Of a stretch of 41,583 nucleotides of DNA, positions 1 through 41,583 are shown piece by piece. The notes beneath the pieces were generated by a model that saw only the letters and a program-made list of their open reading frames with translations, ran no database searches and was not told the origin of the DNA. The stretch lies in the NCBI GenBank assembly GCA_015486505.1, contig WFRP01000125.1, positions 1 to 41,583 of the forward strand, given 5' to 3'. The translations under genes were made by a program, and so were the position numbers. Numbering within the stretch: position 1 is the stretch's first letter; each line of letters starts with the position of its first letter. The DNA comes from Pseudomonadota bacterium. Lineage in GTDB: Bacteria; Desulfobacterota; Anaeroferrophillalia; Anaeroferrophillales; Tharpellaceae.

Positions 1-2
1 TT

Positions 3-542
3 CTCCTTCATTTTTTGCTGACCGGCGGTTTTCACCTCGACGGTATTGCCGATACCGCCGACGGCCTGATGAGCGGCAGTATCGACCTGGAAAAAATCTT
101 TACGATCATGAAAGACAGTCTTTTGGGCAGTATGGGCGCGACCGCCCTGGTTCTTTTACTGCTCCTTAAATTCAGCGCTCTGCTGAGCCTGGTTAAAGAT
201 GCCCCTTTAAGCCTGATTCTTTTTCCGGTATTCGGCCGTTATGCCATTGTTCAGCTGACATTCAGCTCTGAATATGCCCGGCCCAAAGGTGGTTTAGGCG
301 CTATTTTCACCAACCATTGCGGATTGCGTGAACTCGCAATTGCGGCAGTCACAAGTTTGACGGTGGGAATTTTATGTGCCGGTGGCGCCGGATTATTAAC
401 TTTTTTTGCGATTGTTTTATATGTGTTTTTAGTCAGAAATGCGGCCCGCCGCAAACTTGGCGGGGTCACCGGCGATATCCTCGGTTTTGCCTGTGAAAGC
501 AGTGAAGCTTTGACTCTGATTATGCTGGTTGCCCTGCGGTAA
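3..542 (+). CDS. cobS: adenosylcobinamide-GDP ribazoletransferase (cobalamin synthase), 5'-truncated by window edge
   Basis: LTGGFHLDGIADTADG, MKDS.LGSMG and GGVTGDILG motifs; hydrophobic membrane protein; frame is open back to the window start. Confidence 0.93.
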   Translation, partial: LLHFLLTGGFHLDGIADTADGLMSGSIDLEKIFTIMKDSLLGSMGATALVLLLLLKFSALLSLVKDAPLSLILFPVFGRYAIVQLTFSSEYARPKGGLGAIFTNHCGLRELAIAAVTSLTVGILCAGGAGLLTFFAIVLYVFLVRNAARRKLGGVTGDILGFACESSEALTLIMLVALR

Positions 543-563
543 AGTCAATTTCAGGAGATAAAA

Positions 564-1184
564 ATGCCGGATAATTTCACAACTCTATATCTTCTGCGCC
601 ACGGTGAAACGGTGAATACCTTAGATGGACCGCTGCGCTATAACGGCCATTTTGATGTTGACATTACCGCCAATGCCCGAACCCAGATGCATAAACGCGG
701 AGACGAATTTATTAATCGTAAAATCACCACGGTCTATGCCAGCGATCTTAAACGCTGCCGTATCGGCGGCGAAATTATCGCTGAAAAGATCGGCTGCCCC
801 CTGGTTTTAAGTAAAAATCTTAGGGAAATGAAAATGGGTGACTGGGAAGGTTTGACCCTGGCTGAGGTTCGTGAACGTTTCCCCGAACAGGTGGAGAAAA
901 AATTTGCCGATTTCATCAATTACCGCATCCCCGGTAGCGAAACGGTGGCCGAGGTCGAAAAACGGATCTATCCCGAATTTGATAAAATCATTGCCCGGCA
1001 TCGGGGCGAAGCGATTCTGATTGTCGCCCACGGCGGGGTCAACCTGCTCTTTATCTCCCGGATTCTGGGTTTGCCCAGCGCGGAAATCTTTAATCTGGGC
1101 CAGGATTTCGGCTGTATCAACAAGATTATTATCGGCGCTGATTTTCATAAACTTGAAATGCTGAACAGCTCCGGCCTGCATTGA
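564..1184 (+). CDS. cobC: histidine phosphatase family protein, probable alpha-ribazole phosphatase
   Basis: LLRHGET, SDLKRC, LREMKMGDWEG and VAHGG motifs; directly after cobS; AGGAG RBS. Confidence 0.75.
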   Translation: MPDNFTTLYLLRHGETVNTLDGPLRYNGHFDVDITANARTQMHKRGDEFINRKITTVYASDLKRCRIGGEIIAEKIGCPLVLSKNLREMKMGDWEGLTLAEVRERFPEQVEKKFADFINYRIPGSETVAEVEKRIYPEFDKIIARHRGEAILIVAHGGVNLLFISRILGLPSAEIFNLGQDFGCINKIIIGADFHKLEMLNSSGLH

Positions 1185-1203
1185 TTTTTGCGCGAGTATA
1201 CCG

Positions 1204-1908
1204 ATGATCAGAAACGGCCCGCAGTCAGGTTCGAATTGCCCGAAAATCTGTTACACAGCGATTCTGCTGTTATTTTCAGGCATAATTCTCATTTTTTCCG
1301 CCTGCTCTTTAACACCAAAGAAACCGGCCCCGGGCAGTCCGGCGCCGGTACAGGAACTTGAACTCGGCTTCTACCAGAAAGGGATCGCTTCCTGGTACGG
1401 CCGCCCCTTTCACGGCCACGCCACGGCCAGTGGCGAAATCTATGATATGAACGGCCTCACCGCCGCCCATAAACAGCTGCCGCTGGGAACCCGGGTCCTG
1501 GTCACCGACCTTGAAAACCAGCGCCAGGTCGAAGTCGTTATCAATGATCGCGGCCCCTTTGTCAAAAACCGGATTATCGATCTTTCCAAAAAAGCGGCGC
1601 AGAAGCTCGATATGATTGTTAAGGGGACGGCGATGGTGCGGCTCGACATTCTCGAGTTGCCGGAGAGTATTTCAATTTCGCGGAAACACCCCTTTGCCAT
1701 CCAGTTCGCCGCCTTCAAAAACCGGAAAAGCGCCATCCGGCTCCGGGACAAGATTGCCCGGCAAAATTCTGAGGTGTTTATTGATGAAATCAAACGCAGT
1801 GACGGCTCCCTTTACAGGGTACGGCTCGGCTGGTTTAACAGTCGCAAGGCCGCCCGTAAAGAAGCCCGGCGCCTCGGCTTCCATAACGCCCAGATTTTCC
1901 GGCGCTGA
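1204..1908 (+). CDS. rlpA: septal ring lytic transglycosylase RlpA family lipoprotein with C-terminal SPOR domain
   Basis: lipobox FSAC; GIASWYG..FHG..TASGE.YDM..LTAAH..LP.GT and INDRGPF...RIIDLS; C-terminal IQFAAF...YRVRLG. Confidence 0.9.
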   Translation: MIRNGPQSGSNCPKICYTAILLLFSGIILIFSACSLTPKKPAPGSPAPVQELELGFYQKGIASWYGRPFHGHATASGEIYDMNGLTAAHKQLPLGTRVLVTDLENQRQVEVVINDRGPFVKNRIIDLSKKAAQKLDMIVKGTAMVRLDILELPESISISRKHPFAIQFAAFKNRKSAIRLRDKIARQNSEVFIDEIKRSDGSLYRVRLGWFNSRKAARKEARRLGFHNAQIFRR

Positions 1909-1949
1909 ACCCGCTGCCAAAACAAAAATTCAAATTCCAAGGTAATAAA

Positions 1950-3110
1950 ATGACCCTTCCGACAATTATCAAAGTTCATGTCCCGGAAAGCCATAATGAC
2001 TTTCTTGAGCGCCTGCGCCGGCTGCCGCCGCTTTTCACCTGCACGATTGCCTCGACGGAAACCGCTTTAATTCCCGGGGTTTCGGCCGCCGGAGCGGGCC
2101 CTGAGTTAATCCCCTACACCGCCGCGGCTGATGTTGAAGCCCTGGTTTACGGTCAGGCGCTCTGCCTCGAAAAAATCCCGGAGAACCCGGTCGGGCCGCC
2201 GTCGCCGGTAATTATAACGATGGCGGCGTTACGGGAACTTGAGGCCCCCTTTTTCGTCGTCGATGCCGGCAATGCCGTTACCCCGAAAGTACCGATGCTG
2301 ACCGCCGGACGCCAACCGGGCCGCGAGATAACCGCGCCGGAAGCGGTGGCTGAGGTTGAAGAGCTTTTCCTCCAGGGCATAATTATCGGACAACAGCTGG
2401 CCGATAACCACCACAGCCTGATTTTGGGCGAGAGCGTCCCCGGCGGCACCACGACCGCGATGGCGGTAATGGAAGCTTTAGGGATTGCCGCTTTAGGCAA
2501 AATCAGTGGCAGTATGCCGGGCAACAACCAGAATCTGAAACAGGATTTGGTCTGCCGGGCCCTGCGCGAAAAAGATTTGCAACGCGGTTTCGCCCTGAAA
2601 AATCCGCTCAGCGCAATTCGCCTTTTAGGCGACCCGATGCAGGCGGTACAGGCCGGTATCGCTATGAGTGCGAGCCGCAAAATCCCGGTGCTGTTAGCCG
2701 GCGGCACCCAGATGATTGCGGTGGCGGCTCTGATCGGCGCCCTTTTAGAACAACCGGCCGCTATCAACGCAATAACGCGGCGCGGCAGTCAAAAACTTAT
2801 TAACTGCGCCTTGAAAGCTCAGCTTGAAAATGTCGCGATCGCCACCACCGCCTGGGTCTCCGAAGATGAATCAGCCGATCTCCGCTCGTTAATGCGGCAG
2901 CTGCCACAGGCCCTGCCGCTTTATGCCGCCGGTCTTGATTTTTCAACTTCCCGGCACCAGAACCTTAAGCTCTACGAGGAAGGTTATGTCAAAGAGGGGG
3001 TCGGGGCCGGAGCCCTGGCTTTATGCGCTATGCTTTATCATGATCTTGATAACCTGAAATTTCTGCCGCGGATCGAGAAAATCTACGAGGAGATCTACCT
3101 TGCCGGATAA
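1950..3110 (+). CDS. cobT: nicotinate mononucleotide-dependent phosphoribosyltransferase, archaeal/cyanobacterial-type CobT (TIGR00303-like)
   Basis: TETALIPGVSAAGA, GESVPGGTTTA, GDPMQ, LAGGTQM and YEEGYVKEGVGAG motifs; cob context. Confidence 0.85.
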   Translation: MTLPTIIKVHVPESHNDFLERLRRLPPLFTCTIASTETALIPGVSAAGAGPELIPYTAAADVEALVYGQALCLEKIPENPVGPPSPVIITMAALRELEAPFFVVDAGNAVTPKVPMLTAGRQPGREITAPEAVAEVEELFLQGIIIGQQLADNHHSLILGESVPGGTTTAMAVMEALGIAALGKISGSMPGNNQNLKQDLVCRALREKDLQRGFALKNPLSAIRLLGDPMQAVQAGIAMSASRKIPVLLAGGTQMIAVAALIGALLEQPAAINAITRRGSQKLINCALKAQLENVAIATTAWVSEDESADLRSLMRQLPQALPLYAAGLDFSTSRHQNLKLYEEGYVKEGVGAGALALCAMLYHDLDNLKFLPRIEKIYEEIYLAG

Positions 3111-3140
3111 ATTTACGCGAAAATCCGCTCCGGTCCGCGC

Positions 3141-4247
3141 ATGAAACCAGAACTTAAAAATCTGATCACGGCTTACCTGCAGCAGCTTCGGGCGGCCGCT
3201 CAGAGAAAAAAGCCCGATCCGGAAACAACTGCAGAATATCAGGTCACACCTTTAAGCCCGGACGGCTCGGAGCGGCTTTATTATCGGATTAGCGCCCCGC
3301 GCATCACTTTTATCGCCGCCGATGCCACCGGCTGCGGAGAACCGGATAAAAACAGCGGCCTTAGTCAGAATAATTCTTTTTCCCTTATCCAGCAACACCT
3401 TAACAAATTAAATTTCCCGGTCCCCGGCTATCTCGGCGACAGAGCCGCCGATGACGCTCTCTATCTTATCGAAGATTTAGGCGATACCACCCTGTATGAT
3501 TTGGTCAAAACTCAAGGCTGGAACAAGCGCACTGTTGCTTACTATCGTGAGGCCTTAAAATTACTGCTTAAACTGCAAATTAACGCGGCCCCGGGTTTTT
3601 CCCCGGACTGGGCTTACGCCGGCGGTTTTTACGATTATGAATTGATTGTCAACCGCGAACTCAACTATTTTCTTAAAGAGTTTGTCAGCAATTACTGCCG
3701 GATAGAAATTTCCCCGGCCGTAAAAGCTAAGCTTGAGGCGGAATTCGAATTTCTGGCCGCAGCGGCCCTGAAGGCGCCGGCGGATTTCTTCCTTTATCGC
3801 GATTTTCAATCCAAAAACCTGATGCTGTTTCAGGATGAAATTTTCCTGATCGATTTTCAGGGCGCCCGTTTAGGCCCGATATACTACGACCTTGCGGCCC
3901 TGATTAACGATCCCTACACGGAAATGCCCTTAAACTTACGGCAAGATCTGCAAAAATTTTACTACGAGCAACTGATAGTCGCGCATCCGGCGGGCACGCA
4001 CCTTCCCGACCCAGCAAGCTTTGCTTTCAATTTCGCTCTCTTCTCCCTGATCCGGACCTTGCAGACTTTAGGAGCTTTCGCCTATCTGAGCGGCCGGGGG
4101 AAAATTCATTTCACCCAATACATCCGGCCCGCGCTGGCAAATTTCACCCTCTATCTTGAACACCTGAAAAAACTAGATAACGACTGCGAACTTGAAACCC
4201 TAAACCTCATCAAGCAAAAAATCGGCCTTTGGCAGCAGCAATTATGA
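3141..4247 (+). CDS. aminoglycoside phosphotransferase-family kinase (AmgK-like)
   Basis: DGSERLYYR, IEDLGD, YRDFQSKNLM, IDFQGARLGP..YDLAAL..DPY and R.LQ.LGAF motifs. Confidence 0.8.
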   Translation: MKPELKNLITAYLQQLRAAAQRKKPDPETTAEYQVTPLSPDGSERLYYRISAPRITFIAADATGCGEPDKNSGLSQNNSFSLIQQHLNKLNFPVPGYLGDRAADDALYLIEDLGDTTLYDLVKTQGWNKRTVAYYREALKLLLKLQINAAPGFSPDWAYAGGFYDYELIVNRELNYFLKEFVSNYCRIEISPAVKAKLEAEFEFLAAAALKAPADFFLYRDFQSKNLMLFQDEIFLIDFQGARLGPIYYDLAALINDPYTEMPLNLRQDLQKFYYEQLIVAHPAGTHLPDPASFAFNFALFSLIRTLQTLGAFAYLSGRGKIHFTQYIRPALANFTLYLEHLKKLDNDCELETLNLIKQKIGLWQQQL

Positions 4248-5137
4248 AACCAGTAGAAATCAACCCTGAACTCTGCAGCGGCTGCCGGATCTGCGTTAGA
4301 ATCTGCCCGGCCCGCGCCTTTACTCTGGTCAATAATACTGCGGTTTTAAACGGCGAATGTACTTTTTTATGTGACCACTGCGCCGCCGCCTGCCCGCAGG
4401 CTGCCATCATAACCAATTTTCCGGAATTTGCGTACTGCCGACTGCTGACCATACCCGACCCGACAACTCTGGCCCCGGCCCCGGTACCCCCTGCGGAACT
4501 TGTCCGCCTGATGCAAGCCCGGCGCTCCTGCCGGCTTTATACCGACCGGGAACCAGGCCGGAGAATCCTTACCGACCTTGTAACTATCGCTAAAACCGCG
4601 CCTTCCGGCACCAACAGCCAGCAATGGACTTTCTCAATCATCAACAAGCGTTCTCGGGTCATCGAATTCGGAACCGAGATTGCCGCCTATTATAAAAAAC
4701 TGAACCGTCTCGCAGAAATGAAATGGCTCCGCCAAATACTGCAACTCTGCGGCAAACCGGAGCTTAATCATTATTACCGGGAATATTATGAACCGATCAA
4801 GGAAGGCCTGGATTTATGGTATGAAAAGAATGAAGACCGCCTCTTCCACGGCGCCCCGGCCCTGATTTTCATCGGCGCCCGCCCCGGCGCCGGCTGCCCG
4901 GCCGAAGACGCCCTGCTGGCAACCCAAAATATCCTGCTGGCCGCCGAAAGTATGGGCCTGGGCACCTGTCTTATCGGTTTTGCCGTCGAAGCTATGCGCC
5001 GCGATGCCGGGATTCAAAAAACCTTAAACATCCCCGCCAGCGAAAAAATCTACTCCGTCATTGCCCTAGGCTACCCCGCGATAAAATTCCAGCGTCCGGC
5101 CCAACGGCGAAAAGTTGCAATAAACTGGATTGCTTAA
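4244..5137 (+). CDS. nitroreductase family protein with N-terminal 2x[4Fe-4S] ferredoxin domain
   Basis: CSGCRICVRICP and C..CDHCAAACP; RRSCR, APSGTNSQ, GLGTCLIG, ALGYP; ATG 4244 overlaps upstream TGA (ATGA). Confidence 0.88.
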   Translation: MKPVEINPELCSGCRICVRICPARAFTLVNNTAVLNGECTFLCDHCAAACPQAAIITNFPEFAYCRLLTIPDPTTLAPAPVPPAELVRLMQARRSCRLYTDREPGRRILTDLVTIAKTAPSGTNSQQWTFSIINKRSRVIEFGTEIAAYYKKLNRLAEMKWLRQILQLCGKPELNHYYREYYEPIKEGLDLWYEKNEDRLFHGAPALIFIGARPGAGCPAEDALLATQNILLAAESMGLGTCLIGFAVEAMRRDAGIQKTLNIPASEKIYSVIALGYPAIKFQRPAQRRKVAINWIA

Positions 5138-5163
5138 ACGGTTAAAAAGCCCTGCTCCTGAAA

Positions 5164-5400
5164 CTCATGCGGGAACCAACTCCCGCAACCCAAACAGGGC
5201 TTTGTGGCCCGCAAATAAGTACTCTTATCAGAACATTTTCTTGTTTTTTCAAACCGAAAATAACCTGTAAGGTACTAATGCGGGAACAAACCCGCAACCC
5301 AAACAGGGCTTTGTGGCCCGCAAATAAGTACTCTTATCAGAACATTTTCTGATTATTAAATCTTGTTTTTTAGTGCAGAAAATAACCTGTAAGGTACTAA
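5164..5400 (+). repeat. repeat family A, head-to-tail dimer (units 5168-5278 and 5279-5400)
   Basis: TGCGGGAAC...CAAATAAGTACTCTTATCAGAACATTTTCT...AAAATAACCTGTAAGGTACTAA twice, sharing one CTAA at 5275-5278. Confidence 0.95.
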
Positions 5401-5445
5401 AAAACCGGGCCCCTCTAAAGTTATTCAGAGGGGCCCGGTTTCTTT
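5401..5445. terminator. bidirectional intrinsic terminator
   Basis: AAAACCGGGCCCCTCT-loop-AGAGGGGCCCGGTTTCTTT between convergent genes. Confidence 0.85.
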
Positions 5446-5484
5446 GATTCAGTGTAGAGTTTTAAAATTAACTCTCGGCGTTTT

Positions 5485-5934
5485 CTAGACAATCATCTGG
5501 GCAACGGCTTTGCCGTAATCCTGACAGGATTTGATCATTTCCGGATCATCGCTTTGCAATTTACTTTCCAAGCCGTTAAAAGAGCCCAGATTAACCAGCC
5601 TCATTTTCAGCACAAATTCCATAGTGTCCGCCAGAACCTTGGGCGCATCACCGGAATGTGTATATGAGCCAAAAGCACCCGCCGCTTTGCCGCTGAGCCC
5701 GGCTTTTTCCGCCAGGAAGAGGAAGGTTTTGAAATTCTGAGTCATTTCCCGATGATAGGTCGGACAACCAAAAATATAGCCGTCATAACCGGCGAGATCC
5801 TCTTCTGATTTAATTTGACTTACCTTTTTCAACTCGGCTTCAGCACCGGCAAAACGCACGCCTTCAGCAACAAACTGGGCCATTTTTTCGGTATTACCAG
5901 TACGACTGAAATAAACAATCAAGACCTTTGCCAT
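5485..5934 (-). CDS. flavodoxin family protein
   Basis: IVYFSRTGNTEKMA FMN-binding loop, IFGCPTY, GAFGSY; ATG 5934 follows a GGAG RBS. Confidence 0.88.
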   Translation of the reverse strand: MAKVLIVYFSRTGNTEKMAQFVAEGVRFAGAEAELKKVSQIKSEEDLAGYDGYIFGCPTYHREMTQNFKTFLFLAEKAGLSGKAAGAFGSYTHSGDAPKVLADTMEFVLKMRLVNLGSFNGLESKLQSDDPEMIKSCQDYGKAVAQMIV

Positions 5935-6102
5935 AATCCATTCTCCGTTCTTGTCCAAAGTTAAAAATATCAATAACCGGACTATACCACCTGGAAACTA
6001 ATATTACAATACTTTTTTAATTCAATTAGTTGTTTTTTATCCGCGCGCATTAAAAATTAAAGATATATTATATTTCTTAAATCTCACACAATGTTTTTAA
6101 AA

Positions 6103-6131
6103 TTAAAAAGGGCGCAAAAAATGCGCCCCTT
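6103..6131 (-). terminator. intrinsic terminator after asd
   Basis: minus strand GGGGCGCA-TTTT-TTGCGCCC followed by TTTTT. Confidence 0.75.
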
Positions 6132-6167
6132 GAAAACCAACGTTCGGGGAAACCCTGCTCTAAGATT

Positions 6168-7193
6168 CTACAGATATTCGCGAATCAGGATTTCGGCAAT
6201 CTGCACCGCGTTCAGGGCCGCGCCTTTGCGGATATTGTCGGCAACAACCCAGAGATTGATGCCGTTGGCAATTGATTCATCTTCACGAATCCGGCCGACC
6301 AGAGTCGCATCCTGACCGGCGGCTTCAACCGCCAGAGGATAGCGGTTCTCGGCCAGATCATCAACCAATTCGACCCCCGGCGCCCGCGCCATCAGTTCAC
6401 GCACTTCGTCAACCGTGATTTTCTCATCGGTTTCAATATTGACCGATTCGGAATGGCCGTAGAAAACCGGCACCCGCACTGCGGTCGCCGTCACCCCGAT
6501 GCCGTCATCGGCAAAGATCTTTTTGGTCTCGCGCACCATCTTCATCTCTTCTTTTGAATAGCCGTTCTCAAGAAAGACATCGATATGCGGCAGACAGTTG
6601 AAAGCTATCTGATGCGGATAGACGTTAACCGGAAGTTCGGATTCCTGATTAAAGAGGGCAAGAACCTGTTTTTCAAGTTCATCAATCGCTTTCTTGCCGC
6701 TGCCGGAGACCGCCTGATAGGTTGAAACCACGATCCGGCGAATCCCGACTTCATCGTAAATCGGCTTTAACGCCACCACCATCTGAATCGTTGAACAGTT
6801 GGGATTGGCAATAATCCCGCGCTTTTTATAGTCGGCAATCGCCCCGGGATTTACCTCGGGCACGACCAGCGGCACATCTTCTTCCATGCGAAAGGCATTG
6901 GTATTGTCAATCACCACCGCCCCGCTGGCGGCGGCAATCGGCGCGAAAACTTCACTGATTGAACCGCCGGCGGAAAAAAGGGCAATATCAACCCCGGCAA
7001 AAGAGTCCTCGGTCAACTCCGCAACGGCATACTCTTTACCTTTAAATTCATAGGTTTTGCCGACCGAGCGGGCCGAAGCCAGAAGTCTCAACTCGGCCAC
7101 CGGAAAACCCCGGGCTGCAAGCGTGGCAATCATCTCGTTACCAACCGCGCCGGTCGCCCCGACGACAGCGACACTGTATCCTGCTGATTTCAT
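6168..7193 (-). CDS. asd: aspartate-semialdehyde dehydrogenase
   Basis: VGATGAVG, IANPNCST, STYQAVSG.G, RVPVFYGHS and DNIRKGAALNAVQIAE motifs. Confidence 0.97.
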   Translation of the reverse strand: MKSAGYSVAVVGATGAVGNEMIATLAARGFPVAELRLLASARSVGKTYEFKGKEYAVAELTEDSFAGVDIALFSAGGSISEVFAPIAAASGAVVIDNTNAFRMEEDVPLVVPEVNPGAIADYKKRGIIANPNCSTIQMVVALKPIYDEVGIRRIVVSTYQAVSGSGKKAIDELEKQVLALFNQESELPVNVYPHQIAFNCLPHIDVFLENGYSKEEMKMVRETKKIFADDGIGVTATAVRVPVFYGHSESVNIETDEKITVDEVRELMARAPGVELVDDLAENRYPLAVEAAGQDATLVGRIREDESIANGINLWVVADNIRKGAALNAVQIAEILIREYL

Positions 7194-7232
7194 TTAAATT
7201 TCTCCCTTTAAATTTTATCTACCCAAAAAATC

Positions 7233-7304
7233 GTACCTATTCAGCCAAATTTTATCTCCCTTCTTGCAGAAAGGGGTAGGGGTAAATTTTGGCTGAATAG
7301 TTAC
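7233..7304. mobile_element. 72-bp miniature inverted-repeat element, family B (IS66-like ends)
   Basis: GTACCTATTCAGCCAAATTTTA ... TAAATTTTGGCTGAATAGTTAC terminal inverted repeats; flanks AAAAAATC / AAAAAAAT form an imperfect 8-bp duplication. Confidence 0.75.
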
Positions 7305-7311
7305 AAAAAAA

Positions 7312-7815
7312 TTATTTGTCATCCCGCAAACGTTTGCGCCAATGTGCCATAAGACCGCCGTCATCTAAAAGTTTCTGCATAAATTCCGGTACCGGCCGGG
7401 CCTGAAAGGTTTGCCCGCCGGTTAAGTCTTTAATTGTACCGGTGGCCGGATCGACATTAACCTGATGCCCGTCGGCAATCGCCGCCGCGGCTTCAGCGGA
7501 TTCCAGAATCAAAAGCCCGGTGTTAAAGGCGTTGCGATAGAAAATCCGGGCAAAGGTCGGCGCGATTACACAGGCAACACCTGACGCTTTTATCGCAATC
7601 GGGGCGTGTTCCCGGGAGGAGCCGCAACCGAAATTTTTCCCGGCCACAATGATATCCCCGGCCGCGACTTTGGCGGCAAAACCGGCATCGGCATCCTCCA
7701 TACAGTATTTTGCCAGCTCCCGCGGATCTGAAGTGTTAAGATAACGGGCCGGGATAATCGCGTCGGTATCAATATCATCACCGAACTTCCAGGCTTTTCC
7801 TTCAATATTATGCAT
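7312..7815 (-). CDS. leuD: 3-isopropylmalate dehydratase small subunit
   Basis: GDDIDTDAIIPARYL, NFGCGSSREHA, FARIFYRN. Confidence 0.95.
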   Translation of the reverse strand: MHNIEGKAWKFGDDIDTDAIIPARYLNTSDPRELAKYCMEDADAGFAAKVAAGDIIVAGKNFGCGSSREHAPIAIKASGVACVIAPTFARIFYRNAFNTGLLILESAEAAAAIADGHQVNVDPATGTIKDLTGGQTFQARPVPEFMQKLLDDGGLMAHWRKRLRDDK

Positions 7816-7855
7816 AAATTTCCCCTTAATAATCCCTTAATAATTTAAATTTCGG

Positions 7856-9124
7856 TTAGAGAATCTCTTCCGGTGTCGCAATCCGGCCTAAAACCGCACT
7901 GGCGGCGGCCACCGCCGGACTGCTGAGATAGACTTCACTTTCAGGATGACCCATGCGGCCGACAAAATTCCGGTTGGTCGTCGCCACGGCGCGCTCGCCG
8001 GCGGCAAGAATCCCCATATGCCCCCCGAGACAGGGGCCGCAGGTCGGCGGTGAAATCAGGGCTTCGGCATCGAGAAAAATATCGGTCAGCCCCTCTTTAA
8101 TCATCTGCCGGTAAACCTCCTGCGTGCCGGGAATAATCATAAGCCGGACAAACCTAGCCGCTTTTTTCCCTTTCAGCAGTTTTGCCGCCAAGCGGAAATC
8201 CTCGATCCGGCCGTTGGTACAGGAGCCGATTACAACCTGATCGATCGCGATATTATCGGCGGCCGCCTGGTCGACGGTACGGGTTTTATCCGGCAGCGGC
8301 GGATAGGAGACCTGGGGCCTGAGTTTACTCACGTCAATTTCAATCGTGCGACAATAGTTCGCATCGGGATCACTGGCGAAAACCGTATAATCCCGCTGGG
8401 CCCGGGGCCTGACATAATCTAAAGTTATCTCATCCGGGGCGATAATCCCGTTTTTGGCCCCGGCTTCAATTGCCATATTCGCCATCGACATACGCCCGTA
8501 CATCGGTAGCGCGGCAATCGTTTCGCCGGTCATCTCCAGCGCCTGATAAAGCGCCCCGTCAACCTTGAGCAAACCGATGGTATGCAAAATCAAATCCTTA
8601 CCCTCAACCCAGGCCGGCAACTCGCCGTGATAAACCACCTTGATTGTCTCCGGGACCTTGAACCAGACCTTGCCGGTCGCCATCGCGGCGGCAAGATCGG
8701 TACTTCCGACCCCGGTCGCAAAAGCCCCTAAAGCCCCATAGGTACAGGTATGCGAATCGGCGCCGATAATCAGATCCCCCGGCCCCACCAGACCCTGCTC
8801 CGGCAAAAGAACGTGTTCGATGCCGACCCGGCCGATTTCAAAATAGTTTTTGAGCTCCTGAGCTTGAGCGAATTCACGCAGGATCTTCGCCTGTTCCGCG
8901 GATTTAATATCCTTGTTCGGGGTAAAATGATCCGGAATCAACAGAACCCTTTTTTTATCGAAAACCTTCTCGACGCCGAGTTTTTCAAACTCGGCAATCG
9001 CGATCGGGGCGGTGACATCGTTGGCCAGCGCGATATCGACATCAGCTTCAATCAGTTGTCCGGGCTCAACCTCTTTGAGACCGGCATGAAAAGCCAGTAT
9101 TTTTTCGGTTATAGTTTGTGCCAC
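7856..9124 (-). CDS. leuC: 3-isopropylmalate dehydratase large subunit
   Basis: [34 protein letters not shown]; GTG 9124 follows an AGGAGG RBS (the longer ORF start runs into a repeat). Confidence 0.95.
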
Positions 9125-9133
9125 AAAATCCTC

Positions 9134-9391
9134 CTGATGCGGGAACAAACCCCGCAGTCCCAAAAAAGTTATCGGCCCGTACCCAGAGGCAATCCGCTGG
9201 TCGCAAATAAGTGCTCTTATCAGAACATTTTCTTGTTTTAAAACAAGAAGATAACCTGTAAGGCACTAATGCGGGAACAAACCCGCAACCCAAACGGAGC
9301 CTTGCGGCCCACAAATAAGTACTCTTATCAGAACATTTTCTGATTATTAAATCTTGTTTTTTGGTACAGAAAATAACCTGTAAGGTACTAA
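9134..9391 (+). repeat. repeat family A, head-to-tail dimer (units 9138-9269 and 9270-9391)
   Basis: two units sharing CTAA at 9266-9269; final CTAA is the reverse complement of the leuA stop. Confidence 0.95.
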
Positions 9392-10920
9392 ACCGTTACC
9401 TGGGGACGGTTGCGTTTTTTGTATTCAAGTTTGTTAAGCGCGTTCATATAGGCCCTGGCGCTGGCGACGACGACACAGGTATGCGCCCCCTGCCCCATTA
9501 CCGTCAGGCCCGCTTCCTTAATCCTGACGGTAACCTCACCCAGCGCGTCCGTCCCCCCTGTAATTGATTTAACCTCATAAGTCAAGAGCCGGCTTTGGGT
9601 ATCGGTTAACCGTTTAATCGTCTTGAAAACCGCGTCAATCGCCCCGTCCCCGAATTCAGCGCCGTGAATTGTCTCACCTCCAATCTCAATCTCCAAAGTA
9701 GCGCTCGGCATCGCCACGGTGCCGCTGTTGACACTGACGAAATTAAGTTTGTAATAGTGGGGAATGCGGATGATCTCATCGGCAATCAACGCGTCGATAT
9801 CCTCGTCAAAAATCTCTTTTTTCTTATCGGCCAGTTTTTTGAACGCGACAAAGGCGGTTTCAATCTGCTCCGAATCAAGTTCGTAACCTAAATCAATAAT
9901 TTTATCCTGAAAGGCGTGGCGGCCGGAGTGTTTGCCCATAACCAGACTGTTCTGCGACAGGCCGATCGATTCCGGTGTCATAATTTCATAGGTCTCTTTA
10001 TTTTTCAAAACCCCGTCCTGATGAATCCCGGCCTCATGCGCGAAAGCATTGGCCCCGACAATCGCCTTATTGGGCTGCACCCGAATCCCGGTCACCTGGC
10101 TTACAAGCCGGCTCGCGGGATAGATCTGCTGGGTAACGATATTGGTCGTATACTTAAGATTATCGGGCCGGGTTCTTAAAGCCATCACCAGCTCTTCCAA
10201 AGATGAATTACCGGCGCGCTCGCCGATACCGTTGATCGTACACTCGACCTGCCGGGCCCCGGCCTCAATCGCGGCGATTGAATTGGCGGTTGCCAGACCG
10301 AGATCATTATGACAATGCACCGAGATCACAACCCCGTCACCACCGTTCGGAAGGCGATTTTTAATCTCATCAATCATCGAGAAATATTCGCGCGGCACCG
10401 TATAACCGACCGTATCGGGAATATTAACGGTTTTGGCCCCGGCCTGAACCACGGCCGTTAAAATCCTGACCAGAAAATCGATGTCGCTGCGGGTCGCGTC
10501 TTCGGCGGAAAATTCAACATTCGAAGTCAAAGTCGAAGCATAGCGCACCGCGGCTACCGCCTGCTCCAGCACGGCATCGGCCTCCATCTGCAATTTATGT
10601 TTCATATGAATGGGCGAGGTCGCGATAAAGGTGTGAATCCGGGGGTCGGCCCCGCCTTTCAAGGCGGCCCAGGCCCGATCGATATCCTTTTGATTGGCCC
10701 GCGCCAGCCCGGCAATCTGGCACTCTTTTATATTATCACTGACCAGTTTAACCCCGGCAAAATCGCCCTCGGAAGCGATCGGAAAACCGGCCTCAATAAC
10801 GTCGACCCCGAGTTTCTCCAACTGCCGGGCCAAGAGTAATTTTTCTTCCACATTCATACTCGCCCCGGGTGATTGTTCGCCATCCCTTAAAGTTGTATCA
10901 AAGATCGTTATCCGGTCCAT
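9388..10920 (-). CDS. leuA: 2-isopropylmalate synthase
   Basis: IFDTTLRDGEQSPG, VHCHNDLG, NGIGERAGN, HEAGIHQDG; C-terminal regulatory domain; AGGAGG RBS. Confidence 0.97.
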   Translation of the reverse strand: MDRITIFDTTLRDGEQSPGASMNVEEKLLLARQLEKLGVDVIEAGFPIASEGDFAGVKLVSDNIKECQIAGLARANQKDIDRAWAALKGGADPRIHTFIATSPIHMKHKLQMEADAVLEQAVAAVRYASTLTSNVEFSAEDATRSDIDFLVRILTAVVQAGAKTVNIPDTVGYTVPREYFSMIDEIKNRLPNGGDGVVISVHCHNDLGLATANSIAAIEAGARQVECTINGIGERAGNSSLEELVMALRTRPDNLKYTTNIVTQQIYPASRLVSQVTGIRVQPNKAIVGANAFAHEAGIHQDGVLKNKETYEIMTPESIGLSQNSLVMGKHSGRHAFQDKIIDLGYELDSEQIETAFVAFKKLADKKKEIFDEDIDALIADEIIRIPHYYKLNFVSVNSGTVAMPSATLEIEIGGETIHGAEFGDGAIDAVFKTIKRLTDTQSRLLTYEVKSITGGTDALGEVTVRIKEAGLTVMGQGAHTCVVVASARAYMNALNKLEYKKRNRPQVTV

Positions 10921-10976
10921 CTTTTCCTCCTGATTAATTATTGTTGTCTGTCTGTCTTGTAACTATTTTCAACCTT

Positions 10977-11025
10977 AAACAAAAAATCCCCCTGAATTCT
11001 GCTTCTGAACTCAGGGGGATTTGCC
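10977..11025 (-). terminator. intrinsic terminator between pssA and leuA (candidate attenuator terminator)
   Basis: transcript AAAUCCCCCUGAGUUC-AGAAGCA-GAAUUCAGGGGGAUUU followed by UUUGUUU. Confidence 0.88.
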
Positions 11026-11130
11026 TATCTTGCGAAAATTTGAAGTCTGCCTTTAGTTGCTGTCTACCGACACACTCTTCTCTTCGGCCCCTTGAGTCCG
11101 TTTTTTTAGTAGTCCGGTTAGCTGTAGCAG
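10977..11130 (-). promoter_or_regulatory. candidate leucine-responsive attenuator using the pssA 3' end as leader
   Basis: CUG CUA CAG CUA ACC GGA CUA CUA codons, then GGACUCAAGGGG complementary (11/12) to the terminator 5' arm, then terminator, then leuA. Confidence 0.55.
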
Positions 11131-11805
11131 GAATTTAACCGGCCCGGAAAATGTGTAAATCAGAGCCAAAGCAAAAAGTGAGATCTGGGGCTCGGCCGCG
11201 ATTACGATAAAAATCACCGCCATCATTACCAAAGCGATAAAAGGGGCCCGGCCGTTGAAAACCGACTCCTTAAATGCCGGATATTTGACATTGCTAACCA
11301 TTAAAAAGGCCAGAACGTAGCAGAGAGCCAGCAGAACCACATTACTTTCAATGCCGGTGGCCCCGAGATGTTCACAGATCAGAACCGTAGTTGCCGCCAT
11401 ACTCGCCGCCGCCGGAATCGGCAGGCCGTTAAAAGTGCCTTTGTCGCTGCTTTCCGCCTGGATATTGTAACGCGCCAGACGCAAGGCCCCGCAGGCGACA
11501 AAAAGAAACGCCGCCAGCCAGCCGAGGCGGCCGTATGAGGAAAGACTCCAGAGAAAGATCAACAATGCCGGCGCCACGCCGAATGAAACCAGGTCGGCCA
11601 ACGAATCAAATTCCATCCCGAAACGGCTGGTCGCGTGCATCATCCGCGCAACCTTGCCATCCAGGATATCAAAAAGATTGGCGACAACCACCGCGGTCGC
11701 TGCCAACGCGAAATCACCCTTGATCGCGGCTATAATCGCATAAAAACCACAAAAAAGATTGCCCATGGTAAAGAGATTGGGCAGCAGATATACTCCGCGT
11801 ATCAT
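11053..11805 (-). CDS. pssA: CDP-diacylglycerol--serine O-phosphatidyltransferase
   Basis: LPNLFT.GNL, FDILDGKVAR, FG.EFDSLADLVSFGVAPA, ALRLARYN, F.GLPIP. Confidence 0.96.
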   Translation of the reverse strand: MIRGVYLLPNLFTMGNLFCGFYAIIAAIKGDFALAATAVVVANLFDILDGKVARMMHATSRFGMEFDSLADLVSFGVAPALLIFLWSLSSYGRLGWLAAFLFVACGALRLARYNIQAESSDKGTFNGLPIPAAASMAATTVLICEHLGATGIESNVVLLALCYVLAFLMVSNVKYPAFKESVFNGRAPFIALVMMAVIFIVIAAEPQISLFALALIYTFSGPVKFLLQLTGLLKKRTQGAEEKSVSVDSN

Positions 11806-11888
11806 GTCGGCCTCCTTCGGGGTGCAAGTATTCGGGGTGCAAACATTAAAGATGTTAAAACCATAATTTACACCGACAAAGTTTTCCT

Positions 11889-12134
11889 GTAACTACTCAG
11901 CCGAATCCGGGGTCGGGCGCGGTTCTTCTCCGCCAGGCGTTAAGATTTCTGTTTTTCCTTACGCTCGCTGCGCCCGCCTTGCAAAACTCGCTTACGCTCA
12001 AACAGTTGCAATGCTAATGGGCTCCCGCTCGCTTCCGAAAAACAACGAAATCGTTTCCGCAACCGCTTACGAAAAGCCACCCCCGCCCCTTCCAGAAGAT
12101 GGGGGGGGGGGGTAAAATTTGGCTGAATAGTTAC
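11889..12134. mobile_element. 246-bp non-autonomous element, family B (IS66-like MITE)
   Basis: TIRs GTAACTACTCAGCC / GGCTGAATAGTTAC; perfect 8-bp flanking duplication GTTTTCCT (11881-11888, 12135-12142); second copy in reverse at 41407. Confidence 0.88.
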
Positions 12135-12150
12135 GTTTTCCTTAACATAT

Positions 12151-12276
12151 TTAGTACCTTACAGGTTATTTTCTGCACCAAAAACAAGATTTAATAATCA
12201 GAAAATGTTCTGATAAGAGTACTTATTTGCGGGTCGCAAGGCTCCGTTTGGGTTGCGGGATCTGTTCCCGCATTAG
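12151..12276 (-). repeat. repeat family A, single copy
   Basis: reverse-complement unit flanked by TTAG on both sides; one flank contains the psd stop codon. Confidence 0.95.
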
Positions 12277-12941
12277 TCAACTATTGGCAAGTATCCAATA
12301 ACAGTCTCTCCGGCTTTAACCTGCTGGCCGACGGCAACATCAATTTCGGTATCCGGCGGTAGATAAAGATCGACCCTTGAGCCGAAACGAATCAGGCCGA
12401 AACGCTCACCTTTTTCGAGGCGGTCGTCAGGTTCGACAAAACAGACAATCCGCCGGGCAATCAGACCGGCAATCTGAGTAAAGGCGATCCGGCGCTTATG
12501 ATCATCCTCAATCACAACCATATTACGCTCATTTTCTTCCGCCGCCTTGTCGAGATTGGCGGAGAAAAATTTCCCCGCTTTATAGTGGATCGCCACAACC
12601 CGGCCGGCAGCCGGTGCGCGATTGACATGAACATTAAACACCGACATAAAAATACTGACTTTAATACTCTCTTTTATCCCGGCAAGCTCCGGCCCGTCAA
12701 CCTCGGCAACCGAAAGCACCCGGCCATCCGCGGGAGAAACCACCGCCCCCTCTTTCAGCGGGACGAAACGTTCAGGATCGCGAAAAAAAGCGCCGCAGAA
12801 AACCGCCAGCACCAGGGTTAACTTCCAGAGCCAGCCCCAGCCCAGAAGAAAAAAGATAATCGTTGCCAGGCCAAAACCAATCACCCAGCGATGACCTTCC
12901 GGGTGAACTTTATCCATAATCGGTAAACTGCTGAATTTCAC
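12273..12941 (-). CDS. psd: phosphatidylserine decarboxylase proenzyme (short type)
   Basis: FFRDPER, SPADG, SIFMSVFNVHVNRAP, QIAGLIARRI and FGSRVD self-cleavage motif. Confidence 0.95.
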   Translation of the reverse strand: MKFSSLPIMDKVHPEGHRWVIGFGLATIIFFLLGWGWLWKLTLVLAVFCGAFFRDPERFVPLKEGAVVSPADGRVLSVAEVDGPELAGIKESIKVSIFMSVFNVHVNRAPAAGRVVAIHYKAGKFFSANLDKAAEENERNMVVIEDDHKRRIAFTQIAGLIARRIVCFVEPDDRLEKGERFGLIRFGSRVDLYLPPDTEIDVAVGQQVKAGETVIGYLPIVD

Positions 12942-12953
12942 TTATTACTCCCT

Positions 12954-13970
12954 TTAGTTTTTTGCCTTATCGACCAACTTGTTTTTACCAATCCAACTCA
13001 TCATCGAACGGAGTTTCGCACCGACCGCTTCGATCTCGTGCTCGGCCCCATTCCGGGTCAAAGCGTTGAAAACCGGACGGTTGGCCTGATTTTCCAGAAT
13101 CCATTCCCGGGCAAACGAACCATCCTGAATCTCGGCCAGGATCTCGGCCATAGCTTCACGGCTCTCTTCATTGATAACCCGCGGCCCCCGGGTCAAGTCC
13201 CCGAACTGGGCCGTATTGCTGATTGAATAGCGCATATTACTGATTCCGCCCTCATAAATCAAGTCAACAATTAATTTCAATTCATGCAGGCATTCAAAAT
13301 AAGCCATCTCCGGAGCATAACCGGCATCGACCAGGGTTTCAAAACCGGCGCGAATCAACTCGGTCACGCCGCCGCAGAGCACCGCCTGCTCACCGAAAAG
13401 ATCGGTTTCGGTCTCTTCCCGGAAAGTGGTTTCAATAATCCCGGCCCGGCCGCCGCCGATGCCGCAGGCATAGGCCATCGCCAGTGCCCGGGTATCTCCG
13501 GCCGGGTCCTGATGCACGGCAATCAAAGTGGGAACCCCCATCCCCTGAGTATATTCATGCCGCACCAGATGGCCGGGGCCTTTCGGGGCCGCCATAAAAA
13601 CATTGACGCCCGCAGGCGGCGTAATCTGGCCGTAATGAATATTAAAGCCATGGGCGAAAGCCAGATAATCACCATCTTCAAGATTGGGGGCGATCTCTTC
13701 ATTATAAAGTTTAGCCTGGAGCTCATCGGGAACCAGAATCATTATTACCTGGGCCTGACGCACGGCTTCGGCGGTTTCAAACAGCGGCAGGCCACCGGTT
13801 TCCGCCTTCTGCCACGAAGGGCCGCCGCGACGCAGGCCAACGATCACATCAAAACCACTCTCTTTCAGGTTATGCGCATGGGCGTGACCCTGGCTGCCGT
13901 AACCGATAACCGCAATCTTTTTCCCCTGCAAAACCGCCGGATTGGAATCTTTTTCATAATAAAGCTGCAT
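12954..13970 (-). CDS. ilvC: ketol-acid reductoisomerase
   Basis: [42 protein letters not shown]; ATG 13970 follows an AGGGG RBS. Confidence 0.97.
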
Positions 13971-14008
13971 AACATTTCCCCTTTTTTCTCTGTAAAAATT
14001 TAGTGTAA

Positions 14009-14219
14009 CTTCCCAGTAACGCCTTGTAACCACTTGAAATTATAAAATTTTTATCTGTGCCTATCCGTGTCCATCTCCATCTATGGTTCAACAAAAAAAT
14101 AGAAACCACAGATGAACGCAGATTAACACAGATTCAGTTCCTCTCACGTTACTTGTATATATGTGGCCGTGATAGCGGTCTGGGATGCTTCCAAGTAACG
14201 CCTTGCAAACACCTGAAAT
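14009..14219. repeat. 32-bp imperfect direct repeat pair (14009-14040, 14188-14219)
   Basis: CTTCCCAGTAACGCCTTGTAACCACTTGAAAT vs CTTCCAAGTAACGCCTTGCAAACACCTGAAAT, 28/32 identical. Confidence 0.8.
14053..14133. repeat. repeat family C: inverted arrays of a 10-bp unit (degenerate copy)
   Basis: ATCTGTGCCT ATCCGTGTCC ... ATCTATGGTT / AACCACAGAT GAACGCAGAT TAACACAGAT. Confidence 0.8.
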
Positions 14220-14351
14220 CAATCAAGTTTCACGAATTATCTAACATAGGTACAATCTGTCGAAACCTTTTTTGACCTCTTTTTTCTCACGTCTCCGCGC
14301 CTTTTGCGCGAGATAAAAGTAATTTTTGCGCAGAAGCTTTTAACCACGTCG

Positions 14352-14837
14352 TCAATTTTTGCCGTCGCGGGCCAGGGCAACCATACCGGTCCGTGACATC
14401 TCTTTAATCGCAAACGGCGCCAGCACTTCGAGTGCGGCTTCAATCTTCGCCCGTTCTCCGGTCAGCTCAACTATCAGTGAGCGCACCCCGAGTTCCAGGA
14501 CCCGACCCTGATAGACCTCAACCAGGCGCAGCAGTTCAAGCCGCTTGGGCCCGCTGTTAACGGCAAACTTAAGCAGCACCATCTCCCGGGACATCTGGAC
14601 CGACTCAGTCAATTCAACCACTTTTATCACATTGATCAATTTATTGAGCTGTTTGGTAATCTGCTCAATAATATGATCATCACCAATAGTAACAATGGTC
14701 ATATTGGAAATCGATTTATCTTCAGTTTCGGCGACGGTTAAACTTTCAATATTAAAGCCGCGGCCGCTGAAAAGGGAAGCGATGCGGGAGAGGACCCCGA
14801 ACTCATTCTCAACCAGAACACTGATAATATGTTTCAT
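14352..14837 (-). CDS. ilvN: acetolactate synthase small subunit
   Basis: MKHIISVLVENEFGVLSRIASLFSGRGFNIESL ACT domain; EQITKQLNKLINV; start set at ATG 14837. Confidence 0.95.
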   Translation of the reverse strand: MKHIISVLVENEFGVLSRIASLFSGRGFNIESLTVAETEDKSISNMTIVTIGDDHIIEQITKQLNKLINVIKVVELTESVQMSREMVLLKFAVNSGPKRLELLRLVEVYQGRVLELGVRSLIVELTGERAKIEAALEVLAPFAIKEMSRTGMVALARDGKN

Positions 14838-14850
14838 CTTAAAAAACCCC

Positions 14851-16548
14851 CTATACCAGCAACATATTCGAGATGGCTTCACCGGCAGGCACCATCGGAT
14901 AAACATTCTCTTCCGCCGCAACGACAATATCAACCACGACCGGCCCGGGATGAGCAAAAGCCTCTTTTAAGACCGGCTCAACCTCCGCCGGCCGGGTCGC
15001 CCGCAGGCCCAGCGCCCCGTAGGCATCCGCCAGCTTGACAAAATCAGGCGCGTGATCCATCGTTGTCGCCGAATAATGCTTGTCAAAAAAGAGTTCCTGC
15101 CATTGGCGCACCATTCCGAGATAGCCGTTATTTAAAATAATTACCTTAACCGGCAGATTATACTGCACCACGGTTGCCAGCTCCTGGCTGTTCATCTGGA
15201 TACTGCCGTCACCGGCGATATCAATTACCAGACGCTCCGGGAAAGCAACCTGGGCCCCCATCGCCGCCGGCAATCCGTAACCCATAGTCCCGAGGCCACC
15301 GGAAGTCAGCCAGCTGCGCGCCTGCGTAAAGGTAAAAAATTGCGCCGCCCACATCTGATTCTGGCCCACCTCGGTGCTGATAATCGGATTTTTACCGGCA
15401 GTTAATTCATCGATCTTTTCCACGACAAATTGCGGTTTGATAATCTCATCCTGCTGATAAGAGAGTTTATGCTGATCGCGCCAGCGGGCAATTTCTTCAA
15501 GCCAGGCATTATGGCCGGCACTGCAGGCTTTAGCCTTGGCCGGAGCCGACTTGACCAACTCCAGCATTTTACCGAGAACATCAGTGATATCACCGACGAT
15601 CGGAATATCGACATCGACATTCTTGCTGATCGAGGTCGGATCGATATCGACATGGATTATCTGGGCATCGGCGGCAAACTCATCAATCCGGCCGGTAACC
15701 CGGTCATCAAAACGGGCTCCTAAAGCGACCAGGACATCACTTTTGGTAACCGCCATATTGGCCCGATAGGTCCCATGCATCCCCAGCATCCCCAACGAAA
15801 GCGGGTCATCCTCCGGAAAAGCCCCAAGCCCCATCAGCGTGGTTGTTACCGGGATCTGCAAGGCCCGGGCAAGCTCCGTAAGTTCTCGCGCGGCATTGCC
15901 CAGAACCACGCCGCCGCCGACATAAAAAACCGGTTTTTCGGCCTTAAAAATTACCTCCATCGCCCGCTGAATCTGCCCGGGATGACCGGCATAATTAGGA
16001 TTATAGCCTTTAAGCTGAGGTTTGGTCGCGACTTTTTTAGCACATTTTCCAACAATCACATCTTTCGGCAGATCAATCAAGACCGGCCCCGGTCGGCCGC
16101 TGCCGGCGATATGAAAGGCCTCATTTATTATACGTTCAAGATCTTCAACCCGCTTAACGAGAAAATTATGTTTGGTACAAGGCCGGGTAATGCCGACAAT
16201 ATCGGCTTCCTGGAAGGCGTCATTGCCAATCAACGGCGTCGGCACCTGGCCGCTAAAAACCACCAGCGGAATCGAATCCATCGAAGCGGTCGCCAGCCCG
16301 GTAACCGTATTGGTCGCGCCCGGTCCGGAAGTCACCAGAGCGACCCCGATTTTACCGGTTGCCCGGGCATAGCCGTCAGCAGCATGCACGGCCGCCTGTT
16401 CGTGCCGCACGAGAAAATGACGGCAGGAGTAATCCGGCAGACAATCGTAAAGGTTAATTACCGCCCCCCCGGGATAACCGAAGATAACCTCGACTCCCTG
16501 CTCCTGCAAAACCTCAAGCAGTATCTGCGCTCCACTCATCTCTTTCAT
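14851..16548 (-). CDS. ilvB: acetolactate synthase large subunit
   Basis: [41 protein letters not shown] and GDGS...NN ThDP motif. Confidence 0.97.
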
Positions 16549-16650
16549 AATCTTTCTCCTGAAATTAAATTAACCTTGACCCTGTCGAATCACTTGCGAA
16601 AATCACGGCAATCCTGAAATACTTCTCGCTAAAAAACACCTCACTAAAAA

Positions 16651-17697
16651 TCAAGGCAGCAATGAAACCGTTGTAAGCCCGGCTCTTTCCGGCAGGCCCA
16701 GCATTAGATTCATATTCTGCACCGCCTGCCCGGCGGCCCCTTTAACCAGGTTGTCGATTGCCGAAAATAAAATCAGGCTCTGTTTATCCGCGGCCAGCAC
16801 ATAGCCGATATCGCAATAGTTGCTGCCCCGAACCCCGTTTAAGGTCGGCAGGACACCGGCCGGCAGCAGCCGGACAAAGGTTTCCGCGGCATAAGCCTGA
16901 TGCAGAGCGTCTTCGATTTCAGCCGCAGTAACCTCCCGGGACAACGGCAGATAGATTGAAGAGAGAATCCCCCGGTTAACCGGCAGCAGATGCGGTACAA
17001 ACAGAAGTCGTGGAGCGCTGCCGGCAACCCGTTCAAGTTGTTCGACCATCTCCGGCTGATGCCGGTGGTTACCGGCTTTATAGGGTTTAAAGCTCTCATT
17101 AACTTCACAATAAAGTGAGCCCAGATTAAGGCCGCGGCCCGCCCCGCTGGTACCGGATTTGGCATCAATGACAATGGTTGCCTGACGTTCAATCAGATTA
17201 AGCGGCAAAATCGGCGCCAGCGGCAGAATGACACTGGTGGGATAGCAGCCGGGATTGCCGACAATCCGGGCTTGAGGAATTTCTGCGCGGAAAAGCTCCG
17301 GTAAACCATAAACCGCTTTTCCCAGCAATTCCGGCCGGGTATGCGGTTGATACCAGCTCTCGTAGAGCTTAAGATCGCGAAAACGGTAATCGGCACTTAA
17401 ATCAACCACTTTCTTCCCGGCCTGATAAAGTTCGGCCACAACCTCGATTGCGGCTTTATGCGGCAGCGCCGTAAAAACCAGATCGGCCATATCTGCAATC
17501 TTATCGACCTGATTATCAATAAATTTAAGCTCGACTATCTCCCGTAATGATGGGAAAAGCTCGGTTACGGCTACTCCGATATGCTGGCGCGAGGTAACCG
17601 CGGTCAACTCAACCCCGGGATGGCCCGCCAGAATTCGCATCAGCTCAACCCCGGTGTAACCACTGGCACCAATAATCGCTACTTTAGTTTTTGCCAC
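16651..17697 (-). CDS. argC: N-acetyl-gamma-glutamyl-phosphate reductase
   Basis: IIGASGYTG, DLSADYR, NPGCYPT, SGTSGAGR, IDNLVKGAAGQAVQ. Confidence 0.97.
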   Translation of the reverse strand: MAKTKVAIIGASGYTGVELMRILAGHPGVELTAVTSRQHIGVAVTELFPSLREIVELKFIDNQVDKIADMADLVFTALPHKAAIEVVAELYQAGKKVVDLSADYRFRDLKLYESWYQPHTRPELLGKAVYGLPELFRAEIPQARIVGNPGCYPTSVILPLAPILPLNLIERQATIVIDAKSGTSGAGRGLNLGSLYCEVNESFKPYKAGNHRHQPEMVEQLERVAGSAPRLLFVPHLLPVNRGILSSIYLPLSREVTAAEIEDALHQAYAAETFVRLLPAGVLPTLNGVRGSNYCDIGYVLAADKQSLILFSAIDNLVKGAAGQAVQNMNLMLGLPERAGLTTVSLLP

Positions 17698-17729
17698 AAT
17701 CTTCTCCTTATCCCACCTTCCCGGAAACG

Positions 17730-17760
17730 AAAAAAAGGAGACCGTTTTCGCGGCCTCCCT
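17730..17760 (-). terminator. intrinsic terminator after rpsI
   Basis: transcript GGAGGCCG-CGAAAA-CGGUCUCC followed by a U7 tract. Confidence 0.8.
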
Positions 17761-17792
17761 CTATTGTAAGTCTTTCTTTAACCAGATTCGAT

Positions 17793-18185
17793 TTAACGTT
17801 TCGAGAACTGGTAGCGAGCCCGGGCACCACGTTGACCGTATTTTTTACGCTCCTTAATTCGCGCATCACGGGCAAGAAAGCCAGCCTTTTTTAGGACGCC
17901 GCGGAGTTCGGGATCATACTCCTGCAGGGCTTTACTGATACCATGTTTAACCGCACCGGCCTGACCGGAAACCCCGCCGCCGATAACCTTGATCATAAAA
18001 TCAAACTTATTATTACATTCAGCTACGGCCAGCGGCTGAAAAACCATCTCCCGGGCAATATCCATAGTAAAATAGTCTTCAACGCTGCGGCCGTTAACCT
18101 TAATTTCGCCACTGCCCTCACTCAACCAAACCTTGGCGATAGCTGATTTTCTTTTTCCGGTCGCGTAAAACCTTGTCGCACTCAT
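17793..18185 (-). CDS. rpsI: 30S ribosomal protein S9
   Basis: YATGKRK, GGGVSGQAGA, ERKKYG...AR...QFSKR. Confidence 0.98.
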   Translation of the reverse strand: MSATRFYATGKRKSAIAKVWLSEGSGEIKVNGRSVEDYFTMDIAREMVFQPLAVAECNNKFDFMIKVIGGGVSGQAGAVKHGISKALQEYDPELRGVLKKAGFLARDARIKERKKYGQRGARARYQFSKR

Positions 18186-18277
18186 ATTAAAATCCTAAAT
18201 ATTAAAATCTTGAATTATTCTGACTGTTTATCAACTGATTATTAGCGTTAATGCCGCAGTTGAGTCTTTAATGTACC

Positions 18278-18706
18278 TTAAAGCTCTACGGCAACCGGGT
18301 TCTGGGCCTGATGGGCGTGTTCGGCCCCGGCATAAATCTTAAGTTTCTGAATCATTTTCCGACCCAGTTTATTCTTCGGCAACATACCTTTTACCGCGTT
18401 TTTGATAAGTTCAGTCGGATTCTTCTCCAGAAGTTCAGCCGCGGTGATGCCTTTGATACCTCCGGCATAACCAGTATAATGGTAATAGACCTTATCTTTA
18501 AGTTTGTTGCCGGTCAAACGGATATCAGCCGCGTTAACCACCACAACATAATCGCCGGTATCAACATGCGGGGTGTAAATCGCTTTGTTCTTGCCCCGCA
18601 GAATTGTCGCTATTTCACTAGCCAGACGTCCAAGAACCCGCCCCTGAGCATCAAACAAATGCCATTTCTGCTCAAATTCACCAGGTTTTGCCACATAAGT
18701 CTTCAT
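18278..18706 (-). CDS. rplM: 50S ribosomal protein L13
   Basis: [37 protein letters not shown]; start set at ATG 18706. Confidence 0.98.
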
Positions 18707-18826
18707 CGGTTTTCTATTCTCCAGAAAAAACAGCCGGTCGCGTGATTCAATCACCTGCAACCGGTAAACTACCCAAATCCCCAAAGCCCGTCTTGAAAAA
18801 TCAGGGCAACAATTTTGAAAGGGCAC

Positions 18827-18855
18827 TTTTTAATACAGCCGCCACGCATTGTCAA
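18827..18855 (-). promoter_or_regulatory. putative sigma70 promoter of rplM-rpsI
   Basis: TTGACA-17 bp-TAAAAA followed by a GC-rich discriminator (GTGCCC). Confidence 0.55.
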
Positions 18856-18892
18856 GTTCTTTTTACCGGTTAGAGACATTTCGTTTAATGAA

Positions 18893-20095
18893 TCAATCTG
18901 TCAAAAAATCACGGCGGCGTTGCGCGAACAGGCTTAGAACATAATCGATATCTTTCCGGGTTAAATCGGCGCTTACGGTTACCCGTAGCCGGGACTGGCC
19001 GGAGGCGACGGTCGGCGGCCGGATTCCCTGAATAAAAACCCCCTGCTCCAAAAACCAGGCGCTGATTTCCATTGTTTTATCGGGGTCGCCGACAACCACC
19101 GGAATAATCGGGGTCGGATCATCACGGACACTGACACCGAGACGTTTAAGGCCGTCGCGAAAATAGCCGGTCAGCGACCTTAAATGCCGCACCGTTTCCG
19201 GTTCGTCAAGCAAAAGGTCAATAGCGGCCATCGAGGCCCCTAAAGCGGCCGGCGGCAGAGCGGTTGAATAGATGAAACTGCGAGCTTTATTTATAAGGTA
19301 ATCGACATATTGCGGCGCTCCGGCAACGTAAGCGCCGCAGCTTCCCAGGGCTTTACCCAGGGTCCCCATCTGCATATCAATATCCTTGTAATCCAGCCCG
19401 AAATGCTCAGCTGAGCCGCGGCCGCCGGGGCCGAGCACGCCGGTGGCATGGGCATCATCAACCACCAGGATCGCGTCATATTTTCGGGCCAGCGCGGCAA
19501 GCTCCGGTAAAGGGGCGATATCGCCGTCCATACTGAAAACGCTGTCTGTCACAATCAGCCGACGCCGGAATCCGGCGGCACTTCCCTTGAGCAGATTTTC
19601 AAGATGCGCAACCTCACAATGCCGATAAATCTCCAATCGGGCCCGGCTCAAACGACAGCCGTCAACGATACTGGCATGATTCAAGGCATCACTGTAGATC
19701 ACATCTCCGGCCCCGACCAGGGTGGTCAGAAGGGCCAGGTTGGCAACATAACCACTATTAAACAGTAAGGCTTTGGGAGTTTTCTTGAAAGCGGCAATTT
19801 TCTCCTCAAGTTCAACGTGCAGGGCCATGGTTCCGGAAATCAGACGCGAAGCCCCGGCGGAACAGCCGTAGCGTTCAGCGGCCGCAAGCGCCTGGACCTT
19901 GAGCTTTGAATGATTGGCAAAACCAAGATAATTATTGGAACAGAGCAGAAGAATCGGCTGTCCCTGCAAGCTGGTATGGGCCTGCTGCGGACCATCAACA
20001 GTCCGCAGAAAACGCAGCCGCCCCTGTTCTTTAAGCTGCTCAAGTTCAAACTCAAGTTCAGAAAGCAATGATTTGTCCGCAACCACTTCAGTCAC
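18893..20095 (-). CDS. bioF: 8-amino-7-oxononanoate synthase
   Basis: SNNYLG, GASRL, FNSGYVAN, NHASI, SMDGD, DDAHATG, GTLGKALG, IRPPTV; next to bioB. Confidence 0.92.
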   Translation of the reverse strand: MTEVVADKSLLSELEFELEQLKEQGRLRFLRTVDGPQQAHTSLQGQPILLLCSNNYLGFANHSKLKVQALAAAERYGCSAGASRLISGTMALHVELEEKIAAFKKTPKALLFNSGYVANLALLTTLVGAGDVIYSDALNHASIVDGCRLSRARLEIYRHCEVAHLENLLKGSAAGFRRRLIVTDSVFSMDGDIAPLPELAALARKYDAILVVDDAHATGVLGPGGRGSAEHFGLDYKDIDMQMGTLGKALGSCGAYVAGAPQYVDYLINKARSFIYSTALPPAALGASMAAIDLLLDEPETVRHLRSLTGYFRDGLKRLGVSVRDDPTPIIPVVVGDPDKTMEISAWFLEQGVFIQGIRPPTVASGQSRLRVTVSADLTRKDIDYVLSLFAQRRRDFLTD

Positions 20096-20097
20096 CT

Positions 20098-21156
20098 TTA
20101 ATCTCCGGCCGCTTCAAGCTCAAACGCGCGCCAGTCCTTAAGCAAACGCTGATCATCCGACCACTGGCGGCCGCTGGTGGTCAGATAATCACCAATCATT
20201 AAACCATTGGCGCCGGCGGCAAAAATAAACGACTGAAAATCCCCGAAAGTCCGCTGTCGCCCGCCGCAGATCCGGATATCAACTGTGGGACAGACAAACC
20301 TGAACATCGCCATCGTTAAAAGCGCCACAAACGGGGTCAGGCCCGGTTCCTCGGCCAACGGAGTGCCGCTGACCGGGACGAGAAAATTTAGGGGGATTGA
20401 GTCGACTTTAAGCTCCCGCAGCGTCAAAGCCAACTCCACCCGCTGGGCCCAACTCTCGCCCAAGCCCATAATCCCACCGCTGCAGACGTAAAGACCGACA
20501 TCTTTCGCGGTTTTGACCGTCGCGACCGCCCGCTCATAATCGTGCGTGGTACAGATATTTTTAAAAAAGGAGCGGGAAGTTTCGAGATTATGGTGGTAGT
20601 GTTTAAGGCCGGCGTCACGATAACGGGCCGCCGTCGCCTCATCAAGAAATCCCAGGGACGCGCAGGGCCCGACCCCGGTGGCGCTGATTTCTTGCAGCAT
20701 CGCGATAATCTTTTCCTGTTCGGCCGAACAATCGACTGCCGTACCGCTGGTGACAATCGAAAAATTATCCACAGTACAGGCCGCCGCGGCCCGGGCCCGT
20801 TCGGCCAACTCCGCAACAGTTATCAGCGGAAAAGTCTTAACCCCGGTATCATAGGAGATCGATTGCGCGCAATAAGCGCAATCTTCCGGACAGCGGCCGG
20901 ATTTGGCATTGGTTATCGCGCAAAGCGCGATTTTCGAACCGCAAAAATGGCGCCGCAGCCGGTTACTTAAAGGTAATAACGAAAAAATATCCGGCCCGGC
21001 CAACTCCCCCATTGCCAAAGCCAGTGTTTTTTCAATACCTGCTCCCGTCGCCGATATTTCCGGCAACAACACTTCCAACTCGGCAATAATTGCCGGCTTT
21101 TCTTTCTCCGCTTTCCCGGATTTACAGGATTTTTGAACTAAACACATATTCCGCAA
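20098..21156 (-). CDS. bioB: biotin synthase
   Basis: NAKSGRCPEDCAYCAQS radical-SAM motif, YHHNLETS, CSGGIMGLGE, SIPLNFL, GDYLTT.G; TTG start with AAGGA RBS (ATG 21147 is an alternative). Confidence 0.93.
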   Translation of the reverse strand: MRNMCLVQKSCKSGKAEKEKPAIIAELEVLLPEISATGAGIEKTLALAMGELAGPDIFSLLPLSNRLRRHFCGSKIALCAITNAKSGRCPEDCAYCAQSISYDTGVKTFPLITVAELAERARAAAACTVDNFSIVTSGTAVDCSAEQEKIIAMLQEISATGVGPCASLGFLDEATAARYRDAGLKHYHHNLETSRSFFKNICTTHDYERAVATVKTAKDVGLYVCSGGIMGLGESWAQRVELALTLRELKVDSIPLNFLVPVSGTPLAEEPGLTPFVALLTMAMFRFVCPTVDIRICGGRQRTFGDFQSFIFAAGANGLMIGDYLTTSGRQWSDDQRLLKDWRAFELEAAGD

Positions 21157-21201
21157 AGAAAATTCCTTTTATTTTTCGGTTACTGATGCTAGTTTTAAAA
21201 T

Positions 21202-21810
21202 ATGGCATTCAATCGTAAAGACAGTTACTATAAACAGGCAAAGCGCGAAGGTAAGCGCTCCCGGGCCATCTATAAGATTGAGGAGATCGATCAACGCTTC
21301 CGGGTCTTCAAAAAAGGCCAGAAAATCCTCGAACTCGGGGCGGCACCCGGCGGCTGGATGGAGTATATCGCCCAACGCGTTGGGCCTTCAGGGATGGTTC
21401 TGGGGCTTGATCTGCTCCCCATAGCCAAGCTTAAATCACCCCCCTGCCTGACTCTGATTGCCGATATTCTGGCACCTGATACCGGAGCCCGGATAGATGA
21501 TCTGGTAAGCCCGCCGTTTGCCGGCATCGTCTCGGATCTTGCCCCCAATCTTACCGGAATTAAAGCCACCGATCAAGCCAACTCCATTGCCATACTGGAA
21601 TCAGCCCTGCAACTCGGCCTTGAACGGCTCAATCAGGGCGGTTTTTTTATCGGCAAGGTCTTTCAGGGCAGCGAACTTAAACCGTTTAAGAATCGACTGC
21701 AAGCGCTCTTCGCGAAAACCACCCTGGCCAAACCGAAGGCCAGCCGTAAAACCTCAACCGAGATTTACCTGGTGGCAACCGGCTACGCCGGCAACACCAG
21801 ACTCCAGTAA
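21202..21810 (+). CDS. rlmE: 23S rRNA (U2552-2'-O) methyltransferase
   Basis: D.YYKQAK.EG.RSRA.YK, LGAAPGGW, SDLAPN.TG, KVFQG, KPKASR..S.E.Y. Confidence 0.92.
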   Translation: MAFNRKDSYYKQAKREGKRSRAIYKIEEIDQRFRVFKKGQKILELGAAPGGWMEYIAQRVGPSGMVLGLDLLPIAKLKSPPCLTLIADILAPDTGARIDDLVSPPFAGIVSDLAPNLTGIKATDQANSIAILESALQLGLERLNQGGFFIGKVFQGSELKPFKNRLQALFAKTTLAKPKASRKTSTEIYLVATGYAGNTRLQ

Positions 21811-22562
21811 AAATCAAGCAGTTGCCGGCCGTAAAAAAGATAAAGCAAACCGCCCGCCGCCAGGAACGGACCGAAGGGAATCGCGTAACGCCCGTCCCGG
21901 CCCTGCCAGACCACCAGCCCGACCCCGATTAGAGCCCCGCTTAGCGAACTTAACAAAATAATCGGCAGCAGAGCCTTATAACCCAAAAAAGCCCCAAACA
22001 TAGCCAAAAGCTTTAAATCACCGCCGCCCATACCGTCGCGCCCGGTACAAAAATAATAACCGGCCGCCACCAGCCACAATGAAAACCAGCCTGAAGCCGC
22101 CCCCAGCAAAAACTCCCACCAGGGCACAGAACCGCCCCACCACCAGCACCCGGCCAGCCCGATAACAATACCGGTCAGACTGAATCCATCGGGTATGATC
22201 TGAAATTCCAGATCAATAAATGTGATCGGTACCAGGAGAAAAATCAAAATCAGCGCCCGGGCCAACGCCGGACTCAGGCCGAACTGCCAGGCGGCGGCCC
22301 CGAACAAGAGGCCGGTTAAAAGCTCAACCAGCGGGTAACGTATGGATATCGGTTCCCGGCAGAAGAAACAGCGGCCCCGCAGAAAAAGATAGGTCAACAG
22401 CGGCACATTAAGCCAGAACGGCAGCCGATGTTTGCATCTGGGACAATGTGAAGGCGGCGCGACTATCGATAAATCGCGGGGTATGCGATAGATACAGACA
22501 TTAAAAAAGCTGCCGCAGACCAGCCCGAAAACAGCGACAACAATAATGATGAATAATTCCAT
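21783..22562 (-). CDS. pilD: type IV prepilin peptidase/N-methyltransferase
   Basis: GSFFNVCIYRIP, SHCPRC, GRCFFC, IDL...IIPD, GMGGGDLKL, IPFGPFL. Confidence 0.93.
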   Translation of the reverse strand: MELFIIIVVAVFGLVCGSFFNVCIYRIPRDLSIVAPPSHCPRCKHRLPFWLNVPLLTYLFLRGRCFFCREPISIRYPLVELLTGLLFGAAAWQFGLSPALARALILIFLLVPITFIDLEFQIIPDGFSLTGIVIGLAGCWWWGGSVPWWEFLLGAASGWFSLWLVAAGYYFCTGRDGMGGGDLKLLAMFGAFLGYKALLPIILLSSLSGALIGVGLVVWQGRDGRYAIPFGPFLAAGGLLYLFYGRQLLDFYWSLVLPA

Positions 22563-22617
22563 TACCGACCTGAAAACCCTGTATTTGACTCTTGCTTGAC
22601 TCCAGGGAATAAGATAG

Positions 22618-22646
22618 TTGAATAAAATTGCTCAATATGATATATA
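22618..22646 (+). promoter_or_regulatory. putative sigma70 promoter upstream of carD
   Basis: TTGAAT-17 bp-TATATA with TG at the extended -10 position. Confidence 0.4.
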
Positions 22647-22772
22647 GGGGTTTCGGAACGGAGCCGGAGATTTAATTCCGCTTAACGGACGAACTTATAC
22701 TGAACCGTCTATCACGCCGAGTTGACTTTGCCAAGAAAATAATTACATAAACACCCTGATAACGAATCATAA

Positions 22773-22911
22773 CCAATGCGGGAACAGATCCCGCAACCCA
22801 AAAGAAAGTTATTGGCCCGCACCCAGGGGCACTTCCGCTGGTCGCAAATAAGTACTCTTATCAGAACATTTTCTTGTTTTTTCAAACCGAAAATAACCTG
22901 TAAGGTACTAA
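22773..22911 (+). repeat. repeat family A, single long copy
   Basis: CCAA-TGCGGGAACAGATCCCGCA...CCTGTAAGGTA-CTAA. Confidence 0.95.
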
Positions 22912-22957
22912 TAAAGCACATTAACCATCAAACCGATACTTACGGATTAAATTACTT

Positions 22958-23491
22958 ATGGAAAACGAGGCAATCAGGACTTTCAACGTTGGCGAACTGG
23001 CCGTCTATCCGGGACACGGCGTAGGTGAAATCACTGCCATCGAACAGCGTGAGGTCTGTGATGAAACGCAGAATTTTTACATAATGGTGATTCTGGACAG
23101 CAATATCACGATTATGATCCCCAAGAACAACACCACCAACGTCGGCTTAAGAGCCCTGGTCAACGCCGAACAGATCAACGAAGTCTATACGACCCTGAAA
23201 AAACGCAAAATCAAACTCTCGCACCAAACCTGGAACAAACGCTACAAACAGTTTCACGATAAAATAAAACGGGGTTCACTTTTTGAAGTCGCCGAGGTCT
23301 TTCGTGATCTTAATCTGATCAGCATAAATAAAGAGCTCTCTTTCGGCGAACGTAAAATGATGGAAACCGCCAAACATCTGATTATCTCCGAACTGGCCTT
23401 AGCCCGCAACCTCTCCGAGGCTGAAATCGACCAGGAAATCCAGGAAATATTCGCAAACAACGAACCTGAAACCGAGACCGAGCAATCTTGA
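22958..23491 (+). CDS. carD: CarD family RNA polymerase-binding transcription factor (CdnL-like)
   Basis: F.VG.LAVYPGHGVG.I..IE, TWNKRY, LSFGERKM. Confidence 0.92.
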   Translation: MENEAIRTFNVGELAVYPGHGVGEITAIEQREVCDETQNFYIMVILDSNITIMIPKNNTTNVGLRALVNAEQINEVYTTLKKRKIKLSHQTWNKRYKQFHDKIKRGSLFEVAEVFRDLNLISINKELSFGERKMMETAKHLIISELALARNLSEAEIDQEIQEIFANNEPETETEQS

Positions 23492-23536
23492 TTTACGTCG
23501 AAATGGCTCCCGAAAAGCATTACGGGTTTTGTCAGA

Positions 23537-23665
23537 CTAATTCGGGAACAAATTCCCGCAACCCAAAAGAAAGTTTTCGGCCCGCAAATAAGTACTCTTA
23601 TCAGAACATTTTCTGATTATTAAATCTTGTTTTTTTGGTGCAGAAAATAACCTGTAAGGTACTAA
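23537..23665 (+). repeat. repeat family A, single copy
   Basis: flanked by CTAA on both sides (23537-23540, 23662-23665). Confidence 0.95.
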
Positions 23666-23680
23666 GATACGAGAAGACCA

Positions 23681-24670
23681 TTGCAGATAATCCGCGCATT
23701 TTTCGTTCTATCATCAGCCCTACTTTCTTTTCAGATCGCAAAAGTTCAATTTGGCCGGATCGATTACGCCTGCGTTGCCGCGTTCATTACCGCGGCCCTT
23801 ATAACCTACACATTCTACCTGATCAGCCGCCTGAAAAAAGTGCCTTTACGCACCCTGGTCGGGGGTTTTTCCGGGATGGTAATCGGCCTCTTTATCGCCA
23901 ACCTGCTCCTGCGCGGCGCTCCGTTTGTCGACCTGTTCGACAACCCGCGTACCAGCTTCACCCTTTATCTGCTGACCTACTCAATGTTTGCCTACGTCGC
24001 GCTGGAGGTCGGCCTGAAAAAAGGCGATGAGTTTGATCTCATCCATTCCCTGGTCGCAAAAAAGCGCCACGATTCCGAGAAAATTGTCGACACCTCCGTA
24101 ATTATTGACGGCCGGATTGCCGATGCCTGCGAAACCGGATTTATCGAAGGAACCTTGATCATCCCGCAATTTGTTCTCCACGAGCTCCAGCTCATCGCCG
24201 ATTCCCCCGACTCTTTAAAAAGAACCCGGGGCCGGCGCGGCCTTGATATCTTAAAGCGCATCCAGAATCAGGCTAAAATCAAAATCGATATTACCGAAGA
24301 AGATTTCCCCCGGATCAAGGATGTTGACTCCAAACTGGTCGCTCTGGCAAAAAAACGCGAAGCCCAGATTCTGACCAATGATTACAACCTGAATAAGGTT
24401 GCCGATCTGCAGGGAGTCGAAGTTCTCAACCTCAACCAGCTGGCCGAGGCCTTGAAACCGCTGGTGCTGCCCGGCGAAAGTATGAATGTAATCGTCTCCA
24501 AAGAGGGCAAAGAGCCGATGCAGGGCGTGGCCTATCTTGATGACGGCACCATGGTGGTTATCGATCAAGGCCGCGACCTGGTTGGTGAAGCGGCTGAAGT
24601 TACAGTTACCAGCGTCCTGCAGACCACCGCCGGGCGTATGATTTTTGCCAAGCGCAAAAACGGTTCTTAA
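23681..24670 (+). CDS. membrane-anchored PIN/TRAM domain protein (YacL-like)
   Basis: N-terminal TM helices; DTSVIIDGRI, ELQ.IADS.D..KR.RGRRGLD, TNDYNLNKVA, QGVAYLDDGTMVV, TSVLQT.AGRMIF. Confidence 0.92.
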   Translation: MQIIRAFFVLSSALLSFQIAKVQFGRIDYACVAAFITAALITYTFYLISRLKKVPLRTLVGGFSGMVIGLFIANLLLRGAPFVDLFDNPRTSFTLYLLTYSMFAYVALEVGLKKGDEFDLIHSLVAKKRHDSEKIVDTSVIIDGRIADACETGFIEGTLIIPQFVLHELQLIADSPDSLKRTRGRRGLDILKRIQNQAKIKIDITEEDFPRIKDVDSKLVALAKKREAQILTNDYNLNKVADLQGVEVLNLNQLAEALKPLVLPGESMNVIVSKEGKEPMQGVAYLDDGTMVVIDQGRDLVGEAAEVTVTSVLQTTAGRMIFAKRKNGS

Positions 24671-24673
24671 ACT

Positions 24674-25927
24674 GTGCCGGAGTTGAAAGATAAGTCAGTT
24701 TTCGCAATTATTGTTGCGGCCGGCAGCGGCAACCGCTGCCCCGGTCCCAGGGCCAAGCAGTTCCTTAACCTTAAAGGCAAACCCATCTATACCCGGAGTG
24801 TTCAGGCTTTCCAGGAAACCGCGTGCGTCTCCGGCATTATAATTGTCGGCCCCGGCAATAACGCGGCCGCCCTGCTTGAAATGCAGGCCCTGACCGAAAC
24901 TTTTCCCAAAGTAATAAAGGTTGTCGCCGGCGGCAAGAGCCGGACGGAATCGGTCGCCAACGGGCTTAAAGCCCTGCGTTCAAGCGGCAATATCACAGAA
25001 AACGACCCGGTTCTGATCCATGACGGCGTCCGCCCGCTGGTCACGCCGGAACTTATCCGGCAGGTGGCCGGCAAAGTCGGCCCCGACCAGATCGCCATCC
25101 CGACCACAACCCCAACGGCCACCGTTAAAAAAATTTCCGGAGAAACCATCACCGCAACCATCGACCGGGAGACCACCGGCCTGGCGCAAACCCCGCAGGG
25201 TGTAACTTATGCCCTGCTGGAAGAAGCCGTAAGCCACTGGCTGAAGCACCCGACGTCCGCAATCACTGATGAAGGTTCTCTCATCGAAAACCTGCCCCCC
25301 GAAAGACGACAGCAAATAATTATGAACAACGTTTCCGGCGATCCCGACAATCTTAAAATCACTTTTCCAAAGGATCTACAAAAGGCGGAAACCATTCTTG
25401 ATGAGAGAGAAAACCTTAAACCGGTTTCACCCGACAACCTCCCCTATAAACCCCGCGTAGCGACCGGCTTCGGCTACGATGTTCACGCCTTTGCCCCGCA
25501 GCGAAAACTTTTTCTGGGCGGCCTTGAAATCCCGCACCCTCTGGGCCTGGCCGGACATTCCGATGCCGATGTTTTAATTCATGCCTTAGTCGATGCCATC
25601 CTTGGCGCCATCGGGGCCGGCGACATCGGCCGCCATTTCCCGGATCACGACCCGACCTACAAAGACTTGAGCAGTCTTTTCTTTCTCCAAAGAACCATGC
25701 GGCTGGTTCAGAAACGGGGATTTCATCTGGAGGCGGCCGATATTACAGTGGTGGCCGAGCAGCCAAAACTCAAACCCCATATACCGGAGATGCTGACCCG
25801 ACTGCATCGATGCATTGCGCAGCCGTGCCAATTAAACATCAAGGCCACCACCAGCGAAGGCCTCGGGTTTACCGGTCGTCGCGAAGGGATCGCGGCTTAC
25901 GCGGTTGCGACCGTGACCGCAACCTGA
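24674..25927 (+). CDS. ispDF: bifunctional MEP cytidylyltransferase / MEcPP synthase
   Basis: IVAAGSGNR...KQF, IHDGVRP, AQTPQ, NLKIT (IspD) fused to GFGYDVH, GHSDADV..HA..DA.LGA, KATTSEGLGF.GR.EG (IspF). Confidence 0.94.
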   Translation: MPELKDKSVFAIIVAAGSGNRCPGPRAKQFLNLKGKPIYTRSVQAFQETACVSGIIIVGPGNNAAALLEMQALTETFPKVIKVVAGGKSRTESVANGLKALRSSGNITENDPVLIHDGVRPLVTPELIRQVAGKVGPDQIAIPTTTPTATVKKISGETITATIDRETTGLAQTPQGVTYALLEEAVSHWLKHPTSAITDEGSLIENLPPERRQQIIMNNVSGDPDNLKITFPKDLQKAETILDERENLKPVSPDNLPYKPRVATGFGYDVHAFAPQRKLFLGGLEIPHPLGLAGHSDADVLIHALVDAILGAIGAGDIGRHFPDHDPTYKDLSSLFFLQRTMRLVQKRGFHLEAADITVVAEQPKLKPHIPEMLTRLHRCIAQPCQLNIKATTSEGLGFTGRREGIAAYAVATVTAT

Positions 25928-25943
25928 TTGCAGCCTGATTACC

Positions 25944-26744
25944 ATGATGATCCCACCTGCAAGTTCGCAAACTGAAAACATTTCCCGCCGGCTTGTCCGG
26001 CAGATTAACGATTCCCACCGGGCTTTCAAAATTGCACTCGGGCTTTCACTTATAATCCACGCGTTCCTGTTGCTGCCCGGCCTGTTCAACAAAACGCCCA
26101 GAAGGCTCTCCGATGAAAACCTGGTTGAGGTCAGGCTGCTTGATAAAGCCCCAAAATCCAAACCAAAATCCAGACCGCCGGTAAAACACCGCAAACCAAC
26201 CCTGAAACCTAAAAGGAAGCTCAAACACAAAAAAAAATCCAAGCCGAAAAAAAAATTGCGTAAGGTCACCAAGGAATCAACTCTCGCCCGCCGCCGCAGC
26301 GTTCCTAAAAAAAAGAAACCGGCCGCCGACAACAAACTTGAGGCGATCAAAAAACGTCTCGCCCGGCAACAGGAAGAAGAGAAACTCAACCAGATTCGCC
26401 AACGCCTGCGCCGTAGCGTATCACCCGCAGCTAAAGCCCGGCAAAGCCGCCTGACCCAGGCCTACAGTCAAACACTGACCGCCTGGATAATGCGCAACTG
26501 GCATTTGCCGGAATACCTTCTGAACAGCGGCCTTGAAGCCACAATCAGCTTGACGATTTCCGCCTCCGGAACTCTGATAAACCTTAATGAGGAACAATTA
26601 TCCGGCAATTCGATTTTTGATAACGCCATGCGCCAGGCCATCAGCAACGCTAACCCGTTTCCGCCTTTCCCGGCGGAATTAACTATTCCGCGGGAGGAAT
26701 TTGTCATAACTTTCAACCCCAACAAGATTCTTAAAGAGAACTGA
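25944..26744 (+). CDS. tolA: TolA/TonB-family energy transducer
   Basis: single TM with S.xxH motif (SLIIH), Lys/Pro-rich linker, C-terminal I..NW..P, SGN..FD.A...AI..A.PFPP; directly upstream of tolB. Confidence 0.78.
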   Translation: MMIPPASSQTENISRRLVRQINDSHRAFKIALGLSLIIHAFLLLPGLFNKTPRRLSDENLVEVRLLDKAPKSKPKSRPPVKHRKPTLKPKRKLKHKKKSKPKKKLRKVTKESTLARRRSVPKKKKPAADNKLEAIKKRLARQQEEEKLNQIRQRLRRSVSPAAKARQSRLTQAYSQTLTAWIMRNWHLPEYLLNSGLEATISLTISASGTLINLNEEQLSGNSIFDNAMRQAISNANPFPPFPAELTIPREEFVITFNPNKILKEN

Positions 26745-26747
26745 GCA

Positions 26748-28109
26748 ATGAAAAAAACAAGTTTCACAAAATCGGTCAAAGCAAGCCGCGCCCGGGTCCT
26801 GACCCTGCTGATGGTTTCCTGCATACTTCTAATCCTGGCCAACATAGCCCGGGCCCGGGTCTATCTTGAACTGGACTCACCCAACCTGCGGCGCGTCCCT
26901 CTGGCGATCGCCCCGCTGCAACCGCTTTGCGGCGCCAGCACCAATGCGGAAATTGCCCAGGTCGGACGTCAGATATTAATTGACGATCTCGAATTTTCTA
27001 CCTTTTTTGAACTGCTGCTTGACACTGAAAATTACCTCGAAAAACCCCAAAAATGCAGCCTCTCGCCCGGGACCTTTGATTACAGCAACTGGTCTTTGAT
27101 CGGGGCTGAACTGCTGATCAAAGCGGGCTATTCATTAAGCGGCAAAACCCTGGTCGCGGAATTTCGCCTCTACGACACCCTGGAAGGCAAAATGCTGATC
27201 GGGAAACGCTACCGCAGCCGGGCCAAAAATATCCGGCTGCTGTTCCATATGTTCACTAATCTTGTCGTGGAAAAGGTTACCGGCCTGCCCGGTGAATTCA
27301 CTGCCAAGATTGCCTTCTGCGGGCGCCGGCTCGGTGAACCGGCGCAAGAGTTATACATTTGTGATTATGACGGACAGGAATTACACCAGATCACCCGCAA
27401 TCACACTATCAACGTCTCCCCGGCCTGGTCCCATGACACCAATAAAATCGCCTACACTTCATATCTGAACAACAACCCCGATCTTTATGTTATCGACCTT
27501 AAAAAAGGCAAAGAGATACTTTTGAGCAAGCGCAAAGGGCTCAATGTGGCCGCCGACTGGTCGGCTGACGATCGCTACCTGACTTTGATGCAGCGCTATG
27601 CCCACCACAGCGAAATAACCATTATCGACAGCAGTTCGGGAAAAACCATACGCCGCCTGACCAACAGCCCTTCTAACCAGGCCTCACCCTGCTGGTCGCC
27701 TGACAACAGCGAAATCGCTTTTGTCTCCGACCGCAGCGGCACTCCCCATATTTACGTTATCCCGGCCTCCGGGGGCTCCTGGAGGCGCCTCACCAAAATC
27801 GACGCCTATAACGCCGACCCGGACTGGTCCGTTTGTAATGACAAAATCGTTTTCACCTCCAGGATCGATGGGATCTTCCAAATCTGCACGATCCGGCCGG
27901 ATGGTTCGGGCTACCGCCAACTAACCTTTACCAACAGTAATTGCGAAGTTCCCTGCTGGTCACCAAATGGCCGTCACATTCTTTTCACAAAGAAAATCAA
28001 CAATATCCGCCAGTTAATGGTTATGGACGCCAAGGGCCGCAACCTGAAACAGATCACTTTTGACAAAATCGACAAGAAAGGACCCAGCTGGTCCGCCAAC
28101 CGTCGATAA
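26748..28109 (+). CDS. tolB: Tol-Pal beta-propeller protein
   Basis: signal peptide, N-terminal DLEFS..F domain, repeated SP.WSPD/IAF.SDR.G PD40 repeats; upstream of pal. Confidence 0.92.
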   Translation: MKKTSFTKSVKASRARVLTLLMVSCILLILANIARARVYLELDSPNLRRVPLAIAPLQPLCGASTNAEIAQVGRQILIDDLEFSTFFELLLDTENYLEKPQKCSLSPGTFDYSNWSLIGAELLIKAGYSLSGKTLVAEFRLYDTLEGKMLIGKRYRSRAKNIRLLFHMFTNLVVEKVTGLPGEFTAKIAFCGRRLGEPAQELYICDYDGQELHQITRNHTINVSPAWSHDTNKIAYTSYLNNNPDLYVIDLKKGKEILLSKRKGLNVAADWSADDRYLTLMQRYAHHSEITIIDSSSGKTIRRLTNSPSNQASPCWSPDNSEIAFVSDRSGTPHIYVIPASGGSWRRLTKIDAYNADPDWSVCNDKIVFTSRIDGIFQICTIRPDGSGYRQLTFTNSNCEVPCWSPNGRHILFTKKINNIRQLMVMDAKGRNLKQITFDKIDKKGPSWSANRR

Positions 28110-28287
28110 AACTCGCATAAAAGTAATCACGACAATAAAAAAACTTACAGGATAACTCGCAAATGTACTCGCAATAGAACAAATATAACCAACTAACCCA
28201 GGTTCCCGGAGCGCCCTAACCACAGAAAATATTGGAAGATTTTAATTAACCGGCTGCTTTTCAAAGGCATCACATTGACAAAACTAT

Positions 28288-28440
28288 CTAATGCGGAAAC
28301 AAATTCCCGCACCCCAAAAGAAAGTTTTCGGCCCGTACCCCAAGGGCAATCCGCTGGTCGCAGATAAGTACTCTTATCAGAACATTTTCTGATTATCAAA
28401 TCTGGTTTTTTGGTGCAGAAAATAACCTGTAAGGTACTAA
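28288..28440 (+). repeat. repeat family A, single long copy
   Basis: flanked by CTAA on both sides (28288-28291, 28437-28440). Confidence 0.95.
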
Positions 28441-28570
28441 ATATATGAAATTAGCTTGATTTTTTATATTAAAGGAGTTATGTATAGTGCATCAGACACT
28501 GTTTTAAAATGTTCTGGTATTAATTAAGCACTTGTTTAACCTTCAACAATCACCGAAAAAGGAGTCCCAA

Positions 28571-29122
28571 ATGAAAGCAGCAAAAGCAATTCTGGCGTTG
28601 GCTTTGTTCGCAAGCTTGATGTTTGTGTTCACAAGTTGCACATGCAAACCTGATCTCGAAGAAGAGAAAGTCACGCAACCGACGACAATGACAACCCCGG
28701 CCGCAGCAACCTCCTCCGAGGCGGTTAAACCGGCAGCGACCTCTACCGGCGTAGTTACCGTTGGCGACCGGGTGGTTGATATCGGCGACCATATTTTCCC
28801 GATCTATTTTGATTTCGACAAAGCCGCTTTACGCAGTGACGCCCGCGAAACTCTGGGGAAACTGGCGCAGTGGATGAAAGTCAACCCCGAGGTCAAACTG
28901 CGCATCGACGGCCACTGCGATGAACGCGGCTCAAACGAGTATAACCTGGCCTTAGGTGAAACCCGGGCCGCCAGCGCGCAGAAATATTTGGTCTATCTGG
29001 GAATCTCTCCGGAACGTTTTGAGATATTAAGTTTCGGTGAAGAAAAACCGGTCTGCAGCGAAGCCACGGAAAGCTGCTGGAGCCGATGCCGGCGGGATGA
29101 TTTTACAATTACCGCCAAATAA
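28571..29122 (+). CDS. pal: peptidoglycan-associated lipoprotein
   Basis: lipobox FTSC; IYFDFDK, GHCDERGSNEYNLALGE.RA, SFGEEKP; ATG 28571 follows AAGGAG. Confidence 0.95.
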   Translation: MKAAKAILALALFASLMFVFTSCTCKPDLEEEKVTQPTTMTTPAAATSSEAVKPAATSTGVVTVGDRVVDIGDHIFPIYFDFDKAALRSDARETLGKLAQWMKVNPEVKLRIDGHCDERGSNEYNLALGETRAASAQKYLVYLGISPERFEILSFGEEKPVCSEATESCWSRCRRDDFTITAK

Positions 29123-29133
29123 TGAAACTTTCA

Positions 29134-29272
29134 TTAGTACCTTACAGGTTATTTTCGGTTTGAAAAAACAAGAAAATGTTCTGATAAGAGTACTTATTTG
29201 CGACCAGCGGAAGTGCCCCTGGGTACGGGCCGAAAAGGCCTGTTTGGGTTGCGGGATTTGTTCCCGCATTAG
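29134..29272 (-). repeat. repeat family A, single long copy
   Basis: reverse-complement unit flanked by TTAG on both sides. Confidence 0.95.
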
Positions 29273-29371
29273 AATAATAGACTGCATCTGTAAACAAGAC
29301 CGGCGGGAAGCCAGACAGCTGACCGACAAGGTTCAGCTTGGCTCCCGCCGGCGGTGGTTTGAATTTTGATC

Positions 29372-30190
29372 ATGAACGATTCGTATAAGTTAAAACTGAT
29401 CGCCATTCTGGTCATTGCATCGGCAATGATTTGCGGCTGTGCCGGTACTAATCAACAGCGCGAGGAGCAGGCAATCTACCACCGCCTTAACGCAATTGAA
29501 CAACAACAGGCAATCTTGCAGCGCGAGAGCGCCAGTGCCCAGAAAAAACTCAACGCCGACACCAACATCCGGCTTGACAACCTCGAAAGAGAGTTAAAAC
29601 TGCTCAGCGAGTCGGTTGAGGATGCCCTGGCCCGGCCCGAAGAAGTAAAATCAATTGACAAGTTTGAATTTGAAGGAACCATTGCCAACCTGGAGAAACG
29701 AATCCAGCAACTTGAGCAGGGAACAGCCACGGCTGCCCCAAATTCAGCCAAACCTAAAAACAACGTCCGGACTCCCCCGAGGCCGGCCCGCCCCGCCGCC
29801 AAAAAAGCCCCAGGCGCCCGCGAAAAGGCCCTCTATGACGATGCCTACAGCACTTTTAAGCGCGGCAATTTCAAAACGGCAAAAAATAAATTCGCAAAGT
29901 TTATTAAAACTTTCCCCAACAGCGGCTACAAGGTTAATTCTCAATTCTGGATCGGCGAATGCTATTATAAGATTGGAGATTACGCTGAAGCAATCATCAG
30001 GTATGATGAAATCATAGCCCAAGCCCCCCACCACCAGAAAGCGGCCAGCGCCCTCCTGAAACAGGGTTTTGCTTTCCTGAAACTCGGGGATACGACTGAC
30101 GGCAAACTAATTCTTGATAAAGTAGTCACAAACTACCCGAAAAGTGACCAGGCTGAAATTGCGCGGCGCAAACTCAAAACCATAAAATAG
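29372..30190 (+). CDS. cpoB: Tol-Pal system protein CpoB/YbgF
   Basis: lipobox ICGC, coiled coil, TPR region F..FPNS....SQFWIGE, ALLKQG, YPKS..A; after pal. Confidence 0.9.
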   Translation: MNDSYKLKLIAILVIASAMICGCAGTNQQREEQAIYHRLNAIEQQQAILQRESASAQKKLNADTNIRLDNLERELKLLSESVEDALARPEEVKSIDKFEFEGTIANLEKRIQQLEQGTATAAPNSAKPKNNVRTPPRPARPAAKKAPGAREKALYDDAYSTFKRGNFKTAKNKFAKFIKTFPNSGYKVNSQFWIGECYYKIGDYAEAIIRYDEIIAQAPHHQKAASALLKQGFAFLKLGDTTDGKLILDKVVTNYPKSDQAEIARRKLKTIK

Positions 30191-30244
30191 CCGCAGCCGC
30201 GACATCGATGGCACAGGTTGTGCAGTTGTGCTAATATTAACATT

Positions 30245-30396
30245 TTCGTACCTTACAGGTTATTTTCTGCACCAAAAAACAAGATTTAATAGTCAGAAAA
30301 TGTTCTGATAAGAGTACTTATTTGCGACCAGCGGAAGTGCCCCTGGGTACGGGCCAAAAAAGCCCGATTGGGTTGCGGGATCTGTTCCCGCGTTAG
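30245..30396 (-). repeat. repeat family A, single long copy
   Basis: reverse-complement unit, flanks TTCG / TTAG. Confidence 0.93.
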
Positions 30397-30474
30397 ACAG
30401 TTCTCATAATACTTTATACCATACCCGAATATAATTACTAAAAAGTAACCAAAAACCGGGAGCCAATCCAATTT

Positions 30475-31539
30475 ATGTTATTCAGAAGAGACAAAACCCT
30501 GCTGGGCTTAAACATCGGCTCCGGCTACATTAAAATTGTTGAGCTCAAAGATTCCGGTTCAGTTCACACACTGAGTAGTTTCGGCTTGGCGGCCCTGCCT
30601 CCCGACGCGATTGTTGACGGAACAATCATGGACGCTTCCGCCATCGTCAATGCGATCATCAACCTTGCCGCCAATCTTAAGGTTAAAAAGAAACGGATCA
30701 GCACGTCAATCTCCGGCCACTCGGTTATCATAAAGAAAATAACCCTCCCGCTGATGGATGAAAACACCATCGAAGAAACGATCCACCAGGAAGCCACCCA
30801 GCATATTCCTTACGACATAAGCGATGTCAATCTTGACTTCCAGATTTTAGGCCCGAATGCGGACAATTCCGACAATATGGATATAATTCTGGTCGCCGTC
30901 AAAAAAGACACGATCAATGACTATCTGACCCTGGTTGAAATGGCCGGTTTTACCCCGGTAGTGGTTGATGTCGACACTTTTGCCCTCGAAAACACCTTTG
31001 AACATAACTATGAAGATAATGGAAAAAAAATAGTTGCCTTAATTGATATCGGGGCAAACTTGACCTGTATCAACATACTGGATGACGGCGTAACCTGTTT
31101 TTCGCGTAATATCACCTCCGGCAGCCGCGTTATCACCGAACAACTGCAGAAACAGTTCTCCTTAAGTTACGAGCAGGCCGAACTCCTCAAAATGGGCAGC
31201 CCGGAAAATTTTGCCGACGATATCACGGTTGCAATTTCAGCCATTAAAGAGGCGGCCTTCCCGCTAATCAACGAAATCATCAAAGCCATTGATTTTTTTC
31301 ACACTTCGGCGGTCGCGGATGGCCGCATTGAAAAAATCGTCTTAAGCGGGGGCGGCGCCAAAACCTTTAACATCATTAAAGACATTAAGAACAAATCCGG
31401 GATTGAGACTGAACTGGTCGATCCATTTCGCAATATCATGGTTCCGGAAAAATATTTTGATCTGGAATACATTCGTGAAATCGGCCCAATTGCCGCGGTC
31501 GCCACGGGCCTGGCCCTGCGCAAGGATGAGGTCAGCTGA
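30475..31539 (+). CDS. pilM: type IV pilus assembly protein PilM
   Basis: GLNIGS..IK.VEL, AIVDG, IPYDISDV.LDFQIL, LIDIGA, LSGGGA, VATGLALR. Confidence 0.94.
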   Translation: MLFRRDKTLLGLNIGSGYIKIVELKDSGSVHTLSSFGLAALPPDAIVDGTIMDASAIVNAIINLAANLKVKKKRISTSISGHSVIIKKITLPLMDENTIEETIHQEATQHIPYDISDVNLDFQILGPNADNSDNMDIILVAVKKDTINDYLTLVEMAGFTPVVVDVDTFALENTFEHNYEDNGKKIVALIDIGANLTCINILDDGVTCFSRNITSGSRVITEQLQKQFSLSYEQAELLKMGSPENFADDITVAISAIKEAAFPLINEIIKAIDFFHTSAVADGRIEKIVLSGGGAKTFNIIKDIKNKSGIETELVDPFRNIMVPEKYFDLEYIREIGPIAAVATGLALRKDEVS

Positions 31540-32153
31540 TGATCCATATAAACCTTCTGCCGGTACGAGCTGAACGTCGTAAAGAGTTCATCCGTAAACA
31601 ACTTTCAATTGCCGCGCTCACAATTTTCTTTGCCATTGCGGTTATGGGCCTCCTTTTTTTCCGGATTCAGGGACAATTAAATAAAACTAAAAGCTCTCTG
31701 GCAAGAACCAACAAAAAAATAAAGCAGCTGGACCCGGTCATCAAAAAGATTGACGCTTTCAAAAAAGAAAAAGCCGAGATCAGCAAAAAAATATCAGTTA
31801 TAATTGATCTTGACCGCTATCGCCTGGCCCCGGTAGTCGTGCTTTACGATCTCAACCGGCAGCGGCCGGAGAAACTCTGGTACACCGACATCAAGGAAAA
31901 CAACCGGCACCTGACCGTAAGCGGGGTCGCAATTGACAATGAAACCATCGTCAAGTTCCTGAACAACCTGAAAAAATCAATCCCTCTGCACAATTCCGAC
32001 CTGACTCTGCTGCGCTCTCAGAATATCCAGAAGCTGGATCTTAAAAAATTCACTATCGACTGTCCGCTGGATCTTGACGCCTTACCGGAAATGCTGGAAA
32101 AATCAGCTGCAACTCCGCCGGTTATTGCTGCAGAGGAGGAACAAAATGGCTGA
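31539..32153 (+). CDS. pilN: type IV pilus assembly protein PilN
   Basis: MIHINLLP motif, single TM, coiled coil. Confidence 0.93.
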   Translation: MIHINLLPVRAERRKEFIRKQLSIAALTIFFAIAVMGLLFFRIQGQLNKTKSSLARTNKKIKQLDPVIKKIDAFKKEKAEISKKISVIIDLDRYRLAPVVVLYDLNRQRPEKLWYTDIKENNRHLTVSGVAIDNETIVKFLNNLKKSIPLHNSDLTLLRSQNIQKLDLKKFTIDCPLDLDALPEMLEKSAATPPVIAAEEEQNG

Positions 32154-32754
32154 TTTCAGCTTTGATTTTCTCCATAACACTCCGGCCCCCAAACGCGCTT
32201 TAATGTTGTTGGGGATAGTGGCTCTTCTGGCCGGCGGTTTCACCTACTTTATCTATATGCCCAAGCTGAAAACCCTGCAGAGAACCGAACGTAAGCTTAA
32301 AAAGGCTCGGGTAACGCTGCATCAGACGCAGCAGGTTGCAAGTCAGCTCCCCAAATTAGAAGCGGAAATTGCCAGGCTTAATATTGCCTTCAAAAAAGCT
32401 CTGAAGAAATTACCGGACAGTAAAGAAATCCCGGCCCTCCTCCTGAAAATAACTAAACTGGGCAAAGAAGCAAAACTTTCATTCAACCTGTTTCAACCGT
32501 TGGGCAACCGCAACCGGGATTTCTATGCCGAGGTTCCGATTGATATTGAAGTTCAGGGCGGTTACCATGCTATCGGCCGGTTTTTCAGCCAGATCTGCGC
32601 GATGCCGAGAATTGTAAACGTTTACAATTATTCCCTGGGTGATTACAAGCTGACGGCCGACGGCGACCCTCAGCTTAAAGCCAGGTTTCAGGCGGTCACC
32701 TATACATTTATCGATAAACCCGAACCCAAACTCAAAAAGGGTAAGAAGAAATAA
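32146..32754 (+). CDS. pilO: type IV pilus assembly protein PilO
   Basis: TM, LP..KEIPALL, FYAEVPI, GGYH.IG.FF, MPRIVN; ATG 32146 follows GAGGAGG. Confidence 0.93.
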   Translation: MADFSFDFLHNTPAPKRALMLLGIVALLAGGFTYFIYMPKLKTLQRTERKLKKARVTLHQTQQVASQLPKLEAEIARLNIAFKKALKKLPDSKEIPALLLKITKLGKEAKLSFNLFQPLGNRNRDFYAEVPIDIEVQGGYHAIGRFFSQICAMPRIVNVYNYSLGDYKLTADGDPQLKARFQAVTYTFIDKPEPKLKKGKKK

Positions 32755-33320
32755 TGGCTAGACTTTTTACCGGATTACGCTTCAGCTGCGCCCTGTTGTG
32801 CGTCTGCCTGATGCTGGTTACCCTTGACTCTCCGGCTTTTGCCGGCAAGAAGAGTAAACCGGATAATGTTACTGAACCATTAACCGCGGAAAAACTCAAA
32901 ATTCTTGATAATAAAAAAATTATATTTTCATATAAATCATTGGGGCGCAAGGATCCTTTCCGTCCTTTCATCGACTTCTCTCAGGTTGAAAGACCAATCC
33001 CAACCGATACCAGCCGCCCCCTGACCCCGTTGGAGAAGTACGCCCTGAATCAGTATCGGCTGGTCGGTATAATTCTTGCCGGAGATATGAACAATTACGC
33101 TCTGGTTGAAGATCCGGAAAATGTCGGTTATACCGTAAAGGTTGGGGATATGATCGGCAACATGAGCGGCCAGGTAAAAGAGATAAAATTTAATGAGCTC
33201 GTAATTGAAGAACCCTACCTTGATATATTCGACAGGGAGCAGATCCGTACCATATCCATCCGGCTTCGGGATCTTGAAGAAGAAAGTTATCTCCAACTGG
33301 AAAATGAAAATAGTGAGTAA
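32754..33320 (+). CDS. pilP: type IV pilus assembly protein PilP
   Basis: Y...GRKDPFRP, PLEKY.L.Q..LVGI, ALVED, VKVGD.IG...G.V. Confidence 0.9.
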   Translation: MARLFTGLRFSCALLCVCLMLVTLDSPAFAGKKSKPDNVTEPLTAEKLKILDNKKIIFSYKSLGRKDPFRPFIDFSQVERPIPTDTSRPLTPLEKYALNQYRLVGIILAGDMNNYALVEDPENVGYTVKVGDMIGNMSGQVKEIKFNELVIEEPYLDIFDREQIRTISIRLRDLEEESYLQLENENSE

Positions 33321-33324
33321 AACC

Positions 33325-35094
33325 ATGATTTATACTATCCGACGAAAATTTTCGCTGGCATACTTAATCCCGGCGTTGATGTTGCTCAGTCCAGGATTTG
33401 TCAATTTCACGAATGCCGCGCCGGAATCCCCGAAATTCCCGGTATCTAACAATACAATAAGCTTTACGGCTGAACCGACAGACCACACGGTACAGTTACG
33501 TTTTGTAACAACCTCCGACAAAAAAATAAACTACAAACTTTTCACCCTTGATGCCCCGCCGCGACTGGTCATCGACTTTCCGCAAGCCACCTATATTAAA
33601 AATAATATTAATGAAGCATTGAAACATTGTGGTTTCAGCCGACTTCGGGTTTCCAGTGATATCGAAAAGGTTCGCTTTGTCCTGGATACCGAATATACCA
33701 CCCTGCCGCCCTTCACCCAGTCAGCCCGGAATCAAAAATTACTGCTGACTTTGCAACAAGCGGCTCCGGGAAGCGTCAAAACCATTGCTACCCCAGCTAA
33801 AGCCGAGAAAACTGTCGCAAAACCGGCTTTCAAGCCTGGAAACAACCCGATAAGTATCGATTTCAAGGATACTGACATTCAGAATGTCTTTCGCTTTTTG
33901 GCTGAAATCAACCACCTCAATGTGGTAATGAGTGATGATGTCTCCGGCACGGTTACCTTGCGCTTGAAAGAAGTGCCCTGGAAACAGGTGTTGAGCATAG
34001 TTTTAAAAACTCATCAGCTCGGTATGGAACGTACCGGCAATGTCGTTCGCATTGCCCCGCTCAGCGTCTTCGCCAGTGAACAGCAGGCCCTCGATGAAAA
34101 GCGTCGCGCTGAAGCTGAAAGCAAAAAAACCGATGAAGAGATCCAGGACACCGTCTTAAAGATACTTAAAGTTAATTTTGCCAACATTGATGAAGTTGCC
34201 GACAAGATTGAAAATACCATTTTGAGTGACCGCGGCACGGTCGAAACCGACCCGCGTACCAATTCTTTAATCATAACCGACATACCGGATCGCATCGCTC
34301 AGGCGGAATCCCTGTTAAGGAAACTTGACGAACCGGTCAAACAGGTGATGATTGAGGCCAAGATCGTCAAGATCGAGCGTAAATCCGTGCATGAACTGGG
34401 TGTTCAATGGGGCGGGGCCTGGGGCAAGAGCAGTAATGATCGTTACTACGGCATTAATGGTAATGATTCTATGGGTGGAACCGGTTTACCGCCGGTAACC
34501 GACGGCGGTACGGTCCCGGCAGTTCCGAGTTCTTATGCCGTCAATCTGCCGACAACCGCGGTTACCAGCGGTATCGGCCTGATTTTCGGCAAACTTGATA
34601 AATACAACCTTAACCTGAAATTGTCGGCCATGCAGGGACAGGGGCTTGCGAATATCCTCTCATCCCCGAAAGTTCTCGCCTTAAATCAGCACCCGGCCCG
34701 AATCGGCCAGGGGCAGGAGATCCCCTACCAGACGACTTCCCAGGATGGCACCACCACGGAATTTAAAAAGGCTGAACTCAGCCTGGAAGTAACCCCGACA
34801 ATAACCAATAACGGCATGGTCTCGATGGAGGTGATCGTCAGCAAGGATTCCAAAGGTGAAAATACAACCGACGGTCCCGCCATCAATACGCAGACAATTA
34901 CAACTTCTTTACTCCTCAAAGACGGGGAAACCGCGGTTGTCGGCGGGATTATCGAAAGCAACAAAACCAATGCCAATCAGAATGTGCCGGTTCTCGGAAA
35001 GATTCCGATGTTAGGCTGGCTTTTCCGGCATGACTACAAAGATTCCGACCGCAGCGAGCTGATGATTTTCATCACGCCGAGAATCATCCGGTAG
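33325..35094 (+). CDS. pilQ: type IV pilus secretin PilQ
   Basis: signal peptide, AMIN domain (PPRLVID), ISIDFKD, D.RTNSLI, QVMIEAKIV, VPVLGKIP.LGWLF, ELMIFITPRII; start could also be ATG 33304. Confidence 0.94.
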   Translation: MIYTIRRKFSLAYLIPALMLLSPGFVNFTNAAPESPKFPVSNNTISFTAEPTDHTVQLRFVTTSDKKINYKLFTLDAPPRLVIDFPQATYIKNNINEALKHCGFSRLRVSSDIEKVRFVLDTEYTTLPPFTQSARNQKLLLTLQQAAPGSVKTIATPAKAEKTVAKPAFKPGNNPISIDFKDTDIQNVFRFLAEINHLNVVMSDDVSGTVTLRLKEVPWKQVLSIVLKTHQLGMERTGNVVRIAPLSVFASEQQALDEKRRAEAESKKTDEEIQDTVLKILKVNFANIDEVADKIENTILSDRGTVETDPRTNSLIITDIPDRIAQAESLLRKLDEPVKQVMIEAKIVKIERKSVHELGVQWGGAWGKSSNDRYYGINGNDSMGGTGLPPVTDGGTVPAVPSSYAVNLPTTAVTSGIGLIFGKLDKYNLNLKLSAMQGQGLANILSSPKVLALNQHPARIGQGQEIPYQTTSQDGTTTEFKKAELSLEVTPTITNNGMVSMEVIVSKDSKGENTTDGPAINTQTITTSLLLKDGETAVVGGIIESNKTNANQNVPVLGKIPMLGWLFRHDYKDSDRSELMIFITPRIIR

Positions 35095-35107
35095 AAGCCG
35101 AGCCTAG

Positions 35108-35246
35108 GAGGTTGTCCGAGAATAGGATTTTTTTCTCAGATCAAGGCATTTTTTGACAATAAGCGCAGACATACACCTAGTATTTCGAGCATTATTTTCA
35201 AAAAATAACGCAGAGATGGGGAAAAAAGACGTTCTCGGACAGCCTC
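35108..35246. mobile_element. 139-bp miniature inverted-repeat element, family D
   Basis: 15-bp TIRs GAGGTTGTCCGAGAA / TTCTCGGACAGCCTC (1 mismatch) flanked by CTAG on both sides. Confidence 0.8.
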
Positions 35247-35251
35247 CTAGA

Positions 35252-36499
35252 TCACAAATAGTTAACCGGCAATTGGATAACCTTATCCGTCAACAGCTCA
35301 ACCCGACGACCCCGATTAACCAGGATTCCTAAATTTGCGCCCGTATCACTAATGAAATTTTTCAACCCTCGTAAATCCCGTCTCCGATTTATGGTTGAAC
35401 TCAGTTTTATTTCAACTGGAATCAGGCCGTTTACCCCATCAATAACCAAGTCAACCTCGGATTTATCGATCGTTCGGTAGTATGTATACTCCAAGCCGGT
35501 CGCCATGGTTGACTGCAAACCTCTTATAATCTCTTCAATAACAAAAGCTTCGAAAGAAAACCCGGCGACCGGGTGGATAAGCAAAGAATCAAGATCCCTG
35601 ATTTTGAGAAAACTATGCAGTAATCCCTGATCTCGAAAAAATCCTTTCTTTGCCTTTTGGATTTTTTTTAATTTATTTTTGCTGAATGGCAGTAAATTTC
35701 GCCAGATAAAAGTCTGGTGAATAATATCCAAGTAGTCTTTGACCGTGGTCACACTCACTTCTAGTGCCCGGGCAATCTCACTCATATTTAATTGATGGCC
35801 GGAAAACTGAGCCAACAGAGTCATAAACCTTCTAAAACTATGCATATTCAGTCGCGGAAACAACCCCCTGATATCCCGACTGATATAATCTTTAATATAG
35901 TTCTCCTGCCATTGCTCATAAAAACCGGGATGCCGCTCACCCACAATCAAGGGCTCAGGAAAACCGCCCTTAAACCAGACATTCATACTTTCGACCAGAC
36001 TTATTTTGCTCGTAAGAGATAAGAAATCTTTATTATCACTATCAGGGCCATTTGCAATTAACAAGTGATAGATATCCGGAATTCTCTTCTCGTAGTATTC
36101 GCACTGTTTAAATGGCCACATTTCTACAGTAACTATGCGTCCGGCCAGACTTTCACTTATTCCTTTAGCAATTTCCGGAGAGCTTGAACCTGTTAGAATA
36201 AATCGGCCTTTTTTCTGGCGATCCTGATCTATAACACCGCGCAAAATCTGAAAGAGTTCAGGATACTGCTGCGCTTCATCAATAATAACTCCAGCACTAT
36301 TGAGAGCAAAAAATGCCACCGGATCACTACTTATCAGTTGATAGTCATCCGGGCTTTCAAGATCATAATATCGCCATTCCGGCCGCATTTGCCGCACCAA
36401 AGTCGATTTTCCACATTGCCGGGGTCCGACAACCGCCACCACCGGAAACATCTCCAGTAGATGGTTGATTTTACCCTCTATAATTCGCGCTTTACCCAT
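35252..36499 (-). CDS. AAA+ ATPase (AAA_14) with DUF4143 domain
   Basis: Walker A GPRQCGKST, Walker B IIDEAQ, FILTGSS, ESLAGR, GGFPE, C-terminal YYR....EVDLV...IPVEIK. Confidence 0.9.
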   Translation of the reverse strand: MGKARIIEGKINHLLEMFPVVAVVGPRQCGKSTLVRQMRPEWRYYDLESPDDYQLISSDPVAFFALNSAGVIIDEAQQYPELFQILRGVIDQDRQKKGRFILTGSSSPEIAKGISESLAGRIVTVEMWPFKQCEYYEKRIPDIYHLLIANGPDSDNKDFLSLTSKISLVESMNVWFKGGFPEPLIVGERHPGFYEQWQENYIKDYISRDIRGLFPRLNMHSFRRFMTLLAQFSGHQLNMSEIARALEVSVTTVKDYLDIIHQTFIWRNLLPFSKNKLKKIQKAKKGFFRDQGLLHSFLKIRDLDSLLIHPVAGFSFEAFVIEEIIRGLQSTMATGLEYTYYRTIDKSEVDLVIDGVNGLIPVEIKLSSTINRRRDLRGLKNFISDTGANLGILVNRGRRVELLTDKVIQLPVNYL

Positions 36500-36508
36500 G
36501 ATATTTAA

Positions 36509-36537
36509 ACTCTACACCTAATATCAATGGTTGTCAA
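36509..36537 (-). promoter_or_regulatory. putative sigma70 promoter of the AAA+ gene
   Basis: TTGACA-17 bp-TAGAGT ending 9 nt before the ATG. Confidence 0.6.
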
Positions 36538-36699
36538 ATAATAGTTTAAAAATAACTTATTGAATAAAACATATTAGTGCCGGCGCGAAGCAAAAGGCGG
36601 CGTTCTCGATATTCGTCGAAGCTCAAAGCCGTTTATCTATTTTGCGTTTCCCGGCAAAGGTAAAACTTGACCCCTACTACCTACACACCCAAAACGAAT

Positions 36700-36743
36700 A
36701 AAAAAAGGGTGTTGGTGTTCCGCTTGGGACACCAACACCCTTT
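36700..36743 (-). terminator. intrinsic terminator after the large secreted protein gene
   Basis: transcript AAAGGGUGUUGGUGU-loop-ACACCAACACCC followed by a U7 tract. Confidence 0.85.
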
Positions 36744-36777
36744 AATTGTATGTTCTATAGCAAAAAAGCTCCTTGAG

Positions 36778-39700
36778 CTACTGCAATCTGACTCCACTCA
36801 CCGGCGCATCTTCAAGAACCACACCGTCAACGACACAGGTGTAGGTCCCGGAAAATTTATCCGCAGTCAGAGACGTAATATTGTAGGTATAGTTGTAAAT
36901 TCTACCGTTATAAGGCAGACTGAAAGTCATAACATAACCTGAAGCATCAGTCCCATAAAACAATTGCACATTATATCCCGGCCAGACAGCACTGATGTTG
37001 CCATTGCCGTCTTCAGTCACCACCAGGTTGGTCGGATGAACTCGTTTGACGCCATAGTACTCCGAGGTTACCTGCCAGGTTCCGGCAAGTGAATTTATAT
37101 GCAATGACTGCATCTCCAACAGGCCTTTATTGAAATCAAAGGGCCCGCTGGTGGAGGCATCTTTGACATAGGTCCCCATATAGAGCGTTCCGGGCATATA
37201 TTTGAAATCGGAAGCATTATTAAAAGGCTCATTATCCGGCGGAGTAATAATAATGTCGCCAAAGTGAAAATCATCATCGCCGCTATCGACTTTCTCACCC
37301 TGACACTGAGTACAGCCCAGCTCCCGGAAATCAACCTGACTTAAATCAAGCTTCATACCCGGGGCGGCTCCGGCCTTGTACCAGAGATTCTGCCAGCCAA
37401 ATACAGCGTTGTAAGGAAACAACTTCAAGCTCCCATCGGGCGTAAGAGCGTAGATATCTCCCTGAGAAAGCGGATCGTGGGAAAAGAGGACAAAAAGCTG
37501 CCCGGAGGCCTCGGTGGAGGCACTGACCGAAACTTTGTAGTCTATATCCGCAGTATATGTATCATAATCCGCCACGACGAAATCGGCATTGGCGACTCCT
37601 TTGAGCAGAACAACATACTGAGTCCCCCAATCGATTTCCTCGGGCGGAATATTTGCCAGATCCTGCACCGGCCCGACATTAAAATATAATCCATCTTCAA
37701 GGTAACCCGAAGAGACTGGCTTAAAGGTTACCTGACAGGTCAGGGAGCCACCTGATGCCCTGATAATATCGCCGGCCGCAATGCCACTGACACTGTAGGA
37801 GTCGGTTCCGGTAACTGCGCCTTTAACCTGTATATCCTCAACCGAACTATTGGTGATAGTCACATTTAAAACAGTATTACTGCCAACGTCACTATTGGGA
37901 AATTCAAGGGTTGTCGGTGACACGTCAATATCGACACCGGAACCCTGCATAATAATTTCCTGAGGCGGCAGATCGTGATTGAACAGAAGCCTGAGAATCC
38001 CGCTGAAATCACCCACAGACACCGGGGTAAATGTCACAATTCCAACCGTACTCATCCCGGCCGCCAGTGTACCATTGCTGATACCTTCAACCGCGAAAAG
38101 TGCGCCCGGAAGATCAACCCCGACGATTTCCAAATCAACATTGCCGGTGTTGGTCACAACCAGGGTTTCAGTTTTAGTTGTCCCCAAAGCTGTATTGCCA
38201 AAGGCAAAGGATTGCGGCGCCACGCTGATCGCGGGAGCCGAGATATCAACCCCGGAGCCCTTCAGTTTAATATCAGAGGTCACAACTCCCTGGTCATAAA
38301 GAACCCGCAGGGTTATATCATAATCCTGCTCCAGTAACGGCGTAAACGTAACCAACGCATCCAGCACTCCGTATGCCGGAATACTGCCAGGAATGCCACT
38401 GACAGCAAAGACCCCTTCCGGAAGATCTACGGCGCTAATATTAACGGCAACAGCCCCATTATTAATAAAACGCAGATTAGCACTCTTGCTGTTGCCAATA
38501 TTACAGCGACCCAAGTTTATTTCATCACTAACTTCAATGACATTATCAACATTATAAACACCAACTCCGCTTAATTTAATTTCCGAAGACGGCACACCAT
38601 GCTCGTACAAAACCCGTAAAGTGCTGTTATAAACCCGCGGCAATTTCGGTGAAAAAGTTGCTGTAACATTCAAAGTACCATACACCGGAATTGTCGCCGG
38701 CAGGCCGCTGACCTTAAATCCGGCACCATCCGGTAAATCAATTGCGGTAATCACCAGATCAACATTGCCGGTATTGGTAAAGACAAGATTGGCACTCTTA
38801 TCTTCTCCAACTGCGACATTGCCAAAACTGATATCACCGGGCGGAGTCACGGAAGCGATAATATTCCCGCGGCCGACCCCGCTCAAATCTATCTGTAACG
38901 GCGCCACCCCGTCAGCAAAAAATACCATAAGGGTACCAGAATATGACCGCGGCTGCGTCGGTGTAAAGGTAACCAAAGCTACGAAACTGGTTCCGGCTTT
39001 AATAGTACCGGACATACCCGTAACCGCAAAACCTTCCGGCACAATCGTTTCCCCAAACGTAACATCGTCTTTACCGGTATTGGTAAATGTGAGGATTTCA
39101 GTTGCAGACTCGCCAATATTTACGTTTCCATAAGGGTAAGACTTGGGAGATACGTCAACTTTCACATCAGGAGTAACCACCGGCGGCGTGGGCACAGCAG
39201 CTCCCTGGAGATTAACCGCAAGATTGGTAGCATCGGAATAAATGGTGAAACTGCCGAGAAAGGTACCGGTCGCTTCCGGTTTAAATTCGATATAAAGGTT
39301 GTAAGTCGCTCCCGGCACCAGATCAATCGTTTTACCATCGGCCTCAGAGCCTAATTCCCCAGGCAATCCGACATAAACATAGGGTGACTCCAGCGGCGTC
39401 ACATAATCAATTTTTATCGTACTGTCACCGGTATTTTTCATTTTGACCGTTAACGTGGACACTTCCCCCGTCTGCAACGAAGCAAAATCAAGCAACGGCG
39501 GAACCAACGGCGTATTATCATCATGGAGAAGGATAAGTTGGGGTTGCCCCATAGTCAAACGCTGACCATAAATATCAGAATTGGTCGTATTGAGATTACG
39601 GGCATCTTTCCAGACGGACAAAAACTGATGACTACCTGAATTGTAAGCCGTAACCGGATTATACTGGTTTGCCGGTTCGGTGCAAACCGCGTAATTATCC

Positions 39701-41268
39701 CCGCGCAGACTCCCTTCGGAGTCAACATACTGACCATAAATATCCAGATTTTCCAGGGAAACCTGAGAGTTTCGGCCATCCTGCCAGGTTACAAAAAAGC
39801 GCTGGTTAGTGGGATCAATCGCAACTTGAGGTCGGGTCTGATTGGAGTTAAGAATATTCTCATCCTGAGTTCCATCATTGTTGGTATCCTGAAAACTTAT
39901 TGCTATATTACCAGCATAAAGTCCACCTCCGGAATAGAGCAGTTGCCCAAAAATCTTGCTGTGGATTCCATCACCGGATCCATCATCATGTTTATCACGG
40001 TCTTCCCAGGCGACGAGAAACTTGCGATGGGTTGAGTCGTAACCGGCCGCGGGATAATAGCTTGACGCCCCTGAACTATAATCAATCCATTGGGTATAGA
40101 CCACGGATTTATCGATATTTTTATCAAAAATAGCGTAAACATGAACATTCTTATCCGTATCTTCAACTTCACTCAACTCTTCATCTGACACAACGTTATC
40201 TACCAGATTACTGGTCAGAAGTTTTTCACCTTTAACCCCCTCCCAGACAATTAGGGTCTCGGGTGAACTATCGTCGCAGACAACTTTAACATTATTTATA
40301 TCAGTAAAATACTCATATGTGTAGGTAGCGGTGCCCCTGGTTGCGTCTGTCTCATCCAAAGTCCAAGAAATAAGGCGCACTGTACGCACAGCCGGATTTT
40401 TAACACTATTACGAAGTATATCAACACTTTGAATAGCTCCAGTACCTGCCGCCACAACGCCATACGCGACAAAGTTGCTATCCCCAAAAAAGTACTCGCC
40501 TGTAGTCCACTCATTTGTAGTTTTAGGTTTCACCTTCTCCTTTACCCTCTGCAGTTCATCCCGGCTTTCAACCCAGGTCACCCAGAACTGATCGCGGACA
40601 TTGTCAAAGGCAATCGCCGGAAGTTTTCTTGATCTCAGATTATCGCTATCAATCGAAGTATAGGTGAAAGGATAGCCTAAGGGCGCGGCATTGGTCGGAT
40701 CAGATTGAAACGTAAAACCGGAAGAGCAATCCCCGGCTAGCTTAGAGACATCGAGAATGTCATAGTAGACATAGCCTTCTGCTGTAGCGCCTCGGGTATC
40801 CTGCCAGGCGATCATAATTTTGTCGGTTCCGGTAACTTGCGGATCAGCATCAGGTCGATTACGGTAGGCAAGCACCGGTACCGTCTGGTTGCCGGTTTGC
40901 GTTGAAATCGCAATTTCATCACCACAGTAACTGCCGTCACCATTGATAAATCGACCGTAGATATCAGCCCCTGTGGTACTCCAGTTACGCCAGTCTTCCC
41001 AGACGACAAACCATTTATTTTTATCCGGCAGGGCAATCACGCTCGGATTTTGCTGATCATCACCGAGCAGGGTCGCGGTATCCGGGGCAGTGGCGCCGTT
41101 GACAATTGAAATCGGGATATTCGGGCCTTCATTCGCTGCCTGTAAAGGGACCGCAAAACTCAAAACCATTGTCACCAACAACAAGAAAGTCAAAGCAAAA
41201 CAGCACATCGAACTATAGTTCTTACAGTTCTGCATTGATGCCTTAATCGTACCGGTTGACTCCATCAT
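36778..41268 (-). CDS. large secreted protein with N-terminal propeller-like repeats and six choice-of-anchor D / ASH-type Ig-like domains
   Basis: signal peptide ending PLQA; repeats F.V.W.D.RN....DIYGQ; six ~100-aa repeats F-G......S...L...NTG...V.F.P...G.L...L.G.G; GGGGG RBS. Confidence 0.8.
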   Translation of the reverse strand: MMESTGTIKASMQNCKNYSSMCCFALTFLLLVTMVLSFAVPLQAANEGPNIPISIVNGATAPDTATLLGDDQQNPSVIALPDKNKWFVVWEDWRNWSTTGADIYGRFINGDGSYCGDEIAISTQTGNQTVPVLAYRNRPDADPQVTGTDKIMIAWQDTRGATAEGYVYYDILDVSKLAGDCSSGFTFQSDPTNAAPLGYPFTYTSIDSDNLRSRKLPAIAFDNVRDQFWVTWVESRDELQRVKEKVKPKTTNEWTTGEYFFGDSNFVAYGVVAAGTGAIQSVDILRNSVKNPAVRTVRLISWTLDETDATRGTATYTYEYFTDINNVKVVCDDSSPETLIVWEGVKGEKLLTSNLVDNVVSDEELSEVEDTDKNVHVYAIFDKNIDKSVVYTQWIDYSSGASSYYPAAGYDSTHRKFLVAWEDRDKHDDGSGDGIHSKIFGQLLYSGGGLYAGNIAISFQDTNNDGTQDENILNSNQTRPQVAIDPTNQRFFVTWQDGRNSQVSLENLDIYGQYVDSEGSLRGDNYAVCTEPANQYNPVTAYNSGSHQFLSVWKDARNLNTTNSDIYGQRLTMGQPQLILLHDDNTPLVPPLLDFASLQTGEVSTLTVKMKNTGDSTIKIDYVTPLESPYVYVGLPGELGSEADGKTIDLVPGATYNLYIEFKPEATGTFLGSFTIYSDATNLAVNLQGAAVPTPPVVTPDVKVDVSPKSYPYGNVNIGESATEILTFTNTGKDDVTFGETIVPEGFAVTGMSGTIKAGTSFVALVTFTPTQPRSYSGTLMVFFADGVAPLQIDLSGVGRGNIIASVTPPGDISFGNVAVGEDKSANLVFTNTGNVDLVITAIDLPDGAGFKVSGLPATIPVYGTLNVTATFSPKLPRVYNSTLRVLYEHGVPSSEIKLSGVGVYNVDNVIEVSDEINLGRCNIGNSKSANLRFINNGAVAVNISAVDLPEGVFAVSGIPGSIPAYGVLDALVTFTPLLEQDYDITLRVLYDQGVVTSDIKLKGSGVDISAPAISVAPQSFAFGNTALGTTKTETLVVTNTGNVDLEIVGVDLPGALFAVEGISNGTLAAGMSTVGIVTFTPVSVGDFSGILRLLFNHDLPPQEIIMQGSGVDIDVSPTTLEFPNSDVGSNTVLNVTITNSSVEDIQVKGAVTGTDSYSVSGIAAGDIIRASGGSLTCQVTFKPVSSGYLEDGLYFNVGPVQDLANIPPEEIDWGTQYVVLLKGVANADFVVADYDTYTADIDYKVSVSASTEASGQLFVLFSHDPLSQGDIYALTPDGSLKLFPYNAVFGWQNLWYKAGAAPGMKLDLSQVDFRELGCTQCQGEKVDSGDDDFHFGDIIITPPDNEPFNNASDFKYMPGTLYMGTYVKDASTSGPFDFNKGLLEMQSLHINSLAGTWQVTSEYYGVKRVHPTNLVVTEDGNGNISAVWPGYNVQLFYGTDASGYVMTFSLPYNGRIYNYTYNITSLTADKFSGTYTCVVDGVVLEDAPVSGVRLQ

Positions 41269-41312
41269 AATCCCCCTTCAACGGACCTGCCGTATCTGTA
41301 GATATTTCACCC

Positions 41313-41380
41313 ATCTGCGTCTATCTGTGTTCATCTGTGGTTAAAAAAGGAACCACAGATGAACACAGATGAACACAGAT
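41313..41380. repeat. repeat family C: inverted arrays of a 10-bp unit
   Basis: ATCTGCGTCT ATCTGTGTTC ATCTGTGGTT - AAAAAAGG - AACCACAGAT GAACACAGAT GAACACAGAT. Confidence 0.9.
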
Positions 41381-41406
41381 GAAAATCATTTATCTTATTT
41401 ATATTA

Positions 41407-41583
41407 GTAACTATTCAGCCACCCCCCCCACCTTCTGGAGGGGACGGGGGTGGTTTTTCGTAAGCGGTTGCGGAAACGATTTCGTTGTTTTTCCCAGCGA
41501 GCGGGAGCCCATCAGCATTGCAACTGTTTGAGCGTAAGCGAGTTTTGCAAGGCGGGCGCAGCGAGCGTAAGGAAAAACAGAAA
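41407..41583 (-). mobile_element. family B IS66-like MITE, truncated by window end
   Basis: starts GTAACTATTCAGCC; closely matches the reverse complement of ~11947-12134. Confidence 0.88.

Follow-up and report, generated by a model that had tools for sequence, protein, structure and literature searches.

Ten CTAA-bounded intergenic units with two unlike hairpins and no terminal inverted repeats: a probable mobile element family

What are the short CTAA-bounded units that recur between the genes of this bacterial contig, and how did they come to lie there? In the window, by which we mean the whole 41,583-nt stretch of DNA that was analysed, we located ten copies of one family (family A), which measure 115-153 bp including both bounding tetranucleotides and make up 1333 of the 4763 non-coding bases (28%). 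The initial annotation had already listed ten units, and all of them were found where it had placed them: a 30-mer core gave ten matches at up to three mismatches (eight exact, two with one mismatch), against 0.00 expected from 100 shuffles. We asked whether these units are mobile DNA, by which route they may have moved, and which known system they resemble most.

Copies, ends and gene setting

Four of the copies form two head-to-tail pairs on the plus strand. A1 (5164-5278, CTCA...CTAA, without insert and with a short apex) ends in the CTAA with which A2 (5275-5400, CTAA...CTAA, without insert, long apex, scored at 134 bits by model R1) begins, and A3 (9134-9269, CTGA...CTAA, with a 25-nt insert, a short palindromic apex and a GTGC/GCAC stem variant) has one CTAA in common with A4 (9266-9391, CTAA...CTAA, without insert, long apex) in the same way. 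Because the paired members belong to unlike subtypes, each pair represents separate insertions, not a duplication. The other copies are A5 (12151-12276, minus strand, CTAA...CTAA), next to psd; A6 (22773-22911, plus strand, CCAA...CTAA, insert, short apex) between the divergent pilD-like gene and carD; A7 (23537-23665, plus strand, CTAA...CTAA, without insert, long apex) between carD and a PIN/TRAM gene; A8 (28288-28440, plus strand, CTAA...CTAA), the longest form, between tolB and pal; A9 (29134-29272, minus strand, CTAA...CTAA, insert, short apex) between pal and a cpoB-like TPR gene, antisense to both; and A10 (30245-30396, minus strand, CTAA...CGAA, insert, long apex), antisense between the TPR gene and pilM.

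The similarity between copies ends exactly at the bounding tetranucleotides. Four single copies (A5, A7, A8 and A9) are bounded by CTAA left and right; the variant flanks in the window (CTCA, CTGA, CCAA and CGAA) differ from it by one base, as had been read before. When the complete copies of the window and of the matches listed from other genomes (see below) were taken together, hereafter the 30 window-plus-listed copies, the left tetranucleotide was CTAA in 23 and the right one in 27, a pattern in which a fixed left tetranucleotide is indistinguishable from a 4-bp duplication. The two flanking tetranucleotides were identical in 21 of these 30 copies. Beyond the four bases, nothing is conserved in the flanks save a preference for A. 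No inverted repeat joins the termini in either of the two copies examined for it, which bears out the earlier description; the only inverted repeats there are internal, namely the short hairpin with its alternative partner and the arms of the long hairpin.

The units had been described as all intergenic. They are non-coding, but their boundary tetranucleotides can supply stop codons of the adjacent genes: the right CTAA of A4 contains the leuA stop codon (TAG, 9388-9390, minus strand) and the left CTAA of A5 that of psd (TAA, 12273-12275, minus strand). Such an overlap with the stop codon of a neighbouring ORF was found in nine of the 30 window-plus-listed copies. The left tetranucleotide of A3 adjoins the ribosome-binding site of leuC on the minus strand, and if A3 and A4 were taken out together with one tetranucleotide, the leuA stop codon would fall right on the Shine-Dalgarno sequence of leuC, as is usual where two operon genes meet. 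Both orientations relative to transcription occur, as previously noted; among the 30 window-plus-listed copies, 11 are sense and 10 antisense, 4 lie between convergent and 1 between divergent genes, and 4 are unscored.

Two unlike hairpins and their conservation

Each unit runs from CTAA through a short GC-rich hairpin (hp1), a variable linker, an optional insert, an invariant core, an apex and a 3' motif to the closing CTAA. This layout agrees with the initial annotation, including the three apex variants in the window; the insert is 25 nt long and is present in five of the ten window copies, as well as in one copy of another genome (L022). On A8, hp1 occupies 28293-28310 on the plus strand, beginning one nucleotide past the left CTAA; it spans 16-18 nt across the family, and its 5' arm on A8 has a second possible partner, another CCCGCA toward the 3' end. 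The insert (28336-28360, plus strand) forms a small hairpin of its own. The core and the 3' motif had been treated as separate pieces, and in this respect the earlier description overlooked a structure: a single long imperfect hairpin with conserved bulges has the 30-mer as one arm and the 3' motif as the other, and across the aligned copies pairing is kept in 94.5% of 692 pair cells. On the plus strand of A8, its 5' arm lies at 28367-28390, with an internal 20-nt stretch identical in all ten window copies, its variable apex at 28391-28416 and its 3' arm at 28417-28438, the final two bases being the CT of the right CTAA. This AT-rich hairpin of about 70-85 nt therefore consists of two inverted arms of about 24 nt and a spacer, shares 2 nt with the right CTAA and covers only the 3' two-thirds of the unit. 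A left module of 50-75 nt stands on one side only in every unit, and the unit ends are direct. The hairpins at both ends can form in DNA as well as in RNA (DNA z-scores from -3.5 to -9.3).

Conservation is distributed unevenly along the unit. Among the window copies, divergence is 0-4% in the arms, 36% in the linker and 25% in the apex, and a 3x3 internal loop and two bulges are retained in 26 of 28 aligned copies. One base pair switches between A-U (18 rows) and G-C (9 rows); substantial covariation is confined to this one of 25 pairs, a second pair having changed in a single row, and the remaining signal is sequence identity. All pairs among the ten window copies are at most 95% alike, so that very recent movement is without support. 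The one orthologous pair of filled sites (loci L005 and L013) differs at seven positions: six lie within CTAAY plus hp1 (24 nt) and one within the remaining 101 nt (p=1.7e-4). For the long-hairpin part, this single difference in 101 nt stands against 18 differences in 306 flanking nucleotides (p=0.054), and hp1 decays faster. These differences hint that the long hairpin may be under constraint after insertion, which would be unexpected if the element were purely selfish.

This pattern raises the alternative that the units are a structural module maintained by the host, in which the conserved 31-nt left arm and the long hairpin would serve the cell, for instance in protein binding or in RNA processing or stability at operon joints, with persistence by selection or gene conversion and with mobility ancient or secondary. 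The slow divergence of the long hairpin, the arms being far more conserved than linker, apex and hp1, and the retained loop and bulges argue for such a role, as does the observation that G-U pairs could close the internal loop on the reverse strand. In addition, similarity follows subtype, not genome: copies in L024 and L021 are 93% alike and L022 and A10 87%, compared with 72-78% for housekeeping DNA of L024 and the window. However, the random orientation relative to transcription makes a strand-specific RNA role unlikely. A scan of 5000-13000, which holds five copies, revealed no promoter-like site inside the copies and only four weak 5-pair terminator-like matches in the linker region (three minus, one plus). 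An intrinsic terminator was rejected as a candidate there, as none of these matches covers hp1 or the long hairpin. The invariance of the core in other genomes follows from the 20-mer used as query, and a host module leaves the exact CTAA bounds, the unlike tandem pairs and the contig breaks described below unexplained. On balance, we consider a host-maintained module unlikely. Multicopy small RNA genes or cis-regulatory RNA leaders would account for a stable conserved fold with one covarying pair, but the covariation is limited to that pair, the units lie in both orientations inside operons without an attached promoter or terminator signal in 5000-13000, and Rfam offered no counterpart. The initial annotation had suggested consulting Rfam; release 15 gave no match at any gathering score over the whole window, by which membership of an Rfam 15 family was rejected, and with E values up to 10 the interval 28250-30430 gave chance-level matches only, none of them credible (best E 0.31). 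We regard the RNA interpretation as highly improbable.

Occurrence in other genomes and signs of mobility

Contigs of other genomes were searched with the 20-nt core as the query pattern, so that the invariance of the core in that sample reflects its selection. The same architecture was found in at least 24 loci of at least 14 assemblies, which are labelled Deltaproteobacteria, Thermodesulfobacteriota, Ca. Tharpella and others, many of them sulfate-reducer-like. Among the matches listed, the neighbouring genes are unrelated housekeeping genes that differ at every locus, and 4 of the 24 sit 0-20 nt from a contig end. One locus (L024) is orthologous to positions 16778-20418 of the window at 72-78% identity and carries a copy (1944-2056) in the spacer between rplM and an aminotransferase gene, whereas the corresponding spacer of the window (18708-18892) has none, the two spacers differing in length by about one unit. 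The comparison of orthologous empty sites proposed earlier thus yielded one site with presence and absence of a copy; the spacer is too diverged for an exact single CTAA, and a CCAA-like tetranucleotide is what can be read there. Unrelated neighbours in at least 14 assemblies, this presence and absence, the matches at contig ends and the unlike tandem pairs together indicate that family A probably is, or once was, mobile.

Which enzyme might have moved it? Transposase, HUH and recombinase domains were absent from 37 window ORFs and 79 flank ORFs (116 in total), also when 19 unassigned ORFs (18 flank, one window) were scanned again at E up to 0.01. Plasmid and phage searches gave no relevant match, nor did a literature search, in which the motif strings themselves were without a match. 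The units had been proposed to be an unrecognised non-autonomous mobile family with its mobiliser elsewhere in the genome; such hairpin units without terminal inverted repeats are absent from the catalogues searched and their mobility is indicated, while for the mobiliser the 116 ORFs offer no candidate domain.

YTAR targets are typical of IS5 and IS701, from which the initial annotation derived one of its leads. According to this model, family A would be a cut-and-paste MITE of a DDE transposon, and both CTAA would be a 4-bp target-site duplication, with which the identical tetranucleotides in 21 of the 30 window-plus-listed copies and the lone CYAA-like tetranucleotide at the one empty site are compatible. 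Nevertheless, a DDE transposase would lack terminal inverted repeats to bind, and CTAA, which is not palindromic, stands in the same polarity to all 30 of these copies, a uniformity not expected of a symmetric transpososome. Flanks are unequal in nine copies, and in none of these is one variant shared by the two sides, a pattern that could also stem from later mutation (seven left and three right variants, p=0.34). The missing repeats (both copies examined) and the fixed polarity weaken the IS5/IS701 lead and led us to reject the class of classical DDE MITEs; we consider this route improbable. A further lead raised earlier, that the units are passengers of an IS110-like recombinase (site-specific or RNA-guided) with CTAA as the common crossover core, fits the absence of terminal inverted repeats and the short identical core at both junctions. 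Such recombinases, however, recognise longer, specific target sequences and their elements stay low in copy number, compared with ten copies at unrelated sites in 41.6 kb and flanks without conservation beyond four bases save the preference for A. This passenger model seems very improbable.

A single-strand route and comparison with known systems

We tentatively favour a reading of family A as mobile DNA that is non-autonomous, lacks terminal inverted repeats and is moved in trans in single-stranded form by a HUH-type enzyme; the choice of this route and enzyme class is equally tentative. In this model, a one-sided left module, made of the short GC hairpin and the variable linker, is joined to the long imperfect hairpin with its fixed bulges, and a Y1-type HUH transposase would recognise the folded hairpins and cut 3' of CTAA at both ends. 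A circle would be released in which ...GGTACTAA is joined to TGCGGG..., and it would be pasted 3' of another CTAA. The left CTAA would then be the host target and the right one the element's own. Host sequence on either side would see the same four bases, by which stop codons and ribosome-binding sites could survive, and the end of a resident copy would offer a fresh target, giving head-to-tail pairs.

PATEs, which derive from IS200/IS605 and depend on a Y1 HUH TnpA ("peel and paste"), are among the closest precedents for such a route. Like family A, they lack terminal inverted repeats, carry a hairpin at either end and measure about 100-150 bp; a tetranucleotide closes the right end, head-to-tail arrangement is possible, and the left end follows a fixed tetranucleotide, as the available text of PMC5027513 states for the family. 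According to the same excerpt, the left end of IS200/IS605 inserts 3' of a fixed tetra- or pentanucleotide of host DNA, which is also required for the next move and is not duplicated, and the active strand shows a preference for the lagging-strand template. The sign of the GC skew is constant over the whole window, and family A has no clear replication-strand bias there (7 plus and 3 minus copies, p=0.34; counted by locus 5:3, p=0.73; a small sample). No TnpA was found among the 116 window and flank ORFs. In IS608, as the accessible part of PMC3201880 presents it, both ends carry similar subterminal imperfect palindromes some distance from the cleavage sites, whereas the end hairpins of family A are unlike each other and abut CTAA. 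The HUH lead of the initial annotation is the best remaining one, even though two of its defining features differ in family A.

REP and REPIN sequences with their RAYT (TnpA-REP) are likewise very abundant, intergenic, hairpin-forming and persistent across related lineages, and a mobiliser of that kind would be a single distant gene (PMC3337134 and 10.1101/2022.05.22.493013, both as excerpted). A short tag directly 5' of a GC-rich palindrome corresponds to hp1 with its CTAA, and two inverted arms with a spacer, as in REPINs, form the long hairpin. According to the portion of PMC3733652 at hand, a REP is a palindromic unit of 20-40 bp with GTAG or CGTC at one end, in contrast to the tag of CTAA plus one base (T or C) in 23 of the 30 window-plus-listed copies. 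Neither GTAG nor CGTC stands beside hp1 in any of these 30 copies, and the REP class was rejected for this reason. Family A is also asymmetric, with its left module on one side only, has direct instead of inverted ends, and measures 115-153 bp compared with 20-40 bp.

ERIC and Correia elements are units of 100-150 bp with a long imperfect hairpin and size variants due to optional internal segments, lie inside operons in both orientations and have terminal inverted repeats spanning the whole unit. Family A is like them in size, imperfect hairpin, optional segments and operon sites in both orientations; it differs in a hairpin limited to the 3' two-thirds and in ends that are not inverted. Integron attC sites fold into an imperfect hairpin with conserved unpaired bases, are bounded by inverted core sites and follow each cassette in one orientation. 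The analogy to attC is structural only: the conserved unpaired bases of family A, beyond mere sequence, could mark the reactive strand, but its CTAA ends are direct and it lies in both orientations among core housekeeping genes.

Taken together, family A appears to fit none of the defined families (REP, REPIN, PATE, MITE) and looks undescribed. A more far-reaching reading, which we hold to be speculative and rather unlikely, is a long-lived replicator comparable to REPIN-RAYT with a new end architecture, spread across assemblies labelled as different phyla (Thermodesulfobacteriota, Ca. Tharpellota), in which two unlike hairpins abut the cleavage tetranucleotide and selection keeps the long hairpin. 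If so, a cleavage tetranucleotide at the foot of unlike hairpins would imply an undescribed transposase of the HUH or another single-strand type, and the host would have come to use the long hairpin at operon joints, on stop codons and ribosome-binding sites.

A repeat family in a core chromosomal region

The initial annotation placed ten copies (A1-A10) of a CTAA-bounded hairpin element in the window, and the coordinates could be reproduced for all of them. Bounding tetranucleotides included, A1 (5164-5278, short apex), A2 (5275-5400, long apex), A6 (22773-22911), A7 (23537-23665) and A8 (28288-28440) lie on the plus strand, and A9 (29134-29272) and A10 (30245-30396) on the minus strand. The remaining three copies touch coding signals. 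The left tetranucleotide of A3 (9134-9269, plus strand), which has an insert and the G-C stem variant, touches the AGGAGG before leuC; A4 (9266-9391, plus strand) has neither the insert nor the G-C stem variant, and its right CTAA contains the stop codon of leuA (TAG, minus strand). The left CTAA of A5 (12151-12276, minus strand) contains the psd stop codon. The 30-nt core of the element matched the window ten times at three or fewer mismatches, eight of them exact, against an expectation of 0.00 from 100 shuffles. Each unit is 115-153 bp long, and together they account for 1333 of the window's 4763 non-coding bases. The repeat family is real and very abundant. A covariance model built for the element (R1) found neither solo long hairpins nor copies beyond the ten in the window. 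R1 listed eight of the ten; A1 and A3, each overlapping its neighbor copy by 4 nt, were absent, presumably as overlapping matches were dropped.

The window is core chromosome, with cobS, leuA-leuCD, asd, psd-pssA, ilvC, ilvN, ilvB, rpsI-rplM and carD, together with ispDF, tolB-pal, a TPR gene, pilM, pilN, pilO, pilP and pilQ, and Pfam searches of its ORFs found no mobility gene. Copies of the element lie inside likely operons in both orientations. Judged from the sequence, removal of A3, A4 and one tetranucleotide would bring the leuA stop onto the leuC ribosome-binding site, leaving an ordinary operon joint. Regardless of gene strand, the plus strand shows a negative GC skew across all 5-kb windows (-0.065 to -0.137), and this single sign throughout indicates that the window lies in one replichore with a C-rich plus strand. 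The window copies show no significant replication-strand bias.

Other repeats were observed in the window. A strong GC-rich palindrome (AACCGGGCCCCTCT...AGAGGGGCCCGGTT) at 5401-5450, directly after A2 and between two convergent genes, probably serves as a bidirectional terminator rather than belonging to the repeat. Another family of short repeats (GGGGTAAA-TTTGGCTGAATAGTTAC-like) occurs at 7233-7258 (minus) and 7279-7304 (plus), an inverted pair between leuD and asd, and at 12109-12134 (plus), adjoining A5; a similar CTGAATAGTTAC string is found in L002, a Ca. Tharpella locus. A 10-nt-periodic motif (CCACAGATGAACACAGAT...) forms an inverted pair at 41323-41380 near the window end and stands singly ahead of the ilv genes at 14096-14133; L002 has a comparable inverted pair at 480-529, and this motif is conserved across genomes. 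The ilvC-ilvN spacer holds a 43-nt direct repeat (14009-14051 and 14188-14230, 79% identity), which is possibly a leader or regulatory region.

Hairpin architecture and copies in other genomes

The modular layout described from the sequence alone holds: a short hairpin (hp1), a linker, an optional 25-nt insert (in five of the ten window copies), the core, one of three apex variants, a 3' motif and CTAA. That description missed the pairing between modules. The core pairs with the 3' motif to form one long, imperfect hairpin, whose loop corresponds to the apex in its several variants. Folding of individual copies gives this hairpin for RNA as well as DNA, at energies well under those of shuffles (z of -2.4 to -5.6 for RNA and -3.8 to -9.3 for DNA). 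In a 28-copy alignment, standard pairs occupy 94.5% of 692 pair cells, compared with 36-46% when the partners are slid. One pair at the stem base covaries (A-U in 18 rows, G-C in 9); the remaining pairs of the long hairpin hardly vary, and most of the pairing signal is therefore sequence identity rather than covariation. A 3x3 internal loop and two single-base bulges on the 5' arm are fixed irregularities, present in all but two of the 28 copies aligned. The right arm is a perfect complement of the left in two copies from different assemblies, L007 (1972-2147, aligned) and L020 (1944-2100, outside the alignment). An additional 3' module (AAAGCGnTTTCAGACCGCT...GCGGCCACA) was seen in these two copies alone. 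The 5' arm of hp1 has alternative partners, either the adjacent CCCGCA or a second CCCGCA just before the core, and in L007 the segment separating these two CCCGC partners is missing. In the two copies examined, we found no inverted repeat linking the two termini, in agreement with the earlier observation that the ends are not inverted repeats of each other.

A scan of genome contigs with the 20-nt core gave at least 24 loci in at least 14 assemblies. The assemblies of the matches listed are labeled Deltaproteobacteria, Thermodesulfobacteriota, Desulfobacca sp., Ca. Tharpella aukensis, "Pseudomonadota" and "bacterium", Ca. Tharpella being its own candidate phylum in NCBI. Among the 24 matches listed, 20 are complete copies and the other four are truncated where the contig ends, 0-20 nt from the match; architecture and bounds are the same in all. 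The 79 neighboring ORFs of these matches are ordinary metabolic and housekeeping genes, and Pfam detected no transposase, HUH or recombinase domain in them. A re-scan of the 19 unassigned ORFs (18 flanking, one in the window) at E <=0.01 likewise gave no mobility domain. At L016, an HsdM N-terminal domain (1215-1658) and an N6-methylase C-terminal piece (2157-3098) occupy separate ORFs about 500 bp apart, which may represent a split or interrupted restriction-modification methylase gene. R1 additionally matched a truncated copy in L004 (959-1034, minus strand, 36.8 bits) consisting of the left module and the first core bases (to CTCTTA), which ends where an aminotransferase gene has its stop codon, and gave one doubtful weak match in L003.

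Invariance of the core at the other-genome loci is by construction, as the core was the search pattern. The mean pairwise differences of 0.08 for CGCAAATAAGT beside the core and 0.14 for the right arm are not by construction, and compare with 0.31 for hp1, 0.45 for the linker and 0.45 for the apex among the other-genome loci listed. In the ten window copies, whose choice did not depend on the pattern, the 20-mer is invariant, the linker differs by 0.36 and the apex by 0.25.

Boundary tetranucleotides and signs of mobility

Similarity between copies stops at the bounding tetranucleotides. The claim that four single window copies have CTAA on both sides was confirmed, and the deviating flanks are CTCA, CTGA, CCAA and CGAA. 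Among the 30 complete copies (ten in the window, 20 elsewhere), the tetranucleotide is CTAA on the left in 23 and on the right in 27; the two sides are identical in 21 copies and unequal in nine, and a variant is never shared by the two sides of a copy. Left variants outnumber right ones (7 versus 3), though not significantly (p=0.34), and the flank variants are compatible with a duplication as well as with a one-sided target. CTAA is non-palindromic, and every one of the 30 copies is oriented the same way relative to it; the base following the right CTAA is mostly A. In nine of the 30, the boundary tetranucleotide holds the stop codon of the neighboring ORF, six at the left end in sense and three at the right end on the other strand. 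A target containing TAA/TAG, combined with selection against or loss of coding insertions, can explain this association. In the window, five CTAA/TTAG sites overlap a stop codon, two of them occupied, and 19 other intergenic sites are free. CTAA/TTAG is scarce there (117 sites versus 271±17 in shuffles), with an observed-to-expected ratio of 0.71 under a second-order Markov model with elements masked, ranking 4 of 136 after CTAG, CATG and GGAC. This depletion may reflect avoidance of codons or stops, or avoidance of the element's target.

Several observations favor mobility of the element. Locus L024 is orthologous to window 16778-20418 (72-78% identity), and its rplM-aminotransferase spacer contains a copy that the window lacks; the flanks align on both sides of this copy, and the window has a CCAA-like tetranucleotide there in a spacer too diverged for an exact reading. 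At every locus listed the element lies between unrelated genes, and contig breaks fall within it among the matches listed. The tandem pairs A1/A2 and A3/A4 each combine unlike subtypes with one common CTAA, suggesting a second insertion at the terminal CTAA of a resident copy rather than tandem duplication. Across genomes, copies cluster according to subtype, not according to the genome of origin. Pairwise identity between window copies never exceeds 95%, which counts against recent activity. We consider it likely that the element is mobile and non-autonomous.

The initial annotation raised several leads on how such an element would move. A DDE-type MITE making a 4-bp duplication, including the proposed link to IS701/IS5 with YTAR-type targets, is made unlikely by the missing terminal inverted repeats and the strict polarity. 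An IS110-like recombinase is also unlikely, since the targets have only four bases in common. The unit could instead be a small-RNA family, a reading that its folding as RNA might invite; this is unlikely because Rfam gave no matches, no promoter or terminator signal goes with the five copies in 5000-13000, and copies lie at random with respect to the direction of transcription (of the 30, 11 are sense and 10 antisense, 4 lie between convergent and 1 between divergent genes, and 4 are unscored). At the gathering score, the suggested Rfam search matched no known family in the whole window, and at E <=10 over three copies it returned only chance matches such as Yfr10 (E 4.9) and snoRNA models. 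A scan of 5000-13000, covering five copies, did not support a terminator or promoter role. A host function of the long hairpin is possible and may coexist with mobility. The orthologous filled copies at L005 (1252-1376) and L013 (1954-2078), in regions 92% identical over 1555 bp, have six of their seven differences in the 24 nt of CTAAY and hp1 and one in the other 101 nt (Fisher p=1.7e-4), compared with 18 differences in 306 nt of flanks; hp1 is intact in neither copy, and this hint of constraint comes from a single pair.

Candidate mechanism and relation to known systems

Terminal inverted repeats are lacking, both ends carry a hairpin, a fixed tetranucleotide lies on the 5' side of the left end and also terminates the right end, polarity is strict, and some copies are paired head to tail. 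Taken together, these features point to an enzyme of the HUH kind, a single-strand transposase that would read the hairpins and move the element. The left CTAA would be the target and the right CTAA part of the element, and the junction of the excised circle would correspond to the junction visible in the tandem pairs. IS200/IS605 elements insert with their left end on the 3' side of a defined tetra- or pentanucleotide, TTAC in the case of IS608, and this target sequence is also required for the next round (PMC5027513). In IS608, the subterminal palindromes resemble each other and lie at a distance from the cut sites (PMC3201880). Set against such an assignment, the two end hairpins of the element are unlike each other and abut CTAA, the window copies show no clear strand bias, and the ORFs of the window and flanks brought up no enzyme. 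We put this route forward tentatively, as possible rather than probable.

The family is apparently undescribed, the comparison covering literature, Rfam, plasmids and phages. BLAST of one copy gave no match in plasmids and, in phages, 41-nt matches (E=8e-3) inside Staphylococcus phage genes, taken as chance. The element's motif strings did not occur in the literature searched, and searches on repeats of Desulfobacter and Desulfobacterota, CTAA-target MITEs and Deltaproteobacteria RAYT/REPIN systems brought up no description of it. The accessible portions of PMC6006769 and PMC10969869 make no relevant mention of CTAA or these taxa.

Sulfate-reducer-like bacteria are an environmentally important group whose genomes are repeat-rich, and to our knowledge their repeats are uncharacterized. 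For example, the available text of the Desulfobacterium autotrophicum genome report counts 2357 exact repeats of >=50 bp and does not describe them (PMC2702500). If confirmed, the element, at one copy per ~4 kb here, would rank with the highest-density small repeats so far reported for bacterial chromosomes. Within core operons (leuA-leuC, psd-pssA and tolB-pal) its position coincides exactly with stop codons and ribosome-binding sites, and it breaks MAG assemblies, as indicated by matches at contig ends. One hairpin arm is strongly conserved between genomes, which offers a way to ask whether the host comes to benefit from such elements. As the ends of the element match no defined transposon family, its enzyme could add a new mode of single-strand DNA end recognition.

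Among known kinds, the element is best placed with the small non-autonomous mobile elements that end in hairpins. Classical MITEs differ from it in having terminal inverted repeats. Unlike those of IS608, its end hairpins differ from each other and adjoin CTAA directly (PMC3201880), and the window copies show no clear strand bias despite the one-sign GC skew over the window. The similar, set-back end palindromes of PATEs are missing, as are the GTAG or CGTC tags of REPs (PMC3733652) and, apparently, the symmetric pair of REPs that forms a REPIN (PMC3337134), as far as the available parts of these two sources define them. The way the element would work most resembles that of IS200/IS605-derived PATEs or of REP/REPIN-RAYT systems, but it lacks a defining feature of each.

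Follow-up and report, generated by a model that had tools for sequence, protein, structure and literature searches.

The window, which is the whole stretch of 41,583 nucleotides analysed here, carries an ilv-leu cluster in which psd and pssA lie between ilvC and leuA (Table 1). The pssA gene is complete and conserved; its product matches the Pfam family CDP-OH_P_transf (PF01066, E 5.6e-26), and orthologues 66-93% identical to it occur in the 24 further class loci with a complete pssA 3' end. It ends with a UAA stop codon (11055-11053) and is separated from leuA by a gap of 132 nt, within which the stem of an intrinsic terminator begins 31 nt past the end of pssA. An earlier note on this DNA had proposed that the C-terminal part of pssA serves as the leader of a leucine attenuator in front of leuA, and the last ~25 codons of the gene appear to be this presumed leucine-sensing leader.

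Table 1. Genes and RNA features at and around the pssA-leuA junction
Feature	Position	Strand	Basis or detail
ilvB	16548-14851	minus	ORF + Pfam
ilvN	between ilvB and ilvC in listed order	minus	ORF + Pfam
ilvC	14033-12954	minus	ORF + Pfam
psd	12941-12273	minus	ORF + Pfam
pssA, CDP-diacylglycerol-serine O-phosphatidyltransferase family	11805-11053	minus	250 codons + stop
CUA cluster, pssA codons 227, 229, 232, 233	11107-11127	minus	CUG at codon 226 before, two Lys codons (11106-11101) after
Antiterminator 5' strand, in pssA codons 236-240	11088-11099	minus	complement of terminator 5' arm 11018-11007
Spacer hairpin	11033-11086	minus	MFE -15.3 kcal/mol, z -2.38
Intrinsic terminator stem-loop	10984-11022	minus	5' arm 11022-11007, loop 11006-11000, 3' arm 10999-10984
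Terminator U tract (six U, one G, three U)	10977-10986	minus	sequence
leuA RBS, GGAGG	10930-10926	minus	sequence
leuA, 2-isopropylmalate synthase, regulated gene	10920-9388	minus	Pfam HMGL-like, HCS_D2, LeuA_dimer
leuC	9163-7856	minus	ORF + Pfam
leuD	7815-7312	minus	ORF + Pfam
asd	7193-6168	minus	ORF + Pfam

Codons and RNA strands at the end of pssA

There are 35 Leu codons in pssA. The first 31 are CUG, UUG, CUC, CUU or UUA and the last four are all CUA, a count in which our reading and that of the earlier note agreed exactly. The four CUA codons occupy 11127-11125 (codon 227), 11121-11119 (codon 229), 11112-11110 (codon 232) and 11109-11107 (codon 233), in a tail that reads CUG CUA CAG CUA ACC GGA CUA CUA AAA AAA CGG ACU CAA GGG G.... 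When the genome-wide frequency was computed, as the note had suggested, CUA accounted for 1.58% of the Leu codons in 1178 long ORFs, equal to 1.72 per 1000 codons, and proved to be the rarest sense codon of the genome. We scanned all six frames wherever they stay open for at least 100 codons and found four CTA within eight codons in the pssA tail only, among 1,444,269 eight-codon windows, while at least three CTA within eight codons occurred at 8 places genome-wide, the pssA tail being one of them. Assuming codon independence, the chance of at least four CUA among five consecutive Leu codons is ~3e-7. The other seven genes of the cluster use CUA for 3 of their 206 Leu codons, and tRNA-Leu(UAG) is encoded by one gene, among five single-copy Leu isoacceptors. 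CUA is the experimentally proven, sensitive control codon of the Salmonella leu attenuator, according to a passage of PMC1183508 that cites Carter et al. 1986.

The strong 16-bp terminator with a U tract that had been reported between pssA and leuA was confirmed. Its stem has 16 pairs, 7 of them G-C, closing a 7-nt loop (-22.8 kcal/mol), and is the longest among the 19 terminator-like sites of the region 9000-17800, which when shuffled gives 12.6 +/- 3.6 sites. The pairing of a segment of the pssA tail with the 5' arm of this terminator, also reported earlier, was reproduced: 11099-11088 pairs with 11018-11007, the 12 nt of the arm nearest the loop, and 11 of the 12 positions are paired, the exception being a single A.C mismatch (RNAduplex -17.0 kcal/mol). 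This antiterminator site was the best complement of the terminator arm among 1436 upstream 18-nt windows (z -4.7), and the four CUA codons sit 10-28 nt upstream of its first paired nucleotide. The junction combines three features of leu-type attenuators, namely an intrinsic terminator before leuA, an antiterminator that uses one strand of the terminator so that only one of the two can form, and a cluster of Leu codons placed such that a ribosome stalled there would leave the antiterminator strand free.

No Leu-containing short ORF was found in or over the pssA-leuA gap in any frame; the only three short ORFs there have 6-14 codons, start with GTG or TTG and contain no Leu codon. The absence of a separate leader ORF from the gap, on which the earlier proposal had been built, therefore holds, and the control codons would be pssA codons 227-233. 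We also considered -1 frameshifting at an A-rich heptamer past the last CUA, which could carry ribosomes through the terminator, and judged it to be due to chance: the -1 frame after the heptamer is open (55 codons) in this genome only and shuts after 6-14 codons in the 11 other loci that have the heptamer. Elsewhere in the genome, two crude and noisy genome-wide scans, one for a terminator with an upstream complement and codon runs (281 candidates) and one for rare-codon clusters followed by a terminator, revealed no second device of the same design that we recognised as convincing. Another CUA-rich site (C95) has a short string of codons in common with the pssA tail; the gene around it is A+T-rich, and the site is unrelated. 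The CTA cluster on C67 is out of frame within a glyA-like gene.

Conservation in the class and in outgroups

We compared the junction across a class sample of 27 genomes, which provided 25 loci with a complete pssA 3' end, the window's own and 24 more; G008 (no match) and G011 (cut by a contig end) were left out. A metagenome scan yielded three more members of the class only, all near-identical to genomes already in the set. The class comprises uncultured vent bacteria, and close relatives go by the names Candidatus Tharpella, Thermodesulfobacteriota and Candidatus Anaeroferrophillacea; Tharpella was described from vent sediments, according to an excerpt of PMC9213671. The order psd-pssA-leuA was present in 23 of the 25 loci, and in the other two the contig ends before leuA. 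All 25 loci kept the CUA cluster, the terminator and a complement of the terminator 5' arm inside the pssA coding sequence, with the hairpin and its U tract ending 55-76 nt past the pssA stop in every case (the terminators of L017 and L019 were re-anchored by hand). The earlier note had held that its proposal would fail if the CUA cluster and the antiterminator were not conserved in relatives; both are kept throughout the sample, and the antiterminator segment tracks the changes of the terminator arm.

Codon usage was compared between the tail, defined as the last 30 pssA codons, and the rest of pssA together with psd and leuA. CUA accounted for 60 of 85 tail Leu codons in the genus compared to 23 of 1214 elsewhere, for 8 of 17 compared to 0 of 250 in the other genera of the family, and for 11 of 45 compared to 5 of 532 in a second family, where each tail has just 1-2 CUA codons. 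The Leu positions that bear CUA differ by species and shift by whole codons, a turnover that looks like selection on the number of these codons rather than on a fixed sequence. The synonymous diversity of pssA, with a mean of 0.464 in 18 family sequences, reaches its minimum over the CUA cluster and the antiterminator codons: the ten lowest-diversity 8-codon windows lie at codons 227-245 (0.17-0.29) and the twelve lowest fall within codons 222-245. At the protein level, Leu residues 226-233 are conserved.

When ~1430 nt upstream were searched for the best complement of each locus' own terminator 5' arm, 23 of the 25 loci gave one common position, 22-36 nt before the pssA stop, and in L015 and L019 the antiterminator site was the second-best complement. 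Duplexes between cognate strands ranged from -13 to -26 kcal/mol (RNAduplex). Genus tails gave about -17 kcal/mol with genus arms and -9 to -12 with second-family arms, second-family tails gave -13 to -21 kcal/mol with arms of their own family and -8 to -13 with genus arms, and the L016 tail gave -26 kcal/mol when paired with its cognate arm, compared to -12 with arms of the genus. L016 and the genus retain the A.C mismatch, which has become an A-U pair in L017; L017 differs only by wobble-compatible changes. The antiterminator segment co-varies with the terminator arm between clades. When the pssA 3' ends of relatives were aligned for covarying pairs, as the earlier note had advised, RNAalifold returned the antiterminator helix as the consensus of both families in per-family alignments ending after the 5' arm, and the terminator in full-length alignments; independent compensatory events are few, about three (genus versus L016, first versus second family and, weakly, L018). 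A naive MAFFT/RNAalifold consensus of all 25 loci had 5 pairs only (-0.68 kcal/mol), and both partners had changed in 2 of these pairs. This consensus is weak because indels shift the register between clades, and we therefore relied on the per-locus duplex energies and the per-family alignments. The second-family antiterminator has 6-8 bp and is G+C-rich and partly self-complementary. Across the loci, 8-23 nt separate the nearest CUA from the first paired nucleotide, with exactly 10 nt in most of the genus. The pssA stop follows the end of the antiterminator strand by 21-35 nt and, in 25 of 25 loci, precedes the first paired nucleotide of the terminator 5' arm by 29-46 nt.

Intrinsic terminators within operons are common, and an ordinary leaky operon-internal terminator could lower leuACD relative to ilv-psd-pssA, the CUA cluster and the complement having been preserved for other causes, for instance the handling of the PssA C-terminus during translation, the stability of the mRNA or common ancestry. 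We regard this explanation as quite improbable. The conservation of Leu residues 226-233 as protein would agree with it, but protein constraint does not account for the fact that 60 of 85 sites use the rarest of the synonymous codons, and the PssA tails of outgroups have Leu too, yet none of their 29 Leu codons is CUA. Likewise, the small number of independent compensatory events and the weak consensus energy of the naive alignment would suit a leaky terminator, which leaves unexplained both the minimal synonymous diversity extending over the antiterminator codons and the presence, at the same place in 23 of 25 loci, of the best complement to the terminator arm of the clade itself.

The 29 outgroup codons come from five short-gap pssA-leuA outgroups, and the four outgroup loci with a T-box likewise have no CUA among 11 tail Leu codons. 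T-boxes were detected between pssA and leuA in four of six long-gap outgroup metagenome loci (L126, L131, L136 and L146), and psd lies upstream in all six. A Leu T-box also precedes leuA in Geobacter and Pelobacter, according to excerpts of PMC2700814 and PMC2494555. To judge from these sequences, the pssA|leuA junction is a recurrent leucine control point. The earlier note had further suggested that the device could explain why psd-pssA sit inside the ilv-leu cluster. That suggestion is unsupported: the outgroups keep psd-pssA-leuA together with a T-box and without a CUA cluster (compare Geobacter, in an excerpt of PMC2700814), so the gene order predates the device or is independent of it, and the device leaves the position of psd-pssA unexplained.

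Within the class, Rfam searches of the window gave neither a T-box nor any other family at the gathering threshold, and none at E values up to 10 in 10700-12000; there was no Rfam match in 9 class loci, and no T-box (RF00230) in the window's own genome or in the 27 class genomes. A known RNA family at the site was rejected on this basis, the same search having detected the outgroup T-boxes. These searches also bear on the idea that a trans-acting factor, either uncharged tRNA-Leu acting in a T-box-like manner or an RNA-binding protein, stabilises the antiterminator without ribosome stalling. The CUA triplets are complementary to the UAG anticodon, and a bound factor would be consistent with the nucleotide-level conservation across 11127-11088 and with the T-boxes at the same junction in other lineages. 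The window and the class loci gave no such match, however; the triplets are in frame within a translated coding sequence, from which ribosomes would displace the factor, and their whole-codon shifts between species suit decoding and not a fixed binding site. A trans-acting factor is therefore very improbable.

Folding of the junction and the proposed mechanism

The distance of ~70 nt between the antiterminator strand and the terminator had been put forward in the earlier note as making the timing uncertain. This spacer, of ~65 nt by our measure, is filled by a hairpin whose 5' strand consists of the purine-rich last codons of pssA and whose 3' strand is U-rich and non-coding. The stop codon is close to the apical loop, and the hairpin is followed by 13 nt of A-rich single strand (11032-11020). 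An equivalent long imperfect hairpin, starting a few nucleotides from the antiterminator strand, was found in all 20 spacers folded (five near-duplicates among the 25 loci were left out); the z-scores were all negative, from -0.64 to -4.39 with a mean of -2.3, and 14 were at or below -2. In transcripts ending after the 5' arm, the antiterminator helix encloses the spacer hairpin in 12 of 12 cases, so that the two strands are structurally adjacent. The conserved hairpin eases the concern about distance, and the timing relative to the polymerase is something that we infer. The spacer hairpin could, in addition, act as a pause hairpin.

Addition of the 3' arm switched 10 of the 12 folds to the terminator, while the full-length MFE structures of L017 and L018 kept the antiterminator. 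The findpath barrier from antiterminator to terminator was 13.3 kcal/mol here and 7.4-16 kcal/mol in 8 of 11 loci, and at most 2.7 kcal/mol in L016-L018. These values, which are rough estimates, suggest that the antiterminator could persist while the polymerase passes. We also computed masked folds, i.e. equilibrium folds in which the ribosome footprint was blocked. With no ribosome, or with a ribosome stalled at CUA 227 or 232, the 5' arm paired with the antiterminator strand until the polymerase reached ~10980. With the ribosome on the antiterminator strand, the 5' arm stayed free and then formed the terminator. When the footprint masked the stop codon, the antiterminator was still predicted; its strand is 21-35 nt upstream of the stop, and a terminating ribosome therefore does not cover it. 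No conserved upstream partner for the antiterminator strand, i.e. no anti-antiterminator (1:2), appeared in the alignments and folds.

An own promoter of leuA downstream of the terminator had been named in advance as evidence that would speak against attenuation. Between the U tract and the leuA start codon lie 24-457 nt (median 60; 23 loci), and in 5 of the 23 loci the leuA ATG is just 24-44 nt from the U tract, RBS included. Such a distance is too short for a promoter and an RBS-bearing leader, which means that leuA is read through the terminator. For the window itself, the list of promoter-like sites had no entry from 10977 to 10920. We rejected a leuA promoter past the terminator on both grounds.

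The elements of the junction, their conservation, the codon bias, the covariation and the folding energetics can be assembled into a mechanism as follows. A polymerase leaving pssA would meet the strong terminator (11022-10977) before leuA. The segment 11099-11088 would pair with the 12 nt of the 5' arm nearest the loop, the spacer hairpin keeping both strands close, and an antiterminator formed once the 5' arm emerges would prevent nucleation of the terminator, so that leuA-leuC-leuD would be transcribed. When Leu-tRNA(UAG) is scarce, the leading ribosome would stall at the CUA codons and the antiterminator strand would be free, giving read-through. The footprint of a ribosome extends ~12 nt ahead of the A site and, given the spacing of the CUA codons, a ribosome waiting at CUA is predicted to leave the antiterminator strand free or nearly so. 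When leucine is plentiful, the ribosome would cross the antiterminator strand and the spacer hairpin to the stop codon, unwinding both, and the terminator would form. Because the fold with the stop codon masked still gives the antiterminator, termination under leucine sufficiency would have to rest on steric or kinetic effects or on polymerase pausing; possible enforcers are the bulk of the ribosome in the loop melting the hairpin, trailing ribosomes, or a polymerase pause that is released by the ribosome. Since no 1:2 helix was found, the predicted default of an untranslated transcript is read-through, which would be opposite to classical attenuators.

The sequence comparisons support a ribosome-mediated transcription attenuator that has no leader-peptide gene of its own and uses the 3' end of pssA as its leader, and the pssA tail probably works as a leucine attenuator before leuA. 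The core of the earlier proposal, in which the C-terminal part of pssA is the attenuator leader, is supported by every comparative test available; ribosome stalling, its timing against the polymerase and the leucine response we infer. The part of the reading that concerns leucine has to be weighed against a sensor of translation coupling with no leucine specificity. Such a sensor would register the presence of a ribosome close behind the polymerase and would respond to slow translation or to starvation in general, and the CUA cluster would slow ribosomes at all times and thereby fix the basal level of read-through. Ribosomes are slowed by a rare codon even if its amino acid is abundant, the alternative structures and the masked folds depend on ribosome position alone, and the second family manages with just 1-2 CUA codons. 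What makes such a sensor unlikely is that the codon selected before a leucine gene is the Leu codon CUA and not the rare CCA, AGG or CGA, that species retain the number of CUA codons although the positions of these differ, and that the same junction elsewhere holds a T-box, which is leucine-specific in Geobacter according to an excerpt of PMC2700814. For the class as a whole, it seems reasonably likely that leucine synthesis is regulated by a leader-less attenuator in which pre-existing Leu residues at the C-terminus of the membrane enzyme PssA have been synonymously recoded to the rarest codon, making the leucine sensor out of the end of a housekeeping gene; on the same reading, the next five codons would hold the antiterminator strand, a hairpin would span the stop codon, and the site would be the junction at which related lineages use a T-box.

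Relation to known attenuators

Ribosome-mediated attenuation is textbook knowledge and is defined by a dedicated leader peptide in the 5' leader. Like the enterobacterial leu attenuator (LeuL), the predicted device would combine clustered rare CUA codons with stalling coupled to the choice between antiterminator and terminator before leuA. Unlike LeuL, it has no dedicated leader ORF of 14-30 codons in a 5' leader, and the control codons would be codons 227-233 of pssA, an unrelated enzyme gene of 250 codons within the operon. The stop codon comes after the antiterminator strand here and not before it, and neither an anti-antiterminator (1:2) nor an Rfam match was found at this junction.

At pyrE, a closely following ribosome reaches a stop codon beside the terminator and prevents the terminator from forming, and the signal is UTP-dependent pausing of the polymerase. 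The E. coli rph-pyrE system resembles the present case in that a full-length upstream gene supplies the deciding ribosome at an intercistronic attenuator before a biosynthetic gene (PMC2784333, which cites Bonekamp et al. 1984), and it is the nearest precedent for the use of a full-length gene as a leader. The pssA stop, however, lies 29-46 nt before the 5' arm, too far for a ribosome there to mask it, and this distance between stop and terminator excludes the masking logic of pyrE. The predicted logic is also the opposite one, in that a stalled ribosome would lead to read-through, and the present junction would use a cluster of codons as its signal and a separate antiterminator helix.

Branched-chain genes are also controlled in a ribosome-mediated manner through Leu codons by the leucine-rich attenuator peptide of the Staphylococcus aureus ilv-leu operon, as described in an excerpt of PMC5794164. 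The codons there belong to a separate short peptide upstream of the operon, unlike the end of a full-length gene that would serve here. In the main texts of open-access papers and bioRxiv preprints, we found no description of an attenuator arranged with leuA and pssA, and no comparable case of an intercistronic or internal attenuator that uses the upstream gene. If the present reading is true, the 3' ends of normal genes can conceal amino-acid attenuators from searches restricted to 5' leaders and short ORFs, which suggests that attenuator surveys may overlook a class of operon-internal devices. A coding sequence could then hold a complete switch made of control codons, an antiterminator strand and one side of a scaffold hairpin, and this switch would be visible as a local collapse of synonymous variation.

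The Leu T-box of Geobacter and Pelobacter shares with the predicted device the same pssA|leuA junction, the gene leuA and intrinsic termination conditional on Leu-tRNA (PMC2700814 and PMC2494555, in the excerpts cited above), the response being a predicted one in our case. Unlike the ribosome that would be the presumed sensor here, in a gap of 132 nt, a T-box binds the tRNA directly and needs ~220-300 nt of non-coding RNA. Together, the T-box and the putative codon-based attenuator at one and the same pssA|leuA junction would offer a natural comparison of the two kinds of control in related lineages.

Repeat elements and genes around the cluster

The ilv-psd-pssA-leu cluster is bordered by two semialdehyde-dehydrogenase-family genes, one on each side, and the Pfam annotation of the window revealed no leuB adjoining leuD. 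Within the cluster, the psd-pssA and leuA-leuC gaps are both composed of dispersed intergenic repeat elements of at least two kinds, about 123 nt and 246 nt long, with 90-98% identity. Querying the two gap sequences against the contigs of their own genome returned 4433 BLAST hit lines, and further copies are found elsewhere in the window. Since the psd-pssA gap of relatives is only about 70 nt long, the comparison indicates that the genome of the window gained about 400 nt of repeats within the operon at this gap. In this genome, the segment that separates the antiterminator from the terminator is free of inserted repeat elements. The psd-pssA gap also carries a run of 12 C residues, which could be a slippage-prone homopolymer or a weak point of the assembly. 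In the locus L012, about four tandem 7-nt repeats lie between the terminator and leuA.

Features in the window and at outgroup junctions
Feature	Position	Strand	Location or remark
asd-like gene	6168-7193	minus	3' of leuD
argC-like gene	16651-17697	minus	PF22698; 5' of ilvB
psd-pssA gap	11806-12272		repeat-derived
leuA-leuC gap	9164-9387		repeat-derived
12-C run	about 12101-12112	minus	psd-pssA gap
Further repeat copies	about 5181-5401, 22777-22911, 23581-23665, 28359-28444, 29134-29268, 30248-30391, 41422-41583
A_AAA_AAA heptamer	11101-11107	minus	in frame, immediately 3' of last pssA CUA
T-box leader	L126:2352-2652		between pssA and leuA
T-box leader	L131:1996-2281		between pssA and leuA
T-box leader	L136:2385-2759		between pssA and leuA
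T-box leader	L146:2397-2751		between pssA and leuA

Outgroup pssA-leuA junctions

Four outgroup metagenome loci, all of which keep the psd-pssA-leuA order, bear T-box leaders with scores of 93-115 bits, against a gathering score of 93. A further two loci of this long-gap kind, L130 and L153, gave no T-box match at the gathering threshold. The outgroup locus L029, with a 127-nt gap from the pssA stop to leuA, contains a long inverted repeat made up of repeated short units; it lacks a CUA cluster and gave no T-box match.

The heptamer in the pssA tail

Such a heptamer, in the version A_AAA_AAG in most of the genus, occurs in 12 of the 15 genus loci and in none of the loci outside the genus. Only in the genome of the window does the -1 frame after it continue past the terminator, with 55 open codons; in the 11 other heptamer-bearing loci a stop ends this frame after 6-14 codons; read-through of the terminator by -1 frameshifting therefore looks like chance. 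The A_AAA_AAA heptamer itself is similar to the -1 frameshift site of dnaX.
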